Source: a virus (Duplodnaviria; Caudoviricetes). From it: DNA of 64,000 nucleotides. A program made the position numbers and the translations under genes. The first letter of the stretch is position 1. Each line of letters begins with the position of its first letter. Of the stretch, positions 1 through 64,000 are shown one piece after another. The notes beneath the pieces are model-generated. The model made no database searches. It had not been told where the DNA came from and was given only the letters and a program-made list of their open reading frames with translations. Where the stretch lies: positions 1 to 64,000 of IMG/VR virus record IMGVR_UViG_3300020048_000088, one strand, 5' to 3'.

Positions 1-2
1 CC

Positions 3-1568
3 AAGCGGTTTGACGACCTGCAGAAAAGCATTGCCAGCGAGCGCGATGCCGTGGCCGGTGCGCGGGCTGGCATTTTGGGCCTGACGCCCAAGACGGCGGC
101 GCAACTGGCGGCTGAGATTACCGAGGCCAAGGTGGCGCTGCCGTCTGATGCGGGGGTGCTGGCAGCACTCAGCGCCAAGGCCGCTGCGCAATCTGGAATT
201 GACGCCGCTACTTCAGCCCAGTCGGGCACCAGCAGCCTGTATGGCGGCTTATTAACTACGGCTCAAACTGGCCTCACTACAACCATCAGTTATTACAAAG
301 ATCTGGCCAATAAGTTCCAGACCCGTGCGCTGGACTATGCCATCCGCGTCAACGCCACCGGCACCAACAACGACGCCTACAGCTACAACGCAGCTACCAA
401 CAGCCTCAATGCATGGAAGGACACCAGTAGCCACTCGCCGTCCGGGCGCTCCTCGTATCACTTTGTGGAAGACGCCAACCGCTTTAAAGCTGAGCAGTAC
501 GCAAACAACACCGTGTACTTCCTTAATCAGGGCAACGAAGTACTCGCAGCAGCCTCCAAAGCGGTCGCTACCGCGCAAGCAGCCTACAACACCGCTATGG
601 CGGCGGCATCAAGCACCACCAGCGCGGCCAGCGCCGCCCTGACCGCCGCCGACGCCGCGGCCAAAAAGGCCCTTGAAGACTACGTCGACGCCATGGTGAA
701 GTACAGCGGAGACGCTGAAAAAGCCGTCAAGGTGTTGAGCCAGTTGCGCGAGGAAACCGTGGCCTACTACGAGGCCCAGAAGGAGCTGGCCGGCCTGATG
801 AGCGCCAGCGCGGCTGGCCTGCGGGACGCCGTAAAGAGCACCAGATTTGGTCAGCTGAGCTCGGAGGCTTCTCTGGCCAGCCGCCAGCGTGACTTCGCCA
901 CAAATTACAGCATGGCCCTGTCGACCACGGGCGCAGAAAAGGCTGGCTACGCCGACAAACTTGGCGCGGCGCTGCCTGACCTGTCAAACGCACTGAAAGA
1001 CGCGTCGAGCACCCGCGAGGAGTGGGTGAAGGCGACGTCTAAGCTCTACAGCCAGAGCGAGACTGTGGCCGCGCAGCTCGTGTCGGAAGCCGAGGGGATG
1101 AACTATGAGGCCGAAAGCCTCGGACTCCTCGGCAGCATCGACACGGCTCTGGGCGAGCTCGCCAGCAACACAACCATTCTGAAAACCGCCATCGAAGGTG
1201 GCGCCGAGTCCACTGCCAAAAACCTGCGCCTGATCGTCACGCAGCTGGGTGGCGTGCCGGCCTTTGCATCAGGTGGCTACCACTCCGGGGGCCTCCGGCT
1301 GGTTGGTGAGAACGGGCCGGAACTTGAGGTCACAGGGCCAAGCCGAATCTTTACCGCCCAACAGCTTCAGGCCGGAGGGGGTGGACAGGGTAGTGCAGCG
1401 CTTATCGCTGAGATTCAGGCTCTGCGCGCTGAAGTGGTGGGCCTGCGCGCCGAGGCCCGGGCGACTGCCGGCCACACATCCAAGACTGCGAAGCTCCTTG
1501 GGCGCGCGATGCCTGATGGGGAGGGGATTGCCATCAGTGGGTCGATTGACGGAGGATCGCTGGCATGA
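3..1568 (+). CDS. Tail tape measure protein, C-terminal part (5' truncated by window edge)
   Basis: The frame is open from the window start. Ala-rich helical sequence ends in the GGVPAFASGGYHSGGLRLVGENGPELEVTGPSRIF motif typical of tape-measure C-termini, and tail genes follow. Confidence 0.85.
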   Translation, partial: KRFDDLQKSIASERDAVAGARAGILGLTPKTAAQLAAEITEAKVALPSDAGVLAALSAKAAAQSGIDAATSAQSGTSSLYGGLLTTAQTGLTTTISYYKDLANKFQTRALDYAIRVNATGTNNDAYSYNAATNSLNAWKDTSSHSPSGRSSYHFVEDANRFKAEQYANNTVYFLNQGNEVLAAASKAVATAQAAYNTAMAAASSTTSAASAALTAADAAAKKALEDYVDAMVKYSGDAEKAVKVLSQLREETVAYYEAQKELAGLMSASAAGLRDAVKSTRFGQLSSEASLASRQRDFATNYSMALSTTGAEKAGYADKLGAALPDLSNALKDASSTREEWVKATSKLYSQSETVAAQLVSEAEGMNYEAESLGLLGSIDTALGELASNTTILKTAIEGGAESTAKNLRLIVTQLGGVPAFASGGYHSGGLRLVGENGPELEVTGPSRIFTAQQLQAGGGGQGSAALIAEIQALRAEVVGLRAEARATAGHTSKTAKLLGRAMPDGEGIAISGSIDGGSLA

Positions 1569-2596
1569 GCATAGCAATCCAACTGAAACGAGGTAGCCGG
1601 GCAAGTCTCGACATGCAGGCGCAGAGAGGCAACCTGGCACCGGGGGAGCCTCTTCTGATCCAGGACGAGGAGCGCCTGGCCGTGGCCCTGTCTCCGACAA
1701 GTTACGTGTCCTTCGCCAAGAGTCAGGAGATCAGCGCCATCGCCAGCGACGATGTTCTCTACACATCGGAGAAGCCCGCGGTGGTGCAGGAGTACGACGT
1801 GCTGCAGGCCGAAAAGTCCGCGCTGGAGGCCAGTGCCGTAACTCACGGCATCGTGACGGAGAAGGTCACGTACAGCACGGCCATGGACAACCTGGCTGCG
1901 TACCTCGGCGCGCTCACAGGGTGGAACGTGGTGCCGGGGGTCGACGTAGTGATTGTCGGCGACACCTTCAGGACCAAGTTCCACGACGTGTACGCCGCGC
2001 GCGAGGCGCTGAGGCTGAGGATCACGGAAGCAACCGCCGTAGCGCTTGCCGCAGCAGAGATTCCCGAGACGCTGTCCGAGCTGAACCTTGTGGAGGGCAC
2101 CAAGCTCGGCACCATCGAATCAGGTGCTACCCGCAACATAGGGAGGGGGGAGTGGCAGGAAGCAACAGAGTACGCTGTTGGTGACAACGTGACCTTCTTT
2201 GGGTCTTCCTGGACAGCCAAGACCCTGCACACATCGAGCCTTGCTACAAGACCTCCAGCGGACCCCGCAACACTCGCCCTGGAGTGGCACCTGACAGCAA
2301 GCACAGGTGTCAACTACGAGGTCGAGATACAGAGCACCAACGGCACCACCTTCAGGGTGGGCCAAGGCAGAACAACCGTCCTCAAGGCGCTTGTCTTCAA
2401 GAACGGAATGGACGTGACCTCCACCATCCCATTTGGCTGGTTCAGGTGGACACGGGTCAGCACCATTGCGCAAGAGTCCCCCAACGACGATGCCACTTGG
2501 AACACCTTGTACCAATCAGGTTACTCACAAATCTCGCTGAACGTCGATGACGTTTATGCGAAGGCCACGTTTTTCTGCGACATCCTCACCCCTTAA
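1565..2596 (+). CDS. Minor tail / fibre-associated structural protein
   Basis: ATGA overlap with tape measure. N-terminal IQLKRG motif (Mtd-N-like) and a W..ATEYAVGD.V.F.GSSW carbohydrate-binding-like repeat. Confidence 0.65.
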   Translation: MSIAIQLKRGSRASLDMQAQRGNLAPGEPLLIQDEERLAVALSPTSYVSFAKSQEISAIASDDVLYTSEKPAVVQEYDVLQAEKSALEASAVTHGIVTEKVTYSTAMDNLAAYLGALTGWNVVPGVDVVIVGDTFRTKFHDVYAAREALRLRITEATAVALAAAEIPETLSELNLVEGTKLGTIESGATRNIGRGEWQEATEYAVGDNVTFFGSSWTAKTLHTSSLATRPPADPATLALEWHLTASTGVNYEVEIQSTNGTTFRVGQGRTTVLKALVFKNGMDVTSTIPFGWFRWTRVSTIAQESPNDDATWNTLYQSGYSQISLNVDDVYAKATFFCDILTP

Positions 2597-2608
2597 AGGA
2601 CAATTACC

Positions 2609-4087
2609 ATGCCGACCTTAGTTTCAACAGGCCAAATCACGATCATCGACACCAACGATGCTCGCTCCATCACAATGGCTGTCACGTCCGATATGGGCGT
2701 TCTTCAGACCTACAGCAAAGATAACGACACCGTTACTTATGTTCCGAGTTGGTTCACCGCCAACGCCAGCACTGGGTTGACCATCAACGTCGCTCTGGCT
2801 GTCGGGGGACTGACCACAGGACAATCCTGGGCGGCTATGTCGAACAAGACGTTCTCCCTGACGGCGGGGGGTGCGGCACTCACAACGGCTTCGACTTCAA
2901 CAAGTTTCGTCAATGACGCCGATGGCGCGCTGAGTACCCCGTTTACCGTGACACACGCAGTGGTCGGGTCAGCCACCCCTTCGACCTTGAAAATCAAGGG
3001 TAACCTGAAGGACACGGTGGCCTTCTTCACGCTGTTCTTCGACGCCGATTACACCGACGCCAACACGGGGCTGGTGACTAACGTCATGGCTCAGATTACC
3101 CTGAACACCTTGAAGACCGGCTCCAACGCGGTCTACATCCTGACTCGTGGGAACTCTTCGATTGAAGCTGCCACAGGCACGGTCAAGTCCGTAACTGCCA
3201 TTGCAGCCGATCTGATGCGCACCAGCGGCATTGACACCACCAGCTTGACTTACCGCTGGTACGACACCAACGGCGCGACCCAGATCAGCACCTCGACCGC
3301 CAGCGTTGCGACCAAGTACGGCATGAAGACGACATCAGGCTCACCCACGGCAGCTGTGGGTGAACTGAACGTCAACATTCCTGTGGCGGGTGCAGGTAAC
3401 GGCCACAACACGTTGGTCATCAGTGAGAACGCAGTGACGGACTTGGCAATCTTCCGGGTTGACATCACCGACGCGACGGAATCCAAGACCTACTCGCAGT
3501 ATTTCACGGTCTATGATGTCTCTGACCCCTATGACTTGAGACTCACCTCGTCATCGGGCGACAAGCTGCAAAACGGCATCGGCAGCACCACGATCACACC
3601 TGATGTTTTCTACGGCGCAATAAGGGTGTCACCACTGACTGGCTGGAGCTTCACCTACTACTTCTATGACAAGACAGGCAAGCGTGGGGCGTTTGTGGAC
3701 ACGGCCAAAATCTCTGTGGCAGGGGGAGCGCCCGTTACCGCGAACACCACGGGTGCCAGCGCCACCGTCACTTACACAGGCACCAGCTTTGCGTTTGCGG
3801 CAGGCGATGTTGTCAAGGTGGTCAAACCCAATGGGGATGCTCTCTTCTATGAAGTGGCAAGTTCTACCACCAACATCGTGACGATCCGCACACCCAGCAC
3901 AAACACCTGGCTCAATTACACCAACTTCCCGGCTCCGTCTGCCATCACTGACTTTGTTGGCGGTAAGTTGTTTGGCTGTACCGCGCAAGGTGTTCGCACA
4001 GTGAGTACGACACCTTGGGCCATCACCGTAACGGGTGATGAGATTGATGTCAAGGGCAACATCGTGGCTGAAGCCAATCGCCCGTAA
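2609..4087 (+). CDS. Thr/Ser/Gly-rich virion structural (tail) protein
   Basis: AAGGA RBS; 492 aa beta-rich composition; located in the tail module. Confidence 0.65.
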   Translation: MPTLVSTGQITIIDTNDARSITMAVTSDMGVLQTYSKDNDTVTYVPSWFTANASTGLTINVALAVGGLTTGQSWAAMSNKTFSLTAGGAALTTASTSTSFVNDADGALSTPFTVTHAVVGSATPSTLKIKGNLKDTVAFFTLFFDADYTDANTGLVTNVMAQITLNTLKTGSNAVYILTRGNSSIEAATGTVKSVTAIAADLMRTSGIDTTSLTYRWYDTNGATQISTSTASVATKYGMKTTSGSPTAAVGELNVNIPVAGAGNGHNTLVISENAVTDLAIFRVDITDATESKTYSQYFTVYDVSDPYDLRLTSSSGDKLQNGIGSTTITPDVFYGAIRVSPLTGWSFTYYFYDKTGKRGAFVDTAKISVAGGAPVTANTTGASATVTYTGTSFAFAAGDVVKVVKPNGDALFYEVASSTTNIVTIRTPSTNTWLNYTNFPAPSAITDFVGGKLFGCTAQGVRTVSTTPWAITVTGDEIDVKGNIVAEANRP

Positions 4088-4097
4088 GGAGCCCTAG

Positions 4098-6089
4098 ATG
4101 CCCACCCTTGTCTCCACAGGTCAGATCACCATCGTCGATGCCAATGATGGCGTCAACGGAACGCGAGTGGGCTTCCTTGAGGTCTACCAGTGGGGTGCCG
4201 CAGCGCCTGCCGCAGCGCCTGCACTGCCCACTGGCACATCCACCTACACCTGGGCGACTGGGGCTTTCACGGCGCCCTCGACTCCCGCTGGCTGGCGCCT
4301 GACACCGGGTGCTGCGGTTGTGGGGCAGACTCTCTGGGCCACGTCCGTCAGAGTCAGCAACTCCCTGACAACTTTGACTTCCTCTGTCACATGGGCAGGC
4401 GGCAGTGCTTACGCAGTGGGTGCGGCGGGAACGAACGGGGCGACGGGGCCGTCTGTAGTGGTCAACGCCAACCGCACAACAACCTTTACAGCCACTGATG
4501 AAATCCTTGATGGCTCACAGGCTGACATTATCTTCACCGCTACTGTCAGCGGAGTTACTTCGCCAACCTACGTCTGGACGTTCAGCGGGTTTCAGACCAG
4601 CCCCACCAACTCAGATGCTGCAACTCAGACGATCACATCAGACCAGTTCGGCAACTCCAAAGCTGCCACGGTAACCTGCACCGTGGGCACCCACAAAGAC
4701 GTGACCTCGATTGTCAGGTTGCAGGGGAGCACTGCAGCGGCGGGGGCGACGGTAAACATCTTCACCAGTGGCCTGCTTTCCGCTCGACCCACAGGCGACA
4801 ACGGCGACACCTACTTCGCCACCGACACGCAGGTGCTGTACCAGAAGATTGCAGGGGCGTGGACGTCTTCGTCGAACCTGCAGAACCTCTCGGACGCCGC
4901 AGACGTGGGTGAGGTTTACAACAGCAGCGGCACAATCGTAGGTGGTGACGGGCGCCCGGCGGGTGTCAAGTCGATGTACGGCAGCGCTGTGGTTGCTGAT
5001 GTCTCCTATCAGGATGTAGCCAGAACCATAGTCAAGCTCTACAGCGCGACAGACTCCAGCACTGGGATGGCGTGGTCTGCGTTCAGAGTCAACCCATCGA
5101 CCACCTACAACATCTTCATACGCATCAAGTCCAACGTAGCCGCTGCATCGGGCCTGTACTTCAGGATGTACGAGCTTGACACTGAGATGCCGGTCGGCAC
5201 GACCTACATCCACAACGGGACCGGGGAGTCGGGGGGCACCACAGGCACTCGGGCGATGTCCACATTTCGGGAGAACCAAGCGATCACTACATCGTGGGTT
5301 GAGTTCAACTTCTCCTACACTCCGACAGCCACAGCCAAGTGGGTATCGCCGTTCTTCCTGAATTGGACCGGCATGGGCCTCACGGAACTTCACGTCGACA
5401 AGGTCGTCATCACCAGTTTGGCGACAGTGGGCGCAACAGCACAGCAGGCCACAGACATCGCGGATCGCGTTTCAAAATCCAATGCGTCCATACTAAGCTC
5501 GACAGTTAGCCTGGATGCAACAGAGGGCGCAGGTTTCAGGGCGGGATCACTGACATGGAATGCTTCTGGTGAGAGAGATGACGGGCATGGTGTTGCCATG
5601 ACGCCGGGGGGACTTGTTGGCTACAAGCCGGATGGCACCAATACCTTCAAGATTGACGCCACCACGGGTGATGTGTACTTTGCTGGCACATTAGCCGCTG
5701 GTACAGCAACATTTGATGCCATTGTTGGAAACTCTTCCACTGAGTTTATTTCTGCGACGCATATGGTCAACAACAATACATGGGGTGCCTATTATTTTGA
5801 CATGCGACACCCGGGGGTTGCCAGTGTTTTATTGACTGTTGGATTCAATACATCCAATGTAACAAATAGTACATATTACTTCTATTCAATTATTACTTCA
5901 TCCGATGTAGCGCCAGCAACACTAGATGGCATTACACGGCAAACAGGCGCAGGTGATGCAACGGTAAGCTTGACAATGCCAACGGTAAGCAGGGATATTG
6001 GGCGGTACTACATATGGGTTGCCGCAGCAATTGGATACGCCGGCCCGGAGCACAAGTTCTCCTTCACGGTTCTTAGGAGTTATCGCTGA
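4098..6089 (+). CDS. Tail fibre / receptor-binding protein
   Basis: AAGGAG RBS. N-terminus nearly identical to that of the preceding protein. Contains a GAAGTNGATG collagen-like linker, a CBM-like middle domain and an AT-richer C-terminal tip, and is followed by a fibre chaperone. Confidence 0.75.
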   Translation: MPTLVSTGQITIVDANDGVNGTRVGFLEVYQWGAAAPAAAPALPTGTSTYTWATGAFTAPSTPAGWRLTPGAAVVGQTLWATSVRVSNSLTTLTSSVTWAGGSAYAVGAAGTNGATGPSVVVNANRTTTFTATDEILDGSQADIIFTATVSGVTSPTYVWTFSGFQTSPTNSDAATQTITSDQFGNSKAATVTCTVGTHKDVTSIVRLQGSTAAAGATVNIFTSGLLSARPTGDNGDTYFATDTQVLYQKIAGAWTSSSNLQNLSDAADVGEVYNSSGTIVGGDGRPAGVKSMYGSAVVADVSYQDVARTIVKLYSATDSSTGMAWSAFRVNPSTTYNIFIRIKSNVAAASGLYFRMYELDTEMPVGTTYIHNGTGESGGTTGTRAMSTFRENQAITTSWVEFNFSYTPTATAKWVSPFFLNWTGMGLTELHVDKVVITSLATVGATAQQATDIADRVSKSNASILSSTVSLDATEGAGFRAGSLTWNASGERDDGHGVAMTPGGLVGYKPDGTNTFKIDATTGDVYFAGTLAAGTATFDAIVGNSSTEFISATHMVNNNTWGAYYFDMRHPGVASVLLTVGFNTSNVTNSTYYFYSIITSSDVAPATLDGITRQTGAGDATVSLTMPTVSRDIGRYYIWVAAAIGYAGPEHKFSFTVLRSYR

Positions 6090-6667
6090 TGCTTATTTAT
6101 ATTTTCAAAACAGATGGTTCAAGTCTTTTATCGCATGAAATATCGAATGATACTGATGCGCAAAATGAGGCAATAGAGCGAGGAGGGGCATTTTTTTTAT
6201 GCACAGACGATACCTACGACATTCGGGACATATATTTTGACAGTGGGAAAATAGCACACATCCCGCAGAGGCCATCCGTTTACCATGTCTTCAACTACAC
6301 CACCAAACAATGGGAAGACCCCCGGACCCTAGACGACCTCAAAAAAGCCCAGTGGTCCACCATCAAGCAAGCCCTCACCGCAGCCGAGTACGCAGGCTTC
6401 ACATGGGATGGCTCAACTTTTGACTCGGATACCCTGAGCCAGAACCGAATCATGAACCATGTGACACTGGCGCAGATGTCGCCCGAGTTTGTCATTGACT
6501 GGACCTTGGCTGACAACACGGTGCGCACCCTGATTCGGGAAGAAATGGTGGCCGTGGGTATTGCGCTTGGGGTGCATGTGCAGACGCAGTTTGCCAAGGC
6601 GCAGGCCTTGCGGGTGCTGATCGACGCTGCGAACACAGTCGAAGAGGTGGAGGCGGTCATCTGGTAG
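6089..6667 (+). CDS. Tail fibre assembly protein (DUF4376-like C-terminal domain)
   Basis: Motifs FTWDGSTFDSD..SQNRI and IDWTLADNTVRTL...LID.A.T.EEVEAV.W; directly follows the fibre gene. Confidence 0.75.
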   Translation: MLIYIFKTDGSSLLSHEISNDTDAQNEAIERGGAFFLCTDDTYDIRDIYFDSGKIAHIPQRPSVYHVFNYTTKQWEDPRTLDDLKKAQWSTIKQALTAAEYAGFTWDGSTFDSDTLSQNRIMNHVTLAQMSPEFVIDWTLADNTVRTLIREEMVAVGIALGVHVQTQFAKAQALRVLIDAANTVEEVEAVIW

Positions 6668-6727
6668 GGGATTGATCAATGGCGAGCAGGGGCATAGTCT
6701 CGGGGAATCTGAACCCCCTGAGACATC

Positions 6728-7600
6728 ATGGACGCCATTACACCCATCAACCTAGACGCCGCCTACCTCAACCTCTCCAGCGCGACTGAGACATGGCCAG
6801 CCTGGCTAAGCGGGTCAGGGTACTCGGCAGGCTTCACTGTCAGCTACGACTCGAGCACAGTTCACGGTATTTACCAAAGACTTATCGCGGGGGCTGGCAC
6901 CGTGGCCCCAAACCTTGACCTCGCCAACTGGGAGTATTTGTCTCCCAGTAACCGGTGGGCTATGTTCGACAACTCCAGGAGCACGCGAACGTGGGCCATG
7001 GGGAGTTTGGCTGTGGTTCTGCAGAATTTGTCGGGGACCTACGGAGTGGGTCTGTTCGGCTTGGTTGGCACCTCTGTCACAGTGTCTGTGCAGAACAGTG
7101 GCGGCACTGTCACCTTCCAGGCGGTTAAGGCCCTCAACGGCACATCCAGCAACCCCGACCAAGTCGTTCTGAACGCCGTCGTCGTGCCTGCTGGGGGCAC
7201 CATCAACATTCTGCTCTCCCACTCTGGGGGGGCGGCATACAAGGTCGAGTGCGGGGCCTGCGTTTTGGGTCGGACAGCCTTTCTCGGCGTCACACAGCCC
7301 TCCCCGTCGCTGGGCATCGTGAGCTACAGCCGCAAGGTTACAGACGAGTTTGGGATGACCACTTTCGTGAAGCGCGCCAGCAGCAAGCGGCTCACCGTCA
7401 AACTCCGGATCAACAACACGGAGCTTGACTCTGTGTACAGAAAGCTCGAGGAGCTCGATGGCGTTCCCTTCGTGCTGGTGTGTTCTGACATCGCAGCGCT
7501 CAAGCCTCTGGACATCCTGGGGTTCCTCAAGGACTTCTCTATTGATGTTGCCTACGTCAGTGAGTCCCTGTGCTCGATCGAGTTTGAGGGCTTGGCATGA
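6728..7600 (+). CDS. Minor tail protein (distal-tail-like)
   Basis: W..LSPSNRWAMFD motif and C-terminal SYSRKVTDEFG...VKR motif seen in phage tail proteins. Confidence 0.55.
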   Translation: MDAITPINLDAAYLNLSSATETWPAWLSGSGYSAGFTVSYDSSTVHGIYQRLIAGAGTVAPNLDLANWEYLSPSNRWAMFDNSRSTRTWAMGSLAVVLQNLSGTYGVGLFGLVGTSVTVSVQNSGGTVTFQAVKALNGTSSNPDQVVLNAVVVPAGGTINILLSHSGGAAYKVECGACVLGRTAFLGVTQPSPSLGIVSYSRKVTDEFGMTTFVKRASSKRLTVKLRINNTELDSVYRKLEELDGVPFVLVCSDIAALKPLDILGFLKDFSIDVAYVSESLCSIEFEGLA

Positions 7601-7998
7601 CCCCCGCAAAAGCAGTAGCCCTGGTTGCGTCAAAGTTCCGCTACACCAACGACAAGCGCTTCATCTTCGACCTCTGGTTCGTCATGCGCGACGCTGATGG
7701 CGTGATGAAGGGCGACTGTGACGACTTCACGATTACCTGCTTGTGGGAGATGTGCGGACGCAGCCTGCGCACGTTCATCTGGAAGGTCCTGATCACCCAT
7801 CAGTACAAGGTGCACCGAGTCAAGAGCACCAACGGCTACCACGTCGTGGGGGAGGTCGACGGGCTGTGGTTCGACAACTGGACCCTGAGGGCCATGCCTA
7901 AGGCCGAGTTTTTCGCCGCGACGGGGCACAGGCACCAGATTCAGTACGTGTCACCGGTGATGCTGCCGTACCTGATCAGTGGGCTGTTTGTGCGGTAA
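7597..7998 (+). CDS. Transglutaminase-like cysteine peptidase (BTLCP-like)
   Basis: GDCDDF (Cys), YHVV (His) and WFDN (Asp) in the catalytic-triad order of this family. Confidence 0.55.
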   Translation: MTPAKAVALVASKFRYTNDKRFIFDLWFVMRDADGVMKGDCDDFTITCLWEMCGRSLRTFIWKVLITHQYKVHRVKSTNGYHVVGEVDGLWFDNWTLRAMPKAEFFAATGHRHQIQYVSPVMLPYLISGLFVR

Positions 7999-8068
7999 CC
8001 CCGGGGATTGCCTTCGCGCTCCGCACAGCCTATAACCTATCTCAGTAAGCAACAGAGACTGAAACAGA

Positions 8069-8461
8069 ATGCACCAAGATACACCCCCCGATCGTTGCGT
8101 CATGGGCCTTTACCCATCAGTGCAGGAGTCCCCCATCATGGCTCTGGTGCAGATGATTCACGAGGATGTCAAGGGGGTTCGCACAAGCGTGACGAGCCTG
8201 GACAATAAGCTTGAGGGTCACATGAAGGATGAAACGCTGGAGCTTGCCGAGGCCATCGCGTCCATCATGCGCAAGGCATTCCCTGAGGGTGATCCTGCAG
8301 GGCACAGAGCCACACACGAGGCCGACATCCAGGCTGCCAAGGACAAGGCGGAGTTCTGGAAGAAGATGCGGTTTGAGTTGAGTCGCGCGGGGCTTCTGGC
8401 CTTCCTGCTCTGGGCGGCTGTGCAGCTCTGGAAGGGCGCGTTATCGGGGCCTGCGTCATGA
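8069..8461 (+). CDS. Membrane protein with C-terminal TM helix (holin/antiholin-like); alternative start 8138
   Basis: Coiled N-terminal part and hydrophobic AGLLAFLLWAAVQLW; first gene of the lysis cluster; GGAG RBS precedes ATG 8138. Confidence 0.5.
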   Translation: MHQDTPPDRCVMGLYPSVQESPIMALVQMIHEDVKGVRTSVTSLDNKLEGHMKDETLELAEAIASIMRKAFPEGDPAGHRATHEADIQAAKDKAEFWKKMRFELSRAGLLAFLLWAAVQLWKGALSGPAS

Positions 8462-8523
8462 GCGAACTTGAAAACTACCTCGCCCGCCTGAAAAAATTCT
8501 TGGACTTCTGGGGCTTCAAATGA
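8458..8523 (+). CDS. 21-aa micro-ORF MSELENYLARLKKFLDFWGFK
   Basis: Not in the ORF track. It fills the gap exactly, with ATGA overlaps to both neighbours (8458-8461 and 8520-8523). Confidence 0.6.
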   Translation: MSELENYLARLKKFLDFWGFK

Positions 8524-8990
8524 TCATCTCAACCCTCTTTTCTTTTCTCGGCGGCTCTGTCTTTCGCATGCTCTGGGGCGAGATTTCGTCCTGGATGAAC
8601 AAGAAGCAGGACCACGAACACGAGGTCGAGCGCATGCGCCTGCAGGGCGAGCTCGACGCCGCCCAGCACAGCCGCAACCAGGACGCCATCCGGCTGCAGG
8701 CCGAGCTGGGTGTCAAGACGATTCAGGTCCAGGCCGAGGCCAGGATCGACGAGATCGAGACCGACGCCTGGCTGGCCGCCGTCAAGGGCACCACCACCCC
8801 GATCGGCATCGCCTGGATCGACGCCTGGAACGGCATCATCCGCCCACTCGTCGCCACCTGGGCCGTCATCATCATCTCCATCGACTTCGCCAGCAAGGAC
8901 TGGGTGATGGACGAGAACAGCTGGATGCTGTGCAGCGCCGCGCTGGGCATCTACCTTGCAGACCGTGCCCTCTTCAAGCGAAACAAGTGA
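8520..8990 (+). CDS. Holin (3-TM, GTA-holin-like)
   Basis: Hydrophobic N-terminus, coiled coil, IRP motif and two C-terminal hydrophobic segments; directly upstream of the endolysin. Confidence 0.6.
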   Translation: MIISTLFSFLGGSVFRMLWGEISSWMNKKQDHEHEVERMRLQGELDAAQHSRNQDAIRLQAELGVKTIQVQAEARIDEIETDAWLAAVKGTTTPIGIAWIDAWNGIIRPLVATWAVIIISIDFASKDWVMDENSWMLCSAALGIYLADRALFKRNK

Positions 8991-9433
8991 TCGACCTGGC
9001 CTCAGCCATAGCAGCAGCGCTTTGTCGGCGCTTCGAGGGCCTGTACTTGCGCCCCTACATATGCCCGGCGGGGGTTCCGACGATCGGGTACGGCGCTACC
9101 TACTATCGGGACGGCAGGCGGGTGACCCTTTCGGACCCAGCCATTACACGGGCTCATGCCGAAGAGCTTCTCTTGTGGATGATTCGCACAGTCTACTTGC
9201 CTGACGTTCTCAGGCTCTGCCCCGGCATCGACGACCCCTGCCGCCTGGCCGCCCTCATCGACTTCACTTTCAACCTCGGCTCCGGCCAGCTGCGCTCCAG
9301 CACGCTGCGCAAGCGCGTCAATGCCGGGGACTGGGCCGACGTCCCGGTGCAGCTGCGCAAGTGGGATAAGGCGGGCGGGCGCGTGCTGAGGGGGCTGACG
9401 ATACGACGTGAAGCGGAGGTCGTTTTGATCTGA
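8987..9433 (+). CDS. Endolysin, GH24 lysozyme
   Basis: GTG start overlapping the holin stop (GTGA). Contains FEGLYLRPYICPAGVPTIGYG and W.KAGGRVLRGL..RR..E motifs. Confidence 0.92.
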   Translation: MIDLASAIAAALCRRFEGLYLRPYICPAGVPTIGYGATYYRDGRRVTLSDPAITRAHAEELLLWMIRTVYLPDVLRLCPGIDDPCRLAALIDFTFNLGSGQLRSSTLRKRVNAGDWADVPVQLRKWDKAGGRVLRGLTIRREAEVVLI

Positions 9434-9512
9434 CATCAGGGGGGGGGGATTTACTTTTGTGGGGCGCTTCCCCAGTATGGTGGCTCTGTAAACCAGTTAC
9501 TCAGAGACACAC

Positions 9513-9863
9513 ATGACTCCCGCCAAACTCGACCTCACTGTTTACCAAGGCGCCACCTTCCGAAAGTCGTTTCAATGGCTCACAGGGGTTCCTGCGACTC
9601 CGGTGAACTTAACAGGCTACGACATCCGCATGATGATTCGTAGCTCAGTCGTCGACGCGGCTTGCATGGCGAGTCTCACGCTCGGCGACGGGATCACGAT
9701 TACCGACGCGGAAGCCGGCAAGTTTGAGGTCTACATGAGCCCTGTGCAGACTGCGGGGTTCAGCAAGAAGACTGCGGTTTACGACATTGAATTCGCGATA
9801 GGCCCAGACGTCGATCGGGTGGTTGAGGGCGACATCAGCGTCAGTTTCGAGGTGACTCGATGA
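9513..9863 (+). CDS. Virion structural / fibre-attachment protein
   Basis: LDLTVYQGATF N-terminus and YDIE...VEG.I.VS.EVT C-terminus, common in phage fibre-base proteins. Confidence 0.55.
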   Translation: MTPAKLDLTVYQGATFRKSFQWLTGVPATPVNLTGYDIRMMIRSSVVDAACMASLTLGDGITITDAEAGKFEVYMSPVQTAGFSKKTAVYDIEFAIGPDVDRVVEGDISVSFEVTR

Positions 9864-10105
9864 CCGACTACAACGTAGTAACCGTTGAGGAGGTTACTGC
9901 GGTCGTCGTCACTCAGGGCGAGGCGTCCGTGGGGGTCATCGTCACTGCGGGGGAGCAGGGACCCAGGGGAGCAGATGGTCCGAACGCTATCGGGGGCTTC
10001 ATAGTGAGCCTGAGCAATCCGGCCTTCGGGGACATCTTGTCGCTTGGAGATAACCAGTGGGTCAATACCGCCGCCACGACCCTGACAGACGGTGGCAACT
10101 TTTAA
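9860..10105 (+). CDS. Small fibre-associated protein ending in DGGNF
   Basis: ATGA coupling; GEQGPRGADG collagen-like motif. Confidence 0.55.
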   Translation: MTDYNVVTVEEVTAVVVTQGEASVGVIVTAGEQGPRGADGPNAIGGFIVSLSNPAFGDILSLGDNQWVNTAATTLTDGGNF

Positions 10106-10120
10106 CTTTTTGGAGCGATT

Positions 10121-11602
10121 ATGAGCAACACAGTACGAATCAAACGCCGCGCAGCTGGCGGCGCAGCAGGCGCACCAACCACCTTGGCCAATGCCGAGTT
10201 GGCATACAACGAACAAGACGATACGCTGTATTACGGCAAGGGTACTGGCGGCGCAGGAGGCTCCGCGACAGGCGTGATCGCCATTGGTGGCCCCGGAGTG
10301 TATGTTGACAAGAGCAACGCGCAGACCATCGCGGGTGTCAAGACTTTCAGTTCCAGTCCCGTACTGCCTACGCCTGCAACGGGCGACAACAGCACCACGG
10401 CAGCAACCACGGCCTTTGTTAAAGCGCAGGCTTACCTGACGGCTAACCAGACCATCACGGTTACTGGTGATGCCTCTGGCACGGGCGCTACAGCGGTTTC
10501 CCTGACGCTGGCCTCGGTTGGTACGGCAGGCACTTACACCAAGGTCACCACCGATGCCAAGGGCCGGGTTACAGCAGGCACGGCCTTGGCTGCAGCCGAC
10601 ATCCCTGCCCTGACGGCCACGAAGGTCAGTGACTTTGACACGCAGGTTCGCACCAGCCGTCTGGATCAGATGGCGCTACCAACAGCCGACGTGGCAATGA
10701 ATGCCAAAAAGCTGACAGGTTTGGCTGACCCGGTCGCCGCACAGGATGCCGCGACGAAAAACTACGTTGACATGACAGTGCAGGGTCTCGACCCCAAGGC
10801 GTCTGTCAAAGCAGCATCGACTGCCAATATCGCGGCACTCTCGGGCGCAATGACGGTTGACGGCATTTCGCTGGTCGCAGGTGACCGTGTCCTTGTCAAA
10901 GACCAAACCCTACCGGCTGCAAACGGTGTTTACGTTGTTGCTGTGGGTGCCTGGACGCGCGCTGCAGATATGGACCTGTGGGCAGAAGTGCCTAGCGCGT
11001 ATCTGTTTGTTGAGCAGGGCACAAGCAATGCCGAGTTGGGCTTCCTCTGCACATCGGATCAGGGAGGCACGCTTGGCACGACTGCCATTACGTTCGTGCA
11101 GTTCAGCGGCGCAGGACAGGTTACTGCGGGCAATGGCCTGACCAAGACGGGTAATTCGATTGATGTGGTGACTGCCTCGGCGGCTCGCATCGTTGTGAAT
11201 GCCGACAGCATCGATCTGGCTACTGCGGGCACTGCGGGCACCTACCGTTCGGTGACCACGGACGCTTATGGTCGCGTGACTGCAGGCACCAACCCAACCA
11301 CGCGCGCAGGCTACGGCATTACTGACGCCCAGCCCCTGGACGCCACTCTGACGGCCTTGGCGGGCGTGACCACCGCTGCCGATGGGTTGGTCTACGCCAC
11401 CGGCGCTGACACCTTCTCCACGACCACGCTGTCGGCATATGGCCGCACGCTCATTGACGATGCCGATGCGGCAGGCGCACGCGCAACGCTGGGCTTGAGC
11501 ACGATGGCCACGCAGGCTGCATCGAGCGTTGCCATCACCGGCGGCTCGATCATCAACTTGACGACCTTTGACGGCAACACCATCGACGGCGGCACGTTCT
11601 AA
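10121..11602 (+). CDS. Tail fibre protein
   Basis: Fibre repeats GTAGTY..VTTDA.GRVTAGT (twice) and GNGLTK; DAATKNYVD motif; ends in DGGTF. Confidence 0.85.
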   Translation: MSNTVRIKRRAAGGAAGAPTTLANAELAYNEQDDTLYYGKGTGGAGGSATGVIAIGGPGVYVDKSNAQTIAGVKTFSSSPVLPTPATGDNSTTAATTAFVKAQAYLTANQTITVTGDASGTGATAVSLTLASVGTAGTYTKVTTDAKGRVTAGTALAAADIPALTATKVSDFDTQVRTSRLDQMALPTADVAMNAKKLTGLADPVAAQDAATKNYVDMTVQGLDPKASVKAASTANIAALSGAMTVDGISLVAGDRVLVKDQTLPAANGVYVVAVGAWTRAADMDLWAEVPSAYLFVEQGTSNAELGFLCTSDQGGTLGTTAITFVQFSGAGQVTAGNGLTKTGNSIDVVTASAARIVVNADSIDLATAGTAGTYRSVTTDAYGRVTAGTNPTTRAGYGITDAQPLDATLTALAGVTTAADGLVYATGADTFSTTTLSAYGRTLIDDADAAGARATLGLSTMATQAASSVAITGGSIINLTTFDGNTIDGGTF

Positions 11603-11645
11603 ATTTCAATCAACCCCGCCTGTTTAGGCGTTTTTGGGGAGCCTT

Positions 11646-12071
11646 ATGGCAAATGTAATCAAGGTCAAGCAGTCTGCCGTATCAGGGAAAGTGCCCACAA
11701 CAGCACAACTCGATCTCGGTGAGCTTGCGGTCAATACCACTGACGGCAAGCTCTACACCAAGATCAACGTCAGCGGCACAGAGTCCATTGTTGACCTGTC
11801 TGCTGGCGGTGGCGGCGGCGGGGGTGTGTCCTCTGTTGCAGCGGGAACGGGTCTGACAGGCGGGACGATCACCTCAACTGGGACTATCGCCCTGGCAGAC
11901 ACAGCCGTAACCGCTGGCTCCTATGCCGCTGCCAACATTACGGTGGATGCACAAGGGCGCATTACGGCGGCTGCAAATGGATCAGGCGGCAGCAGCGGGG
12001 GCAGCGTGGATGGCGGCTCTCCAGATGCTGTCTACGCAAGTTCGCAATATATTGATGGAGGGACACCTTGA
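11646..12071 (+). CDS. Short fibre protein
   Basis: L.LGELAVNTTDGKLY head, GGVSSVAAGTGLTGGTIT and ITVDAQGRITAAANG repeats; ends in DGGTP. Confidence 0.75.
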   Translation: MANVIKVKQSAVSGKVPTTAQLDLGELAVNTTDGKLYTKINVSGTESIVDLSAGGGGGGGVSSVAAGTGLTGGTITSTGTIALADTAVTAGSYAAANITVDAQGRITAAANGSGGSSGGSVDGGSPDAVYASSQYIDGGTP

Positions 12072-12628
12072 TGGCTGATCTTGTGCAACTTCGACGCGGC
12101 AGTGCCGCCGCCTGGACTTTGGCCAACCCAACGCTCGCGCAGGGTGAGCTGGGGATTGAAACCGATACCCAAAAATTCAAGTGTGGGGACGGTTCAAGCC
12201 CGTGGAGTACTTTGCCTTACTTGATTGATGCCGGTAACTACGCAACCATGACGAGCGTACAGACGCTGACCAACAAGACGCTTGAGTCGCCGGTTGTGAA
12301 TTCGCCTACGTTAAACAACGGTTACACCGAGGAGGTGTTTTCGGTTACTGGGAGTGCTACACCCACTTTATCTCCAGTCTACGGTTCAATACAGACTTTG
12401 ATTCTTGCTGTTAACGCAACCCCCACATTAGGGACTTGGAATTCTGGGCAGTCAATCACCTTGATGGTTGATGACAGTACTGGGTACACCGTGGACTGGA
12501 CCGTTTTAGGGGTGGTATGGAAAACAGGCTCGGGTACTGCTCCAACGCTATTAACTACTGGCTATACTGTTATCACACTATGGAAAGTCGGAACGACGAT
12601 CTACGGTGCCTTAGTGGGTAACGCGTAA
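12071..12628 (+). CDS. Fibre protein with major-tropism-determinant N-terminal (Mtd-N-like) domain
   Basis: VQLRRG.AAAW..ANP.LAQGELGIETDT.KFKCGDG...W..LPY motif. Confidence 0.8.
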   Translation: MADLVQLRRGSAAAWTLANPTLAQGELGIETDTQKFKCGDGSSPWSTLPYLIDAGNYATMTSVQTLTNKTLESPVVNSPTLNNGYTEEVFSVTGSATPTLSPVYGSIQTLILAVNATPTLGTWNSGQSITLMVDDSTGYTVDWTVLGVVWKTGSGTAPTLLTTGYTVITLWKVGTTIYGALVGNA

Positions 12629-13293
12629 TGTTGTGGCAGAAGTTATTGGGAACAGCAGCTTCTTCTTCTGCTGGAGGTCTTGCGGTTACTTTTGTTGATA
12701 GACAAGATCAGACAGCAGGAACAACCGTTACATTTGCAAGTGTTAATTTTGGTAGTGCTGCTACAGATAGGCGTATTTACATTTCTGTAATGGCTTCAGA
12801 GACAACACTAAGAACTACTACGTGTACAGTTGCAGGGGTTAGTGCGTACGCATTTACAAAGATTAGACCTGGGTCACAATTTACAGGACAGGTTTTTGCT
12901 GTTGACTTGCCAACTGAAACTTCTGGGTCAGTTGTGCTTAACTACTCTGGACCGATTGGCACCCCACGTGTAAGCATAGGGGTATGGTCGGTCCTTGGGC
13001 AAACATCTGCAATAGCGAGTGCGCTAGTTAGTGCTATAGCTAACTTTACAGTAACTGGGTTATATCTATCTACAGTAGCAAATTCTGTAAATGGTGGTTT
13101 TGCACTTATTCATACACTTAATAATGGAAGTGGTCAAGTAGTTACATACTCCGGTGCAACACTAAATTCTACTTTTTTAGCAACACGTACTATAGCCACA
13201 ATGTACAGTACTAGTGAGCCTACTAATTCGTATCTTACAACACAATCAAGTGCTAGTAGTATAGCTACAACCATTCACACCTTTAATCCATGA
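12628..13293 (+). CDS. Putative receptor-binding / fibre-tip protein, AT-rich cassette
   Basis: MLWQKLLG..A start; Ser/Thr-rich beta domain; visibly lower GC than its flanks. Confidence 0.55.
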   Translation: MLWQKLLGTAASSSAGGLAVTFVDRQDQTAGTTVTFASVNFGSAATDRRIYISVMASETTLRTTTCTVAGVSAYAFTKIRPGSQFTGQVFAVDLPTETSGSVVLNYSGPIGTPRVSIGVWSVLGQTSAIASALVSAIANFTVTGLYLSTVANSVNGGFALIHTLNNGSGQVVTYSGATLNSTFLATRTIATMYSTSEPTNSYLTTQSSASSIATTIHTFNP

Positions 13294-13847
13294 CGGATAC
13301 AAATATGTACATAAAACTAATAAATAATACCCCTGAAAGATACTCGCTTACCCAACTACGTCGAGATAATCCACAAGTCAGTTTTCCGCAGGTTATCCCT
13401 GATGCTTGTGCGGTTGAGTACGGTGTGTACCCTCTGCAAGCCACGGACCAACCTACTTACGACCTAATGACCAGTCGAGTTGTTGAGGGCATTCCTGTAC
13501 AGCAAGGTGAAGCCTGGGTGCAGGCGTGGGATGTAGTAGCTTTGACCCCTGAAGAACTCCAAGCAGTTGCTCTTGAGCTTAAAGGCGACATAGTGGCCCA
13601 AACCCAGCAGCGTCTGGATGACTTCGCACACACCCGCAACTACGACGGCATTTTGAGTGCCTGCACCTACGCAACTTCGACCGTGCCCAAGTTCCAGCAG
13701 GAGGGCCAATACTGCGTGACTGCGCGTGACCAGACTTGGGCTGTGCTGTATCAAATCATGGCCGAGGTTGAGGCAGGTACACGAGAAATGCCGAGTGACT
13801 TTGCTGAGATTGAGCCGCAGCTTCCGGTGCTCGCGTGGCTGGCGTGA
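13290..13847 (+). CDS. Tail fibre assembly / chaperone-like protein
   Basis: YSL.QLRRDNPQVSFP and QQRLDDFA..RNYDGILSACTYA motifs; last gene of the fibre module. Confidence 0.7.
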   Translation: MTDTNMYIKLINNTPERYSLTQLRRDNPQVSFPQVIPDACAVEYGVYPLQATDQPTYDLMTSRVVEGIPVQQGEAWVQAWDVVALTPEELQAVALELKGDIVAQTQQRLDDFAHTRNYDGILSACTYATSTVPKFQQEGQYCVTARDQTWAVLYQIMAEVEAGTREMPSDFAEIEPQLPVLAWLA

Positions 13848-13958
13848 GCGAGGCAAGCGGATGGGTTAAAATCCACCTGAAGCCTAAAAGTTCAGACGGT
13901 AAATTTTTCAAAAAGTTGGCAGCGCTTGTAAGCTGTTGATTTTAAATAAGACGTTACC

Positions 13959-14005
13959 CCTTTACACGGCGTAGGTCGGCGGTTCGAGCCCGTCATCACC
14001 CACCA
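13959..14005 (+). mobile_element. attP core: 3' half of tRNA-Val(TAC)
   Basis: CCTTTACACGGCGTAGGTCGGCGGTTCGAGCCCGTCATCACCCACCA comprises the anticodon loop (TAC), variable loop, T-arm, acceptor 3' strand, A73 and CCA. The 5' half is absent, and the integrase lies 170 bp downstream. Confidence 0.9.
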
Positions 14006-14024
14006 CCCAAACCCCAATAAAATC

Positions 14025-14055
14025 AACCACTTAGAGCGATCTGAGTGGTTTTTTT
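14025..14055 (+). terminator. Intrinsic terminator downstream of the tRNA fragment
   Basis: AACCACTTAG-agcgat-CTGAGTGGTT followed by a T run. Confidence 0.75.
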
Positions 14056-14176
14056 ACGCCCTTTTGCCACCCGCGTAAGTGAGGCAAAGTGAGGCATTGC
14101 CACCCAAAATGTAGTATCCTGCCAACCGGAGGACGCCCTAAACGGTGTAGCTCCGTAACTTTTTAAGGGGAACGAA

Positions 14177-15280
14177 ATGACATTTAGAAGGGATCGTGGC
14201 AGCAGCTGGGAGTTTGTTTTCAAGCGTGCGGGGGTGCTAGATAAGCCCCTGAGCCTGGCGTTTGACACCGAGGAGGCGGGCGACAAGTACGCGGTCAAGC
14301 TCGAGGCGCTGCTTGACCGGGGCATCGTGCCCACGGAACACCAGACGGTAAACCGCATCATCAACATTGAGCGGCTGGTGCAGCAGTACATCCGGGACGC
14401 GCACCCCAAGGACAAGGACGTCGGCGCCCTGGGCACGGTCTGCAAGTCTGTTGGAAAAACACCACTTGACAGCATCGACGCCAAGTGGGTTGACGACTGG
14501 ATCAGTACGATGAAGCGGGAGGACAAGGTCGCTCCGTCCACGATCCGGGCCAAGGTTGGCGCGCTTGCGCGCTGTTGTGATTGGGGGATTCGCAAGAAGT
14601 TGCTGCTGATGCCGGATCACCCGTTGCGCACGCTGCCGGTGGGCTACGCCCAGTACACCAAGCTGGATGAGAGCCTTGCTGGAGTGCTGAGGGAGGATGT
14701 TGAGAGGGATCGGAGGCTTGAGAGGGGGGAGTTTGAGAAGATCATCGCGGTGATCGAGGGAGGGGTGTTGCCGAGGAAGCAGCGACCAATGGAGCTTCCT
14801 GACAAGGTGGCGCTCAGGGTGTTGTTCATCCTGGCACTGGAGTCGGCGATGCGACTGAGGGAAATGTACACGCTGACGACAGATCAGGTGGACATGTTAA
14901 AAAAGACGATCTTTTTGGACAGGACAAAGAACGGGGACAAGAGGCAGGTGCCGATGACCTCAGTGACTCTGGTGGAGCTTGCCAAGTACCTACATGGGCG
15001 GGAGGGGCCTGTGTTCCCCTGGTGGAACGGCTCGTTGGACAAGAAGTACCTGCATGACAGGACTGACTTCTTGTCCAAGCTTTTCGTCAACATTTTCAAG
15101 GAGGCTGGCTGTGCTGACCTTAAATTCCACGATCTGAGGCACGAGGCGACATCAAGGATTTACGAGCGCACTCGGATGACGGACTTGCAGATCAGCAAAA
15201 TAACCGGGCACCGCAACTTGCAAATGTTGCGGCGCTACTCGAATTTGCGTGGAGACGACCTATCCGCGCAGATGTGGTGA
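14177..15280 (+). CDS. int: Tyrosine integrase
   Basis: SAMRLRE (R), KNG (K), FHDLRH (H-x-x-R), ITGH and RRYS (Tyr) catalytic motifs. Confidence 0.95.
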   Translation: MTFRRDRGSSWEFVFKRAGVLDKPLSLAFDTEEAGDKYAVKLEALLDRGIVPTEHQTVNRIINIERLVQQYIRDAHPKDKDVGALGTVCKSVGKTPLDSIDAKWVDDWISTMKREDKVAPSTIRAKVGALARCCDWGIRKKLLLMPDHPLRTLPVGYAQYTKLDESLAGVLREDVERDRRLERGEFEKIIAVIEGGVLPRKQRPMELPDKVALRVLFILALESAMRLREMYTLTTDQVDMLKKTIFLDRTKNGDKRQVPMTSVTLVELAKYLHGREGPVFPWWNGSLDKKYLHDRTDFLSKLFVNIFKEAGCADLKFHDLRHEATSRIYERTRMTDLQISKITGHRNLQMLRRYSNLRGDDLSAQMW

Positions 15281-15517
15281 TCAGGCCGTAGCTGGCCTGC
15301 GCACACGCTTCTGACGTGGCCCACCGCCCATGCGCGCGGCGGTTTGCTGGATGATGACGCGCTCAATGTGCGTCAACACGTCCTTCTTCATCAGCACGAA
15401 TGCCCGGCCAACCCTGCCAGCAGGGAGGGTCCCGTCGGCTATCAGGTCAAGGATTGTCCGTGAGTGGACATTCATCATGGCGGCAGCCCCGTGGATGTCA
15501 AGCGTCATGTCATTCAT
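15281..15517 (-). CDS. Excisionase-like HTH protein
   Basis: LDIHGAAAMMNVHSRTILDLI..G.LPAGRVGRAF (HTH_17/MerR-like); convergent with int. Confidence 0.75.
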   Translation of the reverse strand: MNDMTLDIHGAAAMMNVHSRTILDLIADGTLPAGRVGRAFVLMKKDVLTHIERVIIQQTAARMGGGPRQKRVRRPATA

Positions 15518-15735
15518 TTCTTGGCTCCCAGAAACGACTTCAACCAGACGATCAGCAGCGCGGCCGCCACAAACGGGAGGAACGGCGGGTCAATGAGCAT
15601 CTCGGGGCCCTCCGGCCACAAACTCGACCAGGCGTAGCCCCACAGGCCCCAGATGGCCGCAATGATGCCGCCGTACACAACCAGCCCGATCAGGACGGTC
15701 ATAACCCACTCGAGGGGTGACAGGTTCAGCTTCAA
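15514..15735 (-). CDS. Small membrane protein
   Basis: Two hydrophobic segments; coupled to its neighbours. Confidence 0.6.
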   Translation of the reverse strand: MKLNLSPLEWVMTVLIGLVVYGGIIAAIWGLWGYAWSSLWPEGPEMLIDPPFLPFVAAALLIVWLKSFLGAKK

Positions 15736-15974
15736 TTTGGCACCCCTGCTGGCGAGGCCTTGGAGGGCTTGGCGGCGTTGCTTTTGCGGCGCTTGATGGC
15801 GCCGATGCGCTGAGCGCTCTTGGTGCCCTCTTTGAAGTAGGTGCCTGCGCCCATGGAATTGTGGAACATGGGCATGTGCCCGGCCAGACGTTTGCTCAGC
15901 TGCTGGCGTTGGCGGTACTGGGCCATGGACTCGTCCTGGAGACGCTCTGGAACGTGAACTTGATTGATGTTCAT
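15732..15974 (-). CDS. Hypothetical basic protein
   Basis: A-rich leader; overlap coupling. Confidence 0.5.
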   Translation of the reverse strand: MNINQVHVPERLQDESMAQYRQRQQLSKRLAGHMPMFHNSMGAGTYFKEGTKSAQRIGAIKRRKSNAAKPSKASPAGVPN

Positions 15975-15993
15975 CTTTTTCTTCTTTCTTCGG

Positions 15994-16308
15994 TTACGCT
16001 GGTTTGACCAGCAGGTTGACAGCCAGCTGCGGCTGTTGGGCGATAGCCAGGGCCTTCAGCATGAAGTCCTCGCTAAAGGTGGGTGCGGGTGGAGCCGGGT
16101 ACACGGCCTCGGGGAAGTCTTCCAGCAAGTGGTTCAGGGAGCCAATGCCTACCATGCTCGCGCAGTACGCGGTGGTGAATGCAGGCGCACTCACGCAGAT
16201 CAGCTGCTTGGTGGTCGGGTGGATAAACAGGCCCTGCCCGGGGTAGGCCAGGGCGTCGTACTCTTTCCCTGGCGGCGGTGCGAACTCCGTGACTTTGATG
16301 CACTTCAT
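15994..16308 (-). CDS. Hypothetical protein
   Basis: Start MKCIK overlaps the upstream stop (ATGA). Confidence 0.5.
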   Translation of the reverse strand: MKCIKVTEFAPPPGKEYDALAYPGQGLFIHPTTKQLICVSAPAFTTAYCASMVGIGSLNHLLEDFPEAVYPAPPAPTFSEDFMLKALAIAQQPQLAVNLLVKPA

Positions 16309-16523
16309 TTGGCCACCCCCTGCGGCGAGACGTTCGCGCGGATAACGCACACAGTGGACGGGCTGCCCTGTGTGACCGCACACTTGGCGTCAAGCGGGTT
16401 GGCTCCTGCCTGCACCATCTTGGTCACAGCGTGGTTGTCGTTAGCGGAACAGGCCAGAGGCGATGTGACCACCACAACCGCCACGATGGTGGCGCAGATG
16501 GCTGCTATGGTGTTGTCGTTCAT
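16305..16523 (-). CDS. Small secreted/lipoprotein-like protein
   Basis: Hydrophobic N-terminus ending in PLAC; ATGA coupling to rdgC. Confidence 0.5.
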   Translation of the reverse strand: MNDNTIAAICATIVAVVVVTSPLACSANDNHAVTKMVQAGANPLDAKCAVTQGSPSTVCVIRANVSPQGVAK

Positions 16524-17437
16524 TTGGCTGCCTCTACTTCCTTGTAGCCAAACATCTCGCACAGGAACGTGACGGCGTCGGCAAGGTCGTTCACCTCAAT
16601 GGTGGCTGCGGCGGCGAACGTGTCGAACTCCTGGTCTTCCTCCTCAACAGCGCTCGGGTTCCAAATGCCGCGCATCCGGAAGTCGTCGGTGAGCTTGAGC
16701 TCGACGTCGTCGGCAAACGACAGGCCCAAGGATTTGACCGTGAAGTGGGAGTCAAGCGCCTCGTTCAGCGCGCGGCCGGCGGAGGCAAGGTCTGACATCT
16801 TCACCGAGACCTTGCGCTCGTCCTGCTCAAGCACGACCTCCGCACGGGGGTCCAGGCCACCGAACGCTCCGAGGTCGCCGCCCAGCCACTGCTTGAGGCG
16901 CTGGGTGAGGCCACCCTTGACGTCCGCCACGTTGATGGTGGTGGTCTTGACGCTGCCCACCGAGTTGACCAGCAGGCTGACAACCTGCTGGGCGAGCGCC
17001 TTGCTGGTGGTGGGGACGATCAGAAAGTTGGTGGCGGTGTGGTGGTAGCAGGTGATCCGCGTCGTGCGGACCAGGGCGTGCGGCAGAAAGCTGTCGATGA
17101 CATCCAACTTGATCATGCTGCGTTCCTTTTTGCCGGGTTTGCGGCCCTGCTCGCGTTCGATGAGCTTGGCGCGGCGGTCGACCTCCGCCTTGACCACCGA
17201 GCCCGGGACGATCTTCTGGTCGACGCGCACGGTGAACGCAACGCCGCCGGTGAACTCGTCGACGAGATTGGCGCCGTCATTCTGAACAAAGTCGTCTTCG
17301 CGGGGGGTGAACCCGATGCTGACGGCCTGCAGGCTGAGGGCATCAACGAAGACGTCCTCAAAGAAGTGCTCCCGCAGAGCCCCTGCAGACGGCAGCTCGG
17401 CGTGGAAAACTGTGGCGGATTTGATGAGTTGTTTCAT
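16520..17437 (-). CDS. rdgC: Recombination-associated protein RdgC
   Basis: SIGF, DQKIVPGSVVK.EV..R...IE..QGRKPGKKER..IK.DV...LP.A motifs; 305 aa. Confidence 0.85.
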   Translation of the reverse strand: MKQLIKSATVFHAELPSAGALREHFFEDVFVDALSLQAVSIGFTPREDDFVQNDGANLVDEFTGGVAFTVRVDQKIVPGSVVKAEVDRRAKLIEREQGRKPGKKERSMIKLDVIDSFLPHALVRTTRITCYHHTATNFLIVPTTSKALAQQVVSLLVNSVGSVKTTTINVADVKGGLTQRLKQWLGGDLGAFGGLDPRAEVVLEQDERKVSVKMSDLASAGRALNEALDSHFTVKSLGLSFADDVELKLTDDFRMRGIWNPSAVEEEDQEFDTFAAAATIEVNDLADAVTFLCEMFGYKEVEAAK

Positions 17438-17488
17438 TCTTATTTTTCTTTCTTCGGGTTGTGCAGCCCAAGGCGGGGCTGCGGCGCT

Positions 17489-17896
17489 TTAATCGATTGA
17501 CAGGATCGAAAAACCCTTGTGCTGGGCTATCGTCAGTACAGTGGTTTCGTCGCAACTCTCGCACTCGAAGAACACCGCAACGGCACCCCTGCGGCTTGAC
17601 GGGTTACCACTCGGATCGGAATGCGTAACAACCACTGGCCCAGGGTACCTATCCAGCGGCGGGTCAGTATCCCTAGCCATCACCTTGGTCAGCATGGAGG
17701 GGCCGTCCTCCCCACCCTCCCTGCTCCATACCCCCACAGACGCGTGGTGTAAGTTGTCACCGCCACAGTGAGCGCACTGGAGTACAAGCTGGTCCCTGCC
17801 AACGGTCATGAGTCCTACCCCTGGGTGGGACCTGTCGTTCTCTGTTAATTGCACGAGGTTTACCAACTCAGCGAATCCCGAGGTTTTCTCTTTCAT
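17489..17896 (-). CDS. Hypothetical Zn-ribbon protein
   Basis: CAHC ... CESC pairs. Confidence 0.5.
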   Translation of the reverse strand: MKEKTSGFAELVNLVQLTENDRSHPGVGLMTVGRDQLVLQCAHCGGDNLHHASVGVWSREGGEDGPSMLTKVMARDTDPPLDRYPGPVVVTHSDPSGNPSSRRGAVAVFFECESCDETTVLTIAQHKGFSILSID

Positions 17897-17897
17897 A

Positions 17898-20024
17898 TCA
17901 ATCTCCTAAAGTAACGATGTGGTCCGCAACCGTCTCAGAGACGTCCTCGTGCGTAACCAAAATAATCTGGGAGAAGCCAGCTTTCGATAAAAACCCCAAC
18001 ATGTTCCCTGTGCGGTCCCCATCCATGGCAGAGGAAGGCTCATCGAGCACCAAGAAGGGTGATGACGGGAGGAAGGTGCGAACCAGTGCCACGCGGATGG
18101 CCAAGCCCAACGCATCCAGCGTTGAGCCTGACATTGACGACACAGGGTGCCCGTCGATCATGAAGCCGTCCGACGTCTTGGTGACACGGGACTTGACGCC
18201 CCGGATGTCGCTGAAGTAGCTGCTGCTGGCCGCCAGCACCAAGGTCCAGAGCTTGTCTGCCAGCAGGGGGCGGCAGGCCCTGACCTTTTTGAGGAGCGCA
18301 TTGTTGAATTCAAGCTCCACAAGCTGGGTTTGCAGAGTCTGTAGGCGCCCCGAGACACGCGCCAACTCGATCACTGCACGCTCGTGCGCTGCTTTCTGGT
18401 CGGCCAGCGCCCGGGTGTGGGCGTCAAGGGTCGAGCGAGCTTCGTCTGCGGCGGCGCGCGCCGCGCGGGTGGCGCAGCGGGCAGCGTCCAGCGCCGTCTG
18501 GGCAACGTCCAGCAGGACCTCGGGGCACCTGTCCAACGCCCTCTGGCAATCCTCCACAGCCAACTCTGAGGCTATGACGGCCTGGACCGCTTCGTCCCGG
18601 CGCACCACAGCGGTGTTGTAGGCCACAGCGGACGCCTGTAGGGCGCTGATCTGGTCCTTCAGCGAAGCCACGTCTGTCACTTCGCCGACCTTGGGCCCGA
18701 CCCAATTCAGGTACTGCGGCAGCTCTTCACCAACCAGCTCCACATCATCGCCACCGACAGCTGCTGCCTGAATCACGGCACGGTGGGCTTTGTCCACACT
18801 GCGCAGCCCGGCAAGCTCTTCAGCCGACTCCTCAACAGCGACGTAGGTAGCTTTGATGGCTTCCTCAGTCGCTGTGATCTTCGCCGTGGTGTCGGCGTTG
18901 CGCGCTGCCACCTCGGGCACCCCGCTGAAGTCCTTGCCGCAGAAGGTGCAGGTGCCGTGCGTCAGCTTGGCCGCAAGCAGCTTGAGGTCGCTCTTGAGCG
19001 TGGTGAGCGAGTCGCGCAGGGCCTGATCGGAGACCTGCGTCTGCGCCAACTCGGCGGACAGGTCTGCGAGGGTGCCCTCGTAGAAGGGGCCCTTGGGCGG
19101 CGTCATGAAGGCGCTGACCTTGGCGTACACGGCGCTGACCTTGTCGGCGCGCTCGGCATCAGCGATCTGCTTGCGCAGCGCATCTGTCTTCACCTCAAGG
19201 TCCCGAGGCATTTCGGGCACCGCGATGGCGTCTAGCTTTTGCTGGGCGGCGCGCTGCGCCGTCTGGGCGCGGGTCACGTCACGCACGAGGTTGTCGCGGG
19301 TCACAGCCTTCTCGCGCAGTTGGGAGTGGGTCTCCTGCGCGGCAGCTTGGGTCTTCTCAGCGCCGTCGAGCTCCGCCATGGCGTCGGCGAACTCGAACCC
19401 AGCCGCGTCGATGCGCGCCTGGGCAGCTACGCTGTCCACCGGCACCGCCAACTCCTTGGCGCGCGCCAGATCATCAGCGGCAGCGGCAATCGCAGCAGTG
19501 GCGGTCGCCGTGTTGCCCAGCGTGAGCTTCTCCTGCATGATCTCGATCAGCTTGTCGATCTGGTCGAACTCCGACAGACGCTCGATCAGCTCGGTCGTGG
19601 CTTTCGGGCCAGCCTCCAGCGCACCACGGATGGCGGACTGGTTGGCAATGGTCAGCCGCGCAGCTGCGCCGGCGTCCACCTTGAGGAGCCGGGCGACGAA
19701 GTTGGTCACCTCGACTTGGCCTGTGACGGTCTGGTCGGCGTAATCCAATTGGCAGCTGGCTTTGGAGCGGCGGACTTTGTGAGGCACGCCGTCGATGGTG
19801 AAGTCAAGGTCGACGCGCAGGGTGCCGACGGGGGAGCCCCAAGTGACCGTGTCATCCAGGCTGTCGGGGATTGCCTTGGTTCCAAACAGGGCGTAGGCGA
19901 TGGCCAGGAGGATGGTCGACTTGCCAGACTCATTGGCGCCCCGGATGGCGGTGAAGCCAGTGCCGAAGGCGATGGTGAGGTTCTCATGCTGTTTGAAGTT
20001 GGTGAGGGTGATTGAATTGATCAT
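17898..20024 (-). CDS. SbcC/Rad50-like (gp46-like) SMC ATPase
   Basis: N-terminal Walker A GANESGKS, coiled coil with CTFC zinc hook, SMSGS signature and LVLDEP Walker B. Confidence 0.92.
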   Translation of the reverse strand: MINSITLTNFKQHENLTIAFGTGFTAIRGANESGKSTILLAIAYALFGTKAIPDSLDDTVTWGSPVGTLRVDLDFTIDGVPHKVRRSKASCQLDYADQTVTGQVEVTNFVARLLKVDAGAAARLTIANQSAIRGALEAGPKATTELIERLSEFDQIDKLIEIMQEKLTLGNTATATAAIAAAADDLARAKELAVPVDSVAAQARIDAAGFEFADAMAELDGAEKTQAAAQETHSQLREKAVTRDNLVRDVTRAQTAQRAAQQKLDAIAVPEMPRDLEVKTDALRKQIADAERADKVSAVYAKVSAFMTPPKGPFYEGTLADLSAELAQTQVSDQALRDSLTTLKSDLKLLAAKLTHGTCTFCGKDFSGVPEVAARNADTTAKITATEEAIKATYVAVEESAEELAGLRSVDKAHRAVIQAAAVGGDDVELVGEELPQYLNWVGPKVGEVTDVASLKDQISALQASAVAYNTAVVRRDEAVQAVIASELAVEDCQRALDRCPEVLLDVAQTALDAARCATRAARAAADEARSTLDAHTRALADQKAAHERAVIELARVSGRLQTLQTQLVELEFNNALLKKVRACRPLLADKLWTLVLAASSSYFSDIRGVKSRVTKTSDGFMIDGHPVSSMSGSTLDALGLAIRVALVRTFLPSSPFLVLDEPSSAMDGDRTGNMLGFLSKAGFSQIILVTHEDVSETVADHIVTLGD

Positions 20025-20033
20025 GGTGTTCCT

Positions 20034-20315
20034 TCAGGCTGTCAACGCTTTGCGTCGTGTGCTGTCCTTGCTCGGTGGGGGTTCGATCTTCTGCAGCCAG
20101 TACGCCGCGAAGTCGCCCGCGTGGGTGGTGACGTACTCGCCTGAGTCGGTGAGCTGCTTGATGCCCTCGCCGGTGCAGTGCCAGATGACGCCATGCAGGC
20201 TGTGCTCACCCGCCCGCTGACCCACGGTGACGGTCAAGCCGATGTTGGGGCTCTTGTGGCGGCCCAGGCCGGAGACGACCAGGGCTTGGTCGCCGCACTT
20301 GATGGGTTGTTTCAT
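20034..20315 (-). CDS. Hypothetical protein
   Basis: ATGA coupling to thyA; [11 protein letters not shown] motif. Confidence 0.55.
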
Positions 20316-21118
20316 ACTGCAACCTCCGCCTTGATGGCCGGGTGGTATTGGTAGTTGAGGAAGTCGACGTCGGCAAGCTCGTAGTCGAAGATCGACGGCT
20401 TCTTGCGCAGCTGCAGCGTCGCCAGTGGTTTGGGCTGCCTGCTCAACTGCAGGTTGACTTGGTCGAAGTGGTTCTTGTAGACGTGGCAGTCGCCACCGGT
20501 CCAGATGAACTCGCCAACCGCCAGGTCACACTGCTGGGCGATCATGTGGGTGAGCAGCGAGTAAGACGCGATGTTGAACGGGACGCCCAAGAACATGTCA
20601 GCGCTGCGCTGGTAAAGCTGGCAGCTCAACGCGCCGTCAGCCACGTAGAACTGGAACAGGCAGTGGCAGGGGGCCAGGGCCATCTCGTCAATTTGCCCGA
20701 CGTTCCAGGCGCTGACGATGTGGCGGCGTGACTCCGGGTTCTTTTTGATGCCTTGAATCAGGTCAGAGATTTGATCAATGTGGTTGCCATAAGGGTCTGG
20801 CCAGGCCCGCCACTGGGCGCTGTAGATTGGCCCCAAATCCCCGGTGCGCGGATCAGCCCAGGCGCTCCAGATGCCAACATCCTTGGCGACCAGATCGTTG
20901 TTGTTGGTGCTGCCCGACAGGAACCACAGCAGCTCTTCGACCATGGGCCGGGTGAATACCCGCTTGGTTGTGACCAGCGGGAATCCGTCGTTGAGGTGCC
21001 AGCGCATCTGCAGGCCGAACAGGCCCCGGGTGCCGGTACCTGTGCGGTCGCCGCGGTCAGTACCCTGCTGCATGATCTTGAGCAGGGTGCCTTCGTAGGT
21101 GTGGTCGGTTTGTGTCAT
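20312..21118 (-). CDS. thyA: Thymidylate synthase
   Basis: DRTGTGT, PCH and [18 protein letters not shown] motifs; the true start MTQTDH overlaps the upstream stop. Confidence 0.97.
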
Positions 21119-21339
21119 TGGGTTACTTTCAGGATGAGGACTTCGTAATCGAAGTCGTAGTCGGCGGTGAGGGTCGCTTGGCACACAGGGCAGTCTGCGT
21201 GGGCCAGGACGGGTGCATTTGTCACAAGTTCCTCGAGCCTGCGGCACAGCTCACTGATGACCGGGCTCTGCCCGCGAACCTCGTCGAGCTCGATGAGCAG
21301 TTCCCGGTCCGTCACGTTGCGCATCTGGGTGGCGTTCAT
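21115..21339 (-). CDS. Hypothetical protein (CxxC)
   Basis: Coupled at both ends; CPVC. Confidence 0.55.
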
Positions 21340-22421
21340 GAGCAGGCCATCAGTTTGCGAACTGCGTCCTGTTGTTCTGGGTCCAGCTGCTCCAAGAGCA
21401 GTTCCAAAACCGACACGTTGCGGATGTCAGCGATCGATGCGGCAATGTCTTCCAGGCTTTCGGCCTGCTCAACCTTGACGGCGTTGGTGACCACGAAGGA
21501 CTTGCTGCGCTGGCGGAACGCCGAGATCGCCTTGATCACGTCGGCAGCCTCCGCCTCGGTGGCGTCGCCCTCAACACGGACGAAGCCCCGGCCCTCCTCC
21601 TCGACATCCTTCAGCTCACGCCAATCAATTTTGGCGAACCAGCCGTCGGCGTCGTCCGGGGTCCAGGTGGGGACGAAGCGGTGAGTGCCGTCTTCGATGA
21701 TCAGCGCGCGCTTGGTGCCGTCCTTCTGCCCGTCACCGTGGGAGAGGCAGTCAGCCACCGAGGTCGGGAAGGGATTCCCGACGACCACAACCTTGCCCTT
21801 CATGATCTCGCGCCCCTGATGCTCATGGCCCAGGACGATGGTGATGCCGCGCGCTGTCAGCGCCTTGGCGGTCGCCCGGTCAAGGTTCAGCGAGTGCTCA
21901 GCGTCGGCCGCGAACTTGTTGTCCAGATTGCTGTGCAGCAGCAGGTACAGGGTGCCCTCGGGGACCCGGCTCAACTCCAGATCAAACACGTCCTGGTTGG
22001 TGACGTGCGGGATGACGTAGATGCGGCCACTGAGGGCTTGGGGCTTCGTGACCAGGGAGAAGCGCGCCTGGGAGTACTTCAGGGTCAGCAGCGCCCCAAT
22101 GAACTCGACGGTACCGAGCCGGCTCGAGTCCTTGCTCAGGTCGTGGTTGCCGCAGGCAACAACAAGATTCCTGTTGGAGCCTTGTTGAAGCCACTGGTCC
22201 AGCGCCCCGTAAATCTCCAGTGCCTCCGACAGCGGCAGGTTGTACTGGTCGGCCAGATCGCCGTTGATGACAACCGTGTCGCAGCCCTCGGCCACAGCCG
22301 TGTTGAGCAGCCTGCTGAACTGCTGGTGGGCGTAATCTCTCAGCGCCGCTGCGCTCTCTGCGGTGGTGCCACCCATGCGGCTGACGCCGAGGTGGGTGTC
22401 TGACGTAACGAATATTTTCAT
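21336..22421 (-). CDS. SbcD/Mre11-like metallophosphoesterase nuclease (gp47-like)
   Basis: SDTHLG, GDLAD, GNHD and GHEH motifs; partner of the Rad50-like gene. Confidence 0.92.
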   Translation of the reverse strand: MKIFVTSDTHLGVSRMGGTTAESAAALRDYAHQQFSRLLNTAVAEGCDTVVINGDLADQYNLPLSEALEIYGALDQWLQQGSNRNLVVACGNHDLSKDSSRLGTVEFIGALLTLKYSQARFSLVTKPQALSGRIYVIPHVTNQDVFDLELSRVPEGTLYLLLHSNLDNKFAADAEHSLNLDRATAKALTARGITIVLGHEHQGREIMKGKVVVVGNPFPTSVADCLSHGDGQKDGTKRALIIEDGTHRFVPTWTPDDADGWFAKIDWRELKDVEEEGRGFVRVEGDATEAEAADVIKAISAFRQRSKSFVVTNAVKVEQAESLEDIAASIADIRNVSVLELLLEQLDPEQQDAVRKLMACS

Positions 22422-22588
22422 CTCTTCTCCTTCTTGGCCTTCTCGGCAAGCTCGACGAGCTCTGATCGGGGCCGTTTACGAATTTCCTGACAGTCCGCGC
22501 ACTGCGCTCGGGGGCTGCCAGACGGGTGGGGGATAAGGCGAAACCCCTCTCGGGGCTTGTCTCTTCGGCAGTACTGACAGAACTTCAC
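22418..22588 (-). CDS. 56-aa Zn-finger protein
   Basis: Not in the ORF track. VKFCQYCRRDK...CADCQ; GTGA and ATGA overlaps on both sides. Confidence 0.6.
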   Translation of the reverse strand: MKFCQYCRRDKPREGFRLIPHPSGSPRAQCADCQEIRKRPRSELVELAEKAKKEKR

Positions 22589-23082
22589 TGGAACACCCCC
22601 GGGTAGACCTCCGCCATGGCGGTGGCCAAGTCAGCGTAGGTCGGCACCAGAGTCAGGTTCCATGAGCCCTTGTCACCAGTGTTGGCAAGGTAGTCGGAGT
22701 CGACGACACGCCAGACCTTCAGGGTCGAGTGGTGGATCGCCACCAGGCAGACGCCGCCACACTTGGCGCGCTTGCGCAGCCGTGCAAGCTGTGGCACCTT
22801 GTCGCGGCCCAGTCTGTACTCATGCTCGGTCTCCTTGACCTCAATCAGGCCGTGCATCGTCAAGTCCTCTATAGGCTTGGACCAGTCGTCTTTTTGAGGG
22901 ACTGCGCAGAAGTACTCGAAGTCAGCGGCTGCCGCCTTGATGATCCGGCCGGCCGCTTTAGAGTCGGTGAGCCGGTTGGCCTCCCTGGTGGGGCCCGACC
23001 ACTCGGACAGGTACTTGGCCATCGCGTCTTCGGACTTCTTGCCTCGGTTGGCGAAGGTGTTCTTGACTTTGAAGGTGGTCAT
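22585..23082 (-). CDS. RecU-like Holliday junction resolvase (PD-(D/E)xK)
   Basis: NRGK.SE, ADF and IEVKET motifs. Confidence 0.7.
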   Translation of the reverse strand: MTTFKVKNTFANRGKKSEDAMAKYLSEWSGPTREANRLTDSKAAGRIIKAAAADFEYFCAVPQKDDWSKPIEDLTMHGLIEVKETEHEYRLGRDKVPQLARLRKRAKCGGVCLVAIHHSTLKVWRVVDSDYLANTGDKGSWNLTLVPTYADLATAMAEVYPGVFQ

Positions 23083-23600
23083 GCTGCCTCCCCGTGGGAG
23101 GTGATGGCCGCGTGAGCGTGCTCGACTCGGTGGCAGTTGGGGCAAAGCACGATGGCGTTTGCCAAAGTGTGTAGGCCGCCTTGCGACTTTCGCTCTTTGT
23201 GGTGGACATCACACTTAGCCTTGTCCCATCCACAAACCTGGCATGCGTTGCCGAATGCTCGGATAGCCGCCTTGGCCCACGCGTGGCGCGTCTTGTAGCA
23301 ATGCTCACCGTCGTGAATTGCGTAACTCTTACCATCGTTCCAGGCGCCGCCCTCGACTTTTTTGGCTTGGGCGGCGGTCTTGTTCATGCACCCGCAGGAC
23401 TGCACGGGTGATTTGCGGGTAAGGCTGTTGGAAGCGATGTTTTTGTTTTTACCGCAGTCGCATAGGCAAGACCACAGGATGTGGTCGTCGTCGGCGCGAC
23501 CGGCTGTCGCAACCACCAGCAGTCGCCCAAAGCGTTGGCCCGTCAGGTCGACTTTTGGGCGACCAACCCTGCGGGCTTCGACTCGTACGGCGGCCGTCAT
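23079..23600 (-). CDS. HNH endonuclease with N-terminal CxC/SCGC domain
   Basis: DLTGQRFGRL...CLCDCG...SCGC, then CQVC...DVHH...GG.....N...LCPNCH..EH. Confidence 0.85.
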   Translation of the reverse strand: MTAAVRVEARRVGRPKVDLTGQRFGRLLVVATAGRADDDHILWSCLCDCGKNKNIASNSLTRKSPVQSCGCMNKTAAQAKKVEGGAWNDGKSYAIHDGEHCYKTRHAWAKAAIRAFGNACQVCGWDKAKCDVHHKERKSQGGLHTLANAIVLCPNCHRVEHAHAAITSHGEAA

Positions 23601-23815
23601 GTTCGCGCTCCAGCGAGCGAGAACGCTTTTGCAGCTTCCCGGGTGGCGCAGCCGCAGGAGCGGGACTGTCCGGAGGCCATGGCCGCCTGCAGCACTTCAC
23701 GCTTGGTGCCGCAGGCGCACTGGCAGCGCCACTTGGCGGGCTTGACGTCAGGGATTTTCTCGATGAGGGCCCAGCGCCCGTACCGGCAGCCCGGCTCAGG
23801 TTTGAGTGTCTTCAT
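23597..23815 (-). CDS. Stand-alone CxC/SCGC domain (HNH N-domain remnant)
   Basis: YGRW...WRCQCACG......SGQSRSCGC without a nuclease domain. Confidence 0.6.
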   Translation of the reverse strand: MKTLKPEPGCRYGRWALIEKIPDVKPAKWRCQCACGTKREVLQAAMASGQSRSCGCATREAAKAFSLAGART

Positions 23816-24552
23816 AGAGCCTCCACTCGGAGGATTTCGCGCCCGATGGCTTCGGGGATTTGCGGCACCACCGCATTGCCAATCTGGTGCAGTCGTTGGC
23901 CCCAGCTGCTCATACGTCCGTCCATCCGTGAGGCATTCCCATAAGCCGTTCGGCGAACATCGGGCTCAACTTCCCACTGTCCGTCACGATCGCGGAGAGG
24001 TAGAAATGGGAAAGCCAGTGACTGTGGCTCTTGGAACCCCTTGGGCCACAGCCCTTGAATTCGCTCGCGCGAACGGTGGGCAACGACCCAGACCCTGTCC
24101 CTTTGATGCTCGGCACCAAGGGCGCTTGCGGGAATGCAATCCCATCGAGCATGGTACCGGAGCGCAGCGAGGCCCCCGAGGACTTCTTCCAGTCCGCGAG
24201 AGCGAAGGGCTGACACGTTTTCGATGATGACCCACGACGGCGAGCACTGCTCGATGAGTCGGAGGTATTCAAACCAGAGACCGGAGCGGCCGCCAGTGAT
24301 TCCTGCGCCGGCACCAGCAAGGCTGATGTCTTGGCAGGGGAAGCCGCCGCAGATGACGTCGGGATTGAATCCGAGGTGCTCTGGGATGAGCGTGGTGATG
24401 TCCTCGTGGATTGGGACTGTGGGGAAGTGCTTGTTGAGCACTGGGTGGCAGGTTCTGTCGATTTCGCAGAATGCCCGGGTTGAGAACCCCCCAGCTCGGG
24501 ATAACCCAAGGGAGAAGTTCCCGACCCCTGAGAACAGGTCGAGTACATGCAT
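23812..24552 (-). CDS. DNA (cytosine-5)-methyltransferase, large (alpha) polypeptide
   Basis: Motif I LDLFSG.G, IV GFPCQDIS, VI ENV, VIII HQRDRVW and X IGNAVVP; motif IX is absent in this frame. Confidence 0.92.
   Translation of the reverse strand: MHVLDLFSGVGNFSLGLSRAGGFSTRAFCEIDRTCHPVLNKHFPTVPIHEDITTLIPEHLGFNPDVICGGFPCQDISLAGAGAGITGGRSGLWFEYLRLIEQCSPSWVIIENVSALRSRGLEEVLGGLAALRYHARWDCIPASALGAEHQRDRVWVVAHRSRERIQGLWPKGFQEPQSLAFPFLPLRDRDGQWEVEPDVRRTAYGNASRMDGRMSSWGQRLHQIGNAVVPQIPEAIGREILRVEAL
23910..24548 (-). CDS. Overlapping-frame putative beta polypeptide of the C5 methyltransferase (carries motif IX); start uncertain
   Basis: The alternative frame is open for more than 200 codons inside the MTase gene and ends SLPT...LSPMFAERLMGMPHGWTDV. 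Confidence 0.7.
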   Translation of the reverse strand: MYSTCSQGSGTSPLGYPELGGSQPGHSAKSTEPATQCSTSTSPQSQSTRTSPRSSQSTSDSIPTSSAAASPAKTSALLVPAQESLAAAPVSGLNTSDSSSSARRRGSSSKTCQPFALADWKKSSGASLRSGTMLDGIAFPQAPLVPSIKGTGSGSLPTVRASEFKGCGPRGSKSHSHWLSHFYLSAIVTDSGKLSPMFAERLMGMPHGWTDV

Positions 24553-24642
24553 TGCTTTCTTCTTATTGTTATTGAATGCAGAAACAACAACAGCGCGGGT
24601 GCTCTGTGGCACTCCGTCGCTGTCGTTGGCCTTATTATGCTA

Positions 24643-27600
24643 CTAATTGCCGAAGATTTCTTGAAGGGCCTCCTTGATCTTTGTTTCGTCGAACTTCTCG
24701 CCAATCTCAATCAGGTCACCGAAGTTTTTTCCGATGTCGATGGATGACACGATTGGAATCTTCACCCCGGCAAACGGCTGTGTCATGCAGGCGTGAAACT
24801 CACGGGTGAACTCCAGAGCGTGGTCTTTGTGCACCGAAGCTACACACTCGTCGTGGACAGGGAATAGGAACCTCGCGTCGTACTTGCCACCCGCGAACAG
24901 ACCCTTGCGCCACATCGACGACATGGCCAGCAGCGACTGGCAGGCTGCCGACCCCTGGATGGCGTAGTTGGAAGCCTGCCGCGCGGCCTTGGCCGCTTCC
25001 CACTTGTTTTCTGACATCATCGCCTGGGCAAGGTGCCGGCGCATGCCCGTCAGGTCCAGGGCGTAGCCTTGCTTCGCTGCAAGTTCTTCGAACTCTGCCT
25101 TCCACGCCTCGATCCGAGGGAACGCCTTGTCCTTGGCGTCCAGGAACTGCTGGGCTGTCGCATCATCAACGAAAAGCTGCTGGGCGATCTTGGGGGCCTG
25201 GGCGCCGAACTGGCTGGCGAACACCACTGTCTTGGCCTGCCCTCGCAGCGCCTTGGCACGCTTCTTGACCTCAGGGTCTGGTGAGTTCATCATCTCCATG
25301 AACTGCTCGTAGGTTACTGTCTCGCCCCACAGGTAGATTGCCGCCTGCACGGCGGTCAGGCTGTGCACATCCAGAAGCCTGTCCCCCACGTAGCAGGCTG
25401 TCAGCGCCTCGTCTCCACACTGCTCGGCCATCCCGCGCAGTTCCTGCCCGCTGAAGTCACAGGACACGATGACAGCGTCTTTGTGGTGCGGGCGGATGAT
25501 CGTGCGAAACTTGGCGCCGTCGCCCTTCGAGGGGAGCTGCTGGACGTTGGGGTTAGAGGACGAGTAGCGACGGGTCGCCGCTTCCGCCTGATTCAGAGAG
25601 CTGTGGACCCTGCCATCCCGCCAGTGCGGCACAGCCTTCCAGGTCTTGTAGAACAGGTTGCGTCGCGTGGTCACTTCCTTGATGGAGGTGTAAGCCTCCA
25701 GCACCTGCCGCTGCTTGCCGGTGGGGTTGTCGAAGTGCAGCGAGGTCTCCACCGCGCTGTCGTCTGTGGACGCCTTGGAGATGAGCGCCTCGCGCTCCTC
25801 CCCTGTGTACTCGACTTCCTTTCCGTCCTTGGCTTGGCGCATCTTCTTGAAGGCAGACTTGAACACCGCAAGCTCGCGCTGCTTCTCGGTCAGCGGGTTG
25901 AAGATGCGCGGGGTCATGCCCATCACGTTGTAGAACAGGTGTTGCAGCTGCTTGGGCGAACCGAAATTGAGCTTGGGTTCTCCGGTGAAGCTCTGCTTGA
26001 GAAGCCCGTTGAGCGCCTCCACATCGTTGCGTTCCACGATGGTGGCCAGCAGGTCGGCGCGCTCATTGTCGGGGAACTGCTCACGGATGTCGAAAGCGAT
26101 CCCGATCAGCTTGCGCTTCTTGGTGCTGAAATCACCATCCAGCAGCAGGGGCAGGGCCAGCTTCACGTCGCTGGGCTCGATGTCGCCCTCGAACTCGGGG
26201 CAGGCTGTGCCCTCCCAACCCTTCTCCATCAGGAACTCTCTGAGCACCCGCCACGCGCTGTCGTACCGGGCGTCGTCCTCGCGCTCCATCTCGGCAAGCT
26301 CGGGCAGACCTACCTCGCAGCCTTGCACAAAGGCCAACGACGTCAGGTACTCCGGCAGCTGGTGGACTTCAAGGTATGCGTCCCAGGTGTGTTCGAGCTC
26401 CATCACGAACTGGTAGTGGGAGTGCAGGGCGGCGGTGCAGATGGTGTCGTCTGCGCCGTAGCTCAGAACCTCTTTACCTGTCAGCTCGCGCATCTTGTAC
26501 TGGCGGGTTTCCCACATCTCGATCGTTGGTGGGGTCACCAGCTCCTGCGTGATCTGCTCGGACTTGCTTTGGTGAATCTCGCCGTTGTCGTCGACCCACT
26601 CGTCATCGATCTCGATGATGACTTCTTTGTAGACTGCGGGCACGACTTCCTTCTTGAACTCCTTGAGCTTCTGACCGCCGGCGAGGGTGCCCAGAGGGCC
26701 CGACCTGCAGGTTGTCTGCTCATAGGTTTCCTGGGTGTAGCCAAGGTGGTGCAGGCTGCGCGCCTTCAGGCCCTTGGGCAGGTTCTCGTCCACCACCGAG
26801 GCACCAACCTTGGTGTCAAGGGCGTTGGGGACCATGCCGTGCCAGCCGTTGTCCAGCCACTTGTCGCCCCAGGTGCGGTACAGCACCGAGAATTCAAACT
26901 GGCGGTTCTGGATGATGGTGTGCAGGCTCTGAGGGATCAGCTCCACCATCGCACGGCACTGGTCGACCGTGATGTTGTCGGTGTCCTTGTGGTCCACCGA
27001 CATGTAGAACGTGTGCTGGGTGTTGGCGCCGAAGGTGAGCGACATGCCTGTCAGCTCGTGACCCAGCACGTCGATCTTGTTGCCCTTCGTCTTTTCGGAA
27101 ATGGCGTTGACCCGCTCGATCCACTCGTCGGAGTCTTCCGAGGATGAGGTCTCAATGTCCAGCGCCACGAAGGGTGACTCAATGACCCGTTGCTGGAACG
27201 CGTTGAATACGCGCTCGTAGTTGGCGGCCGTCACCAGCGTCTTGGTGCCGTAAGAGCTGCGCAGGTCGTGCACCCGCATCTCGTCAGGCAGTTCGTCCCA
27301 CTGCGCCACCATGCCGGCACGCAGGTCCCAGGGTTTGCGCATGGTGTTGACCTGGTCGACCATCAACCCGGCCACACGCCAACTGGTGGCGACCATGTCC
27401 TTGGCGTCGATGATCTTCTGGAGGGGTTTGAAGTCGGCGACGTCCTCGGCAAGTCTCGCGATCTGGCTGTTCTCGATCAGCTCCATCATCATGTCCAGCC
27501 CGTCAAGTCCGAAGGTGCGAACCAGGTCGACCCAGGCGGCGTCACCGAAGCCCTTGGCGCCGGGAATCTTGTCGCTGGTATCACCCACCAGAGACTTGTA

Positions 27601-28143
27601 CAGCCTGATGTACTTGTGGGGGAAGGGGCCGCAGGGGTTCTTGTCAAGCTCCCCAAGTCTCCAGACCGACGTGTTGTCGTCCACCAGCACGCTCAAGTCC
27701 CCGTCCGATGTGCAAATGACATTGCGCTCGTGGCGCAGGTGCTTGACGAGGTAGGCCAGCACGTCGTCCGCCTCGTAAGATGCTTGCTGGATCACCCGCA
27801 TGCCGAGGTGCAGCGCCATCTGGGTGACGCGGTCACGCGCAATGTTGAGCTGGTCGCTGACCTCCTGCGCCTTGTCCCGGCCCTCTTTGTACTGGGGCAG
27901 GAACGTGCGCCGGGTCTGCTTCGAATTTGCTCCGTCCCACACCAGGCTGACCTGGCGGGGCGCCACGGCGAACGTGTCGAGGTCCTTGGCAACCTTCTCC
28001 CAGAAGCCCTCGACACCGTAGTCGGCGGAGTTGACTTGGGTCTGCTTGCCGTCTTCACCGGTGATCACCCGGCCACCGTCGTGATCGACGCCCCTGAGGA
28101 GCGCCATGTTGAGGTACGAGTTTCCGTCTATGAGCAGTTTCAT
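24643..28143 (-). CDS. polA: Family A DNA polymerase with 5'-3' and 3'-5' exonuclease domains
   Basis: LIDGNS and YEADD (5'-3' exonuclease), ALDIET (3'-5' exonuclease), DFSGQELR (motif A), AKTVVFASQFG (motif B), VHDE (motif C). Confidence 0.95.
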   Translation of the reverse strand: MKLLIDGNSYLNMALLRGVDHDGGRVITGEDGKQTQVNSADYGVEGFWEKVAKDLDTFAVAPRQVSLVWDGANSKQTRRTFLPQYKEGRDKAQEVSDQLNIARDRVTQMALHLGMRVIQQASYEADDVLAYLVKHLRHERNVICTSDGDLSVLVDDNTSVWRLGELDKNPCGPFPHKYIRLYKSLVGDTSDKIPGAKGFGDAAWVDLVRTFGLDGLDMMMELIENSQIARLAEDVADFKPLQKIIDAKDMVATSWRVAGLMVDQVNTMRKPWDLRAGMVAQWDELPDEMRVHDLRSSYGTKTLVTAANYERVFNAFQQRVIESPFVALDIETSSSEDSDEWIERVNAISEKTKGNKIDVLGHELTGMSLTFGANTQHTFYMSVDHKDTDNITVDQCRAMVELIPQSLHTIIQNRQFEFSVLYRTWGDKWLDNGWHGMVPNALDTKVGASVVDENLPKGLKARSLHHLGYTQETYEQTTCRSGPLGTLAGGQKLKEFKKEVVPAVYKEVIIEIDDEWVDDNGEIHQSKSEQITQELVTPPTIEMWETRQYKMRELTGKEVLSYGADDTICTAALHSHYQFVMELEHTWDAYLEVHQLPEYLTSLAFVQGCEVGLPELAEMEREDDARYDSAWRVLREFLMEKGWEGTACPEFEGDIEPSDVKLALPLLLDGDFSTKKRKLIGIAFDIREQFPDNERADLLATIVERNDVEALNGLLKQSFTGEPKLNFGSPKQLQHLFYNVMGMTPRIFNPLTEKQRELAVFKSAFKKMRQAKDGKEVEYTGEEREALISKASTDDSAVETSLHFDNPTGKQRQVLEAYTSIKEVTTRRNLFYKTWKAVPHWRDGRVHSSLNQAEAATRRYSSSNPNVQQLPSKGDGAKFRTIIRPHHKDAVIVSCDFSGQELRGMAEQCGDEALTACYVGDRLLDVHSLTAVQAAIYLWGETVTYEQFMEMMNSPDPEVKKRAKALRGQAKTVVFASQFGAQAPKIAQQLFVDDATAQQFLDAKDKAFPRIEAWKAEFEELAAKQGYALDLTGMRRHLAQAMMSENKWEAAKAARQASNYAIQGSAACQSLLAMSSMWRKGLFAGGKYDARFLFPVHDECVASVHKDHALEFTREFHACMTQPFAGVKIPIVSSIDIGKNFGDLIEIGEKFDETKIKEALQEIFGN

Positions 28144-28505
28144 TTACTGCCTTTCTTCTTTGAGGTTCTGGGCTCCGGGATTTGGAGCCCGTCAATAAAC
28201 ACCTTGCGCTCACTGACGTGAGGCAGGGCGCGAGGGTCCAGCCACGAGGGAAACCCGCTCAAGGCGGGGTTCTCCAGGATGGCGTGACCCTTGATTTGGT
28301 AGGTGACGACGTTGCTGCTCTTGAGCTTGACGACGCCTCCTGACACCACCTGATTGGTAAGCCATCCAAAGACAAACCTCTTCGATATGTCCCTGGAGGT
28401 CACAGCCGCTACGAGCCCGTTGCGGGTCTTGGGTGACCGCAGCAGTCGGGTCAGCACAAGCTCCGCTCTGCGTACCTGCGACGCCCTGGAGTTTGGGTCT
28501 ATCTG
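28140..28505 (-). CDS. Hypothetical, possibly winged-helix DNA-binding protein
   Basis: Basic, coupled to polA. Confidence 0.45.
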   Translation of the reverse strand, partial: QIDPNSRASQVRRAELVLTRLLRSPKTRNGLVAAVTSRDISKRFVFGWLTNQVVSGGVVKLKSSNVVTYQIKGHAILENPALSGFPSWLDPRALPHVSERKVFIDGLQIPEPRTSKKKGSK

Positions 28506-28741
28506 CGCCATTTGGCAGTCCTCTCGAGCATGTTCTGGCAATCAAAGCAGCGGATGCGCCCCAGCCTGAGGCGGGCCTCGGGGATAAGCTCCCCACACTC
28601 GCACTCGGGGTTGGGCCAGCTTCCGTCAGGGCTTTGAACCTGCTGTGGGGCAGCCGCGCGCTGCGCCTCCTCCACAGCTGCATCAGCGAGTTGCTGGGTC
28701 AGCGTGGCCGCGCGGTCGAGATCGTCTGCCTCATGCGTCAT
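28499..28741 (-). CDS. TraR/DksA C4 zinc-finger protein
   Basis: DDLDRA N-terminus and CEC.E.IPEAR......RCFDCQ. Confidence 0.85.
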   Translation of the reverse strand: MTHEADDLDRAATLTQQLADAAVEEAQRAAAPQQVQSPDGSWPNPECECGELIPEARLRLGRIRCFDCQNMLERTAKWRR

Positions 28742-28743
28742 GG

Positions 28744-29187
28744 TTACACCCCGGCTTTCGCTCGTTCGCGCAACTCGATGATGGCGATCAGATTCCAAGC
28801 CATGTGGTCAAGGTGTGGCAGCAGGCTGTCGGGGTCAAGCTCCTCGTGCCGAGCCTTGAGCAGGTGACGCCACATCGCGTCGAAGTACCGGGTCTCGCCG
28901 TCAGGCACTGTCTGCCAGCCCCCTCGGGTGTACTTTTTGGCGCCCATGTCCCCCACGTTGGCCACAGCCTGCAGGGCGAGGGCGAAGTCATGAAGCACTC
29001 CTGCCACACACTTGCCTGCATCCGCCTTGGCGCCCGGAGTGTTGAGTGGAACGCCGTTGGGGTCAGACTCGACCTTTGCGCAGACCGTCACTGACGGCGG
29101 CCCGCCGTACGGCTTTATCTCCTGGCCCTCAGGCCTTGGGCCTACTGCCGTCCCCTTGATTACAGGGTACCCATTCATTGTTTCCAT
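28744..29187 (-). CDS. dATP/dGTP diphosphohydrolase (DUF5664-like)
   Basis: GAKAD.GK, V...GAKKY..GGW, RY.DA.WRH and DS.LPHL.H.AWN motifs. Confidence 0.8.
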   Translation of the reverse strand: METMNGYPVIKGTAVGPRPEGQEIKPYGGPPSVTVCAKVESDPNGVPLNTPGAKADAGKCVAGVLHDFALALQAVANVGDMGAKKYTRGGWQTVPDGETRYFDAMWRHLLKARHEELDPDSLLPHLDHMAWNLIAIIELRERAKAGV

Positions 29188-29419
29188 AACTTTTCTTCTT
29201 GTTGTTTTTGTGTGAAAAGTGATTGAAGGCCCGGCGCCACGCGTAAGAGCGTGCCAGGCTTACGGCGGTGAATAACACCGTTATTTGCAGGTTCTCTGCA
29301 AAATTCGTTTCTATTTTCCAGATGGGCTTCACAATAAACTCCCAGACACAGAGCGAGATCAGGAATCCTGACCCGATGTTCAGGAGCTGCTCGATCAGCG
29401 ATTGGGTCTTAGACTGCAT
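29129..29419 (-). CDS. Small phage membrane protein (DUF7220-like)
   Basis: QSK.QSLIE...NI.SGF...S.ARSY.WRR.FN. Confidence 0.65.
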   Translation of the reverse strand: MQSKTQSLIEQLLNIGSGFLISLCVWEFIVKPIWKIETNFAENLQITVLFTAVSLARSYAWRRAFNHFSHKNNKKKSYGNNEWVPCNQGDGSRPKA

Positions 29420-29996
29420 GGGCCTCAAGCACCGCACGCTCTGCGGGTAGGTCGCGGTTCACTGCACGCTCTGCGTTGAACGCCATGCCGTTGTAGCGCT
29501 TGAGCAGCTTATCGACGTTGGCCACCATGACGACCTCCATTTCGACGTCAGCTGCGGCACCCCGGTCAATGACAAGGCTCACCAGCGCGGCGGCCTCTGC
29601 CATGAGCTGGGTCGGCGACATGGTCGGAGCCTTGCCGTAACCGATCCAACGCTTGGCCAGGTCAAGCCACTCGACGAATTCGCCCATGATCTGGAAGTCT
29701 TCGGCGCCCATGCGCTCACACGCCTCGTCAGTCAGCTTGTCGAATGCGACTTCGTCGTAAGGGCCCACGTCGTCCAGCACTTGCTTGAGCGCTGCCAGGT
29801 AGAAGCACAGGTCGCCGGCTTCTTCGATGGCGTTGATGGGGTCGGTCGCCGTCAGGTATTCGTGGCACTCGGTGACGAGGCCAAGGACTGCGTGGCTGAA
29901 GTCCTTGGACAGGTCCCCGGTGCGGTTGTACAGGGCTTTCACGAAGCCTTCGTAGCCGACCGTGGTCAGCACTTCAATTGCGGTTTTGGGTGTCAT
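29409..29996 (-). CDS. MazG-like nucleotide pyrophosphohydrolase
   Basis: HA.LGLVTECHE, EE.GDL.FY and N..KL.KRY motifs. Confidence 0.75.
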   Translation of the reverse strand: MTPKTAIEVLTTVGYEGFVKALYNRTGDLSKDFSHAVLGLVTECHEYLTATDPINAIEEAGDLCFYLAALKQVLDDVGPYDEVAFDKLTDEACERMGAEDFQIMGEFVEWLDLAKRWIGYGKAPTMSPTQLMAEAAALVSLVIDRGAAADVEMEVVMVANVDKLLKRYNGMAFNAERAVNRDLPAERAVLEAHAV

Positions 29997-30709
29997 TTTT
30001 GTTTCCTTGGGTTGAGTTGCTGTTCTACGGTGAACTTCAGGTCGATGTCGAGTGCCAGGTTCTCCACCATCCAGCGCAGGTAAGGTGCGGGAATTTCGTC
30101 AAAGCGCTTGCCTTTGTGCTTGCCAAAGCTCATGGTCTTCATCAGCATGGGCTCAAACGAAGCCTCGGCGAGTTGGCGCAGGGTCAGCCCGGTGCGCTCA
30201 CAGATGTGCTTGGCAAGGTGCAGGCTGGTCACCACGTCACTGAGCACCCGGTGTGCGTCGGTGGCGCGCGGCAGGCCCAGCTCGAACACCAGCGTCTGGA
30301 GCTGGTGGTTATCGGCCTCCGGGTACAGGCGCCGCGCCCAGCGCAACGAACAAACTTCCTGCACCACGTTGGTGATGTAGGGCTTGACAAAACGGTGGTC
30401 GAACGCGATGTTGTGCCCGCACAGGACGACTGGATCGTCGATGACCCGGCCGTAGCAGGATTCGTCGTCAACGCTGAAGAACTCCTGGATGGTGGGCGAG
30501 TCCTGCAGGTCTGCCAGGACAAGGCCGTGCACCGCGCTGGCGGCCGATGCGATGCTGCGCTGAGGGTCGATCAGGGACTCGACTTCAGCGATGAAGTTGA
30601 AGTCTTCGTCCACCTCCAGCCACCCGAGCTCGACCACTGCGTCGTCGTGATTTACACCGGTGGTCTCGGTGTCGAGAAACAGGTATCTGACTTTTTCTGG
30701 TAAGGGCAT
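29993..30709 (-). CDS. DEDDh 3'-5' exonuclease (exonuclease X-like)
   Basis: LDTETTG, HN..FD, HRV.SD and C-terminal FGKHKG...P..YL.W. Confidence 0.9.
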   Translation of the reverse strand: MPLPEKVRYLFLDTETTGVNHDDAVVELGWLEVDEDFNFIAEVESLIDPQRSIASAASAVHGLVLADLQDSPTIQEFFSVDDESCYGRVIDDPVVLCGHNIAFDHRFVKPYITNVVQEVCSLRWARRLYPEADNHQLQTLVFELGLPRATDAHRVLSDVVTSLHLAKHICERTGLTLRQLAEASFEPMLMKTMSFGKHKGKRFDEIPAPYLRWMVENLALDIDLKFTVEQQLNPRKQK

Positions 30710-30725
30710 GAATGCTCCTGTAAGT

Positions 30726-30745
30726 GGGAGCCCCGAAGGGCTCCC
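30726..30745 (-). terminator. GC-rich UUCG-tetraloop hairpin after the 30752-31600 gene
   Basis: GGGAGCCC-TTCG-GGGCTCCC on the minus strand; no clear U tract. Confidence 0.5.
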
Positions 30746-30751
30746 GTTACA

Positions 30752-31600
30752 TCAGATTTTCGCGGGCAGAGTCGCCACGATCTTGCCCTTGGTCCAAGTG
30801 TTGGTGCCCTTGGACGCTGCCTCTCGCAGGAAGTAGAACTCAAACGGGTCCGCTGGGAGTGCGTACCCTTTGAGGCCCATCGCCACGCACTTGGCAGTCG
30901 CCTCGAGGTCCGACTGGTACTTGCGGAATGCGGGGATCGACGACGAACTCAGGGTGATCTGCACCACCTCGCGGAAGTCAGGCTCGTCCTCACTGCCCAT
31001 CACGGCGACTTCACAGTCGATGAAGTCGCGCTTGCCGGCCTTATCGAACTCCTCCTCCGTGCGGAGGTACTCGACGTACTCATCCACAGGCTTGCCGATC
31101 CAGGACTTGAGCTCCTCCCCGATGATCGAGTCAATGACCTTGCCGTCATTGCTGTAGGCGACGAACTGACCACTGTCCTTACCCTGCTCGCCGGGGGAGA
31201 CTTGGTAGCTCGTGTCCCACGCCAGCAGGCGAACCTTCGCCCAGCGGCCCAGCACAAGCTTGTCGCCCGACATTTCCTTGATCACACCGTTATCGAACTT
31301 GAACACGCGGTGAGAGCCGTAGCCGAAGTCCGCTGCACCCTTCATCTCGGCCACCTCGGCCTTGAATCGCTTTGCTGCATTGGCAGCGTCGTTGGTGGTC
31401 AGGCTTGAGCCAGCCGCCTTGGCCAGGGCCACTGTGGATTCAACCTTGGCCGCAGCCATGGGCTCGGGTGCAGGGCTCTGCGCAGGCGTCGCCGGGGCGG
31501 TTGCTTCCTTCTGGGGAGTTTCCCGCTCGGCGACGGCTGTGTCAGCAACGCCGGTGGGTTCTTGTTCAAAAGCTGCTTGGTTGGTCTTTTTAAGTGCCAT
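30752..31600 (-). CDS. Hypothetical replication protein (candidate SSB/annealing protein)
   Basis: Good RBS; lies between primase-helicase and exonuclease. Function inferred from context only. Confidence 0.45.
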   Translation of the reverse strand: MALKKTNQAAFEQEPTGVADTAVAERETPQKEATAPATPAQSPAPEPMAAAKVESTVALAKAAGSSLTTNDAANAAKRFKAEVAEMKGAADFGYGSHRVFKFDNGVIKEMSGDKLVLGRWAKVRLLAWDTSYQVSPGEQGKDSGQFVAYSNDGKVIDSIIGEELKSWIGKPVDEYVEYLRTEEEFDKAGKRDFIDCEVAVMGSEDEPDFREVVQITLSSSSIPAFRKYQSDLEATAKCVAMGLKGYALPADPFEFYFLREAASKGTNTWTKGKIVATLPAKI

Positions 31601-31667
31601 GATTTTCTTTCAGTTACAGTTAACAAACGCCGTGACTACTTAGGTTTCGTCACAACGGCTCCCACAC

Positions 31668-34559
31668 CTATTTGGTGCGGAAGTCTTCCACTCCCTCCGC
31701 TGTCAGCTTTTCAAGGCTGAAGCGAAAGACTCTCGACTGGCCCGTCGCCTTCAGCGGCGAACCAGCGCATACCTTGTCCATGGTGGGTGGGAACTTGCCC
31801 ATGGCCACGATGAACGCCTCACCCGATGTGTAGTACGGCTCCATGCCGGTACGCCTGCACCAGGTGAAATACTTCACAAACATTTCGCGCATCCGCAGCT
31901 CGATGTAGCCATCCTTGATGATGTAGTCGCGACCCTCCTGCATGTGGCAGTCGGACTCCGACGGCTCCGAGCGGGAGATCAGCGACAGGTCGTTGAACAT
32001 CTTTCCCGCTTCTGACTGGGCGGCGGCGCTCAGCTCGACCTTGTGCTCATGGATGGCGCGCTTGAGCACCGCGATCGGCTCATTGAACTCGTCACCGAAT
32101 ACAGAGGTCAGGACGCCGTCAAGGTAGTTCAGACCTTCCAGCACGATGGCGAGGTTGTAGACCTGTCGGTCGTGCACCGAGCGCGGGAACGAGGCTCGCA
32201 AGGCGTCGCGGATTGGCTCCAACGCCGCTCTGCGGGTCTCGATCGTCTCGGAGAACGCGAACTTCAGGATCAGTCGTCCCAGCGAGCCCATGTAGTCCTG
32301 ACCCTTCAGGGCCAGGTCCCATGCCTCTTTGCGCTCCACCGTGTCGGCGATGTTGAACGCGACCGGCAGGCTGCGCTGCACGATTGCGGTCTGCATCTCC
32401 TGGGCTTCTGCCAGGTACACGATGGGGGTGCTGAAACTGAACTCGGTGATGTCCTTGAACGACGACGACGCGCTCGAGTTGCCCATGGCGCCAGAGGCGC
32501 CCTTGCCCTGGTTGTAGGCAAGCCTGAACGCCTGCAGCAGGAAGTCTGTGCGGACTGGCCCCATCTCGGCGGGCTTGTACTCGTCGAGGATCAGCGGGAT
32601 GCTGCAGGAGCCTGTGAGCGAGGACTTCAGGGCATACGCCGTGGTGACCGTGCCGCATGACTGCAGCTTGGGCTCCCGGGTGAACGTGTGCATGCGGCCC
32701 AACAACTGCGACGTCAGGGTCTTGCCGCTGCCGGCCGGGCCATTCGGGTGCAGCAACGGGAACTGGCTGAACGCCTGGTGGTAGAACTGCTTGTGAAAGC
32801 AGCTCACAAACCACCCGAGCATTTGCGCCATCGTTGTTGGGGAGTTGATCGTGAGCAGGGCGTGTACCCAGGCTCTCGTCTCCGGCGTGTCCTGCAGGGG
32901 CTCGGCCCGGTGCAGGTCCGAGTCGAAGATGGCGTTGGTTGTCATCAGCGGCTGGTAGGTGTATTCAGTGGAGCAGGTCTTGTAAATCTGCCCCGGCGTC
33001 ACCCAAACAACGTCCTTCTTGATGCTGTCGACTTCCTCTGGGTCCTGGAGAACCTCAAGGCCCTCTTTGTGAATTGCGTAGATCACTCTTTCCTCCTTGT
33101 TTGCCCGACGTGTCAGGATGAGCTTGACTGCTCCCGCCTGGGTATCGGAGCCTGAAAAAATACCCCCGTAGGCTGAGCAGTACTGCGTCAGCGTGCTACG
33201 GGAGACGAACGCCTTGTCGGCGACTGTGTGGCGGCCCCGGGGCCTGCCATCGCTGAAGATGTTGACGACCAGACCAAGGTTGGTGTTGTTGCCACCCCCG
33301 TCCCTGTGCGCCTCCTTCAGATTGGCTGGCACCGTCCAACCCACGTTGCTGATGGACTTGGGGCCTTCCTGCGAGGGCTTGATCACACCCTCCTTACGCA
33401 CCTTCAGGCCTTCCTCAAGCGCCTTGTTCGCAAACGAGAGGCTTTCGGACTCCTCTTTGGTCAGCGGCGCGTCGTCTTCAGCCTCTTCCATTGAGTCACC
33501 GCCGGTGAGCGGGCCGCCCTTGGTGTCAAGGTCTGGCGTGGTTTGCTCGGGGTCGAGCAGAGACCGGACGCCCCCTGGCGAGAACGTGTAGCAGGGGTTG
33601 CCGTGGGTGTAGTCCAGCATCCTGCGCAGTTCCTCCTTGCGCTTGCGAGGTGAGCCGTACCGGGATGAGTCCCCCGAATGGGTTTTGCAAAGGCCCTCAC
33701 AGGCTTTGACAAACTCGTCGGCGTCCTTGCCCAGCGCATTGGCCGTGATGGCCAGCTGCATGGCGATTTTCTGGAAGCCCATTCCCGGCAGAATCCCCTC
33801 GCCGCGCATGATCATTTCCACCGATGGGGGCAGGGCGCCGTTGAACTTGCGCAACAGCTCCTCGTCGGCGACTGCCGACTTGGCTCTGCGCGCCAACTGC
33901 TCCTTGACCTTCTCGGAGTACTTCATGAACATGGCGGCCAGATCGGTGCTGATCGCCGGGGCTGTCGTCGTGACTGGCGCGCGGGGTGCGCTGCACAGCT
34001 CGTCGAACAGCTCTGGCGTCATGCTGCGCGCCTCGTCCAGGGTGATGGGCACCTTGTACTTGTCGTTGCTGCGCTTGACGCCACAGGTTCTCCACATGCG
34101 CCCCTTGCGCCCCGTGTAGATGCGCAGGTCCATCGTGTCGACAGCCATTTCCATGGCCATCTCACGGTAGATGTAAGGGAGCCCGATGATGCCGTCTTTG
34201 GGGACCTTGCTCATCATGACTTCCTGTGGGACTTCGATGTGAAAGCCTCGGCCCCCCGTCGCGAAAAGTCTCAGGCAACCCATGGGGACGCCTTTTTCTT
34301 CAAGGGTCTCCAGGAGCTTCTGAAATTCAGGGATGGTGGTGCCGACGCTCTCGGCGTCGAAGTCGAAGTACATACTTCCTCTGTACTTCATCTTGGTGTA
34401 TTCGTCGCTGCCCCAGTCATCTGAGGGCACCGAATCAGCGTCGAGCACGGTCACGAATGCGGGGTTGCGCTCTTTCAGAATCAGGTCGCGGTGCTCGGAC
34501 AGGCCCTCGCGCCAGGCGTCATCACCCCCTACCTGCTGGTACCAAAAGTAAAAGGACAT
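31668..34559 (-). CDS. Primase-helicase (AEP/prim-pol N-domain plus P-loop helicase)
   Basis: YFDFD, TGGRGFH and D..IY...KGRMWR (AEP); GPAGSGKT Walker A; LILDE Walker B. Confidence 0.85.
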   Translation of the reverse strand: MSFYFWYQQVGGDDAWREGLSEHRDLILKERNPAFVTVLDADSVPSDDWGSDEYTKMKYRGSMYFDFDAESVGTTIPEFQKLLETLEEKGVPMGCLRLFATGGRGFHIEVPQEVMMSKVPKDGIIGLPYIYREMAMEMAVDTMDLRIYTGRKGRMWRTCGVKRSNDKYKVPITLDEARSMTPELFDELCSAPRAPVTTTAPAISTDLAAMFMKYSEKVKEQLARRAKSAVADEELLRKFNGALPPSVEMIMRGEGILPGMGFQKIAMQLAITANALGKDADEFVKACEGLCKTHSGDSSRYGSPRKRKEELRRMLDYTHGNPCYTFSPGGVRSLLDPEQTTPDLDTKGGPLTGGDSMEEAEDDAPLTKEESESLSFANKALEEGLKVRKEGVIKPSQEGPKSISNVGWTVPANLKEAHRDGGGNNTNLGLVVNIFSDGRPRGRHTVADKAFVSRSTLTQYCSAYGGIFSGSDTQAGAVKLILTRRANKEERVIYAIHKEGLEVLQDPEEVDSIKKDVVWVTPGQIYKTCSTEYTYQPLMTTNAIFDSDLHRAEPLQDTPETRAWVHALLTINSPTTMAQMLGWFVSCFHKQFYHQAFSQFPLLHPNGPAGSGKTLTSQLLGRMHTFTREPKLQSCGTVTTAYALKSSLTGSCSIPLILDEYKPAEMGPVRTDFLLQAFRLAYNQGKGASGAMGNSSASSSFKDITEFSFSTPIVYLAEAQEMQTAIVQRSLPVAFNIADTVERKEAWDLALKGQDYMGSLGRLILKFAFSETIETRRAALEPIRDALRASFPRSVHDRQVYNLAIVLEGLNYLDGVLTSVFGDEFNEPIAVLKRAIHEHKVELSAAAQSEAGKMFNDLSLISRSEPSESDCHMQEGRDYIIKDGYIELRMREMFVKYFTWCRRTGMEPYYTSGEAFIVAMGKFPPTMDKVCAGSPLKATGQSRVFRFSLEKLTAEGVEDFRTK

Positions 34560-34728
34560 TTGAATGCCCTTAATTGGTATCAGGTGTGGGTGTGTGAGGC
34601 TGAAACGCCCGTAGCAAAGCCCCCTGCTGGGGGCCGTTGGAACTATCAAGAGCGCCGGTGGCGCCCTGGTTTTGGTTTGTCATAAAAGCCCAATATTCTT
34701 ATTATTGTTAGGGCTCAGAGGGGATCGA

Positions 34729-35238
34729 TCAGTACCGTATCGGCACTCCCGGAAACCTCGCTCTGAAGTCATTAAGTGTCTCACAATATGTGTGAGACTC
34801 AATTTGCTCATCGACCCGACTTCGGGCTTTGATGAGGATCGCGTAATGGGAAGCGAATTCTACGCCTCGCGGACCGGTCTTGCCCTTCCACTTGAAAATA
34901 AATTCCAGAGGCAGTTGCAGGAACAGGTCTCGGCCTCGCCATTTGGTTGGGACCATGCCAATGGGGTACTCGCCCTGGCCCTCTGACGCGGCGTAGGCAA
35001 GCGGGCCACTTTCTTGCCCGATCGTCAGGCAGCTCAGCGTGATCATGTCGATGTGCACTGGTCTCAGACCCTCGAGCGTGTACACCACCAGCACCCTGCC
35101 TGGAAACGCCGCCTCCTTGCCGACGAACCTGTAAGACTGGTACTCTTCGCGTAACGCCGGGAGCATCTGATCGATCAGCGCTTTTCGACTCGCTGAGTCA
35201 TCCAGAAACTTGTCGAATCTCTCCTTAGTCGTCACCAT
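34729..35238 (-). CDS. Hypothetical protein
   Basis: AAGGAG RBS; 169 aa. Confidence 0.6.
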   Translation of the reverse strand: MVTTKERFDKFLDDSASRKALIDQMLPALREEYQSYRFVGKEAAFPGRVLVVYTLEGLRPVHIDMITLSCLTIGQESGPLAYAASEGQGEYPIGMVPTKWRGRDLFLQLPLEFIFKWKGKTGPRGVEFASHYAILIKARSRVDEQIESHTYCETLNDFRARFPGVPIRY

Positions 35239-36637
35239 AAACTGAGCTCCTTAAATTCTTGTAACCCCCCTGCACACTGTTGGCCAGCTCATCGTTGTCC
35301 AGCAGGCTGCGAAACATGCCCACCTGCACCGTCCCGGCGGCAATAGCCACCCGAATGTGCACCTCACTATTTTGTCCATCCCTGTCTAGCCGCGCCACGA
35401 CCTGCTGGAAGGGCGTTGGCGTGGTGGGGGCTTCCACCACCAGCATGTCGGAGCATACGTGTTGCAGCCCGTCCACGCCGAATCCGGCGCTAGATGGTTG
35501 CACCAAAATGACCCGGCAGGTCGGATTCTCGATAAATGTGCGGATCGCACGTTGCTTTTCTGGCTTGGAGACTTCACCGTAGACGGCAACGGCGCCGTAT
35601 TTTGCCAGTTCTTTGTGCAGAAATCTGTTTGTACGAATGAAGTGGGCCGCGATGACAAGCTTGCGCTCCCCGATCTCCTCCAGCACCTCTTCGATCATGT
35701 CGAGGATGGCCGGCCGGCGATCCGCGTTGTCGTCGAACTCGCCCCAGTTAATGACCACTTGCTGAAGCGCTGATCTTAGCGCACTGGCGGAAATGGCGTC
35801 GATCTCCTTGCCGCCCTCGAATTCGACCAGGCGCTCCTCGGCGATGCGTCGGTACAGCTTCATGTGGGCAGGGTCAAGTTTGTAGGGTCTGGGCGTGAAC
35901 AGGGGCTCGGCCATGTCCTTGCGGGCGTCCCGCAGCAGGAGCCGGCCCGAATGGATTTTCATGTTCTCGGCCAGCACGTCAAGGTTGCACCACTTCTCCA
36001 CGTTGCCGTAGTCGTCAGTCTCCTCCACATGCAGGCGGTCGAACTGGCGGCGGTTGCGGTAAACCCCCGGGGCGATCAGCTTGATGTAAGCGTAGGCGTC
36101 GCCGGGCTTGTTGATGGGCGTTCCCGTCAGGGGCAGGAACGGGCGGTTCTCGGCGATCAGGGCCACCGCCTTGTGGGTATCGCTGGCGGTGTTCTTGATC
36201 GCGGTGGCTTCGTCAGCCATGACCCCCATCGTGCGGCGCTCGAAGTGTGCGTGAATCCGCTCGAAGTCGTTCTTGAGCAGGCCGTAGCTTGTCAGAATGA
36301 AGTCAGTATTCAGGCTCAACTCTTGGCGCTGTTTGGGGGTGCCGGCGTAGACCGTGGTCGTCAGTGGCTTGCCGGTGCTCAGGTCGGTGACGCTGCGCAG
36401 CCACCTGTCCCACTGCTCAAGCAGGATCGGCGGCATCAGGATCAGCCACTGCCTGATCTCGTGACTCGATTTGTACAGCAGCGCCTGGTGGGTGGCCATG
36501 GAGGTCTTTCCAGTGCCTGCCTCACAGTAGTAGCCTGCACGGGGGTACTGGCTCAGGTCATTGACGATGTCGACCTGAAGCGGTCTCAATTCAAACGGGA
36601 ACGCATAGCGCTCCCTCACGATTTCGTAAGGTGTCAT
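35225..36637 (-). CDS. SNF2-family helicase
   Basis: EAGTGKT, ADEA, LTGTP, GFGVDGLQ and Q...RLDR.GQ motifs. Confidence 0.9.
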   Translation of the reverse strand: MTPYEIVRERYAFPFELRPLQVDIVNDLSQYPRAGYYCEAGTGKTSMATHQALLYKSSHEIRQWLILMPPILLEQWDRWLRSVTDLSTGKPLTTTVYAGTPKQRQELSLNTDFILTSYGLLKNDFERIHAHFERRTMGVMADEATAIKNTASDTHKAVALIAENRPFLPLTGTPINKPGDAYAYIKLIAPGVYRNRRQFDRLHVEETDDYGNVEKWCNLDVLAENMKIHSGRLLLRDARKDMAEPLFTPRPYKLDPAHMKLYRRIAEERLVEFEGGKEIDAISASALRSALQQVVINWGEFDDNADRRPAILDMIEEVLEEIGERKLVIAAHFIRTNRFLHKELAKYGAVAVYGEVSKPEKQRAIRTFIENPTCRVILVQPSSAGFGVDGLQHVCSDMLVVEAPTTPTPFQQVVARLDRDGQNSEVHIRVAIAAGTVQVGMFRSLLDNDELANSVQGGYKNLRSSVYGDD

Positions 36638-36692
36638 AGGGGCTCCGTATGCGGACAGTTGCCGCGGGGTTTTACTTCGGGAGCCTCAGGGG

Positions 36693-37139
36693 TCAGCGTA
36701 TTTTGGCGATGACCTCTGTGGCTTGGGTGAGGGCGCCGACTTCAAAGTCGTACGCCTTGTCGTAGGGCTCCCGGTACAGGTGGGAACGGGCTTCAAGGGC
36801 TGAGAGCCACGCCTCGCCGTACATCCGATACATCTGGGTCTCTTTCACCAGGGGCATATCGATGATGAGCTTGACAGCGTAGGGTGCTGCGTGTCGCATG
36901 AAGCCTCGCACCTTCAGGCCGTCCGGCAGCTCGCCCGTCAGGTCTAGGCTCCCGTCCCGGATCACAAACTGCAGCGTGCGTCGGATGTTGACGCTGAGCT
37001 GCACGTCTGGGGGCCGGGCATGGTTCTCGAAGTCCCAAGACAGCCATGCAAGGTCCCAGGCTACCGGGTCATCCCTCAGCATGGCGTAGGGGGCGGCGCG
37101 GGGGTAGGCGTCGATGGGGTTGGGTGAGTATCTTGTCAT
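36693..37139 (-). CDS. Hypothetical protein
   Basis: ATGA coupling; GGAG RBS. Confidence 0.55.
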   Translation of the reverse strand: MTRYSPNPIDAYPRAAPYAMLRDDPVAWDLAWLSWDFENHARPPDVQLSVNIRRTLQFVIRDGSLDLTGELPDGLKVRGFMRHAAPYAVKLIIDMPLVKETQMYRMYGEAWLSALEARSHLYREPYDKAYDFEVGALTQATEVIAKIR

Positions 37140-37369
37140 TTTTCTCCTAGTTTACGTTGCCAGTGGATGCACCCGAACTTGGGGCCAACGTAGACAGGCA
37201 CGTCATAGTCGTCACACTCCCCAGAGCCGCAGTCATCGAGTGCAGCGGGCCCGCCCTGCCAGGTCCCCATCCGGGAGCAACCCCCGGCGTTGACCCAGTA
37301 AATGCTGTCGCCACCCATGTTCACGGGGGGCGCGTAGTTCTCGCATTGATCACATGTATGATTTTTCAT
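37136..37369 (-). CDS. Small Cys-rich protein
   Basis: CDQC ... VGPKFGCIHW. Confidence 0.55.
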   Translation of the reverse strand: MKNHTCDQCENYAPPVNMGGDSIYWVNAGGCSRMGTWQGGPAALDDCGSGECDDYDVPVYVGPKFGCIHWQRKLGEK

Positions 37370-37378
37370 CGGCCTCCT

Positions 37379-38728
37379 TCAGGCAATTGCCGCCTCAAAT
37401 TGTGCCTTAACAGCGTCAAGGCTGTCAGCCTCGTATTTGTCGTCGCGCAGCTCGATGAAGCGGGGGTGGAACAGGCTGTGCTTGGGGTTGGACTCCGAGG
37501 GGTGGGCGATGGCGTTGGCCCTCACACACATGACCTTGCCCAGCACCGAGTCACGATTCTCGTGCAGGTACTGCTCCATCTCCCGCTTGAACCCCGACAC
37601 GTCGACCTCGAGCATGCCGTCGATGGACTGGACCTTGACGGAGCCGAACGTCGCCTCAGTGCGCTTGCCGGGCTCACCGGGGTTGAACCCGATGATCTCC
37701 AGATCAAGGTCGACCTCCAGCTTTAGTTTCACACAGTCTTTCGATGTGTTGTCAGCCCACTCTCCAAGAGGGTTCTTCAGGATCACACCCTCCAAACCCC
37801 GCGCCAGGATGCCACGGTAAATCCGCATGGCTTCGTCTTTACTGTGCACGACCTGGCCCTCGATCAGCATGATGCTGGACTTGCCAGCCTCCACCACCTG
37901 ATCCTTGAGCAGGGCGTAGCGCAGGGTGTAGGGCGTCTTGACCTTGCCCTTGGGCACTGCGAACTCCAGCGGAATCTGGTCCCAGCAGTCGAACCGAATC
38001 TCTGCACCGGGAGGCAAATCCCCTCCATTCTGGAGTGAATTTAGCATGCCGTTGCCCACGGTACGCGGCTGGAGCTCGCCATTGATCCAGATGGTGAGCT
38101 CGCCGTGGGTCTCGGTGTTGGGCTTGAAGCACCACATGGCGTCTTCGGTGAGCTTGTGCAGGGCAGGGATGCTGGGGTAGGTGTTGCCTTGGCGGGTGGT
38201 GATCAGCACTCCCCCGTGCACTTCCCGGGACACCCGGGCAAAGCTTCCATCCGCCTTGAGCTGGCAGTAGACGCCGTTGTCCCAGTTCCATTTGTCGATG
38301 TTGCTGTCCTTGGGGAGAGAGCAGCGCTGGTACGGAAAATCTGGGATGGTGCCGGGAAATGCGGTGTTGACCGTGTTGGCGCCGATGCCGGCACGCAGGT
38401 CTTTCAGGATGATGCGGCGCAGCACCTCGCCGTCGTCGGGGTGCAGGTCGTGGAGCGAGAAGCCAACGGCCTCCAGTGCGGCGTTGCCCGTGAGGTCCCG
38501 GTTGGCAAGGTTTTCCAACAGGTCGTACTCCATCTGATCCATCTCATCCAACCCTGTCTTTGTTGGGGCCTCCAGCTTGGCGATGTAGTAGCTGATGGTG
38601 GGGTCGAGCGCAGCCTTGGCCAGTGCCAAGTCAAGTTTGTCGAACGTCTGGACGATTGCCAGCTTGTCCTTCTTGCCGGGGGTTGCTGCCAGTGCGTTGA
38701 GCTTGGCCAGAAATGTTTTTGCTGTCAT
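37379..38728 (-). CDS. lig: ATP-dependent DNA ligase
   Basis: QLKADG (KxDG), HGEL, FDCWD, EGVILKN and KLK motifs; C-terminal OB fold FHPRF...RDDK. Confidence 0.93.
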   Translation of the reverse strand: MTAKTFLAKLNALAATPGKKDKLAIVQTFDKLDLALAKAALDPTISYYIAKLEAPTKTGLDEMDQMEYDLLENLANRDLTGNAALEAVGFSLHDLHPDDGEVLRRIILKDLRAGIGANTVNTAFPGTIPDFPYQRCSLPKDSNIDKWNWDNGVYCQLKADGSFARVSREVHGGVLITTRQGNTYPSIPALHKLTEDAMWCFKPNTETHGELTIWINGELQPRTVGNGMLNSLQNGGDLPPGAEIRFDCWDQIPLEFAVPKGKVKTPYTLRYALLKDQVVEAGKSSIMLIEGQVVHSKDEAMRIYRGILARGLEGVILKNPLGEWADNTSKDCVKLKLEVDLDLEIIGFNPGEPGKRTEATFGSVKVQSIDGMLEVDVSGFKREMEQYLHENRDSVLGKVMCVRANAIAHPSESNPKHSLFHPRFIELRDDKYEADSLDAVKAQFEAAIA

Positions 38729-39471
38729 AGTGAACTCCAAATGTGTGCCAATGGCACGGGTTAATGCATCCCACCCTCGACGTGAAGTCGAAGGTGTTCC
38801 ATAAAGTCATCAAAGTCAAGGTCCTCGGATGGCCTCCATTTGGTGGAGACCATGTCAAGGTACCTCGACGCGTCGTCGCACAGCGACTCAGCGCTTTTGA
38901 GGGCGCTGTGCTGGGGCACAAGGAACTTGCGCCACATTACGGGCTCCTTGCCCGTCCACTGCTCGTAAGCAAACAACATCAGGCTTTCGTCCGGGAGCGT
39001 CATGTAACCCAGGACGATCTTCAGGGCGAACGCCTGTTGAGTGAACCCCGTCACCATGCTGGTCGGCGGGGCGCTGGTTTCGTCGGTCACATAGCACCTC
39101 CTGTAATGGTTCCTGACTGTGTCAAATTCATGCGAATCGCTCTCACCCCCTTGGGTGAGATGGCCTGCCCTCTAAATTGCGCACCCACTCCGAGGAGTTT
39201 GAGGCTCGCGTTGTCGAGTTGGCTGGCGACTTCCTGGTCGAGTCCATAAACGGAGACGATGTAGCCCTCGGCCCAGCCCTTGCCATGGCGTGTGACACGC
39301 ATGACAAGAGCGTCGGCCTTGATGCCCACCTCAGCAGTATTCCCGAGCTCCTTGAGCTTCCAGGTTGTACCGTTCCAACTGGCTCTGACTTCTAGGTATT
39401 CGTTCTTCACGATTTTGATTCCTGTTGCTTGGGGGTGGGCTAGTTCCCCGGTTGGCCCTAACGGTGACGGA

Positions 39472-40179
39472 TCAGGCTTTCGCCATGAAGAAAACTGCCT
39501 GTGCCTTTGCCTTGCCTGAGCCGTGGGCGGGGAAGCCGATGATGAATCTCCGGTCAGGGTTGGCGCAGATGGCGCAGATGGCGCAGGTTGTGTTACCTAC
39601 AGTTGCCGGGCACACCATGACGGTGTTGCCAGCCGGCGTTTTCACTGTGGTGGTCTGGTCGATCGGCAAGATGACCACCACAGGCGCAATGCCGAGGGCG
39701 AAGAACGCGTCTGCCTCGTCCAGCGTTTCAGCGCTGAGGTTGACAGTGAATCCTTGCTCGTTGGCTTTTTGGAGAACCTCGGCGTTCTCCGGGATGAACG
39801 GGTCGTAATGGCAGAACGTGAACCCGTGTCGGCCTCGGTTGGCCTGCACAATCTTGTTCACAGACGCTGCGTCAAGGTAGACACGGTCACCTGGCAGGTC
39901 GCCGGCTTGGTCGTGGCGCCAGAGCTGGAACTTGGGCAGCGCCGCGATTTGCTCGCAGAACTCCTCCAGCGAGACACCCCTATCCCCCTCAGAGATCAGC
40001 CTCCAATGGAGCGCCAGGGGACCTTGCTCTCCGTAGCAGCCAGAGTCGTACAGGCTGCACCTTGTAGGGCACGTCGACCTTGACGTTGTGGACGCGGGAA
40101 TGCCTCCGAGTTTTTTGTTGGCAGACACCCGCGTCAAGTGGTACCGGTGCTCCGGAATTGATCGCTTTAGCTTAAACAT
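39472..40179 (-). CDS. Gp88/DUF7227-like Cys-rich (putative Fe-S, radical-SAM-like) protein
   Basis: S.N.K.G....TT.R.TCP..C......CY, RHDQAGD, NLSAE and CPA....TC..C..CA.....IIGFPAHG motifs. Confidence 0.6.
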   Translation of the reverse strand: MFKLKRSIPEHRYHLTRVSANKKLGGIPASTTSRSTCPTRCSLYDSGCYGEQGPLALHWRLISEGDRGVSLEEFCEQIAALPKFQLWRHDQAGDLPGDRVYLDAASVNKIVQANRGRHGFTFCHYDPFIPENAEVLQKANEQGFTVNLSAETLDEADAFFALGIAPVVVILPIDQTTTVKTPAGNTVMVCPATVGNTTCAICAICANPDRRFIIGFPAHGSGKAKAQAVFFMAKA

Positions 40180-40217
40180 TCTTACTCCAAAATTTGCCCA
40201 AAACAGGGCGGGGTGGT

Positions 40218-40490
40218 TTAACGCTTGGCGAAGCGTGGTGCGAAGCAGTCCTTCAGCTGCCCGGTTTCGCGGTTCATGTGGGTACGGATGCCTGCCACGT
40301 CGTGGCAGAAGTCGAGCTCGGGCGCCATCAGCAGCGCCTGCAGATCGAGCTTGGCGCCGTTTCTGTGGCAGGCGGTGACGTCCATCTCGGTCTCGAGCAG
40401 GTTGCGCCGCTGGTTGGTGATGCTGGCCCATCGCAGCACGATCTGGTTGATGAGGCGGGCGTCGCCGTTGGGGACTTCAAACTTAACCAT
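40218..40490 (-). CDS. DUF6874-like protein
   Basis: MD.TACH.NG..LDL..LL.A...DF.HDV.GI..HMNRETG.L..CF.PRF. Confidence 0.7.
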   Translation of the reverse strand: MVKFEVPNGDARLINQIVLRWASITNQRRNLLETEMDVTACHRNGAKLDLQALLMAPELDFCHDVAGIRTHMNRETGQLKDCFAPRFAKR

Positions 40491-42308
40491 TGGAGGCCTC
40501 CGGCGGACGTTTAAACAACTCGTAGCCGGCGCTGTACAGGGCCGCAGCGACACACTTGGGGCCGGTGTCCCGCCAGTAGACATCCTCCAGGCTCTCAAGG
40601 GCCTCCTCAAGGGTTTCAAGGGTTTCCTGCTTCTCCGCTTCGTGTATCGTGGCGCACACGGTTCCAGCTTTCGTCTCCCACCGGGTTACTTCACGCATTG
40701 GCGACCTCCGTGAACTTGGTCAGGCGCTCCACACGCTGGGCGTGGTACCCAAGCATGGCTTGGGAGTACTCCACCGCTGAGTGGGCCTCAAGCAGTGCCC
40801 GGCGGGCGTCCTCCAATTCGAGCTTGGCCAACGCGTCGGTGTCCTTCGGCCATGCGATTTCAGTCAGCTTTTTGAACATGGTGTTCTCCTTTGATCTTGT
40901 CGATGACGTCCAGGTAGTCATACCCGAACGATGAATGGCCGGTAGCCTTGCACAGGGCGCGCAAGGCGTCGGCAACTGGCTTTTGGGTGTAGTGGTTTTT
41001 GGATCGGTACGCCTGACCTTTGGTCACGTACACGACCATGCCGACAAGGGCATCGATCAGTTCTTGGGTCACTTGAGGTCTTTCACGAGGTCAAGTATTT
41101 GGAGATGTTTGGCACCCTGGTCCGTCAGCGCCCTGTAACCGCTTCTCGCCCAGTCGCCTATGTGTTGGGCTCTCATACTTACGGGGCCCAGAAGCTCTTT
41201 ACCCTCCGCGTCCAGGGCTTTCACACGATTCGCCAGGTGGTCAAAGTACAGCATCGCATTCAGCATTTCGTGCGCCCTGTCTTCGGCGCCCTCGGCGTAC
41301 TGCTGCAGCTCCTTCAGTTTCTCTGCGCGCTGGGCTGCTTTTTCGATGATGTCTTCGTAGTTAATGTTCATGCTGAACTCCAAGTTGTGTCTCAAATCGA
41401 GACGGTTAAGGAAGGTGCCCGGTTGCGTGATTAACTGCCGGGCGCAGCCTAACGAGGGAGACTCTCAAATCTCCGACAGTGTTGGGGGCGATCACGCACA
41501 GCCAACGACCGCCAATTGGTCAACTCCGGAATTTGGGGAACGCCTGGTAATGGTCGAAGAACTTTTCGTGGCTGCCGAGGTTTCCATCGGTGGCGCGGCC
41601 CGCCGCCTTGTTGATCAGCAGCAGGCGCACACCCAGTGGTGCGTGTGCGTCGATCGGCAACCAGAACACATCCTGCGCCACGGCTACGGTTCCAGCCACG
41701 TTGACCTTGATGTTTGGGGCGTCGCGCTTCTCAGCCACCTCGATGGCGTCCTGCAGCACTTTGATTGCCTCCCTCCACTCATACTCACAGCCACAGCAGT
41801 CGGGTGCTACTGGGCCAAGTAGCTGGATAGCTTGTTTCATTGCTTCAATCATGATTTGCTCCTTTGATTCCGTGTGCGGCTTCGATAATGTGAACCCATT
41901 GCTTGACAGTTTCAAATACCCACGGCTCTTTGCACATGGATTTGATCTGCTCGTCTGTCAGAGGCTGCTGCGCTGGTGCTGTTGGTGCTGCATAAAGCGG
42001 CTCCCATTCACCGCCACTACGTTGCTTTGGGCGGTGGGGTTGTAGCAACGGGTACACCGCTCTTGGGTGAGTCCAAGCCCCAGGCTCCACCTTCCCAGCC
42101 TGCTCGATTGCTTGGCGCAGGGCTGTGATAGCCTTTTCGATCTGGGTAACTTTGTTTGACCTAAACCAGCCACGCACATATTTGCAGACTGCTTGCCTAT
42201 CGAACATTGACGGTTCGTGCATCAGTGCATTTCCAATCATGGTTCCGTTGAGTCTTGTCGAGTCTTCAAGCGCCTCAAGCGCCTGTTTCATCACATTAAT
42301 GCTCATTT

Positions 42309-42530
42309 TTAAAACCCGGCGTAAGTGCCGGTTCCGTTAAGTGCGTGCCAGACCACTTGGCGCGACACGTTGAATTTGTAGGCGATGGTCTTGCACAGCG
42401 CCCCCTCGACCCGCATCGTGCGGGCCTCCAGCACTTGGTCGATGTTGAGTGCGGGTTTGTTGTGGCTGCGGCGCGCGCCCCCGTTGCCGGCCCACAGCCC
42501 TGGCGTTCTGAGGTAGACGCCACTTGGCAT
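42309..42530 (-). CDS. Small HTH DNA-binding protein
   Basis: L..DQV.E.R.......K.IA.KFNVSRQVVW. Confidence 0.55.
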   Translation of the reverse strand: MPSGVYLRTPGLWAGNGGARRSHNKPALNIDQVLEARTMRVEGALCKTIAYKFNVSRQVVWHALNGTGTYAGF

Positions 42531-43123
42531 CACAGCTCCGACGCAATCCAGAGTGCACAGGACGCAAGCGTCATCAGCGCAAGCACCCGCCCGCCCCAGA
42601 TGCAGAGGTCGTCGATGTAGTTCTGTCGAATATCGCGGCGCGAGGCGCCTCGGGTGTAGTCTTCGTTTCGTTTCATGCTCGCTCCAAAATTTCAGTTTCA
42701 ATTCTTTGCCGATCGCCATCGGTCATCTTTGCCTCCAGCCACGGCGCAGGGCGGCCGCGCCGGTCGCAGACGTCGAACTCGATTTCGCCGCCACGCTCGG
42801 GCTCCCAGTTGTCAGGATGGCCCCTGAGGTGGGCACGGGTGTAGGGTTCGATGTGCACAACATCGATCTGGCAGGGGATTCCTGCAATCCTTGATTCCAT
42901 CGTCACCCTCCCATCAGTTGGTTGTACGGGTTGCACTCGTCAAGCTCCGCCTGGTACAGCATGATTTCCGTGTGCACAAAGTTCCAGTAGCCAAGATTTG
43001 TTTGGTAGTCCCTCACCGCGCGGCGCCAGTCAGCCAGTCGAACCACCGGGTGCTGCTCGGCCTCGTCGTACTTCTTCGCAAGCTCTCCCGCGGTGAGGCC
43101 GAAATCTTTGATCAGGTGGTGGC

Positions 43124-43642
43124 TCAAAGTAAATCCCCCACCTTTGCGCTGCTCAACTGCCTGGCGTTCATGCGGAACCTGCAGCCGTCATCCAGACGTG
43201 TGACGCTCCAACCCTTGCGGGGAGCCCATGGGGATTCCAGTCGATACTGGTGGCCGCCGTATTCGACGACCAGCCCTGGGGCCAAGGTTTTCTTCGGGAG
43301 CTTGGCGGCGTGATACTTCCGCACATCTTCGCGCCACTTGGCGGCAGACTCGTTGATCGGGTCTGACGCGGCGTCGATCAGACTCAGGGGGCAGTCGTAG
43401 TAGTACGGCCCCATGTCCTCACTCATCCCCTTGTAGCCCCAGCCGCCGTTGCGGTCCTTGGCGATCAGATCAAGTGTGATGAACGTGCGGTTTGCGGACT
43501 CCTGCCGCACAAGCTGCCAGATGTGGTTTCCGACTGCTCGGCCCTTGATCGGCGTGAAGTCTGGGCCGAAGTGTTTTGCAGACATGATCTCTGCGACGTG
43601 CGCCTTGCGGCCCACGTCAGCGTAAGCGAATGACCATCCCAT
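43124..43642 (-). CDS. DUF6927-like protein
   Basis: MGW..., WGYK.MSEDMGPYYYDCP..L....W RE.VR motifs. Confidence 0.7.
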   Translation of the reverse strand: MGWSFAYADVGRKAHVAEIMSAKHFGPDFTPIKGRAVGNHIWQLVRQESANRTFITLDLIAKDRNGGWGYKGMSEDMGPYYYDCPLSLIDAASDPINESAAKWREDVRKYHAAKLPKKTLAPGLVVEYGGHQYRLESPWAPRKGWSVTRLDDGCRFRMNARQLSSAKVGDLL

Positions 43643-43843
43643 GGTGAACTCCAAATGTGACCCAAAATTGGGTCGGGTTAAAAAATCAGTCGTTAGGGTC
43701 GAAACTGCTGAGGAGCTTGTCCGTATAGGCCTCTCGAACCCGTGCTGCGCGCTTCGCCTTCAGCGCATTCTGGCGCTCAAGCATGAGCATCCTGACCATG
43801 CCTTCCAGGAGTTTGACTCGCGCCTCCAGATCGTTGGGCTCCA

Positions 43844-44212
43844 TCAGTTTTCTTCCGGCAAAATCATGGCGAAGCGCTCGCCCTCGTTGACGATGTAGAA
43901 CATCCAGGTGCCGTCCGGGCAGTCTGTGTGGATGTCCTTGCGCTGCCACACTGGTGGCACGTCGTCCTGCAGCTCCATGCTCAGGTCGGCCATGCCATCC
44001 TCGGCGCGGATGAAGACGATGCCCATGTCGCCGTAGGGAATCAGCTGCGGCAATTCCGTTGCGCAGATGTCTAAAAACCATCCGAGACCTGTGGCCGCGC
44101 AGGCTTCAACCCCGTCGCTGTACTGGAATTTGCGAGCCGCCCAGTGGCGCACGAAGTGGTTGGCGCCGCTGCGGCTCTCGTGGTAGATGCGTTTGAATTC
44201 TTCAGATTTCAT
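43844..44212 (-). CDS. DUF6876-like protein
   Basis: G..H...H.......YSDGV...A.....WF.D.....Q..TD.P.G......Y motifs. Confidence 0.65.
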   Translation of the reverse strand: MKSEEFKRIYHESRSGANHFVRHWAARKFQYSDGVEACAATGLGWFLDICATELPQLIPYGDMGIVFIRAEDGMADLSMELQDDVPPVWQRKDIHTDCPDGTWMFYIVNEGERFAMILPEEN

Positions 44213-47200
44213 TTCAATCCTTGGTTACGCCTCTAGGGCGGAATAAATGTCGACGTCGAAGTTCTCGCGAACGTCGACGCAGTACCAGTCTGTGTCGTAG
44301 CTGCCCTGCACCCCCAGAAAGTTGTTCCGAGCTTCCTCGGAGTCATGCCCCTCCTGCGAGTTGATCTGCCCATCGGAGATTTCGAGAGTGAAGCGCCGTA
44401 CGACGCCGTATTTGTGGATCATTCGGCTTCTCCTTCGGCTTCAGTTTCAATCGGCACCCAGACCCAAGCCGACACCCAGACGCCCTCGTCGGCGACGCTG
44501 AAGAACGGGTCGTCGTCGATCTCGATGTCGGCACAGGAGTGCATGGTGTAGTTGTTGCGCGCCGCCTCAATGGTCAGCTCGTGGGCAAGTCTGTCCGTTG
44601 TGAGCTCGTCCAGTTGGCCCTGAAGCTCAACCATGGTCCCCGTGGGCCAGGCGGCTTCTGCGCAAACCTTGCGCGCCAATCGTTCGATGTTGTTCATGCT
44701 GGCTCCTGGTTGTGGGGGTCGTCGATCTGGCGCCGTGTGGCCACCTGCAGCAGGCTGATGTCAATCCAGCGAGCGCCGCCCCTGCCGTTGACCGGGGTGA
44801 CGTAGAGACTGATCTTGGACTTGGCCTTGACCCGGTAAACCGTAGCGTCCTTGTCGTTGTTGAGGGCCACCAAGTCGTCCTCCTGGACGGAGTTCATGAG
44901 TGAGAGTTTCACTTCGACTCCTTCAGGATGTATGGGTTGACCCCCCAATAGAGCGGGTTGAAGATAGACCCATCCAGGTCGGGTTGGCCCTCTGGGAGGT
45001 GCTCATCGTCTTCGTTTCTCCAGCCGGCCAACTGGTTGAGGGCGTTGCTGCCCCCCACCACCTCGCGCTGCCAGCCCTCAAGGGCTTTCTCTGCGGCTTT
45101 CACGCAGGCTCTGGCGGTGCGCTTGTAACTGGGCTTGCCCAGCTTGCGGGTCAGCACCCACGGCACTTTGACCGTCTCCTGGGCTGTCAGGCCCCACGAA
45201 TCTCCGTCCCACTCACCGGCGCTGCCGATGCCCCAGACGATCTCTTGGGCCTGCTCAAGGTACAGGTCGAGCGCCCGATCACAATCCGCCTCGCTCATGC
45301 CCTTCGGCTCGTTCAGGCAAACATCGTTGCCCGCCTCGGTCTTGTAACCGTGGACTTCCAGCACCACGCCGTTGTCGTCCGCACTGACGATCCTGAACCC
45401 CTGCTGGCCCCAAGGCTCGAGGTCTGCGTCCTTGCCCGTCAGGCAGACGTCGATCTTGTCCCACTCCCAGCGCCCGGTGTCCCAGCCCTCCAGCGCCTTC
45501 TTCAGGGCGTCGATGTCGAGACCCCAGTCCTCCGGCTCCTCGCCGGGCAGTATGCCGCACCCTGGCGGCAGACTCCATCCAAATTTGCTCATGTCGACTC
45601 CTTGATTGGGGTTTCAGATTCGTAAATGCCGTTGATGAACACGTCTTCGCCGTTGGCCTCCGCAAGTCTCCGCACCTCTGCCTTCTGCGCTGCGGAGTCC
45701 GTGGAGTCGTTGAAGAACACCTCCCACATGTCTTCCACGTAGATGTTCACCGCATCGTGGCGGTTCTCCGCTTCAACGCAGAGTCCGCAGTCTTCGTCGT
45801 CGCCGCACATGCGGCCCATCACAAGGTAGTGCTTCATGTTGGCTCCGTTTGGTAAGCAGTAATGAGTTCGCTTGCGAACCCGTATTCGTCTTTGAGAATG
45901 TTGCAGCGCACCGTCGCCATCAGGGCGTCGAGCGGCTCCGCCTGAGATGCCACGAGACGCGCTGCCTGAGCTACGGTCTCGAACTCCATGTCGGGGTCGA
46001 ACACCTTTTTGGGTCGGTGCTTCTCGATCAGCGCCAACACCTGGGGGCGCATGGCAGCGTAGGCCCGCAGCACCACGCCAGGTACAGGCCCTGTCGGGTC
46101 TCCGAAATCCCCATGGGGCTCATCCGCAGACTGAGGCCACACGCCGACTACCTGATCAGTCTCGAGGTCGAGCGACGTGCGCAGCCACCACTCGGTGGCG
46201 CCTACGGTGAAGAAGACATCAACGTCGATGTAGCCTGGGTTCCCGGTCTCGACCTCAAGTTTGCTGACCTTCATGTCAGCTCCTTGTTGATGTGCTCCCG
46301 CATTTCCTGCAGCCCCTGCCGGGTAAAGACCCAGTGGGTGTTTCCAGGGGCTTTCTCGAATGCTTCGTCGTAGCTCTCGCATATGCCAAGTGGTTTAAGC
46401 TCCATGGTGTCGAGCCAGGCCCAGAAGTCTTGGGGCATGTCGGAGACGTTCGGTTCGGTGCTCACAGCGTGACCCTCCCCGCAAGGGCTTCGCTGATCTC
46501 GTCGTTGCGACGCATCATGTCGACGAAGTCCACGAAGGCGACTCGAACGTCGGTGGGGTACGAGTTCTGGGGCGTCTTGCCGCGGCGTTTGAACTGCGGG
46601 TGGTTTTCCCAAAAGTAGACGCGAATCGCTTTCTGGGTGGTGACTGAATGTTTCATACGGTTCTCCATGCCTTGCAGGCTCTGGTTGACAGGTAATGGTG
46701 GGCCGTGGGGTCCGCCATGCGGTACTCTCTGAGCATGGCCACGGCCTCGCGCCGGGTCTCAAACTCATCGACGGTTTCAAGGTAGCCGTCACCTTTGCGT
46801 TGGACGTAAATCACTTTGGTTCTCCGGTTGTCCGGAACCATGCGGCCCCGATGTAGTTGACCCAGTCATGCTGGGACCATAGGTTATGGGGCACTGGCGG
46901 CACCCCGAAGTAGTAGTCCCACCCCGTGGGTTCCCCAGAGAGCGCCCGAAGCTTGGTCTCGAGATCAGGCTGATCGTCTTTGTTGATGCGGTGCATCACA
47001 TGCTCCAGGGTGCAGCGTCGTAGCCCGCCAGGCGGCGAATCGCCTCCGACTTGATCGACTCGACGATCTCGTGGGCGATGCTGCTCTCCCACTCGGGATG
47101 CTCACAGCTCTGGTAGTCAAGGCTTGAGGCGAGCTTGATCGCTTCCACAGGGGAGATGCGTTTGGCGTTGGGGTTGTAAACGCACCCCGTGGTGGGCTCC

Positions 47201-47925
47201 TGCTCGTGGTGGCTGTAGCGGTAGTTGACGCTCGTGACGTTCTCCGCATAGAGAATGTCGACGATCTCCTGCTCGTTGCCGGCGCCCAGACTGCGGCTGG
47301 GGTTGCCGACGTAGAACGTCACTTTGTTGACACAGGCGAATCGCACGAGGGCGGAGATGTGATCGGGGGAACAGATGAATGCTGACATGGTGAACTCCAA
47401 AGGTGGGGCAAAGCGCCCCGGGTTTCAGGTGCTGGCTAATTCTTCGTCGTAGTTGGGGTTGCCGTCTTCGTCTTCCGTCAGAATCGTTACGCTGATAGGG
47501 CGTTTCGAGTCGACGGTTTCAGCGGCAGACCAGTCGGTGTTCAAGTCCAACTCCATCCACTCATCCTCCCCCTTAAACGCGAAGTGCAGGGTGTCCCACT
47601 TGATGAACCACTCGGCTATGTCCGCCCAGACTCTCCCCTCAGGCAGGGTGACACGGGATAGGGTGCCACAGTAATAGGTGGCCTCGATAAACACAGAGAC
47701 TTGTTTTGACATGGTTTACTCCTTAAATTTGAAACGGGCAGGGGTCGTGGCGTGGGCCGCCGGGCTGATTCAAGGCACAGCGGTCCATGTAGGCGGCCGA
47801 CAGGTCGTCGTAGTCCACACCGTAGACGTCGCACACTGCGTCAGCCGCATTGGGGTACTCCTGGCCCCGCTCGATGCGGTTGATGAGGTTGTCCAGCGCC
47901 CGTTCAAGGACTTGTTCTCTGTGCG

Positions 47926-48576
47926 TCATGCCATCACCTCTTCGCGTTTGGCACGGGTCTCAAGGTACTCGTGCACCTTGGTCAGTCGCGCCATCTCGGG
48001 ACAGTTGTCGAACAGGATTTCGTCAAATAAGCCGTTGCCGCGGTCACTCTCCATCAGCTCAACCTCTCGGTACTGGTCGAACTCGCCGGCGGTTTCCAGA
48101 TGGGCGTGGGCTTCGATCAGGGTGGCGATCTGGTTGTGGTCCCAGGAGTGGAAGTCACCCCACTCGTCGAGGTCGTTGGAGTAGAAGCTGCAGAACCCGT
48201 CGCGGGAGGTGTGGTTGGCACGCACCATGAGGCGCAGGGCAGGGGTGTCGACAGCGTCGAACACCTTCTGCAGCGACTCGGGGGTGATCCAGCAGAAGCA
48301 TCTATCTCCGGTGAAGTTGTATTCACGAGGCGAGACCAGCTCATCGAACGTCAACTCGAGGGCGAAGTTGTCGGCGAAGTTCTCGCAGTACGCCTTGGCG
48401 TAAGCCGTGTGAACAGCGTGCCAATTCATCGAACTCCACGCTCGCATGACGAGGTCGCCGTTGACTTCCCACCCGGTGTCGCGGTCGGAGAAGATGCTGT
48501 CGAGGGCGCTGTCGAGCGCGCCGTCGTGAAAGCTGTTGTAGAACCCGCTGAAGGGGATCACGCATAAGTGTTTCAT
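47926..48576 (-). CDS. Acidic conserved phage protein (candidate DNA mimic)
   Basis: PFSGFY.S, LVSPREYNF.GDR and SRDGF.SFY motifs; about 39 D/E versus about 17 K/R by hand count. Confidence 0.55.
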   Translation of the reverse strand: MKHLCVIPFSGFYNSFHDGALDSALDSIFSDRDTGWEVNGDLVMRAWSSMNWHAVHTAYAKAYCENFADNFALELTFDELVSPREYNFTGDRCFCWITPESLQKVFDAVDTPALRLMVRANHTSRDGFCSFYSNDLDEWGDFHSWDHNQIATLIEAHAHLETAGEFDQYREVELMESDRGNGLFDEILFDNCPEMARLTKVHEYLETRAKREEVMA

Positions 48577-51500
48577 TTTGGACTCCAAAGTTTGGGCAAA
48601 ATCGCCCGGGGTTTGCCAGGGGTTACTGGACTTCTCTCAACTCAAGCTCCGTGTTTCCATGCTTGGTGGCGTTGGTCTCCCACACTTCAAGGTTGAAGTA
48701 CTTGAGCAGGATGCGGATGGTTTCCTCGATCTGAGCTTTTGTGGCATCGTTGCTCCCCGGCTGGAATAGCTCCGTCTCTACGACAGGCTCGTCGTTTTGG
48801 TTTACGAAGGTCATAGCTGCGGGCCTTCCACGTCCTGAGCATGCTGAGCAAGCGCTCGCATGAAGCCCGAGAACTCCCTCGCGCTCAGGAACTGGAACGG
48901 CTCCCACTCGATCAGGTTTTGATCTCGCATGTAGCCCACCGGGCTGTCAGTCGCCGTGATCGCATCAAAGTGCTTCACAGCTTCCTCTTCAGTCACTTCC
49001 GCGTTGATCATCTGGCGGAAGGCGAACACCTTCCATTTGTCAAGCAGCTTCATACTCTCTCCAGTCATAGGTTGGCAGCTCGTCAACGACGTCTGCGTCT
49101 GCATCGAATCGAAGCCAGTTGGCCTCGTCACCATAGAGGTCACGCAGCCAGGTCAGGATCGGGATCGTCCACACATCATCCACGGGGTCGTCCGGCAGGT
49201 ACACGAACCCGCCCCCTGGGTAGGTCGCTGCCAGACCCTCGAAGGAGACCAGCGAGTGTGTGCTGGGCATGTGCTGGGTGCTGATGACCGGGATGGTCAT
49301 CACCCACATTGGTTTGGTGTTCATGATTTCTCCTTAGTAGCTTGCGTCAGTCGGTATCACGCCAAACGCTGCCTTGGCCAAGTCGTAGATGTCGTTCAGA
49401 CTCACCCGGACCGCGGGCTTGTCGGTGTTGTCGAAGGCCACCGCCCACCCGCTGATGTAGCGCAGCTTCTCGGCGCCGGCCTCCATCAGCACGCAGACCT
49501 CGCCGTCGGCGAGGTGCTCACTGATGTCGGATATGAGGTCGATGTCGATGCTCTCGTCGGTAGCCTCATCGTAGTAATACGCTGGGAAGCACCCTTCATC
49601 GGGGTCGTCGCTGTAGATCATTTGCATATCCCCTGCGGGGCTGCTCACCAGACCGGGTACGCTTTCGACCCAGGCGTCGAACGCCGCAATGTCCTTCACC
49701 TTGAAATAATTGCTGCGCGCGGTTCCGTTGAAATTTGCCATGTTGAACTCCTTGGTTATTTGTCCGTTTGCGACTCAATGAACGACTGGGCGTCGGCGGC
49801 GTGCCGAAAATCGGCAAGCCAGATTTGCACCAGCTCGCGCTTTTTGGCGTAGCAGCAGTAGACGCTGCTGACTTCCATATTGGTCTTCTGTTCGGTCTTG
49901 ATTACGAGTTTCATGTGATCTCCAGTTGGATGTCTTTGGTGTGTTCGGCAAGTTCGTAGTCGAACACGCTCTTGGCCTTGAGGGCAGCCATGAACTCATT
50001 TGAGGTGAGCTGTCGGCGGTCCGTTTCGGCATCGCGCAGGATGTTGTAGCAGCGCTGGTATTCGAGCAGTGTCTTGAGTTTCATATCGTTTCTCCTTCGT
50101 AGTCGTACTTGGCCATGGGTTCGCCGTCTTGGAGGATGACGACAGGCTCACCAGCGCAGCGGCCGTACCTGGCCTTGCTTTGGCGTTTGTACTCACCGTA
50201 CTGGCGCAGCGCCTCGTGGTAGTCGTCGCCGGTGTAGGTGGTGCCGATGTTGCCGACAATCACTTGGTATTTCATGTTCGTACGCACTTGAGTGCGCCTC
50301 TTTTGGTGAGTGAAAGAACGTAGTCGGGGTACTCGTGGATAAACTCCTCCGACTTGGCGATGTGCAGGCTGGCCTCGGAGTTCTGGCCATAGCGCTCAAG
50401 GTCCATGGCCGACTCAAAGAACGACGCCTTGGCGGTTTTCAGGCTTGGGTGCGGCTCGAACTCCGGGTACAGCGTCCCGGCGTAGCAGAGATAGCATTTC
50501 ATTGCAGTCTCTCCCATCTACGTTGGGCGTCAGCACAGATCATGACCAGCGCCTCGCTCACCGGTGCATAGGTATCCATGACGCTGATGCCGTGGTACTG
50601 AACCGTGCGCTTGATTCCAAGCAGGTCGCACAGGTTCATCAGGTAGAACGGCAGCGTGGCGACTGTCAACTTGTACCCGTCAGTGGCGAGGCTCATGCGC
50701 TTGTTGGCCCACTCCAGACACTTGACCAGATGCTTGAGCTGGTCGATTCCGGCACTGTGAACGTCGTGCGCCTTGAGCTCGATCTGAACCTGACCGTCTT
50801 TGAAGACTGCCAGGCGCATACCGAGGTCCTGCCAGCACTGGGTGTGGTACTGGGGCATGTACCCCTCAGCTGCCTGCTGGGCGCGGAAACTGACCCGGGT
50901 GCTGTCCACAGAACAGACGCTCGGGCCATAGTCGGCGCTGCCGATGCGCTCGCAGGTCGAAGACTTGCCAGGCCACGTCGGGATGAAGACTTCGACGCCT
51001 TTCATACTGTCACCCCCTGCGCATACCAAGGGGTTGTGGCTTCTGGTTTGTGCTCGGCCTGATCCGCAAGGTTCCACAGGTGTTCGGCCAGCGCCTTGGC
51101 CTGTTCGGGGCGCATGGTGTGGGTGAAGTTCAGCCCACCAGCGTAGGCGCTAAGGCTGATCAGGGCTTTGCCATCAAGTGCGTTGTTGGGCAGGACGCTG
51201 AGCTCGTAGCCGGGGTCTGTCCAGTCGAGCCAATTGGAAAATTTCATGGGAACTCCTAAGGGTGGCGCAAATCGCGCCGTTGTTGTGGGGCATGATTGCC
51301 CCGGGGTTACTCAGCCAGGTGGCTGAGGTCTTTCAGGTGGCCCCTGCACAAGAGCAGGACGTGGTAGTCCTGCGGGTCCACCCAGTCGTCGTCGCCGGGG
51401 TCGAGGCTCCAGCCGTCCGAAGTCTTGGCTTCGTCTCTTGCAAGGCTCACAGCATGTTTTAGGCAGCAGGACTCCACATAGGCCAGGTAAGTGTCCTTGC

Positions 51501-52588
51501 CGAACTCGCTGGCGATGTAATCGGGCCGCAAAAGCAGTACGGTGTAGTTCATGACAGGTCCGTCTCAAGGCACCGCAGCTGCAGGATTGCTCTCTCAAGC
51601 ATTTCCTTGAACTCCCCCGCGGACTCGGCGTCGTGGGCTTCGTCCATCAGGAACCTGAACAGTCCGTCGCCGCAGGTTTTGAGCTCCGCCTTGGTGTTGA
51701 CGTACAGGAGTTCGCCACCACAGTAGTGGGCACGGACGAGGATTTGGTTGGGGTTGAGTTTCATGTTGTCATCCCCACCAGCGATTCAAGGTCCAGCGCC
51801 GCGGTGAATGGGACAAGCCCACTCTCTTGGCCCGACATGTCAAGGATGACGCCCTCGTTGGTCACAATCACATGGAGGTCGAGAATCTCATCGTCATCCT
51901 CCCCAGCCTCACGGAAAATGAACCGGATTGGGTTGTCAAGGTCGATCCACGTCATGCCGTCGTCGATTGAGAATTGGTTGAGTTTCATGATCGGACTCCG
52001 TCCAAAATGGTCAGGTTGTTGGTGAAGCCTTCCTCGCTGGTGTGCTTCAGGCTGAACAGGACGATGAAGGTCGCGTCGTCGTAGATGCGCAGGGTCGACC
52101 CGCCGATCCGGTACTCCGGCTCGAACACGGCCAGCGTCGCCGGGTAATCCTCAGCGTCCTCGTCCTCGGTGAACAGCTGGTAGCCGGCTGCGTAGTGGAT
52201 GTTTCCGCTGTGCACGCCCATCTCCTTGAGCCGGGTTGCGATTGCCGGAATGCGCTCCAGCCACTCGTCGCCAAGGTAGACCTCGACGTGCGTCGGGTTC
52301 TCGGCCCACTCGACGTTGCATTGATACTCAGACTTGAATGTGATCACGATATGAACTCCCCTGTGGGTACCAGGCTCACCATGTGGCGCAGTCGCGCTGG
52401 CAAGCCGAATTTGCGCGCAGCCATGAAGCGCGCTTCATGGTCGGTTCTGGCCCACACGTCAACCGACGCGCCAGCCCATGTTCCGAAATACTTTCTCATT
52501 CTGAACTCCAAAACCTGTGCACAAAAGCATGCATCAGGAAAGCGAAACGCTTCGGATTGGGCGGCATGCCACCCAATGTGAAACGAAC

Positions 52589-53503
52589 TCAGTCTTCGTT
52601 GTCAAGCCATTCGCCGTGCGGCCCTTGAACCTTGCCTGTCATCTTGGCCAGCTCGTTGGCGGCCTCCGCAAATTCAGGGTCGCCAAGCTGTTGGAACGCC
52701 GCGTTGCAGGCTACCTGGATTTTGAGCAGGTTGATGGTGGTGCCGTCCTCCATGGTCAGGATGCCACCGCTGATGGAGCAGGGGATGGTGCGGGGTTCTG
52801 GCTTGGTAGCGTTGATGAGGTCCAGGCAGTGTCCACAAGGGTCGTCGTCGAACTCATAGACCTCCTGAATGCGCCGGCGCATCTCAACGCACTCCGCCGG
52901 GGTGAACAGCGGACCGCCGTCAGCTCCCACGATGGACTCCGGCGAGTCCTCCGGGTGGAACAGCAACCCGTCAGCGTTCAGCTGGTCGAAAAACGCGTGG
53001 GCACCCGCCTTGGACGTGATCGGCGTCTTGAAGTAGGGCTTCATTTCGGTCTCGTCAAGCTCCCAGCACCAAGCCCCGGCACCAACGTCGAACACGTCCA
53101 CCCAACCCTCGCCCTCGACCCAAATGGTGTGGAGCTTCCAAGTCTCCAGCTCATCCACACCCTCGACCCTTGCCGTCCACGTTTTGAACTCGGGGTCGTA
53201 CTCAAACTCCCCATAGGTGTTGGTGTTGGCGTTCGCCATTCTCTGCATCTCGCAGGGGGTGAAGCTCGGCATCGCCCAGCCATTCCAGCGGCTCCCGTCG
53301 CTGTAAGCGCGGTAGGGCGCGCCTCCGTCAATCGACACCAGCACTGGCCCATAGGGCCGGACCTCGATGCAGGGCTTGAACTTCTTGAAGAAGTCTTCGG
53401 CGCTTGTTTCAATACGAAACCCCCCTCCCGATGCCCAGAACGCGATTGGGGTGTCTGGGTCAATTTGGACCCGAACCCCGTCTTCGTCTTCAAATTCAAT
53501 CAT
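52589..53503 (-). CDS. Multidomain acidic hypothetical protein
   Basis: RWNGWAMP.FT domain fused to an FHPEDSP-containing domain; GGAG RBS. Confidence 0.55.
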   Translation of the reverse strand: MIEFEDEDGVRVQIDPDTPIAFWASGGGFRIETSAEDFFKKFKPCIEVRPYGPVLVSIDGGAPYRAYSDGSRWNGWAMPSFTPCEMQRMANANTNTYGEFEYDPEFKTWTARVEGVDELETWKLHTIWVEGEGWVDVFDVGAGAWCWELDETEMKPYFKTPITSKAGAHAFFDQLNADGLLFHPEDSPESIVGADGGPLFTPAECVEMRRRIQEVYEFDDDPCGHCLDLINATKPEPRTIPCSISGGILTMEDGTTINLLKIQVACNAAFQQLGDPEFAEAANELAKMTGKVQGPHGEWLDNED

Positions 53504-53775
53504 TTTATTTCTCCTTCGTCTTCGTCGCAAAAGTCGCACTGGGATTTCCAAAAGGGAACCCGAATCTGCTTGCACTCCGGGCACAGGTGGTCGAAGCGTC
53601 GCATGAATTTCTTAAGCCAGTTCATTCGACCTCCAACTCGGTCGTGAACAGTCGCCCTTCGGCGTAGGCATCAAGCAGCATGATTGCCAACTGGCAGTTA
53701 TTCTCAAAGTAATCCCTGTCGCTCTCCATGTAGCCTGGGTAGCGTCCTTCTTCGTAAGTGCGACGGGGCTTGTGT

Positions 53776-54159
53776 TCAGGAAAGCTCATCAGGCACCTCC
53801 ACTGCGTCACCCAACTTACTTGCCACATAGCAGCGCATGGCTGCTACCAATGGGGTTGAGCCCTTGTACCGTGGTGCTGGCATCGCTCTATCGTCCCACG
53901 CCTCCCACACGCCCCACCCGCAGAAATCCATGCCGACGTGCTCACGCTCAATGATCGGGCCACCTTGTGCCCAATCGGTTGAAGGTGAAAATCGCTTACC
54001 AACGTAATGAGCAACAGCACAACCAACTCTTTTCTCTGGGCATGGCACCAGATTCCTTTCAACCACCGCTCCGTTTCTGATACGGTGGTTAATGCCCTGT
54101 ATTTCAGCCACAGCCCAGTCAAGGGTCGCGCCCGTCAGTTCGCTTGTTTTGATCTTCAT
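53776..54159 (-). CDS. NinX/DUF2591-family protein
   Basis: KTSELTGA.LDWAVA, FSPSTDWAQGGPIIERE and TPLVAAMRCYVASKLG. Confidence 0.85.
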   Translation of the reverse strand: MKIKTSELTGATLDWAVAEIQGINHRIRNGAVVERNLVPCPEKRVGCAVAHYVGKRFSPSTDWAQGGPIIEREHVGMDFCGWGVWEAWDDRAMPAPRYKGSTPLVAAMRCYVASKLGDAVEVPDELS

Positions 54160-56507
54160 TCGACCTCCGCATAGATTTCGCCCGGGAATCTCCCCCACGG
54201 GCGGGGTGCCTTGTGAATGGCGGCGCCGTAAGTCATGGCACGCACCGTCGCGATTTGGCGCCCCTCTGGCGCCCAGAACAGTTTCCAGGTTTTCATGTCA
54301 GTCTCCTCTGATTCCGGTAAGCACTTCGGCGGCAGCACGCTGCCACATCATCGTGTGGGTGCCCTTGGTGCCGTCGTTGGCCAGCAGCACAAGGTCGTAC
54401 AGCTTTGGGGCTGCCTTGATCAGTCTGGCGTTGGCATCAGCGTTGGCCCCGATGACCCTTGCAAGGTCTCGCCCGGAGCTGCCAGCGTAAATCTCATACT
54501 CCGGGGCGTAGTCGGGCGTGCCAAGTCTGCTGACGTACCACGGGCCTTGGGTGTGATTGCTCATTTCAGAATCCTCCTGTGAGTTTGACGCTCAGGCCGT
54601 CATGGTTGGCGGAAAATGTGAGACCCTTGCGCACGAGGGACTCAATCACGTCCATGAATCGATCGTGATTGGGGCAGACAATTACCATCCCGCCCATTGG
54701 GACGGGGCCACTCCCAATGGGCGGGCTGGGGCTGTCGGTGCTGCAGCGGTTGAGGGGTTTCATACCAGCACCTCCACTGGCGCCTTGCGCAGCATCGCCG
54801 GCAACACCCCCATGTAGGCCTTGCCAAACCCGCGGTCTTCAAAGAAGACTTGGCGCTCATCACCCACATCCCGAAACACCTTCAGCACCAGATGCGGACC
54901 CACACCAAACTTGATGCAGGTGTCCTTGGTGAGGTTGACCCGTTCCCGATCGATCTCGAGCGTGGTGACCAACTCGTGATCCCTCACCCGCAGGGTGATG
55001 GTGGGGTTGTAGCTGGTGGGGCAGTTTGCGTACTCCACGTAGAAAGAGTTTTCCATGTTGTCTCCTTAAGTCCAAGCCAAACCCATGGCGACCAACTGCT
55101 CGCCGCCGTAAACCTTGAGCTCGCCGCAGTTGGGGCACTTGTACTTCTGGGCATCCGGCTCCACGCCGCCGGCGATTTCGCCGCAGGCAAGGCAGAAGCC
55201 ATCGTCACCCATTTCCATCGCCAGCTCGAAGCTCGGCTTGTACTGAAGCTTGCCGCTTCCTGCGCGGTACTCGCGCACCTGATCTTTAATCATGTTTGGA
55301 CTCCAAAACCGATATAGAAAAGCCTATATCGGAAAGCTTTCGCTTCGTGATATGGGGCACGCCCCACATCCGGAAACGGCTTACAGTGGCGGGAACCCGC
55401 TGCGGTACTCGGACTCATCCACCCCGTACCGGTACCCCACCCACCGGTAAGCCCCGTTGGGCTGCCTCCCACACTTGTAGAAAAACCCGATTGGGTCTTC
55501 CACCAGCGACAGGGCTGCGTGCCTTGCGAACTCCGGGTTGGCATAGGCAAGGTCGATCACCTCCTTGGCTGTCAGGCGAACGCTGTCGGGATGCGCCACG
55601 AGCTGGGCTTCCCAAAGGTCGACCCGAGCGCGCTCAATTTGCTCCTCCGCGAGGGCGAGGTTGACGATGTTGGGGTTCATTTCGCCCCCTCCAGCAAGTC
55701 GCGCAGGCACAAGTTCACCCCTGACCAGATTTCGTGACCCTCCGGCGTGCGGAACCACTCGAACATGCCGATGATCAGATGGTCTTCGGGCTTGCGCTCC
55801 AGACGCGCCAACTCACAGATGTCAGCACGCTGCGCTGCGATCACAGCGATTTCCCGGGGCACGCCCAGCTCGACAAGGCGCTCGATGTATTTGAGTTTCA
55901 TTTGGACTCCAAAACCGATATAGAAAATCCTATATCGGGCAGCTTTCGCTTCGGATTACCCAGCACGCTGGGCAATGTGAAACGGAATCAGGCGAGCAGG
56001 GCGGCCACCACGAGAATCTCCACGAGCAGCATCAGGGCGCCGGCAGCCCAGAACTTGACACGCGCGGCAGCGCTCCCCACCCTGCGGGAGGCAAGCGGGA
56101 CGTTGAGTCCCGACGTCATGTTGGGCGTCCAAGGTGTGTCAAGCTTGCGCATAGCGAAGGGCACATCGTGCCACATCCAGGTTTCGTTGTAACGGTCTTG
56201 TTTGCCCCATCCCCAATGATCTGTTGGCCACATATTGAACTCCAGTTAGGCACGGATGCCGTGTTTGTCGAACCAGTTGTGAACGTGGCGGGAATACTCG
56301 CCACGCTCCGAGAGCAGGGTGCCGATGGAACCCTTGAGGAGGCTCTCGTAGTCCTCCTCGGGTGCGTCCCGGTCAGCGATCGTCTGGGTGGCGTTGTTGT
56401 CGCCACTCATGATCAGGGACTCAATCGCATTGCGATGCGAGAAGCCGCGGATTGCCTTGGCGGACGCCAGCAGCATGACGTATTTGGAGTCGTTGATCAT
56501 TTCAGCC

Positions 56508-56948
56508 TCACTCCGCCCAGGTGCGAATCGTGTCGACGATGGTGCGAGAGGTATCGCAGTCCAGCCGGTACTGGTCGGCGAAGAACCGGTGAATCTGAAC
56601 GACTGAGATGCTGAACTCATCGGAGTCACGAGCCAGTCGGAACTCAGCAGCCGTGACCTGCAGCTCTACCTCCCGCTGGGGGAAGCTCACGATCACGCAG
56701 CGGTCGTCGTCTTCTGACACCGGGCAGCGAACACCCGTGAGAATCGTGTCAACCACACGCATGGCCTCGAACAGGCCGACGCCGTGCTGCTCACGGATGA
56801 ACTTGATACTGGAGACGCGCTGTCCGTCAGCCTTGCTGCATCGGCTGATCAAGGTGTGCTCGGCATTTGTGATTTGCAGGGTACCCACGGTGCTCGGGTA
56901 CGACACAACGTAGGTGCTGGCGTCAGAGTTGGGGGAAACTGAGGGCAT
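56508..56948 (-). CDS. Protein with a ribosomal L7/L12 C-terminal-like motif
   Basis: VSSIKFIREQHGVGLFEAMRVVD resembles the K..IK..R...G.GL.EAK..V consensus. Confidence 0.45.
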   Translation of the reverse strand: MPSVSPNSDASTYVVSYPSTVGTLQITNAEHTLISRCSKADGQRVSSIKFIREQHGVGLFEAMRVVDTILTGVRCPVSEDDDRCVIVSFPQREVELQVTAAEFRLARDSDEFSISVVQIHRFFADQYRLDCDTSRTIVDTIRTWAE

Positions 56949-57502
56949 GATTGGACTCCAAAATGTGTGCAAAACCGCACAATCAAGCGTCCTAAAAGCA
57001 GGGCGCTTGAGTGTGGGCCCCCCGCAGGGTGCCACTTTGAGTTTCAACTCCCCTTTGGGATTCGGCGCACGAACACACCGACGTACTCGCACCCATGCTG
57101 GGCGGTGTACAGCCACTCGTCCATCTGGCTCTCCGTCAAGTCGGTGTCGACGTGGATTTGAGAATAGCTCTCATCTTCGTGGTATGGGCCACCGTCCCGC
57201 ACAGCTTGTGTGGTGAACTGCCAGCGCAATTTGTGGCGCAGCTTGGCAGCGTCTTTCGTTTTCACGTCGATGCCCAGGTGGTGAATTTGTGGAGCTGTGC
57301 AAGGCTCCGAAGTCGGCACGGGGTTGGGGTGGGTACCAGATTTCATATCGAACTCCAAAATTAGCCTCAAAACAGAGGCGGCCTCAGTGTATGTGCGCTG
57401 GCACACGGTTTAAGTAATCCCCCCCCCATTTGGGGGGGGCTAGGGGTCTCTATTTTTGTTTATGCTTCGCGGGTTGACCTAGGTCAACCTGAAAGGGTTG
57501 AC

Positions 57503-58252
57503 CTAGACCAGGGTTTTCAGGTCGAAATCCCGCGCAATTCGCTCGTACCGCTTGAATCGACGGGTCTCATACTGCCTCGAATTCAGCGCCGACTTGGTTT
57601 CTTTAACCAGCCGCTGGTACTCAACGACTGTTTCGGGGTCATCTGGGCCACTCACGGCAAGGGCCGCCCGGGTATCTAAGCGCAGTTGAACCACGCGCCG
57701 CCCAGCTATCTCGACAATGTCCTGCTGCCTCTCCACCAGCGTCCACGGCTCTTCCTCAAGCAGGCGCTTTTGCTCCCTCAGGTAAGGGTCCCGGTTCGCC
57801 TTTCGGTCTGCGATCTCAGCTTTCCTTTGAGCCCACAGGTAAGCGCGCTCCTGCCTCGCTGCAGCGTCATCGAGACGTTTGGCTCTGGTAGCTACCCGCT
57901 GGGCACGGGCGGCCCGCCTTGCCTCGATTTGAGCCAGGCGTGAGGCTCTGGCCTCGCGCTTTGCCTCACGCAGGGCTTCGAGTTCGACTTTCGCTTGGGC
58001 TCGGGATTCGCGTTTGGCTTCGAGTTCGACTTTCGCTTTGGCTCGGGATTCGCGTTTGGCTTTGGCTTGGGCTTGTGCCTGGGCTCTGGCCAATCGATCA
58101 GATCGTCTTGCAGCCCTCGCCACGACAAGGCTCAGTTGAGCGTTGGCCTTGGCGTTGGTGGGGTCGACTGTGAGGACTGCCGCCAGTCGGGCAAGCCTTT
58201 TCAGTTCGGTTGCCGGTGGCGGTTTTGGGGTCTTGAGGGGGCGCCCCATCAT
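57503..58252 (-). CDS. Basic Arg/Ala-rich coiled-coil protein with internal 14-aa duplication
   Basis: GRPLKTPK N-terminus (AT-hook-like); AKRESRA.AKVELE twice. Confidence 0.55.
   Translation of the reverse strand: MMGRPLKTPKPPPATELKRLARLAAVLTVDPTNAKANAQLSLVVARAARRSDRLARAQAQAQAKAKRESRAKAKVELEAKRESRAQAKVELEALREAKREARASRLAQIEARRAARAQRVATRAKRLDDAAARQERAYLWAQRKAEIADRKANRDPYLREQKRLLEEEPWTLVERQQDIVEIAGRRVVQLRLDTRAALAVSGPDDPETVVEYQRLVKETKSALNSRQYETRRFKRYERIARDFDLKTLV
57974..58060. repeat. 42-bp tandem duplication
   Basis: ggcttcgagttcgactttcgctt(g/t)ggctcgggattcgcgttt at 57974 and 58016. Confidence 0.9.
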
Positions 58253-59406
58253 TCATTGCGCCGGCGTTGGGCATCCCGGTCGACTTCGCGATGGCGCTCA
58301 GCCTTGGCCTCAGTCGCCGCGATCTGGGCATTGAGGGCAAGCTCTGCACCTGCTAGGGACGAGCGGCATCGAACCTGCTTCACAATCCGGCGCCCATGCT
58401 GCTCGAACGCGGTTCTGGCCTCGGTCAGCTTGGCAACAAGCAGTCCGTACTCAGGCTCGGGGCAAACCCTGATTCGGGACTGTGCCTCAAGCATTGCTTT
58501 GTACAGGGCGTCGTGATTGGCCTCGAAATCGGGTTCGGCGGCTATCTGCAAGGCCCGGATTTCGCGGGCCTCATCGCTCTGAGGTAGTCGTTGTGCGCTC
58601 ATATTGAGTCTTCTCCAATGAAAATGCCTAAGTCGAACCCCTCAAGCGCTCTTGCAAGCGCAGGTTGGCAGACGCTTCACTCAGCGCAGGGGTTCGGCTT
58701 AGGCACAGTGAAAGTCCCTGCCAAGGGACGGAAATCCAAAGATAGCACTATTCCGAATTGGATTCGGAATCGCTGAGGCAAGTGAGTCTCAAGGGTAGGC
58801 CCAAAAATGCAAATGCACCTAAGTAAGAAAAGGATAGTTATATTTAAATAATTAACTATTCTTACCTTATTGGGTTTCTCTAGCATCACTTTGGGGGAGG
58901 GGGGGTGTAGAGGTGCTTCTGCACTGATTTGAAGAAATCCTTGAAATCCTCAGGATTCCTACTGAAACTCAAAGTGAATTCCAAAATCACCTCTACAGGA
59001 GGGGTGGTATAAATCGCACTAGAGAACCTTGATTTGCCCCTAAACCTCAAAAACGCCCTAAAAAGTGCCCTTTTCGCCCAAAAGTGCAATCACGCCTTGA
59101 AGACTTGCGCAAAATTGCGTTTTGCACGGTACTCGGCCCGTCCAAGGCTTGGTTCGGGAGCTGGTTCGACTGTGAAGTCAGACAGGCATTCGTACGTGCT
59201 GAGGTCGATCACGCGGCCTGACTTGCGACGGGCTGCCCGGTCGGCGGTGTACAGGTTCTTGGTGGGCGCGCCAGATCGGGTGAATGTGCGGTTGCCATAG
59301 TCGTCAGCGACTGGCTCCATGACTGCGTAGAGACTCATCTCGTACTCCAAATTCACTGCGAAATTGCAGTCCGAATCCCACTTGAGAATGGGATTCAGAC
59401 TCGAAT

Positions 59407-59595
59407 TTAGCGGTCGAACTCGTCTGCCAAGGTGGCGGCGGCGTAGCCCAGAGCGGTCAGAAGTCCCACACCGATGGCGCTGAGGGCGGGGTGCAAACCC
59501 TGACCCGAGCCGTAGACGTAGTCAATGCCGAGCCAGGCCATTGGAAACATGCCCAAGAGGGCAACGAGGGCAGTTGCCCACATAAGTATTTTCAT
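59407..59595 (-). CDS. Small two-TM membrane protein
   Basis: Two hydrophobic helices; RBS with hairpin element. Confidence 0.6.
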   Translation of the reverse strand: MKILMWATALVALLGMFPMAWLGIDYVYGSGQGLHPALSAIGVGLLTALGYAAATLADEFDR

Positions 59596-59742
59596 TTTGA
59601 ACTCCGAATTGATCCCAGATTGGGATCGGGTTTGTGCTTAAAATTTAAGCAAAAATTTCAAATTAGGGCCGTTTTTGGGAAACTTTTCAGTATTATGTTA
59701 AGTTAAATATCGAATCAGCCCTGGCCCCAACAAGGTCGGCGC

Positions 59743-60270
59743 TTAGGTCATGGCCAACTTTTCAACCCCAACAACGACAGCGAACTCGCCATGGTTCTCG
59801 ACTGCGAACCGGTTGTAGGCATCCCCAGCGTCCTTGATTGAGTCGAAAAACCCAATGTGAACCGTAACGTTGTTGAGGCTGGCACTGGCCCGCCATTTAC
59901 CATGGGCGGGGGACCAGAAAACACCCTTGACACCGGACTTACTCCTGCGTGAAACACCTTGGTTACGGCGGTTCTCCTGCCTTGTGGCCTCAACAAGGTT
60001 AAGCAAAGCGTTGTTGGACTTGATTCTGTCCTTGTGATCGAGTTCCAGTTTCGGCCACACGCCATGAACGTAGAACCAGGCCAACCTGTGCGCTTTGTAT
60101 TTGACTCTGCCAATGTTTATCACGACGTACCCTTTCGGGTCAGTGAAGCCAGCCACATCTCCAGCTTTAACTCGGTAACTGCGTGGAGCAATCCACGTGA
60201 AAACTCCGCTGGTTTCGTTGTAATGCAGGAGTTGCTTTAGCAACTCGTTTGTAAGCTCATATCTGGTCAT
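59743..60270 (-). CDS. HNH-AP2 homing endonuclease
   Basis: AHRLAWFYVHG.WP...DH.DR..SNN...NL, then SG.KGV.W....KW.A......HIG.F.....A..AY (AP2). Confidence 0.92.
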   Translation of the reverse strand: MTRYELTNELLKQLLHYNETSGVFTWIAPRSYRVKAGDVAGFTDPKGYVVINIGRVKYKAHRLAWFYVHGVWPKLELDHKDRIKSNNALLNLVEATRQENRRNQGVSRRSKSGVKGVFWSPAHGKWRASASLNNVTVHIGFFDSIKDAGDAYNRFAVENHGEFAVVVGVEKLAMT

Positions 60271-61013
60271 TTTTGACTCTCCTTATGGGTGCAATTCACC
60301 CCCAATACTGACAGGGTCTAATGTCCGTGGTCAATCGCCAGGGAGCTATCAGTATTGGGGGTGGCCCGCTTGCGCAGGCCGGTGCTGGTTACGTCGATCC
60401 AGCTTCATGTCGAACGTGGTGTCCGAATGGTTACGGACTTGACAATGAATTGCTCGGGCAATCGAACCCGCCAACATTCAGGACGTGGTCTATCCTGCTG
60501 CGATCCTTGAAGCAGCTATCACCCCCAACATTGACGTTGTTGGGGCTTACGTGGTGCGATAACGGGCGCACCCCCGACAAGTTATTGAGCCGCTTACCCG
60601 AACGATTTACCAGCGTCCCCACTGTGCACACAGACCTATGGCAGGTTACGACCAGCTGTGGAGGGAAGGGGGATAGATATGGAACGTGATTGCTCACGGG
60701 CATCCTTGCGGATGCTTTAGTTGTCGTTGGGATAGTAGACACTCGCCAGCCCCGGCAGTTAGCCGGAACGGGGGTCTCGAACTTGTACGATTGGCCACCC
60801 AGCACGCGGAATCCCGGCGTACTCAATGGCCCCGTTTTGGCAAAATGCTATAGGAACACCCCACTCACGGCGGTGTTTATGGCGCACTGTGCCAAATACG
60901 GTTACACCCAAGCCGCCAGGCGCGATCACCGTGATTAGACGGAGTTATGGCGTGAGGCTTGAGTGAGAATTTAAATTGTGGAATTGACTACCGCCCCAAA
61001 AACGGTTACGCCG

Positions 61014-61236
61014 CCGCGCCGACTATCGGCGGGGCGCTTATGCGTGAAACCCGCGCCGACTATCGGCGGGGGTTACAGTTGCGGGGGTTTCGTTGCCGCG
61101 CCGACAGTGTATCGGCGGCGGGTAAAATGCCGCGCCGCGCCGCCAGTGTATCGGCGGGGGCGGCGGCAAAATCAAAGCGGATAAATGAAATTTCAAGGGA
61201 TAGCGCGAAACCCGCACCGACTATCGGCGGGGGTTT
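61014..61236. repeat. Five copies of a self-complementary CCGC(G)CCG..TATCGGCGG repeat
   Basis: Copies at about 61014, 61051, 61096, 61135 and 61211. Confidence 0.85.
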
Positions 61237-61318
61237 TAGCGTATCCGTTGCCCCATGTAATCACGGGGCGGCGGCGGCTTTTGCGGCGGCGGCGGGGGCG
61301 GCCATGTTGCAGCAAAGC

Positions 61319-61356
61319 GGCGGCATTTATAAGGGTTATCCCTTATAAATGCCGCC
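61319..61356. repeat. 17-bp perfect inverted repeat with 4-nt spacer
   Basis: GGCGGCATTTATAAGGG-TTAT-CCCTTATAAATGCCGCC. Confidence 0.95.
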
Positions 61357-61382
61357 CCATAACGGGGCGGCGGGGGCGGGGG

Positions 61383-62357
61383 TTAAACCGTTGCGGCGGC
61401 TTTTGCGGCGGCTTTTGCTTTTGCCGCTTTGCTTATCACGTTACGGGCGGCGGCTTTTGCTTCGGCGGCATATGCGGCGGCTTCGGTATCGGTAACCGTT
61501 GCGGCGGCTTCGGTACGGGCGGCGGCGGCTTCGGCGGCTTCGGCTTCGGCTTTTGCTTTATCGGTTACCCGTTGCCCTTGCATAATGGCGGCGGCGGCAA
61601 TGACCCCCGCCACAATAGCGGGGTTACGCTCAAAAGCGGCGGCAAGCATATCTGCAACGGCGGCGGCGGCTTCGGCGGGGGCGGGGGCGGCGGCGGCTAC
61701 TTCGGCGGCGGCTTTTGCAAGGGCGGCAACGGCGGCGGCAACGGGGGATAACCCGCCCGTTGCGGCTTCGGCGGCTTCGGCTTCGCTGGCGGGGGCGGCT
61801 TCGGCGGCTTCGGCTTCGGCTTTTGCGGCTTTTGCTTCGGCGGCTTTTGCCTTACGCTCAAGGGCGGCGGCTTCGGCGGCGGCGGCTTCGGTAACCGTTG
61901 CAACGGCGGCGGCTTCGCAAAATGCCGCAATGGCGGCGGCTTCGGCGGCGGCGGCTTCGGTTTTGCCGCCCCGCTTTGCGATACCCTTACGAGTATCCGA
62001 TACCCGCCCCGCATAGTATGCAAGGGCGGGGGCGGCGGCAATGGCGGCGGCAAAAGCGGCGGCAACGATACGGGCGGCGGCGGCTTGTTTCCCCGTTGCA
62101 GGGAAACCATGTACGGCGGCGGCGGCTATTTCAAGCGGCGGCATATTGCCGCTTTCAATGGCAAGATATACCCCGCGCCCCGTTGCAAGGGCGGCGGCTT
62201 CGGTACGGGCGGCGGCATTACCCGCCATTGTCTCAAGGGCGGCGGCAATGAAGCGTTTAGGGGCGGCTTCGGTACGGGCGGCGGCTTTTGCGGCTTCGGC
62301 GGCGGCAATGGCGGCGGGGGTTGCAAGGGCAACGGCGGGGGCGGCGGGGGTTTTCAT
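61383..62357 (-). CDS. Ala-rich low-complexity protein, first gene of the leftward unit
   Basis: AGGA RBS before MKTPAA; open for 324 codons; EAAAA/EAKA repeats. Confidence 0.65.
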   Translation of the reverse strand: MKTPAAPAVALATPAAIAAAEAAKAAARTEAAPKRFIAAALETMAGNAAARTEAAALATGRGVYLAIESGNMPPLEIAAAAVHGFPATGKQAAAARIVAAAFAAAIAAAPALAYYAGRVSDTRKGIAKRGGKTEAAAAEAAAIAAFCEAAAVATVTEAAAAEAAALERKAKAAEAKAAKAEAEAAEAAPASEAEAAEAATGGLSPVAAAVAALAKAAAEVAAAAPAPAEAAAAVADMLAAAFERNPAIVAGVIAAAAIMQGQRVTDKAKAEAEAAEAAAARTEAAATVTDTEAAAYAAEAKAAARNVISKAAKAKAAAKAAATV

Positions 62358-62439
62358 GGCAGTGTTTCCTATATGTTCTATCACCTACGCAAAACGCGCA
62401 CCCATAACGCGAGAAGCCGCGCAAAGGGGGGAAGGGGAA

Positions 62440-62654
62440 ATTTTGAACATAAGATAATGTAGCATAGTTATTTAATGAACTATTGCGTTAGATCAACAAA
62501 ATAAAAGTTATTTAACTTTATTTTATGTCAAAACTATGTTAGTAAAATTGACGTATACCCATTTTCCGAAGGAATTTTTTGACCTGGGTTCCAGGTAGCC
62601 CCAAACAAAATTCAAATTTTCAAAACTTTTCTATCACTGTGTTATACTAAAGGT
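62440..62654. promoter_or_regulatory. AT-rich divergent promoter / operator region
   Basis: Leftward extended -10 TG-c-TACATT (62456-62464). Rightward TG-t-TATACT (62640-62648). Inverted repeats ATAGTT..AACTAT (62464-62483) and AAAGTTA-TT-TAACTTT (62504-62519). Confidence 0.6.
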
Positions 62655-63125
62655 ATGAAACTTAACACAGCTATTACAAAAGTCCTCACCAAGGAGTTGG
62701 TTGAGCCCCACGTCGACGATCTCCGCGAGGGCCGGGTCACCCAGCGAGCACTGGCAGAGAGGTTCGGGGTCAGTCAGGGCGCTCTCAGCCTGTTCCTGAG
62801 CCGGCACAATTACCTCGAGGGGTTCACTCACGGTAGAGGCGGACGGCACCCCACCAGCACTCCCGAAATGGCCAAGGCTGTTGAGCTGGCCTCCCAGCCC
62901 AACGCGAACATTGCCAAGATCGCGCGTGATCACGGGCTGGACTATCTGGCAGTGCAGCGCAGAGTTAAGAAGCGGGAGGTCAAGGCCGCGCGGGAGGCCA
63001 AACCAACGCCTGCAGCGCCGCCACCTACACCTGCAAACCTCGATGAAACGCTGCTGCTGTGCATCATCGCGGAGCCCCATCGGTTGGCCCGAGCCGCAGC
63101 CGTACTGAGGGCAGCTGGCATCTAA
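62655..63125 (+). CDS. HTH transcriptional regulator (repressor candidate) with two HTH-like segments
   Basis: TQRALAERFGVSQGALSLFL and NIAKIARDHGLDYLAVQRRV; divergent from the early operon. Confidence 0.65.
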   Translation: MKLNTAITKVLTKELVEPHVDDLREGRVTQRALAERFGVSQGALSLFLSRHNYLEGFTHGRGGRHPTSTPEMAKAVELASQPNANIAKIARDHGLDYLAVQRRVKKREVKAAREAKPTPAAPPPTPANLDETLLLCIIAEPHRLARAAAVLRAAGI

Positions 63126-63161
63126 ACCCAAACAACAACAAGACTCCGGAAAGGGGCGCAA

Positions 63162-63506
63162 ATGGGAACAAGAAACAAGGTCTACAGAGCCACGAGGATC
63201 ACCTCAACACCGTCGTGGTCCGACGAGACCGCCATCGCCAAGGTCTACGCCACCGCCAGCCGCATCAAGCTGCAGGCAGGCATCAACGTCGCCGTAGACC
63301 ATGTGTACCCGCTGGGCGGTGACACAGTCAGCGGGCTGCACGTCCCGGGCAATCTCCAGATACTCACCATTCGTGAGAACTGCCGCAAGGGGCGCCGGCT
63401 GCCCGGCAGCCGCAAGGCCGAACTGTGGGACACGACAACGGCGTGGGTGCCCACGACCGAGCGAGACCCGAACGAGATGATCCTGAGAGGAATGCTCAAC
63501 ACTTGA
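63162..63506 (+). CDS. HNH endonuclease
   Basis: VDHVYPL.G..VSGLHVPGNLQILT..EN.RKG. Confidence 0.8.
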   Translation: MGTRNKVYRATRITSTPSWSDETAIAKVYATASRIKLQAGINVAVDHVYPLGGDTVSGLHVPGNLQILTIRENCRKGRRLPGSRKAELWDTTTAWVPTTERDPNEMILRGMLNT

Positions 63507-63567
63507 CCCCCGCACCCCTATGTAGCTATCCTTGTCGCCCATAACTAGAGTCGTAAAGACCACCCCT

Positions 63568-63858
63568 ATGAAACACAAATTCCAAGACCCATACTTCGAG
63601 CAGCTCGCCAAGAGACTTGTCACGCTCGACACTGCGGCCAAGCCGCGCCCCAAGTTCCAGACGATCAAGGCGTTCTTCGGAGACAACGGCATAGACCTTG
63701 ACAAGTCGGCCCGAGAAATCCTTGTGGACCTCGCGCACCGCGAGGCAACGCGCCGTGGCCTGCCGGAAGCCACCAACGGCAAGAAGGTTGTCTTTCACCC
63801 AGTGGTTCTGAAGCAACTGCTGAGCTTGGTGACGCCTGAGCGCAGCGCTCGTGTTTAA
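63568..63858 (+). CDS. Hypothetical protein
   Basis: ATG at 63568; phage-like codon usage. Confidence 0.55.
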   Translation: MKHKFQDPYFEQLAKRLVTLDTAAKPRPKFQTIKAFFGDNGIDLDKSAREILVDLAHREATRRGLPEATNGKKVVFHPVVLKQLLSLVTPERSARV

Positions 63859-64000
63859 TCCCAACGTCGAGGACGTCTTCGCCAAAGACAAGGCGAAGCC
63901 CGCACCAACGCCACAAGGCTCACTTGAAAACATGCCTGTGGATCAGCTGCTGGAGTTGAGGCGCCAGATCGAGGCGCTGCTGCCGGTCAAGGACATCAAG
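63851..64000 (+). CDS. Hypothetical protein, 3' truncated (possibly small terminase-like)
   Basis: GTG overlapping the upstream ORF; VFNPNVED...LLELRRQIEALLPVKDIK runs off the window. Confidence 0.4.
   Translation, partial: MFNPNVEDVFAKDKAKPAPTPQGSLENMPVDQLLELRRQIEALLPVKDIK

Follow-up and report, generated by a model that had tools for sequence, protein, structure and literature searches.

The window analysed here, a 64-kb stretch of DNA, derives from an uncultured, 81-kb, long-tailed phage whose metagenomic relatives carry the same module. In this phage and its relatives, a short RNA module heads every independently translated group of small early genes. The module comprises, from 5' to 3', a 5-bp hairpin of variable sequence, a U-rich spacer, and a ribosome-binding site (RBS). 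A covariance model with a seed of 25 copies, searched unfiltered against the entire window at a cut-off of E < 0.05, returned 12 matches, all on the minus strand within 38734-60310 and two of them absent from the seed. With three long-stem variants at 55.9, 55.3, and 52.5 kb, which have 9-bp or 4+4-bp stems and low model scores, the window contains 15 copies. The first-pass annotation had proposed about 15 elements in this early array, and all 13 of the hairpins it quoted were exact at their minus-strand coordinates.

All copies are described on the minus strand, 5' to 3' up to the start codon, with model scores in bits. The element before the HNH-AP2 endonuclease gene (60268..60310) reads GGGTG-aattg-CACCC, ataa, GGAG, ATG at 60270 (18.2 bits). 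It is followed by a 7-bp-stem element outside the seed (59593..59634; GATCCCA-atc-TGGGATC, aattc, GGAGTTCAAA, ATG at 59595; 27.2 bits) and by one at 59336..59378 (ACTGC-aatttc-GCAGT, gaattt, GGAG, ATG at 59338; 22.8 bits). The copy at 57344..57386 (GCCTC-tgtttt-GAGGC, taatttt, GGAGTTCG, ATG at 57346; 25.3 bits) was the only one that also passed a generic terminator scan, and the next lies at 56946..56988 ((T)GTGC-ggtttt-GCAC(A), catttt, GGAGTCCA, ATG at 56948; 22.0 bits). Each of the three variants belongs to a three-hairpin module. The variant at 55899..55944 (CCGATATAG-gatttt-CTATATCGG with TTTTGGAGTCCAA directly after, ATG at 55901; 9.6 bits) is the final hairpin of such a module of about 90 nt, and that at 55291..55340 (CCGATATAG-gctttt-CTATATCGG, TTTTGGAGTCCAAAC, ATG at 55293) is the final hairpin of another, with a whole-module z of -4.46. 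The third module copy contains the 4+4-bp variant at 52497..52543 (1x1 mismatch, loop gctttt, TTTTGGAGTTCAGA, ATG at 52499; z = -2.78).

Further copies lie at 51245..51286 (GGCGC-gattt-GCGCC, accctta, GGAGTTCC, ATG at 51247; 34.7 bits), 48574..48615 (GGGC-gatttt-GCCC, aaacttt, GGAGTCCAAA, ATG at 48576; 35.3 bits), 47386..47427 (GGGGC-gcttt-GCCCC, accttt, GGAGTTCACC, ATG at 47388; 42.3 bits), 43640..43682 (GACCC-aatttt-GGGTC, acattt, GGAGTTCACC, ATG at 43642; 38.8 bits), and 41369..41411 (GTCTC-gattt-GAGAC, acaactt, GGAGTTCAGC, ATG at 41371; 33.1 bits). The last two precede a DUF7227 gene (40177..40217; GCCC-tgtttt-GGGC, aaatttt, GGAG, ATG at 40179; 34.9 bits) and an ATP-dependent DNA ligase gene (38726..38765; GTGCC-att-GGCAC, acattt, GGAGTTCACT, ATG at 38728; 28.2 bits), the latter copy being outside the seed.

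The same covariance model recovered 62 copies across 13 contigs of one phage clade. Every copy lay on the coding strand, whereas control phage DNA totalling about 250 kb gave no match; the module is specific to this clade. The helix has a fixed size, being 5 bp in 43 of the 62 copies (range 4-7), and in 54/62 it ends at an unpaired C/A combination, with C on the 5' side and A on the 3' side. Hairpin free energy was -7.6 +/- 1.7 kcal/mol over the 62 copies. Hardly any variation is seen in the outer pair (G-C) or in the pair that closes the loop (C-G). Loops follow the pattern R-N-N-Y-U with 52% U, and the 5' flank reads A-A/C-C-C-C, in line with the AACCC-type flank and U-rich loop of the first-pass annotation. 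Loop flavour varies by genome, with GAAYU in L034 and GCUUU or ACCUU in L033 and L040. A GGCCC stem occurs seven times in L040, and 16-nt identical stretches are common to different copies. Genome-specific loops and repeated identical stems could stem from copying among elements instead of co-evolution with a factor.

Two classes of gene junction were observed, namely overlapping genes and gaps with an element. At the elements, the stop-to-start distance is 29-69 nt and the stop-to-stem distance varies from 3 to 39 nt. The 3' flank, A-(C/A)-N-UUU-GGAG, is single-stranded, G-free, and U-rich up to the GGAG, with U at two positions in 42/44 copies. The distance between stem and RBS, earlier put at 0-4 nt, had to be revised: the measured stem-to-GGAG gap is 5-8 nt, and 6-7 nt in 38 of 44 copies. 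GGAG is followed by the start codon after 5-7 nt. Rigid spacing to GGAG and variable spacing to the stop codon tie the hairpin to the downstream initiation region and not to the upstream gene.

The 32 nt 5' of GGAG gave a mean fold z of -2.56 against dinucleotide shuffles, a value biased by the choice of its 15 copies by eye. A second test took its anchors from gene calls only; its sample was 85 gaps, each 28 nt or longer, from 8 contigs, and the hairpin was required to end 13-22 nt before the start codon. Hairpins of at least 4 bp were present at this position in 60/85 gaps, compared with 16.6 +/- 3.9 in shuffles, and those of at least 5 bp in 47/85, compared with 4.7 +/- 2.1; the excess over shuffled controls holds for gaps chosen without reference to the hairpin. 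At tight gene junctions, the corresponding counts were 26/136 and 8/136. In the alignment, 93.1% of cells were paired versus 64.3% after shuffling, although this share is inflated because the alignment was fitted to the model. Cells changed on both stem sides numbered 75 versus 21 in shuffles. The three inner base pairs vary (GC, CG, UA, AU) both inside single genomes and among them. A covariation score of 0.674 compares with 0.164 for shuffled alignments, and 0/500 shuffles reached 0.674. G-U pairs outnumbered A-C mismatches by 8 to 2, but these numbers are partly an alignment artefact and too low to establish the sense-strand RNA as the active form.

Full stem swaps were found at orthologous sites, including those before the DUF7227 and ligase genes. 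The DUF7227-gene element has at least five different stems among eight orthologous sites, and the ligase-gene orthologues have GCGC/GCGC, GCGCA/TGCGC, and GAGGC/GCCTC. In L037, the site orthologous to 48574..48615 reads GGGGC-gctttt-GCCCC, and that orthologous to 47386..47427 reads GTAGC-aattt-GCTAC. Together with the covariation, these swaps support, from sequence comparison, the earlier proposal that selection acts on the hairpin structure. At the L015 ligase-gene site, the hairpin is missing while TAACC-TTTTGGAGTTCA-ATG is retained, so the hairpin is dispensable for at least one gene.

The elements had been described as absent from the structural and replication blocks. The 12 model matches are indeed confined to the early array, but three looser relatives lie outside it. 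One precedes an SNF2-type helicase gene (36635..36690, minus strand; AAAACCCC, GCGG-caactgt-CCGC, atac, GGAGCC). A GGCUCC lying upstream is complementary to GGAGCC, and pairing of the two can close around the hairpin; this relative is kept in L032, and the L036 version reads TGGGG-catcagt-CCCCA. Another, in the replication block (30707..30750, minus strand), carries a UUCG loop on an 8-bp stem, followed by acttaca, GGAG, and ATG at 30709 (z = -3.92). A terminator-like relative follows a fibre or decoration gene on the plus strand (11612..11649; AACCC, CGCCT-gttt-AGGCG, TTTTTGGGGAG directly after, then ATG).

The helicase-gene pairing, kept in L032, is a clear case of RBS masking for translational coupling, in which GGAG(UU) would stay paired to the C-rich 5' flank until freed by a ribosome completing the upstream gene. 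Flank-GGAG pairs also appear in some minimum-energy folds. As a general role for the element, this proposal of the first-pass annotation is very improbable. The proposed helix shows no two-sided change, and flank-GGAG pairing was lower in native than in shuffled sequences (0.40 versus 0.57, p = 6e-7). In L034 and L040, the UUCA after GGAG is lost despite the retained AACCC, and stop codons throughout the genome tend to be followed by C-rich sequence, also at places without a hairpin. GGAG followed by TTC or TCC was found at 15/51 early starts versus 0/13 replication and 1/11 structural starts, in favour of the translational-operator reading given below. Counting against that reading, predicted RBS accessibility did not differ between element-bearing and other starts (0.38 versus 0.43, p = 0.22).

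Weak intrinsic terminators or attenuators, which would stage early transcription until a modified polymerase reads through, would account for hairpins that are rich in GC and have some U residues after them. The UUUU directly 3' of the three long-stem variants and the UUUUU of the 11.6-kb relative resemble real terminators, and the element family may have descended from terminators. The staged attenuators suggested earlier are nevertheless quite improbable, because only 1/15 copies fits the generic pattern and generic sites are not enriched over shuffled expectation (21 vs 20.4; 25 vs 18.0). The first base 3' of the stem is A in 37/44 copies, and two or three non-U bases precede a run of only three U. 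Moreover, spacing is set by GGAG and not by the upstream stop codon, and the uniform 5-bp helix contrasts with terminators, whose sizes vary widely.

Promoters for a modified host polymerase were also considered, the hairpin being the spacer between AACCC, in the role of a -35-like box, and A-N-N-TTT, in that of a -10-like box. The two conserved boxes are indeed about 15-17 nt apart. Transcription would then start after GGAG, whose own distance from the start codon is normal for ribosome binding, and the intervening spacer shows covariation as a helix complete in itself. There is no enrichment of sigma-70-like sites, C-rich sequence also follows stops lacking hairpins, and the first box adjoins the second at hairpin-less sites. 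In a Curvibacter phage, the nearest cultured relative seen, the equivalent gaps instead hold extended -10-like promoters, as judged by eye. We therefore regard promoters as extremely improbable. The element matches no canonical terminator, sigma-70 promoter, or Rfam family, the last from an Rfam search with the element.

Gene adjacency was kept across 3/68 element junctions versus 47/215 others, counts that are pseudo-replicated, with reciprocal and related pairs taken together. At the 41.4-kb site, the element and the upstream non-coding stretch are common to the window, L032, and L037, with 1, 0, or 2 different genes after it; the L032 and L037 counterpart of the 41369..41411 element is GTTCC-aattt-GGAAC. 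These data, along with the 16-nt identities between copies, could indicate cassette boundaries as the main function, the shared module providing short homology for gene exchange, a role also put forward for PeSLs in T4-type phages. Such a main function appears improbable, since exchange by homology requires conserved sequence and not a covarying stem of fixed size. Non-coding gaps also tolerate insertions better than overlapping genes, which would give the same adjacency statistic without a dedicated cassette role. The gene gain and loss expected at the elements is seen in the adjacency counts, gene order among relatives breaking preferentially there, but intergenic gaps of any kind may permit such breaks.

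The architecture was not found described in the literature, consistent with the earlier view that it belongs to no described family; PeSL and SAS/ESAS come closest. In T4-type phages, PeSL (promoter-early stem-loop) cassettes combine a sigma-70-type early promoter with a terminator-like stem-loop (PMC2839356, PMC4122927; Arbiol 2010, Comeau 2014). Like the present elements, they are repeated short regulatory cassettes with a stem-loop between small variable early genes, at which insertions, deletions, and gene replacements among relatives cluster. Unlike PeSLs, the present elements carry no promoter, for which 29-69 nt leave no room, and their hairpin is locked 6-7 nt before the RBS while the stem sequence is free to vary. 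SAS repeats of Cluster K mycobacteriophages are conserved RBS-containing motifs that precede the starts of some of the non-structural genes (Pope 2011, PMC3203893), and about half have an upstream inverted repeat (ESAS) (PMC3203893). They likewise place an RBS motif just before start codons in a single orientation. In contrast, ESAS has 17-bp arms of conserved sequence and a spacer that varies, whereas the present arms span 5 bp and differ in sequence with pairing kept; the sequence and the host group also differ.

Lambda-type nut sites carry a boxB with a 5-bp stem and GNRA-like loop (GAAAA), with boxA alongside, in two copies. The elements share a 5-bp stem and five-base loop adjoining a short conserved single-stranded box. 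However, their loops are U-rich R-N-N-Y-U, they have no boxA consensus, and they number about 15.

The main rival is punctuation for processing or stability, in which an endoribonuclease, either host RNase E or a phage enzyme measuring a fixed distance from the hairpin, would cut the A/C-N-UUU spacer beside the hairpin and split the early transcript into units. The upstream piece would end in a 3' hairpin, and the downstream piece would begin just before its RBS, as at T7 RNase III sites or synthetic Csy4 sites between cistrons. In T7, the RNase III sites between early genes are long helices in two parts, with a length of at least about 20 bp. They similarly provide structured punctuation of a polycistronic early transcript made by host polymerase, but the present 5-bp hairpins of about -7.6 kcal/mol are far too short to be RNase III substrates. 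Hairpins of this size and energy also block 3' exonucleases weakly, and RNase E needs neither a fixed 5-bp size nor a conserved loop. Processing is favoured by the single-stranded, G-free, U-rich spacer, by the constant hairpin-GGAG distance, which suits an enzyme measuring from the hairpin, and by the long, polycistronic, host-polymerase-made message. T4 RegB, which cuts at GGAG with a conserved 3' extension (PMC1702504), and RNase E are precedents for cuts at or near GGAG in early mRNAs (PMC1702504, PMC3014915). On balance, processing is unlikely, though a serious contender.

The T4 gene 43 translational operator is a small hairpin just 5' of the RBS, and T4 RegA acts as one factor on many early initiation regions (PMC3014915). 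The element resembles the operator in geometry and the RegA regulon in logic, a likeness limited to these two aspects. The gene 43 operator is a single site and RegA sites are unstructured, unlike the multi-copy hairpins here, and no homologue of the gene 43, RegA, or RegB proteins was found in this phage. No regulator was found either, the conserved small early proteins having no informative family.

The hairpin-RBS module is real, conserved, and undescribed; its role is inferred. We tentatively favour, at somewhat less than an even chance, a recognition hairpin that works together with the RBS, as a docking signal or a translational operator present in many copies. The module probably acts as RNA rather than as single-stranded DNA, some factor presumably reads the hairpin, and the outcome would be control of initiation. 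The long early polycistronic message would be transcribed by host RNA polymerase; no phage RNA polymerase was seen, and the single giant ORF is the tape-measure protein. Each element would head an independently initiated translation unit, within which overlapping genes (ATGA) would be translationally coupled. At real gaps, the message would present the C-rich flank, the fixed-size hairpin, the G-free U-rich spacer, GGAG, and ATG, and the hairpin would be read jointly with the adjoining RBS. Gene exchange at element junctions would be a consequence of the shared module and not its purpose. A single trans-acting factor could set initiation on all of the approximately 15 units simultaneously, or later shut it off; candidates are an early or middle protein of the phage and the 30S platform acting with protein S1.

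The window covers bases 1–64000 of an IMG/VR virus record that was 81,313 bp long with a terminal overlap of 55 bp, and the assembly is therefore circular; GC content was about 59%. The terminase, portal, capsid, tape-measure protein and tail genes were located on the plus strand. The tape-measure ORF of 2,467 codons (aa) crosses the record's ends (plus strand, genome 75423–81313 continuing into window 1–1568; L039:11423–17311) and matched tape-measure protein families, which implies a very long-tailed siphovirus. Running from about 62.6 kb to 14 kb, the minus strand contained first about 65 small early ORFs and then genes for an ATP-dependent ligase, a SNF2-type helicase, a primase, a PolA-type polymerase, thymidylate synthase and SbcCD. 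The array is presumably transcribed by host RNA polymerase, as a phage enzyme of this kind was not seen. The DNA polymerase shared no more than 28% identity with its counterparts in Vibrio and Pseudomonas phages. Among cultured relatives, neither a near-identical phage record nor a close one was found. In viral contigs, the polymerase search returned a 6-kb contig only, and no relatives of the 304-aa and 216-aa early proteins were detected. The early region also encoded an HNH endonuclease with an AP2-like domain (59743–60270, minus); upstream of it lay roughly 650 nt of non-coding sequence (locus 59743–60953, minus) that was dense in hairpins and had no Rfam match.

Nearly all true gaps of at least 30 nt in the minus-strand early array displayed the same order: stop codon, A-A/C-C-C-C flank, hairpin, A-(C/A)-N-UUU, GGAG, 5–7 nt and ATG. 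The remaining genes mostly overlapped their neighbour by 4 nt and carried a plain GGAG. The 13 hairpins quoted in the first-pass annotation were all exact in the sequence. Because chance alone often places a hairpin of 4 bp or more close to a GGAG-plus-start, the naive scan for such hairpins was replaced by a covariance model and a gap-anchored test. With a cutoff of E<0.05, the model, built from 25 copies, recovered 12 in the window, two of them outside the seed. All 12 were on the coding strand within 38.7–60.3 kb. In the window, the motif including the ribosome-binding site, UUUGGAGU(U/C)CA, lay just 5' of the start codon in a subset of genes, and GGAG followed by TTC or TCC was almost restricted to early starts. 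This compact signal of about 34 nt splits the 22-kb early transcript into roughly 16 units.

Several variants of the module were observed in the window. Three longer-stem copies formed the final hairpin of a three-hairpin module of about 90 nt (52497–52590, 55291–55385 and 55899–55990, minus), in the order GTTTCACATTG, a variable-stem hairpin, CCGAAGCG..CGCTT and the long-stem element. The 55.3-kb copy had a fold z of -4.46. The first two conserved boxes of this module were 17 nt apart and resembled a weak promoter (TTCACA, 17 nt, TAATCC). Two degenerate modules were also present. At 56234–56270 (minus), the hairpin CACGG-cat-CCGTG lay within the terminal part of the upstream gene, ahead of GGAGTTCAAT. 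The hairpin-less TAACC-AAGGAGTTCAAC at 49742–49765 (minus) resembled the ligase site of L015, a ligase relative.

The covariance model detected 62 copies in 13 contigs, all 62 on the coding strand. In their alignment, 93.1% of cells paired compared to 64.3% in shuffles, a level reached by 0 of 500 shuffles, although the alignment was fitted to the model. The covariation score was 0.674 versus 0.164 in shuffles, and pairing collapsed when the partner column was slid. The three inner pairs were GC, CG, UA and AU, while the outer G-C and the loop-closing C-G were nearly invariant. Since this alignment was fitted to the model, a gap test anchored on gene calls alone was added. Hairpins with 4 bp or more that ended 13–22 nt 5' of the start occurred in 60 of 85 gaps, compared to 16.6 ± 3.9 for shuffles and to 26 of 136 tight junctions. 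With at least 5 bp, the counts were 47 of 85 gaps, 4.7 ± 2.1 in shuffles and 8 of 136 tight junctions.

Direct examples came from orthologous sites. The DUF7227 protein adjoining the array had many metagenomic relatives, and the contigs whose DUF7227 proteins were 54–75% identical (L032–L037, L040 and L041) displayed a matching gene layout with the element in the gaps. Stems at the orthologous pre-DUF7227 sites were GCCC/GGGC, GCCCC/GGGGC, GGCCC/GGGCC, GGGGC/GCCCC and GACCC/GGGTC. Ligase relatives at 69–78% identity (L003, L004, L015 and L016) carried the element 5' of the ligase gene with different stems, except for L015, in which the hairpin was cleanly lost and the flank and initiation region were retained. 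Compensatory pairing, covariation and these stem swaps bear out the first-pass annotation's view that selection acts on structure.

The element was confined to this clade in our searches. The covariance model found 0 copies in about 250 kb of controls, which comprised the remaining sequence of this genome, eight contigs from distant ligase relatives, another DUF7227 phage type and Curvibacter phage P26059A. The distant ligase relatives (L005–L014 and L020–L030) had a GC content of about 43%; the element was absent from L005–L014 by pattern scan and from L005–L008 and L010–L013 by covariance model. Curvibacter phage P26059A and contig L042 contained the DUF7227 gene and lacked the element. An exact-sequence search for the commonest element copy gave no match, and the sole Rfam match, at 21.5 bits against a gathering score of 45, was attributed to chance. 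The element is a real, clade-specific RNA module that was previously undescribed, in agreement with the initial impression that it belongs to no described family. The cultured, 84-kb Curvibacter phage P26059A (KY981271.1, 63320–83985) has the DUF7227 gene and an L7/L12-like early gene in common with the window; its early-gene gaps displayed, by eye, apparent extended -10 promoters (TGnTAnAAT-like) in place of the hairpin module. Some hairpin-less gaps in two DUF7227 relatives, L037 (about 740–779 and 4810–4850) and L041 (about 10740–10776), contained a common repeated leader, CTTCCCAACTCCA and then an A/G-rich stretch, which may be a second start-associated motif type in the clade.

The helix of the element was 5 bp in 43 of 62 copies (range 4–7 bp), a non-pairing C and A flanked it in 54 of 62, and its free energy was -7.6 ± 1.7 kcal/mol. 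The distance from helix end to GGAG was 6–7 nt in 38 of 44 copies, compared to 3–39 nt from the upstream stop to the helix start. The hairpin was 15–18 nt from the ATG, and stop-to-start distances were 29–69 nt. Loops followed an R-N-N-Y-U pattern (52% U) with genome-specific flavours. The base 3' of the stem was A in 37 of 44 copies, and three U began 3–4 nt later.

Termination is an unlikely role. Only one of 15 copies passed the pattern of a canonical intrinsic terminator, the terminator scan was unenriched, and A plus 2–3 non-U bases stood ahead of only three U, rather than a U-tract within 0–2 nt of a GC-rich stem. Stems of 5 bp are too weak for a terminator. The staged attenuators suggested in the first-pass annotation were thus not supported. 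A promoter role is likewise unlikely, since a sigma-70 scan was unenriched with no site at the elements, and the start site would come 3' of the GGAG. Furthermore, the C-rich box occurs genome-wide after stop codons and is present without hairpins. Stop codons were very often followed by CCC or CCCC in early and late blocks alike, and the C-rich 5' box is therefore partly a genome-wide habit; TAACCCCGGGG occurred three times (window 7999–8012, genome 73304–73320 and window 51540–51552, minus). Hairpin promoters of the N4 type were dropped because the giant ORF encodes the tape-measure protein and a phage RNA polymerase was not found.

It had also been proposed that the AACCC flank pairs with GGAGUU and masks the ribosome-binding site. 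This helix showed no two-sided change, and its part after GGAG was not retained in L034 and L040, both DUF7227 relatives. Flank-GGAG pairing was 0.40 in native sequences versus 0.57 in shuffled ones (p = 6e-7), and masking by the element is unlikely. A genuine masking helix is present 5' of the helicase gene (36635–36690, minus), where an upstream GGCUCC can pair perfectly with the GGAGCC ribosome-binding site and enclose a small hairpin; it was conserved in L032 at about 8200–8256. Upstream of the primase gene (34684–34728, minus), a conserved hairpin, AGCCC ... GGGCT, with an A-rich loop of 15–20 nt stood directly 5' of the start codon of a 37-codon ORF (34570–34683) without GGAG. Its counterparts were in L033 (about 13390–13429) and L034 (about 18710–18750), and the site may be an unusual initiation region.

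Gene order between relatives changed preferentially at the element junctions. Gene adjacency was kept across 3 of 68 element junctions compared to 47 of 215 others (odds ratio 0.165), with counts that pool related pairs and are pseudo-replicated, and with gaps that are perhaps permissive anyway. With this limit, the expectation that gene gain and loss break at the elements held. The 41.4-kb element and the non-coding stretch upstream of it persisted, followed by 0, 1 or 2 unrelated genes. Gaps in general are more permissive than gene overlaps, and we read this flux as a consequence of the module and not its purpose, and a pure recombination role is unlikely.

The closest analogues are the promoter-early stem-loops (PeSLs) of T4-type phages (PMC2839356, PMC4122927), the SAS/ESAS repeats of Cluster K mycobacteriophages (PMC3203893), and T4 gene 43, RegA and RegB (PMC3014915, PMC1702504); the element belongs to none of them. 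Both PeSLs and the element join a stem-loop to regulatory sequence between small early genes. Related phages differ by insertions, deletions and replacements that concentrate at PeSL cassettes, as at element junctions, and the flux observed here agrees with that behaviour. However, the PeSL cassette contains a sigma-70-like early promoter (-35, about 17 bp, -10), whereas the element has none and only 15–18 nt from hairpin to ATG. SAS/ESAS share with it an asymmetric conserved motif including the ribosome-binding site, 5' of start codons in a gene subset. However, their sequence, GGGATAGGAGCCC, differs from UUUGGAGU(U/C)CA, and their arms are 17-bp inverted repeats with a consensus, in contrast to 5-bp arms with three variable inner pairs. 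In the translational operator of the T4 gene 43 type, too, a hairpin directly precedes the ribosome-binding site, and the element's stem ends 6–7 nt before GGAG.

Generic stability or termination would require neither the fixed size of the helix nor its rigid coupling to the ribosome-binding site. Both features point to a reader of the hairpin and the initiation region together. We tentatively favor a recognition hairpin of measured size that is tied to the ribosome-binding site, that is, a multi-copy translational operator or docking signal heading each translation unit, although we hold this at somewhat less than even confidence. The main rival, a processing or stability site, is considered less likely. 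An RNase III site of the T7 type is a double helix of about two turns, and it was rejected given stems of 4–7 bp. A nut site consists of a boxA sequence and a 5-bp stem with a GNRA-like five-base loop; the 5-bp stem fits, but the loops are R-N-N-Y-U and the 5' box is A-A/C-C-C-C instead of boxA. Purely passive insulation was neither supported nor contradicted by predicted ribosome-binding-site accessibility, which did not differ between element-bearing and other starts.

No RNA-binding, sigma or antiterminator family was matched when 20 early proteins were compared with Pfam and PHROGs as candidate readers. A 249-aa early protein (57503–58252, minus) with a net charge of about +20 and long Arg/Ala/Lys repeats (AKRESRAQAKVELEA-like) could be a nucleic-acid binder; it had no counterpart in the relatives examined.

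A bolder and doubtful reading is a natural RNA punctuation code. The fixed 5-bp hairpin with its non-pairing C and A would have a dedicated trans-acting factor as its reader. This factor, a global translational regulator or else an endoribonuclease measuring from the hairpin, would switch or cut apart about 15 translation units of one early transcript. Evolution of the element together with its reader would explain the genome-specific loop flavours. Such a code would be the natural counterpart of synthetic Csy4-type insulators between cistrons.

Outside T4, T7 and lambda, little is known about how a phage that has no RNA polymerase of its own schedules the expression of dozens of tiny early genes. 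The present clade provides a clean, compact and well-conserved case of an early-gene signal, with 62 copies and clear covariation. The elements mark sites of early-gene gain and loss, extending the PeSL shuffling-point idea from T4-type myoviruses to an unrelated siphovirus lineage with a promoter-less module. If a factor reads the hairpin, the element would represent a new global post-transcriptional switch and a ready-made insulating part for synthetic operons.

Follow-up and report, generated by a model that had tools for sequence, protein, structure and literature searches.

The window analysed here, the first 64,000 nucleotides of IMG/VR record IMGVR_UViG_3300020048_000088, comes from an uncultured 81-kb phage whose early arm, on the minus strand from ~64 to 37 kb, resembles a run of long polycistronic units. 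The majority of the small early genes share 1-4 bases with their neighbour and are presumably translationally coupled to it; 45 of the 68 early-arm junctions are overlapping or shorter than 15 nt. At the start of each uncoupled new gene block, a cassette of hairpin and ribosome site fills the gap; in an intergenic census, 11-12 of the 13 gaps measuring 32-95 nt carried the cassette.

Three minus-strand spacers of ~87-89 bases were described in the first-pass annotation as a three-hairpin RNA motif, and direct reading of the sequence confirms the copies, here A, B and C, with the coordinates and stems given there. Each copy occupies an entire intergenic gap, from the stop codon of a small gene to the next ATG. 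Read as RNA, the order is stop codon, CGUUUC, P1, GAAGCG, a mini-hairpin, P3, UUUUGGAGU and AUG, with 4-6 nt separating TTTTGGAGT from the start codon. P1 is a hairpin of 9-10 bp, the stem sequence of which is unlike in each copy and the pairing of which is kept in all three; P3, also of 9-10 bp, is directly followed by UUUU. Copy A (52500-52588, minus strand) fills the spacer between a stop codon at 52591-52589 and an ATG at 52499-52497, with CGTTTC at 52585-52580, P1 at 52577-52556, GAAGCG at 52553-52548, the 3' arm of the P2 mini-hairpin at 52544-52540, P3 at 52538-52514 and TTTTGGAGT at 52513-52505. Copy B (55294-55380, minus strand; stop codon 55383-55381, ATG 55293-55291) has CGTTTC at 55378-55373, P1 at 55370-55349, GAAGCG at 55346-55341, a mini-hairpin with a GAAA loop extending to 55334, P3 at 55332-55309 and TTTTGGAGT at 55308-55300. 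In copy C (55902-55987, minus strand; stop codon 55990-55988, ATG 55901-55899) the corresponding elements are CGTTTC at 55984-55979, P1 at 55976-55955, GAAGCG at 55952-55947, P3 at 55938-55915 and TTTTGGAGT at 55914-55906. Copies B and C form direct repeats of 85 nt (79% identical) around a two-gene unit of unrelated genes, and the genes flanking A, B and C have no mutual similarity.

A covariance model of the three copies (R1) scores them at 98.9, 103.8 and 107.2 bits for A, B and C, respectively, the next match being at 23 bits; the single-sequence folds, compared with shuffles, have z values of -2.7, -3.5 and -4.7. The spacer that had been put forward as a looser fourth copy (copy D, 56949-57043, minus strand, ending in TTTTGGAGT and an ATG at 56948) is indeed a multi-hairpin spacer (hairpins G/C-rich; 10-11 bp with a U-rich loop; 5-6 bp with a GGUUUU loop), but it reaches only 18.5 bits in R1 (E ~0.008), with a fold z of only -1.6. 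It fits better into the broader cassette family described below, the covariance model of which (R2) matches it at 56951-56980 with 20.6 bits.

The proposal of compensatory base changes, with P1 different but paired in each copy, is borne out. RNAalifold predicts 29 pairs over copies A-C, nine of them with changes at both positions, and six of the nine P1 pairs are compensated, a count to which, with only three paralogous copies, no proper significance value attaches. Between B and C only 10 of 22 bases of P1 are alike, whereas the rest of the frame is 87-96% identical and P3 of copy C shares 23 of 24 bases with that of copy B; the three-hairpin form is thus an unusually clear case of a hypervariable yet always paired helix within a conserved frame. 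Every P1 contains a G.U pair that would read as a C.A mismatch on the opposite strand, and the sense RNA of the copies folds 2.8-6.6 kcal/mol better than the antisense RNA (for copy A, -32.7 versus -26.8 kcal/mol). An uncurated count of G.U against A.C over all nearby helices (28 versus 21) is too noisy to use, the curated helices and the sense/antisense energies being the informative measures. Together with the absence of an Rfam match at gathering or permissive thresholds, even with E up to 5, the P1 pairing, its G.U pairs and the fold energies support the view, first proposed in the annotation, that the sense (minus-strand) RNA is structured.

The P2 hairpin of the original description is less secure. 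It is rivalled by an outer helix around P1, formed by CGUUUC:GAAGCG (P1a), and in copy C P2 comprises only 3 pairs. In copies B and C, P1a has an advantage of 3-4 kcal/mol; in A, it and P2 are about equal. Leaving P1a out of the fold of copy B costs 4.2 kcal/mol. P2 and P1a are both sequence-invariant, so covariation is unable to choose between them.

The three-hairpin form appears confined to one genome. R1 found no further full copies elsewhere in this genome or in four relatives, and two IMG/VR pattern scans and one metagenome pattern scan for full copies returned chance matches only. ARAGORN reported no tRNA or tmRNA, and the P1 and P3 arms have only one-mismatch chance matches as trans targets elsewhere in the genome. 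The clade consists of uncultured phages of ~70-85 kb, for which protein identity to cultured relatives does not exceed 28%; no close relative of this phage was found, and the homologues of the neighbouring 304-aa protein are only identical contigs of the same phage, so orthologous spacers for a proper covariation test are lacking.

The first-pass annotation missed that the 3' third of the motif (P3, the U-run and GGAGU) is one instance of a cassette that heads ~15 gene blocks. About 15 such cassettes, each on the gene strand, are spread over the early arm, and P3 plus UUUGGAGU is one of their forms; copies A-C are enlarged members of this family, which also occurs in two related phages. This makes the motif an elaborated intercistronic leader and not a stand-alone RNA family. 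In the cassette plan, a stop codon is followed by 1-3 stem-loops and a single-stranded tract poor in G, and then by the extended ribosome site UUUGGAGU(Y)CA and AUG. Canonical members, with a single hairpin, span 38723-59641 on the minus strand, as defined by motif listing, R2 and pair counts; R2 matches lie at 59641-59590, 57393-57341, 51292-51242, 48624-48571, 47433-47383, 43688-43637, 41419-41366, 40223-40175 and 38771-38723, and a further TTTGGAGT site lies at 59351 within this span. The extended site is exclusive to block-leading early genes, the other genes having sites of the AAGGAG or GGAGG type. At 11617-11640 a late gene is followed by a junction of hairpin, T5 and GGGGA, so that junctions of hairpin, U-run and ribosome site are a habit of this genome.

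The canonical hairpin has a 5-bp stem and a pentaloop with the consensus R-M-Y-U-U. Over 31 distinct copies from three phages, 96.5% of the cells in the stem are paired, compared with 65% after shuffling and 35-56% when the stem is slid, and 41 cells have double changes, against 13.4. In these copies the loop is fixed, as are the G-C pair at the outer and the C-G pair at the inner end of the stem, and the three middle pairs vary freely; also fixed are the flanks, CCC 5' of the stem and AC(A)AC-UUUGGAGU-YCAAC 3' of it. Canonical stems contain zero G.U pairs, so that for them the hairpin might be one formed in the DNA. The canonical cassette stands before unrelated genes in the two related uncultured phages, G002 and G006: the early genes of the three phages are nearly all non-homologous and scrambled in order. 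TT(T/A)GGAGT sites before start codons are all on the gene strand (13 of 14 on the minus strand in this phage; G002 has 13 reverse and no forward sites, and G006 has 8 reverse and no forward ones). A more distant relative, G003 (33% primase identity), is without the cassette.

We hold with moderate confidence that the cassettes act at the mRNA level as intercistronic leaders, in which stabilising or attenuating hairpins are combined with a standard start site. In favour of this reading are the stop-to-ATG position, the junction pattern, the strand bias, the sense-strand folds, the selected pairing and the unrelated neighbouring genes, as well as the lack of a sigma-70-type promoter match and of a phage RNA polymerase or sigma factor. 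In the large copies, the CGUUUC:GAAGCG outer helix and the variable P1, lying directly after the stop codon, would protect the preceding message at its 3' end or mark a processing site. P3 and its four U's may provide a pause or leaky termination signal and also bound the downstream start site on its 5' side, and the fixed U-rich GGAGU site would cause ribosomes to load afresh at the next gene block. The stems may differ between copies because selection acts on pairing alone and identical repeats would invite mispairing or deletion. P3 directly followed by UUUU resembles an intrinsic terminator, but was not called as a canonical one by the scan, with 4 T in the 8 bases after the stem compared with the at least 5 required. 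The usual U-tract is of ~5-8, whereas the four U's of P3 run into the ribosome site, and in the canonical cassettes a non-U spacer of 3-6 nt, AC(A)AC, separates stem and U's; termination would thus be only weak.

In T7 early RNA, several irregular RNase III hairpins, each of two helices with an internal loop, lie in intercistronic gaps just past a stop codon. The large copies likewise carry a predicted irregular hairpin in early intercistronic gaps after a stop codon, but P1a and P1 have no sequence similarity to the T7 sites, which are irregular duplexes of ~20 bp. The predicted helix here (P1a of 6 bp, a 2x2 internal loop and P1 of 9 bp) has 15 pairs and is shorter than classical RNase III substrates, which counts against the leader reading. 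So does start-site accessibility, which by prediction is no higher for cassette genes (0.46) than for coupled genes (0.43; p = 0.32), and we have set aside the insulator idea. Generic stabiliser or insulator roles also leave unexplained why the R-M-Y-U-U loop, CCC and AC(A)AC are conserved in three phages, a further point against this reading.

Fixed pairs, loop and flanks combined with free middle pairs would fit a sequence- and shape-specific ligand. It is possible, though in our view unlikely, that the hairpin at the ribosome site (P3 or canonical) is an operator, i.e. the binding or cleavage site of one phage or host regulator that switches the early-block class together, with a logic comparable to that of T4 RegA or RegB on early start sites or of coat-protein operators. 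The restriction of the extended site to block-leading early genes is consistent with this, and T4 RegB, with its extended GGAG-containing early-gene target, offers a precedent (PMC3014915). Extended class-specific motifs surround GGAG(U) in early-gene start sites in both cases; the strong RegB consensus is, however, unstructured and A-rich 3' of GGAG (PMC3014915), whereas here GGAGU is followed by YCAAC. Searches of the 68 early ORFs gave no RegB homologue and no RNA-binding domain, whether RegA, N-like, Cas6-like or other; this and the absence of the CCC and ACAAC flanks from the three large copies argue against an operator. The few early proteins common to the three cassette-bearing phages, DUF7227 and three small orphans, have no link to RNA and no informative domain, which weakens the case further. 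A seemingly conserved 70-aa ORF at the head of the early arm was considered as a candidate binder and rejected, being probably an antisense shadow of a conserved plus-strand gene. A tentative extension, which we would rate no higher, makes the hairpin of fixed loop and flanks and free stem the recognition signal of an RNA-binding regulator or nuclease, the block-leading early genes of the clade being one regulon; in the large copies, the exclusive pairings CGUUUC:GAAGCG and GAAGCG:(C)GCUUU would act as a switch that tells read-through RNA from processed or newly started RNA. A processive antitermination RNA, of the put or nut/boxB type, or a riboswitch-like leader seems very improbable. Several hairpins in an early operon, and a canonical hairpin of about boxB size, do recall the hairpin RNAs of phage early transcripts, but the likeness to HK022 put that was originally drawn had hairpin count as its only basis. 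HK022 put, which acts in cis on RNA polymerase, is a ~70-nt RNA of two stem-loops just downstream of an early promoter, and no promoter was found near these copies; lambda nut combines boxA with a boxB that has a 5-bp stem and a GNRA-like pentaloop and works with an N-type arginine-rich protein, whereas the loop here is R-M-Y-U-U, with no N-like protein or polymerase-contact features and no sequence or Rfam match. Fifteen sites per genome, one at every block start and each beside a ribosome site directly before a start codon, also contrast with the one or two expected behind early promoters. Riboswitches have a conserved ligand core across many genomes plus an expression platform, whereas the largest helix of the three-hairpin form is hypervariable, and neither a conserved core nor a homologue beyond one genome is seen. 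Of the functions first suggested, cis-regulatory RNA or processing signal remains a fair description, and a riboswitch-like leader is unlikely.

The closest known idea is the promoter-early stem-loop (PeSL) cassette of T4-type phages, minus its promoter. PeSLs run from a stop codon through a promoter, with a stem-loop between or over its boxes, to a Shine-Dalgarno site and ATG (Arbiol et al. 2010, PMC2839356; Comeau et al. 2014, PMC4122927). Both are repeated stop-to-ATG spacers of ~50-100 nt among small orphan early genes, both contain a stem-loop and have a Shine-Dalgarno site and start codon at their end, and both are kept between related phages while the flanked genes differ, which here holds for the canonical and not for the three-hairpin form. 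This phage is, however, unrelated to T4; the strong sigma-70-like promoter and AT-rich upstream element of PeSLs are not detectable, and here the stems covary in a frame of fixed loop and flanks, with the ribosome site as the most conserved part. A promoter-terminator of the PeSL type, in which the stem-loop ends upstream transcription and a promoter in the same spacer restarts it, we consider improbable. The layout shared with T4-type PeSLs, which also lie beside unrelated small genes (PMC2839356, PMC4122927), and the lack of other promoter candidates on the early strand speak for it, and phages without a polymerase of their own, e.g. YuA and 14-1, can use factor-dependent motifs other than sigma-70 (PMC10914365); no phage RNA polymerase or sigma factor was found here. 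In all three large copies GTTTC(A/C), 17 nt and a weak -10-like hexamer can be drawn by eye, which would make GTTTC(A/C) one box and the P1 3' end the other, with P1 as the spacer and P2/P3 as the 5' leader of a new transcript. With only 6-7 of 12 positions agreeing with the sigma-70 consensus, these boxes are below the scan threshold. Scans with that consensus found no promoter with at least 9/12 matches in the modules or on the early strand, and none with at least 8/12 in the three-hairpin or canonical-cassette spacers, other early-strand intergenic regions giving only three weak 8/12 matches; sigma-54 and ECF-type spacings, compared by eye on consensus, do not fit. In the canonical cassettes the would-be -10 box sits in the variable stem, the distance from AAC to UUUGGAGU is inconstant (18-24 nt), and, with only ~20 nt from hairpin to ATG and nothing conserved upstream of AACCC, there is no -35 region. 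The cassettes might instead persist as recombination linkers, short homologies for swapping, duplicating or deleting small genes, with a secondary role in expression. This, too, we regard as doubtful, although the cassette is kept in three phages whose early genes nearly all differ in identity and order, the B/C repeats bracket a unit of unrelated genes, and PeSLs act likewise. Strict orientation, fixed distance to the start codon and selected pairing point to a function in expression, and hypervariable stems would lower homology, not raise it.

Copies A-C are best read as a punctuation signal of phage messenger RNA, and probably as neither a riboswitch nor a put-like element. Small early genes are the least understood part of phage genomes; their expression and exchange have been worked out mainly in T4, T7 and lambda. 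The cassette, compact and without a recognisable promoter, joins a covarying hairpin to a conserved extended ribosome site at the head of independent gene blocks. As an expression signal it is ready for testing, its positions show annotators where gene blocks begin, and it adds a case from beyond the T4 group to the conserved linkers seen around shuffled orphan genes.

The three-hairpin motif reported in the first-pass annotation is real, and every part listed there is found when the sequence is read on the minus strand. Copies A (52588-52500), B (55380-55294) and C (55987-55902) are each a complete intergenic spacer, beginning directly 3' of a stop codon and ending at an ATG. They fold more stably than shuffled sequences (z = -2.7, -3.5 and -4.7, respectively), RNAalifold assigns them 29 pairs, 9 of which have changed on both sides, and with R1, a covariance model derived from the three, they reach 99-107 bits, the next match in the phage genome scoring 23 bits. 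The genes flanking the copies bear no relation to one another, implying that the element is a module of its own and not a piece of a duplicated gene. The gene led by copy B (55066-55293, minus strand) encodes a 75-residue protein of the zinc-ribbon type, with two CxxC pairs and weak matches to Pfam zinc ribbons in a pooled scan.

Comparison of copies B and C reveals 96% identity in P3 and 87% in the remaining columns, but only 10 of 22 identical bases in P1; despite this divergence, P1 retains 9-10 pairs in all three copies. Each P1 contains one G.U pair; on the opposite strand the same positions would form a C.A mismatch. The sense RNA folds better than the antisense by 2.8-6.6 kcal/mol for the spacers and by about 4 kcal/mol for P1 alone. 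These observations support a structure in the minus-sense RNA, and the earlier inference of a structured RNA is sound for copies A-C. Of the individual hairpins, the proposed mini-hairpin P2 is less secure. A conserved CGUUUC 5' of P1 can pair with a conserved GAAGCG 3' of it, so turning P1 into a bipartite hairpin composed of an outer helix (P1a), a 2x2 loop and P1. Because P1a and P2 use the same GAAGCG they are mutually exclusive; RNAalifold prefers the P1a-extended fold, which is favored by 3-4 kcal/mol in B and C, and since both helices are invariant in sequence the three copies cannot choose between them. In copies A and C, bases around or just 3' of the upstream stop codon can also pair with GGAGU(Y)C in the ribosome site downstream (52581-52592 with 52501-52509, 8 pairs, in A; 55983-55988 with 55905-55910, 6 pairs, in C), closing the entire spacer into a cloverleaf-like fold. 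This pairing is absent from copy B, and may reflect translational coupling or chance.

The combination of P3, U-run and GGAGU is also found outside copies A-C. Between 59.4 and 38.7 kb the minus strand carries 13 instances of TT(T/A)GGAGT ahead of a start codon, nearly all with a short, U-rich-looped hairpin upstream, and a covariance model of this wider cassette family (R2) has 18 matches in the genome. The consensus runs AA-CCC, G-N-N-N-C, loop R-M-Y-U-U, G-N-N-N-C, AC(A)AC, UUUGGAGU, YCAAC and AUG; only the three middle pairs of the hairpin vary freely, its outer and inner pairs, its loop and both flanks being fixed. In an alignment of 31 distinct copies from three phages, 96.5% of the cells in the five-pair stem are paired, compared with 65% in shuffled data and 35-56% with the partner strand slid; 41 cells carry double changes (13.4 expected), and the covariation score of 0.60 (versus 0.13) was reached by none of 500 shuffles. 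The alignment was fitted to the model and is thus biased toward pairing, although the margin is large. At 51248-51306 (minus strand) two canonical hairpin units, each with CCC/AAC and ACAAC-type flanks, stand in tandem before one ribosome site, implying that the hairpin unit can duplicate by itself.

The IMG/VR record of the phage measures 81,313 bp (59% G+C, 55-bp terminal repeats), and its first 64 kb make up the window. Genes are read from the minus strand between about 64 and 16 kb, with some 70 small orphan genes in the early arm (64-37 kb) followed by replication genes (ligase, SNF2 helicase, primase, PolA and SbcC); the structural genes are on the plus strand. The closest cultured phages, which infect Vibrio, have genomes of about 83 kb and proteins of 25-28% identity. 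Of the 68 gene junctions in the early arm, 45 overlap or are shorter than 15 nt. The cassette is present in 11-12 of the 13 gaps measuring 32-95 nt, and so signals where each gene block uncoupled from the preceding gene begins. Other repeated or noncoding features were observed. Between two early genes, 487 nt at 58603-59089 (minus strand) have no convincing ORF; several long hairpins and a palindromic, AT-rich segment make this stretch a candidate for an early control region or an origin. Where the early arm begins (61000-61240, minus strand) lies an array of near-identical G/C hairpins, CCGCCG-ATAGT-CGGCG, some within AACCC...GGGTT and followed by TTTC(A/G)CGC. Beyond the window, four occurrences of the 9-mer GTGCGCAGG are spaced at exactly 141 nt (76345-76768, minus strand), suggestive of a tandem repeat within a gene of the late region.

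Relatives were collected by a primase search, and G006 was found afterwards by a pattern scan. G002 (85 kb, 52% identity in the primase search) has 13 TT(T/A)GGAGT sites, all 13 on the gene strand, and G006 (71 kb, 63% G+C) has at least eight; R2 finds 16 matches in each, with two marginal matches in the fragment G001 (best E 0.014) and one in the more distant G003 (E 0.4). The three cassette-bearing phages have almost no early genes in common, and the few that are shared are differently ordered; the conserved early proteins include DUF7227 and orphans of 107 and 58 aa. The full three-hairpin form was absent from the relatives, from 35 IMG/VR pattern matches and from a metagenome pattern scan, and contigs with the gene neighboring the elements were solely identical copies of this phage. 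In G002 and G006, some cassettes have a further hairpin upstream, close to a perfect palindrome, with two almost identical occurrences of the CCGTTACC type in G002 (L015, ~5405-5420; L017, ~83225-83240) and two of the GCTATCG type in G006 (L096, ~15290-15310 and ~15590-15610). These palindromes resemble a protein-binding DNA site more closely than they resemble the variable P1.

Several known types of element were considered. Rfam searches gave no match to the elements, even at permissive thresholds, and no tRNA-like genes were found. A conventional promoter is unlikely, because nothing is conserved upstream of AACCC in the canonical cassettes and the would-be -10 region lies in the variable stem; no sigma-70-type promoter was present in the modules, or at 9/12 matches in the intergenic DNA of the whole early strand. 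No sigma factor was found, and no ORF is big enough for a T7- or N4-type RNA polymerase. Strong termination is likewise unlikely given the AC(A)AC between stem and U-run in canonical cassettes; the U-run after P3 is just four bases long, and a terminator scan does not call P3. The hypervariable main helix and the lack of homologues make the suggested riboswitch-like leader unlikely, and the proposed likeness to HK022 put elements goes no further than hairpin count. The canonical hairpin matches boxB in size but not in loop type. No N-like protein was found, and, in contrast to put and boxB, the cassette occurs fifteen times, directly before start codons.

The elements, whose position, strand, selected pairing and conservation before unrelated genes are shown by the analysis, most likely act as mRNA-level punctuation of long early transcripts. 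A hairpin right behind the stop codon would protect or define the 3' end of the upstream segment, P3 with its four U would pause or partly terminate transcription, and the fixed, U-rich GGAGU site would load new ribosomes. Two plus-strand hairpins, at 11617-11640 and 14025-14055, each have TTTTT immediately 3'; the former, after a late gene, runs directly into GGGGA before the next gene, indicating that this style of hairpin, U-run and ribosome site, shared with the early cassettes, is general in the phage. Generic roles of this kind do not explain the conservation of loop and flanks across three phages, nor that predicted start-site accessibility is no better at cassette genes than at others. 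For these reasons, a less likely alternative is that a specific factor recognizes the cassette hairpin, by a logic comparable to that of T4 RegA or RegB, which act on early start sites (PMC3014915), although no candidate protein emerged from our searches.

The closest described concept is the PeSL of T4-type phages, a stop codon-to-ATG spacer with a stem-loop and Shine-Dalgarno site that stays conserved while the orphan genes around it are shuffled (PMC2839356, PMC4122927). The promoter that defines PeSLs was looked for in the cassettes and not found, so the cassette is a variant that works as a PeSL linker does but falls outside that family. Overall, the put-like or riboswitch-like novelty first proposed lacks support, and copies A-C represent an enlarged version, specific to this lineage, of a leader cassette common to the clade.
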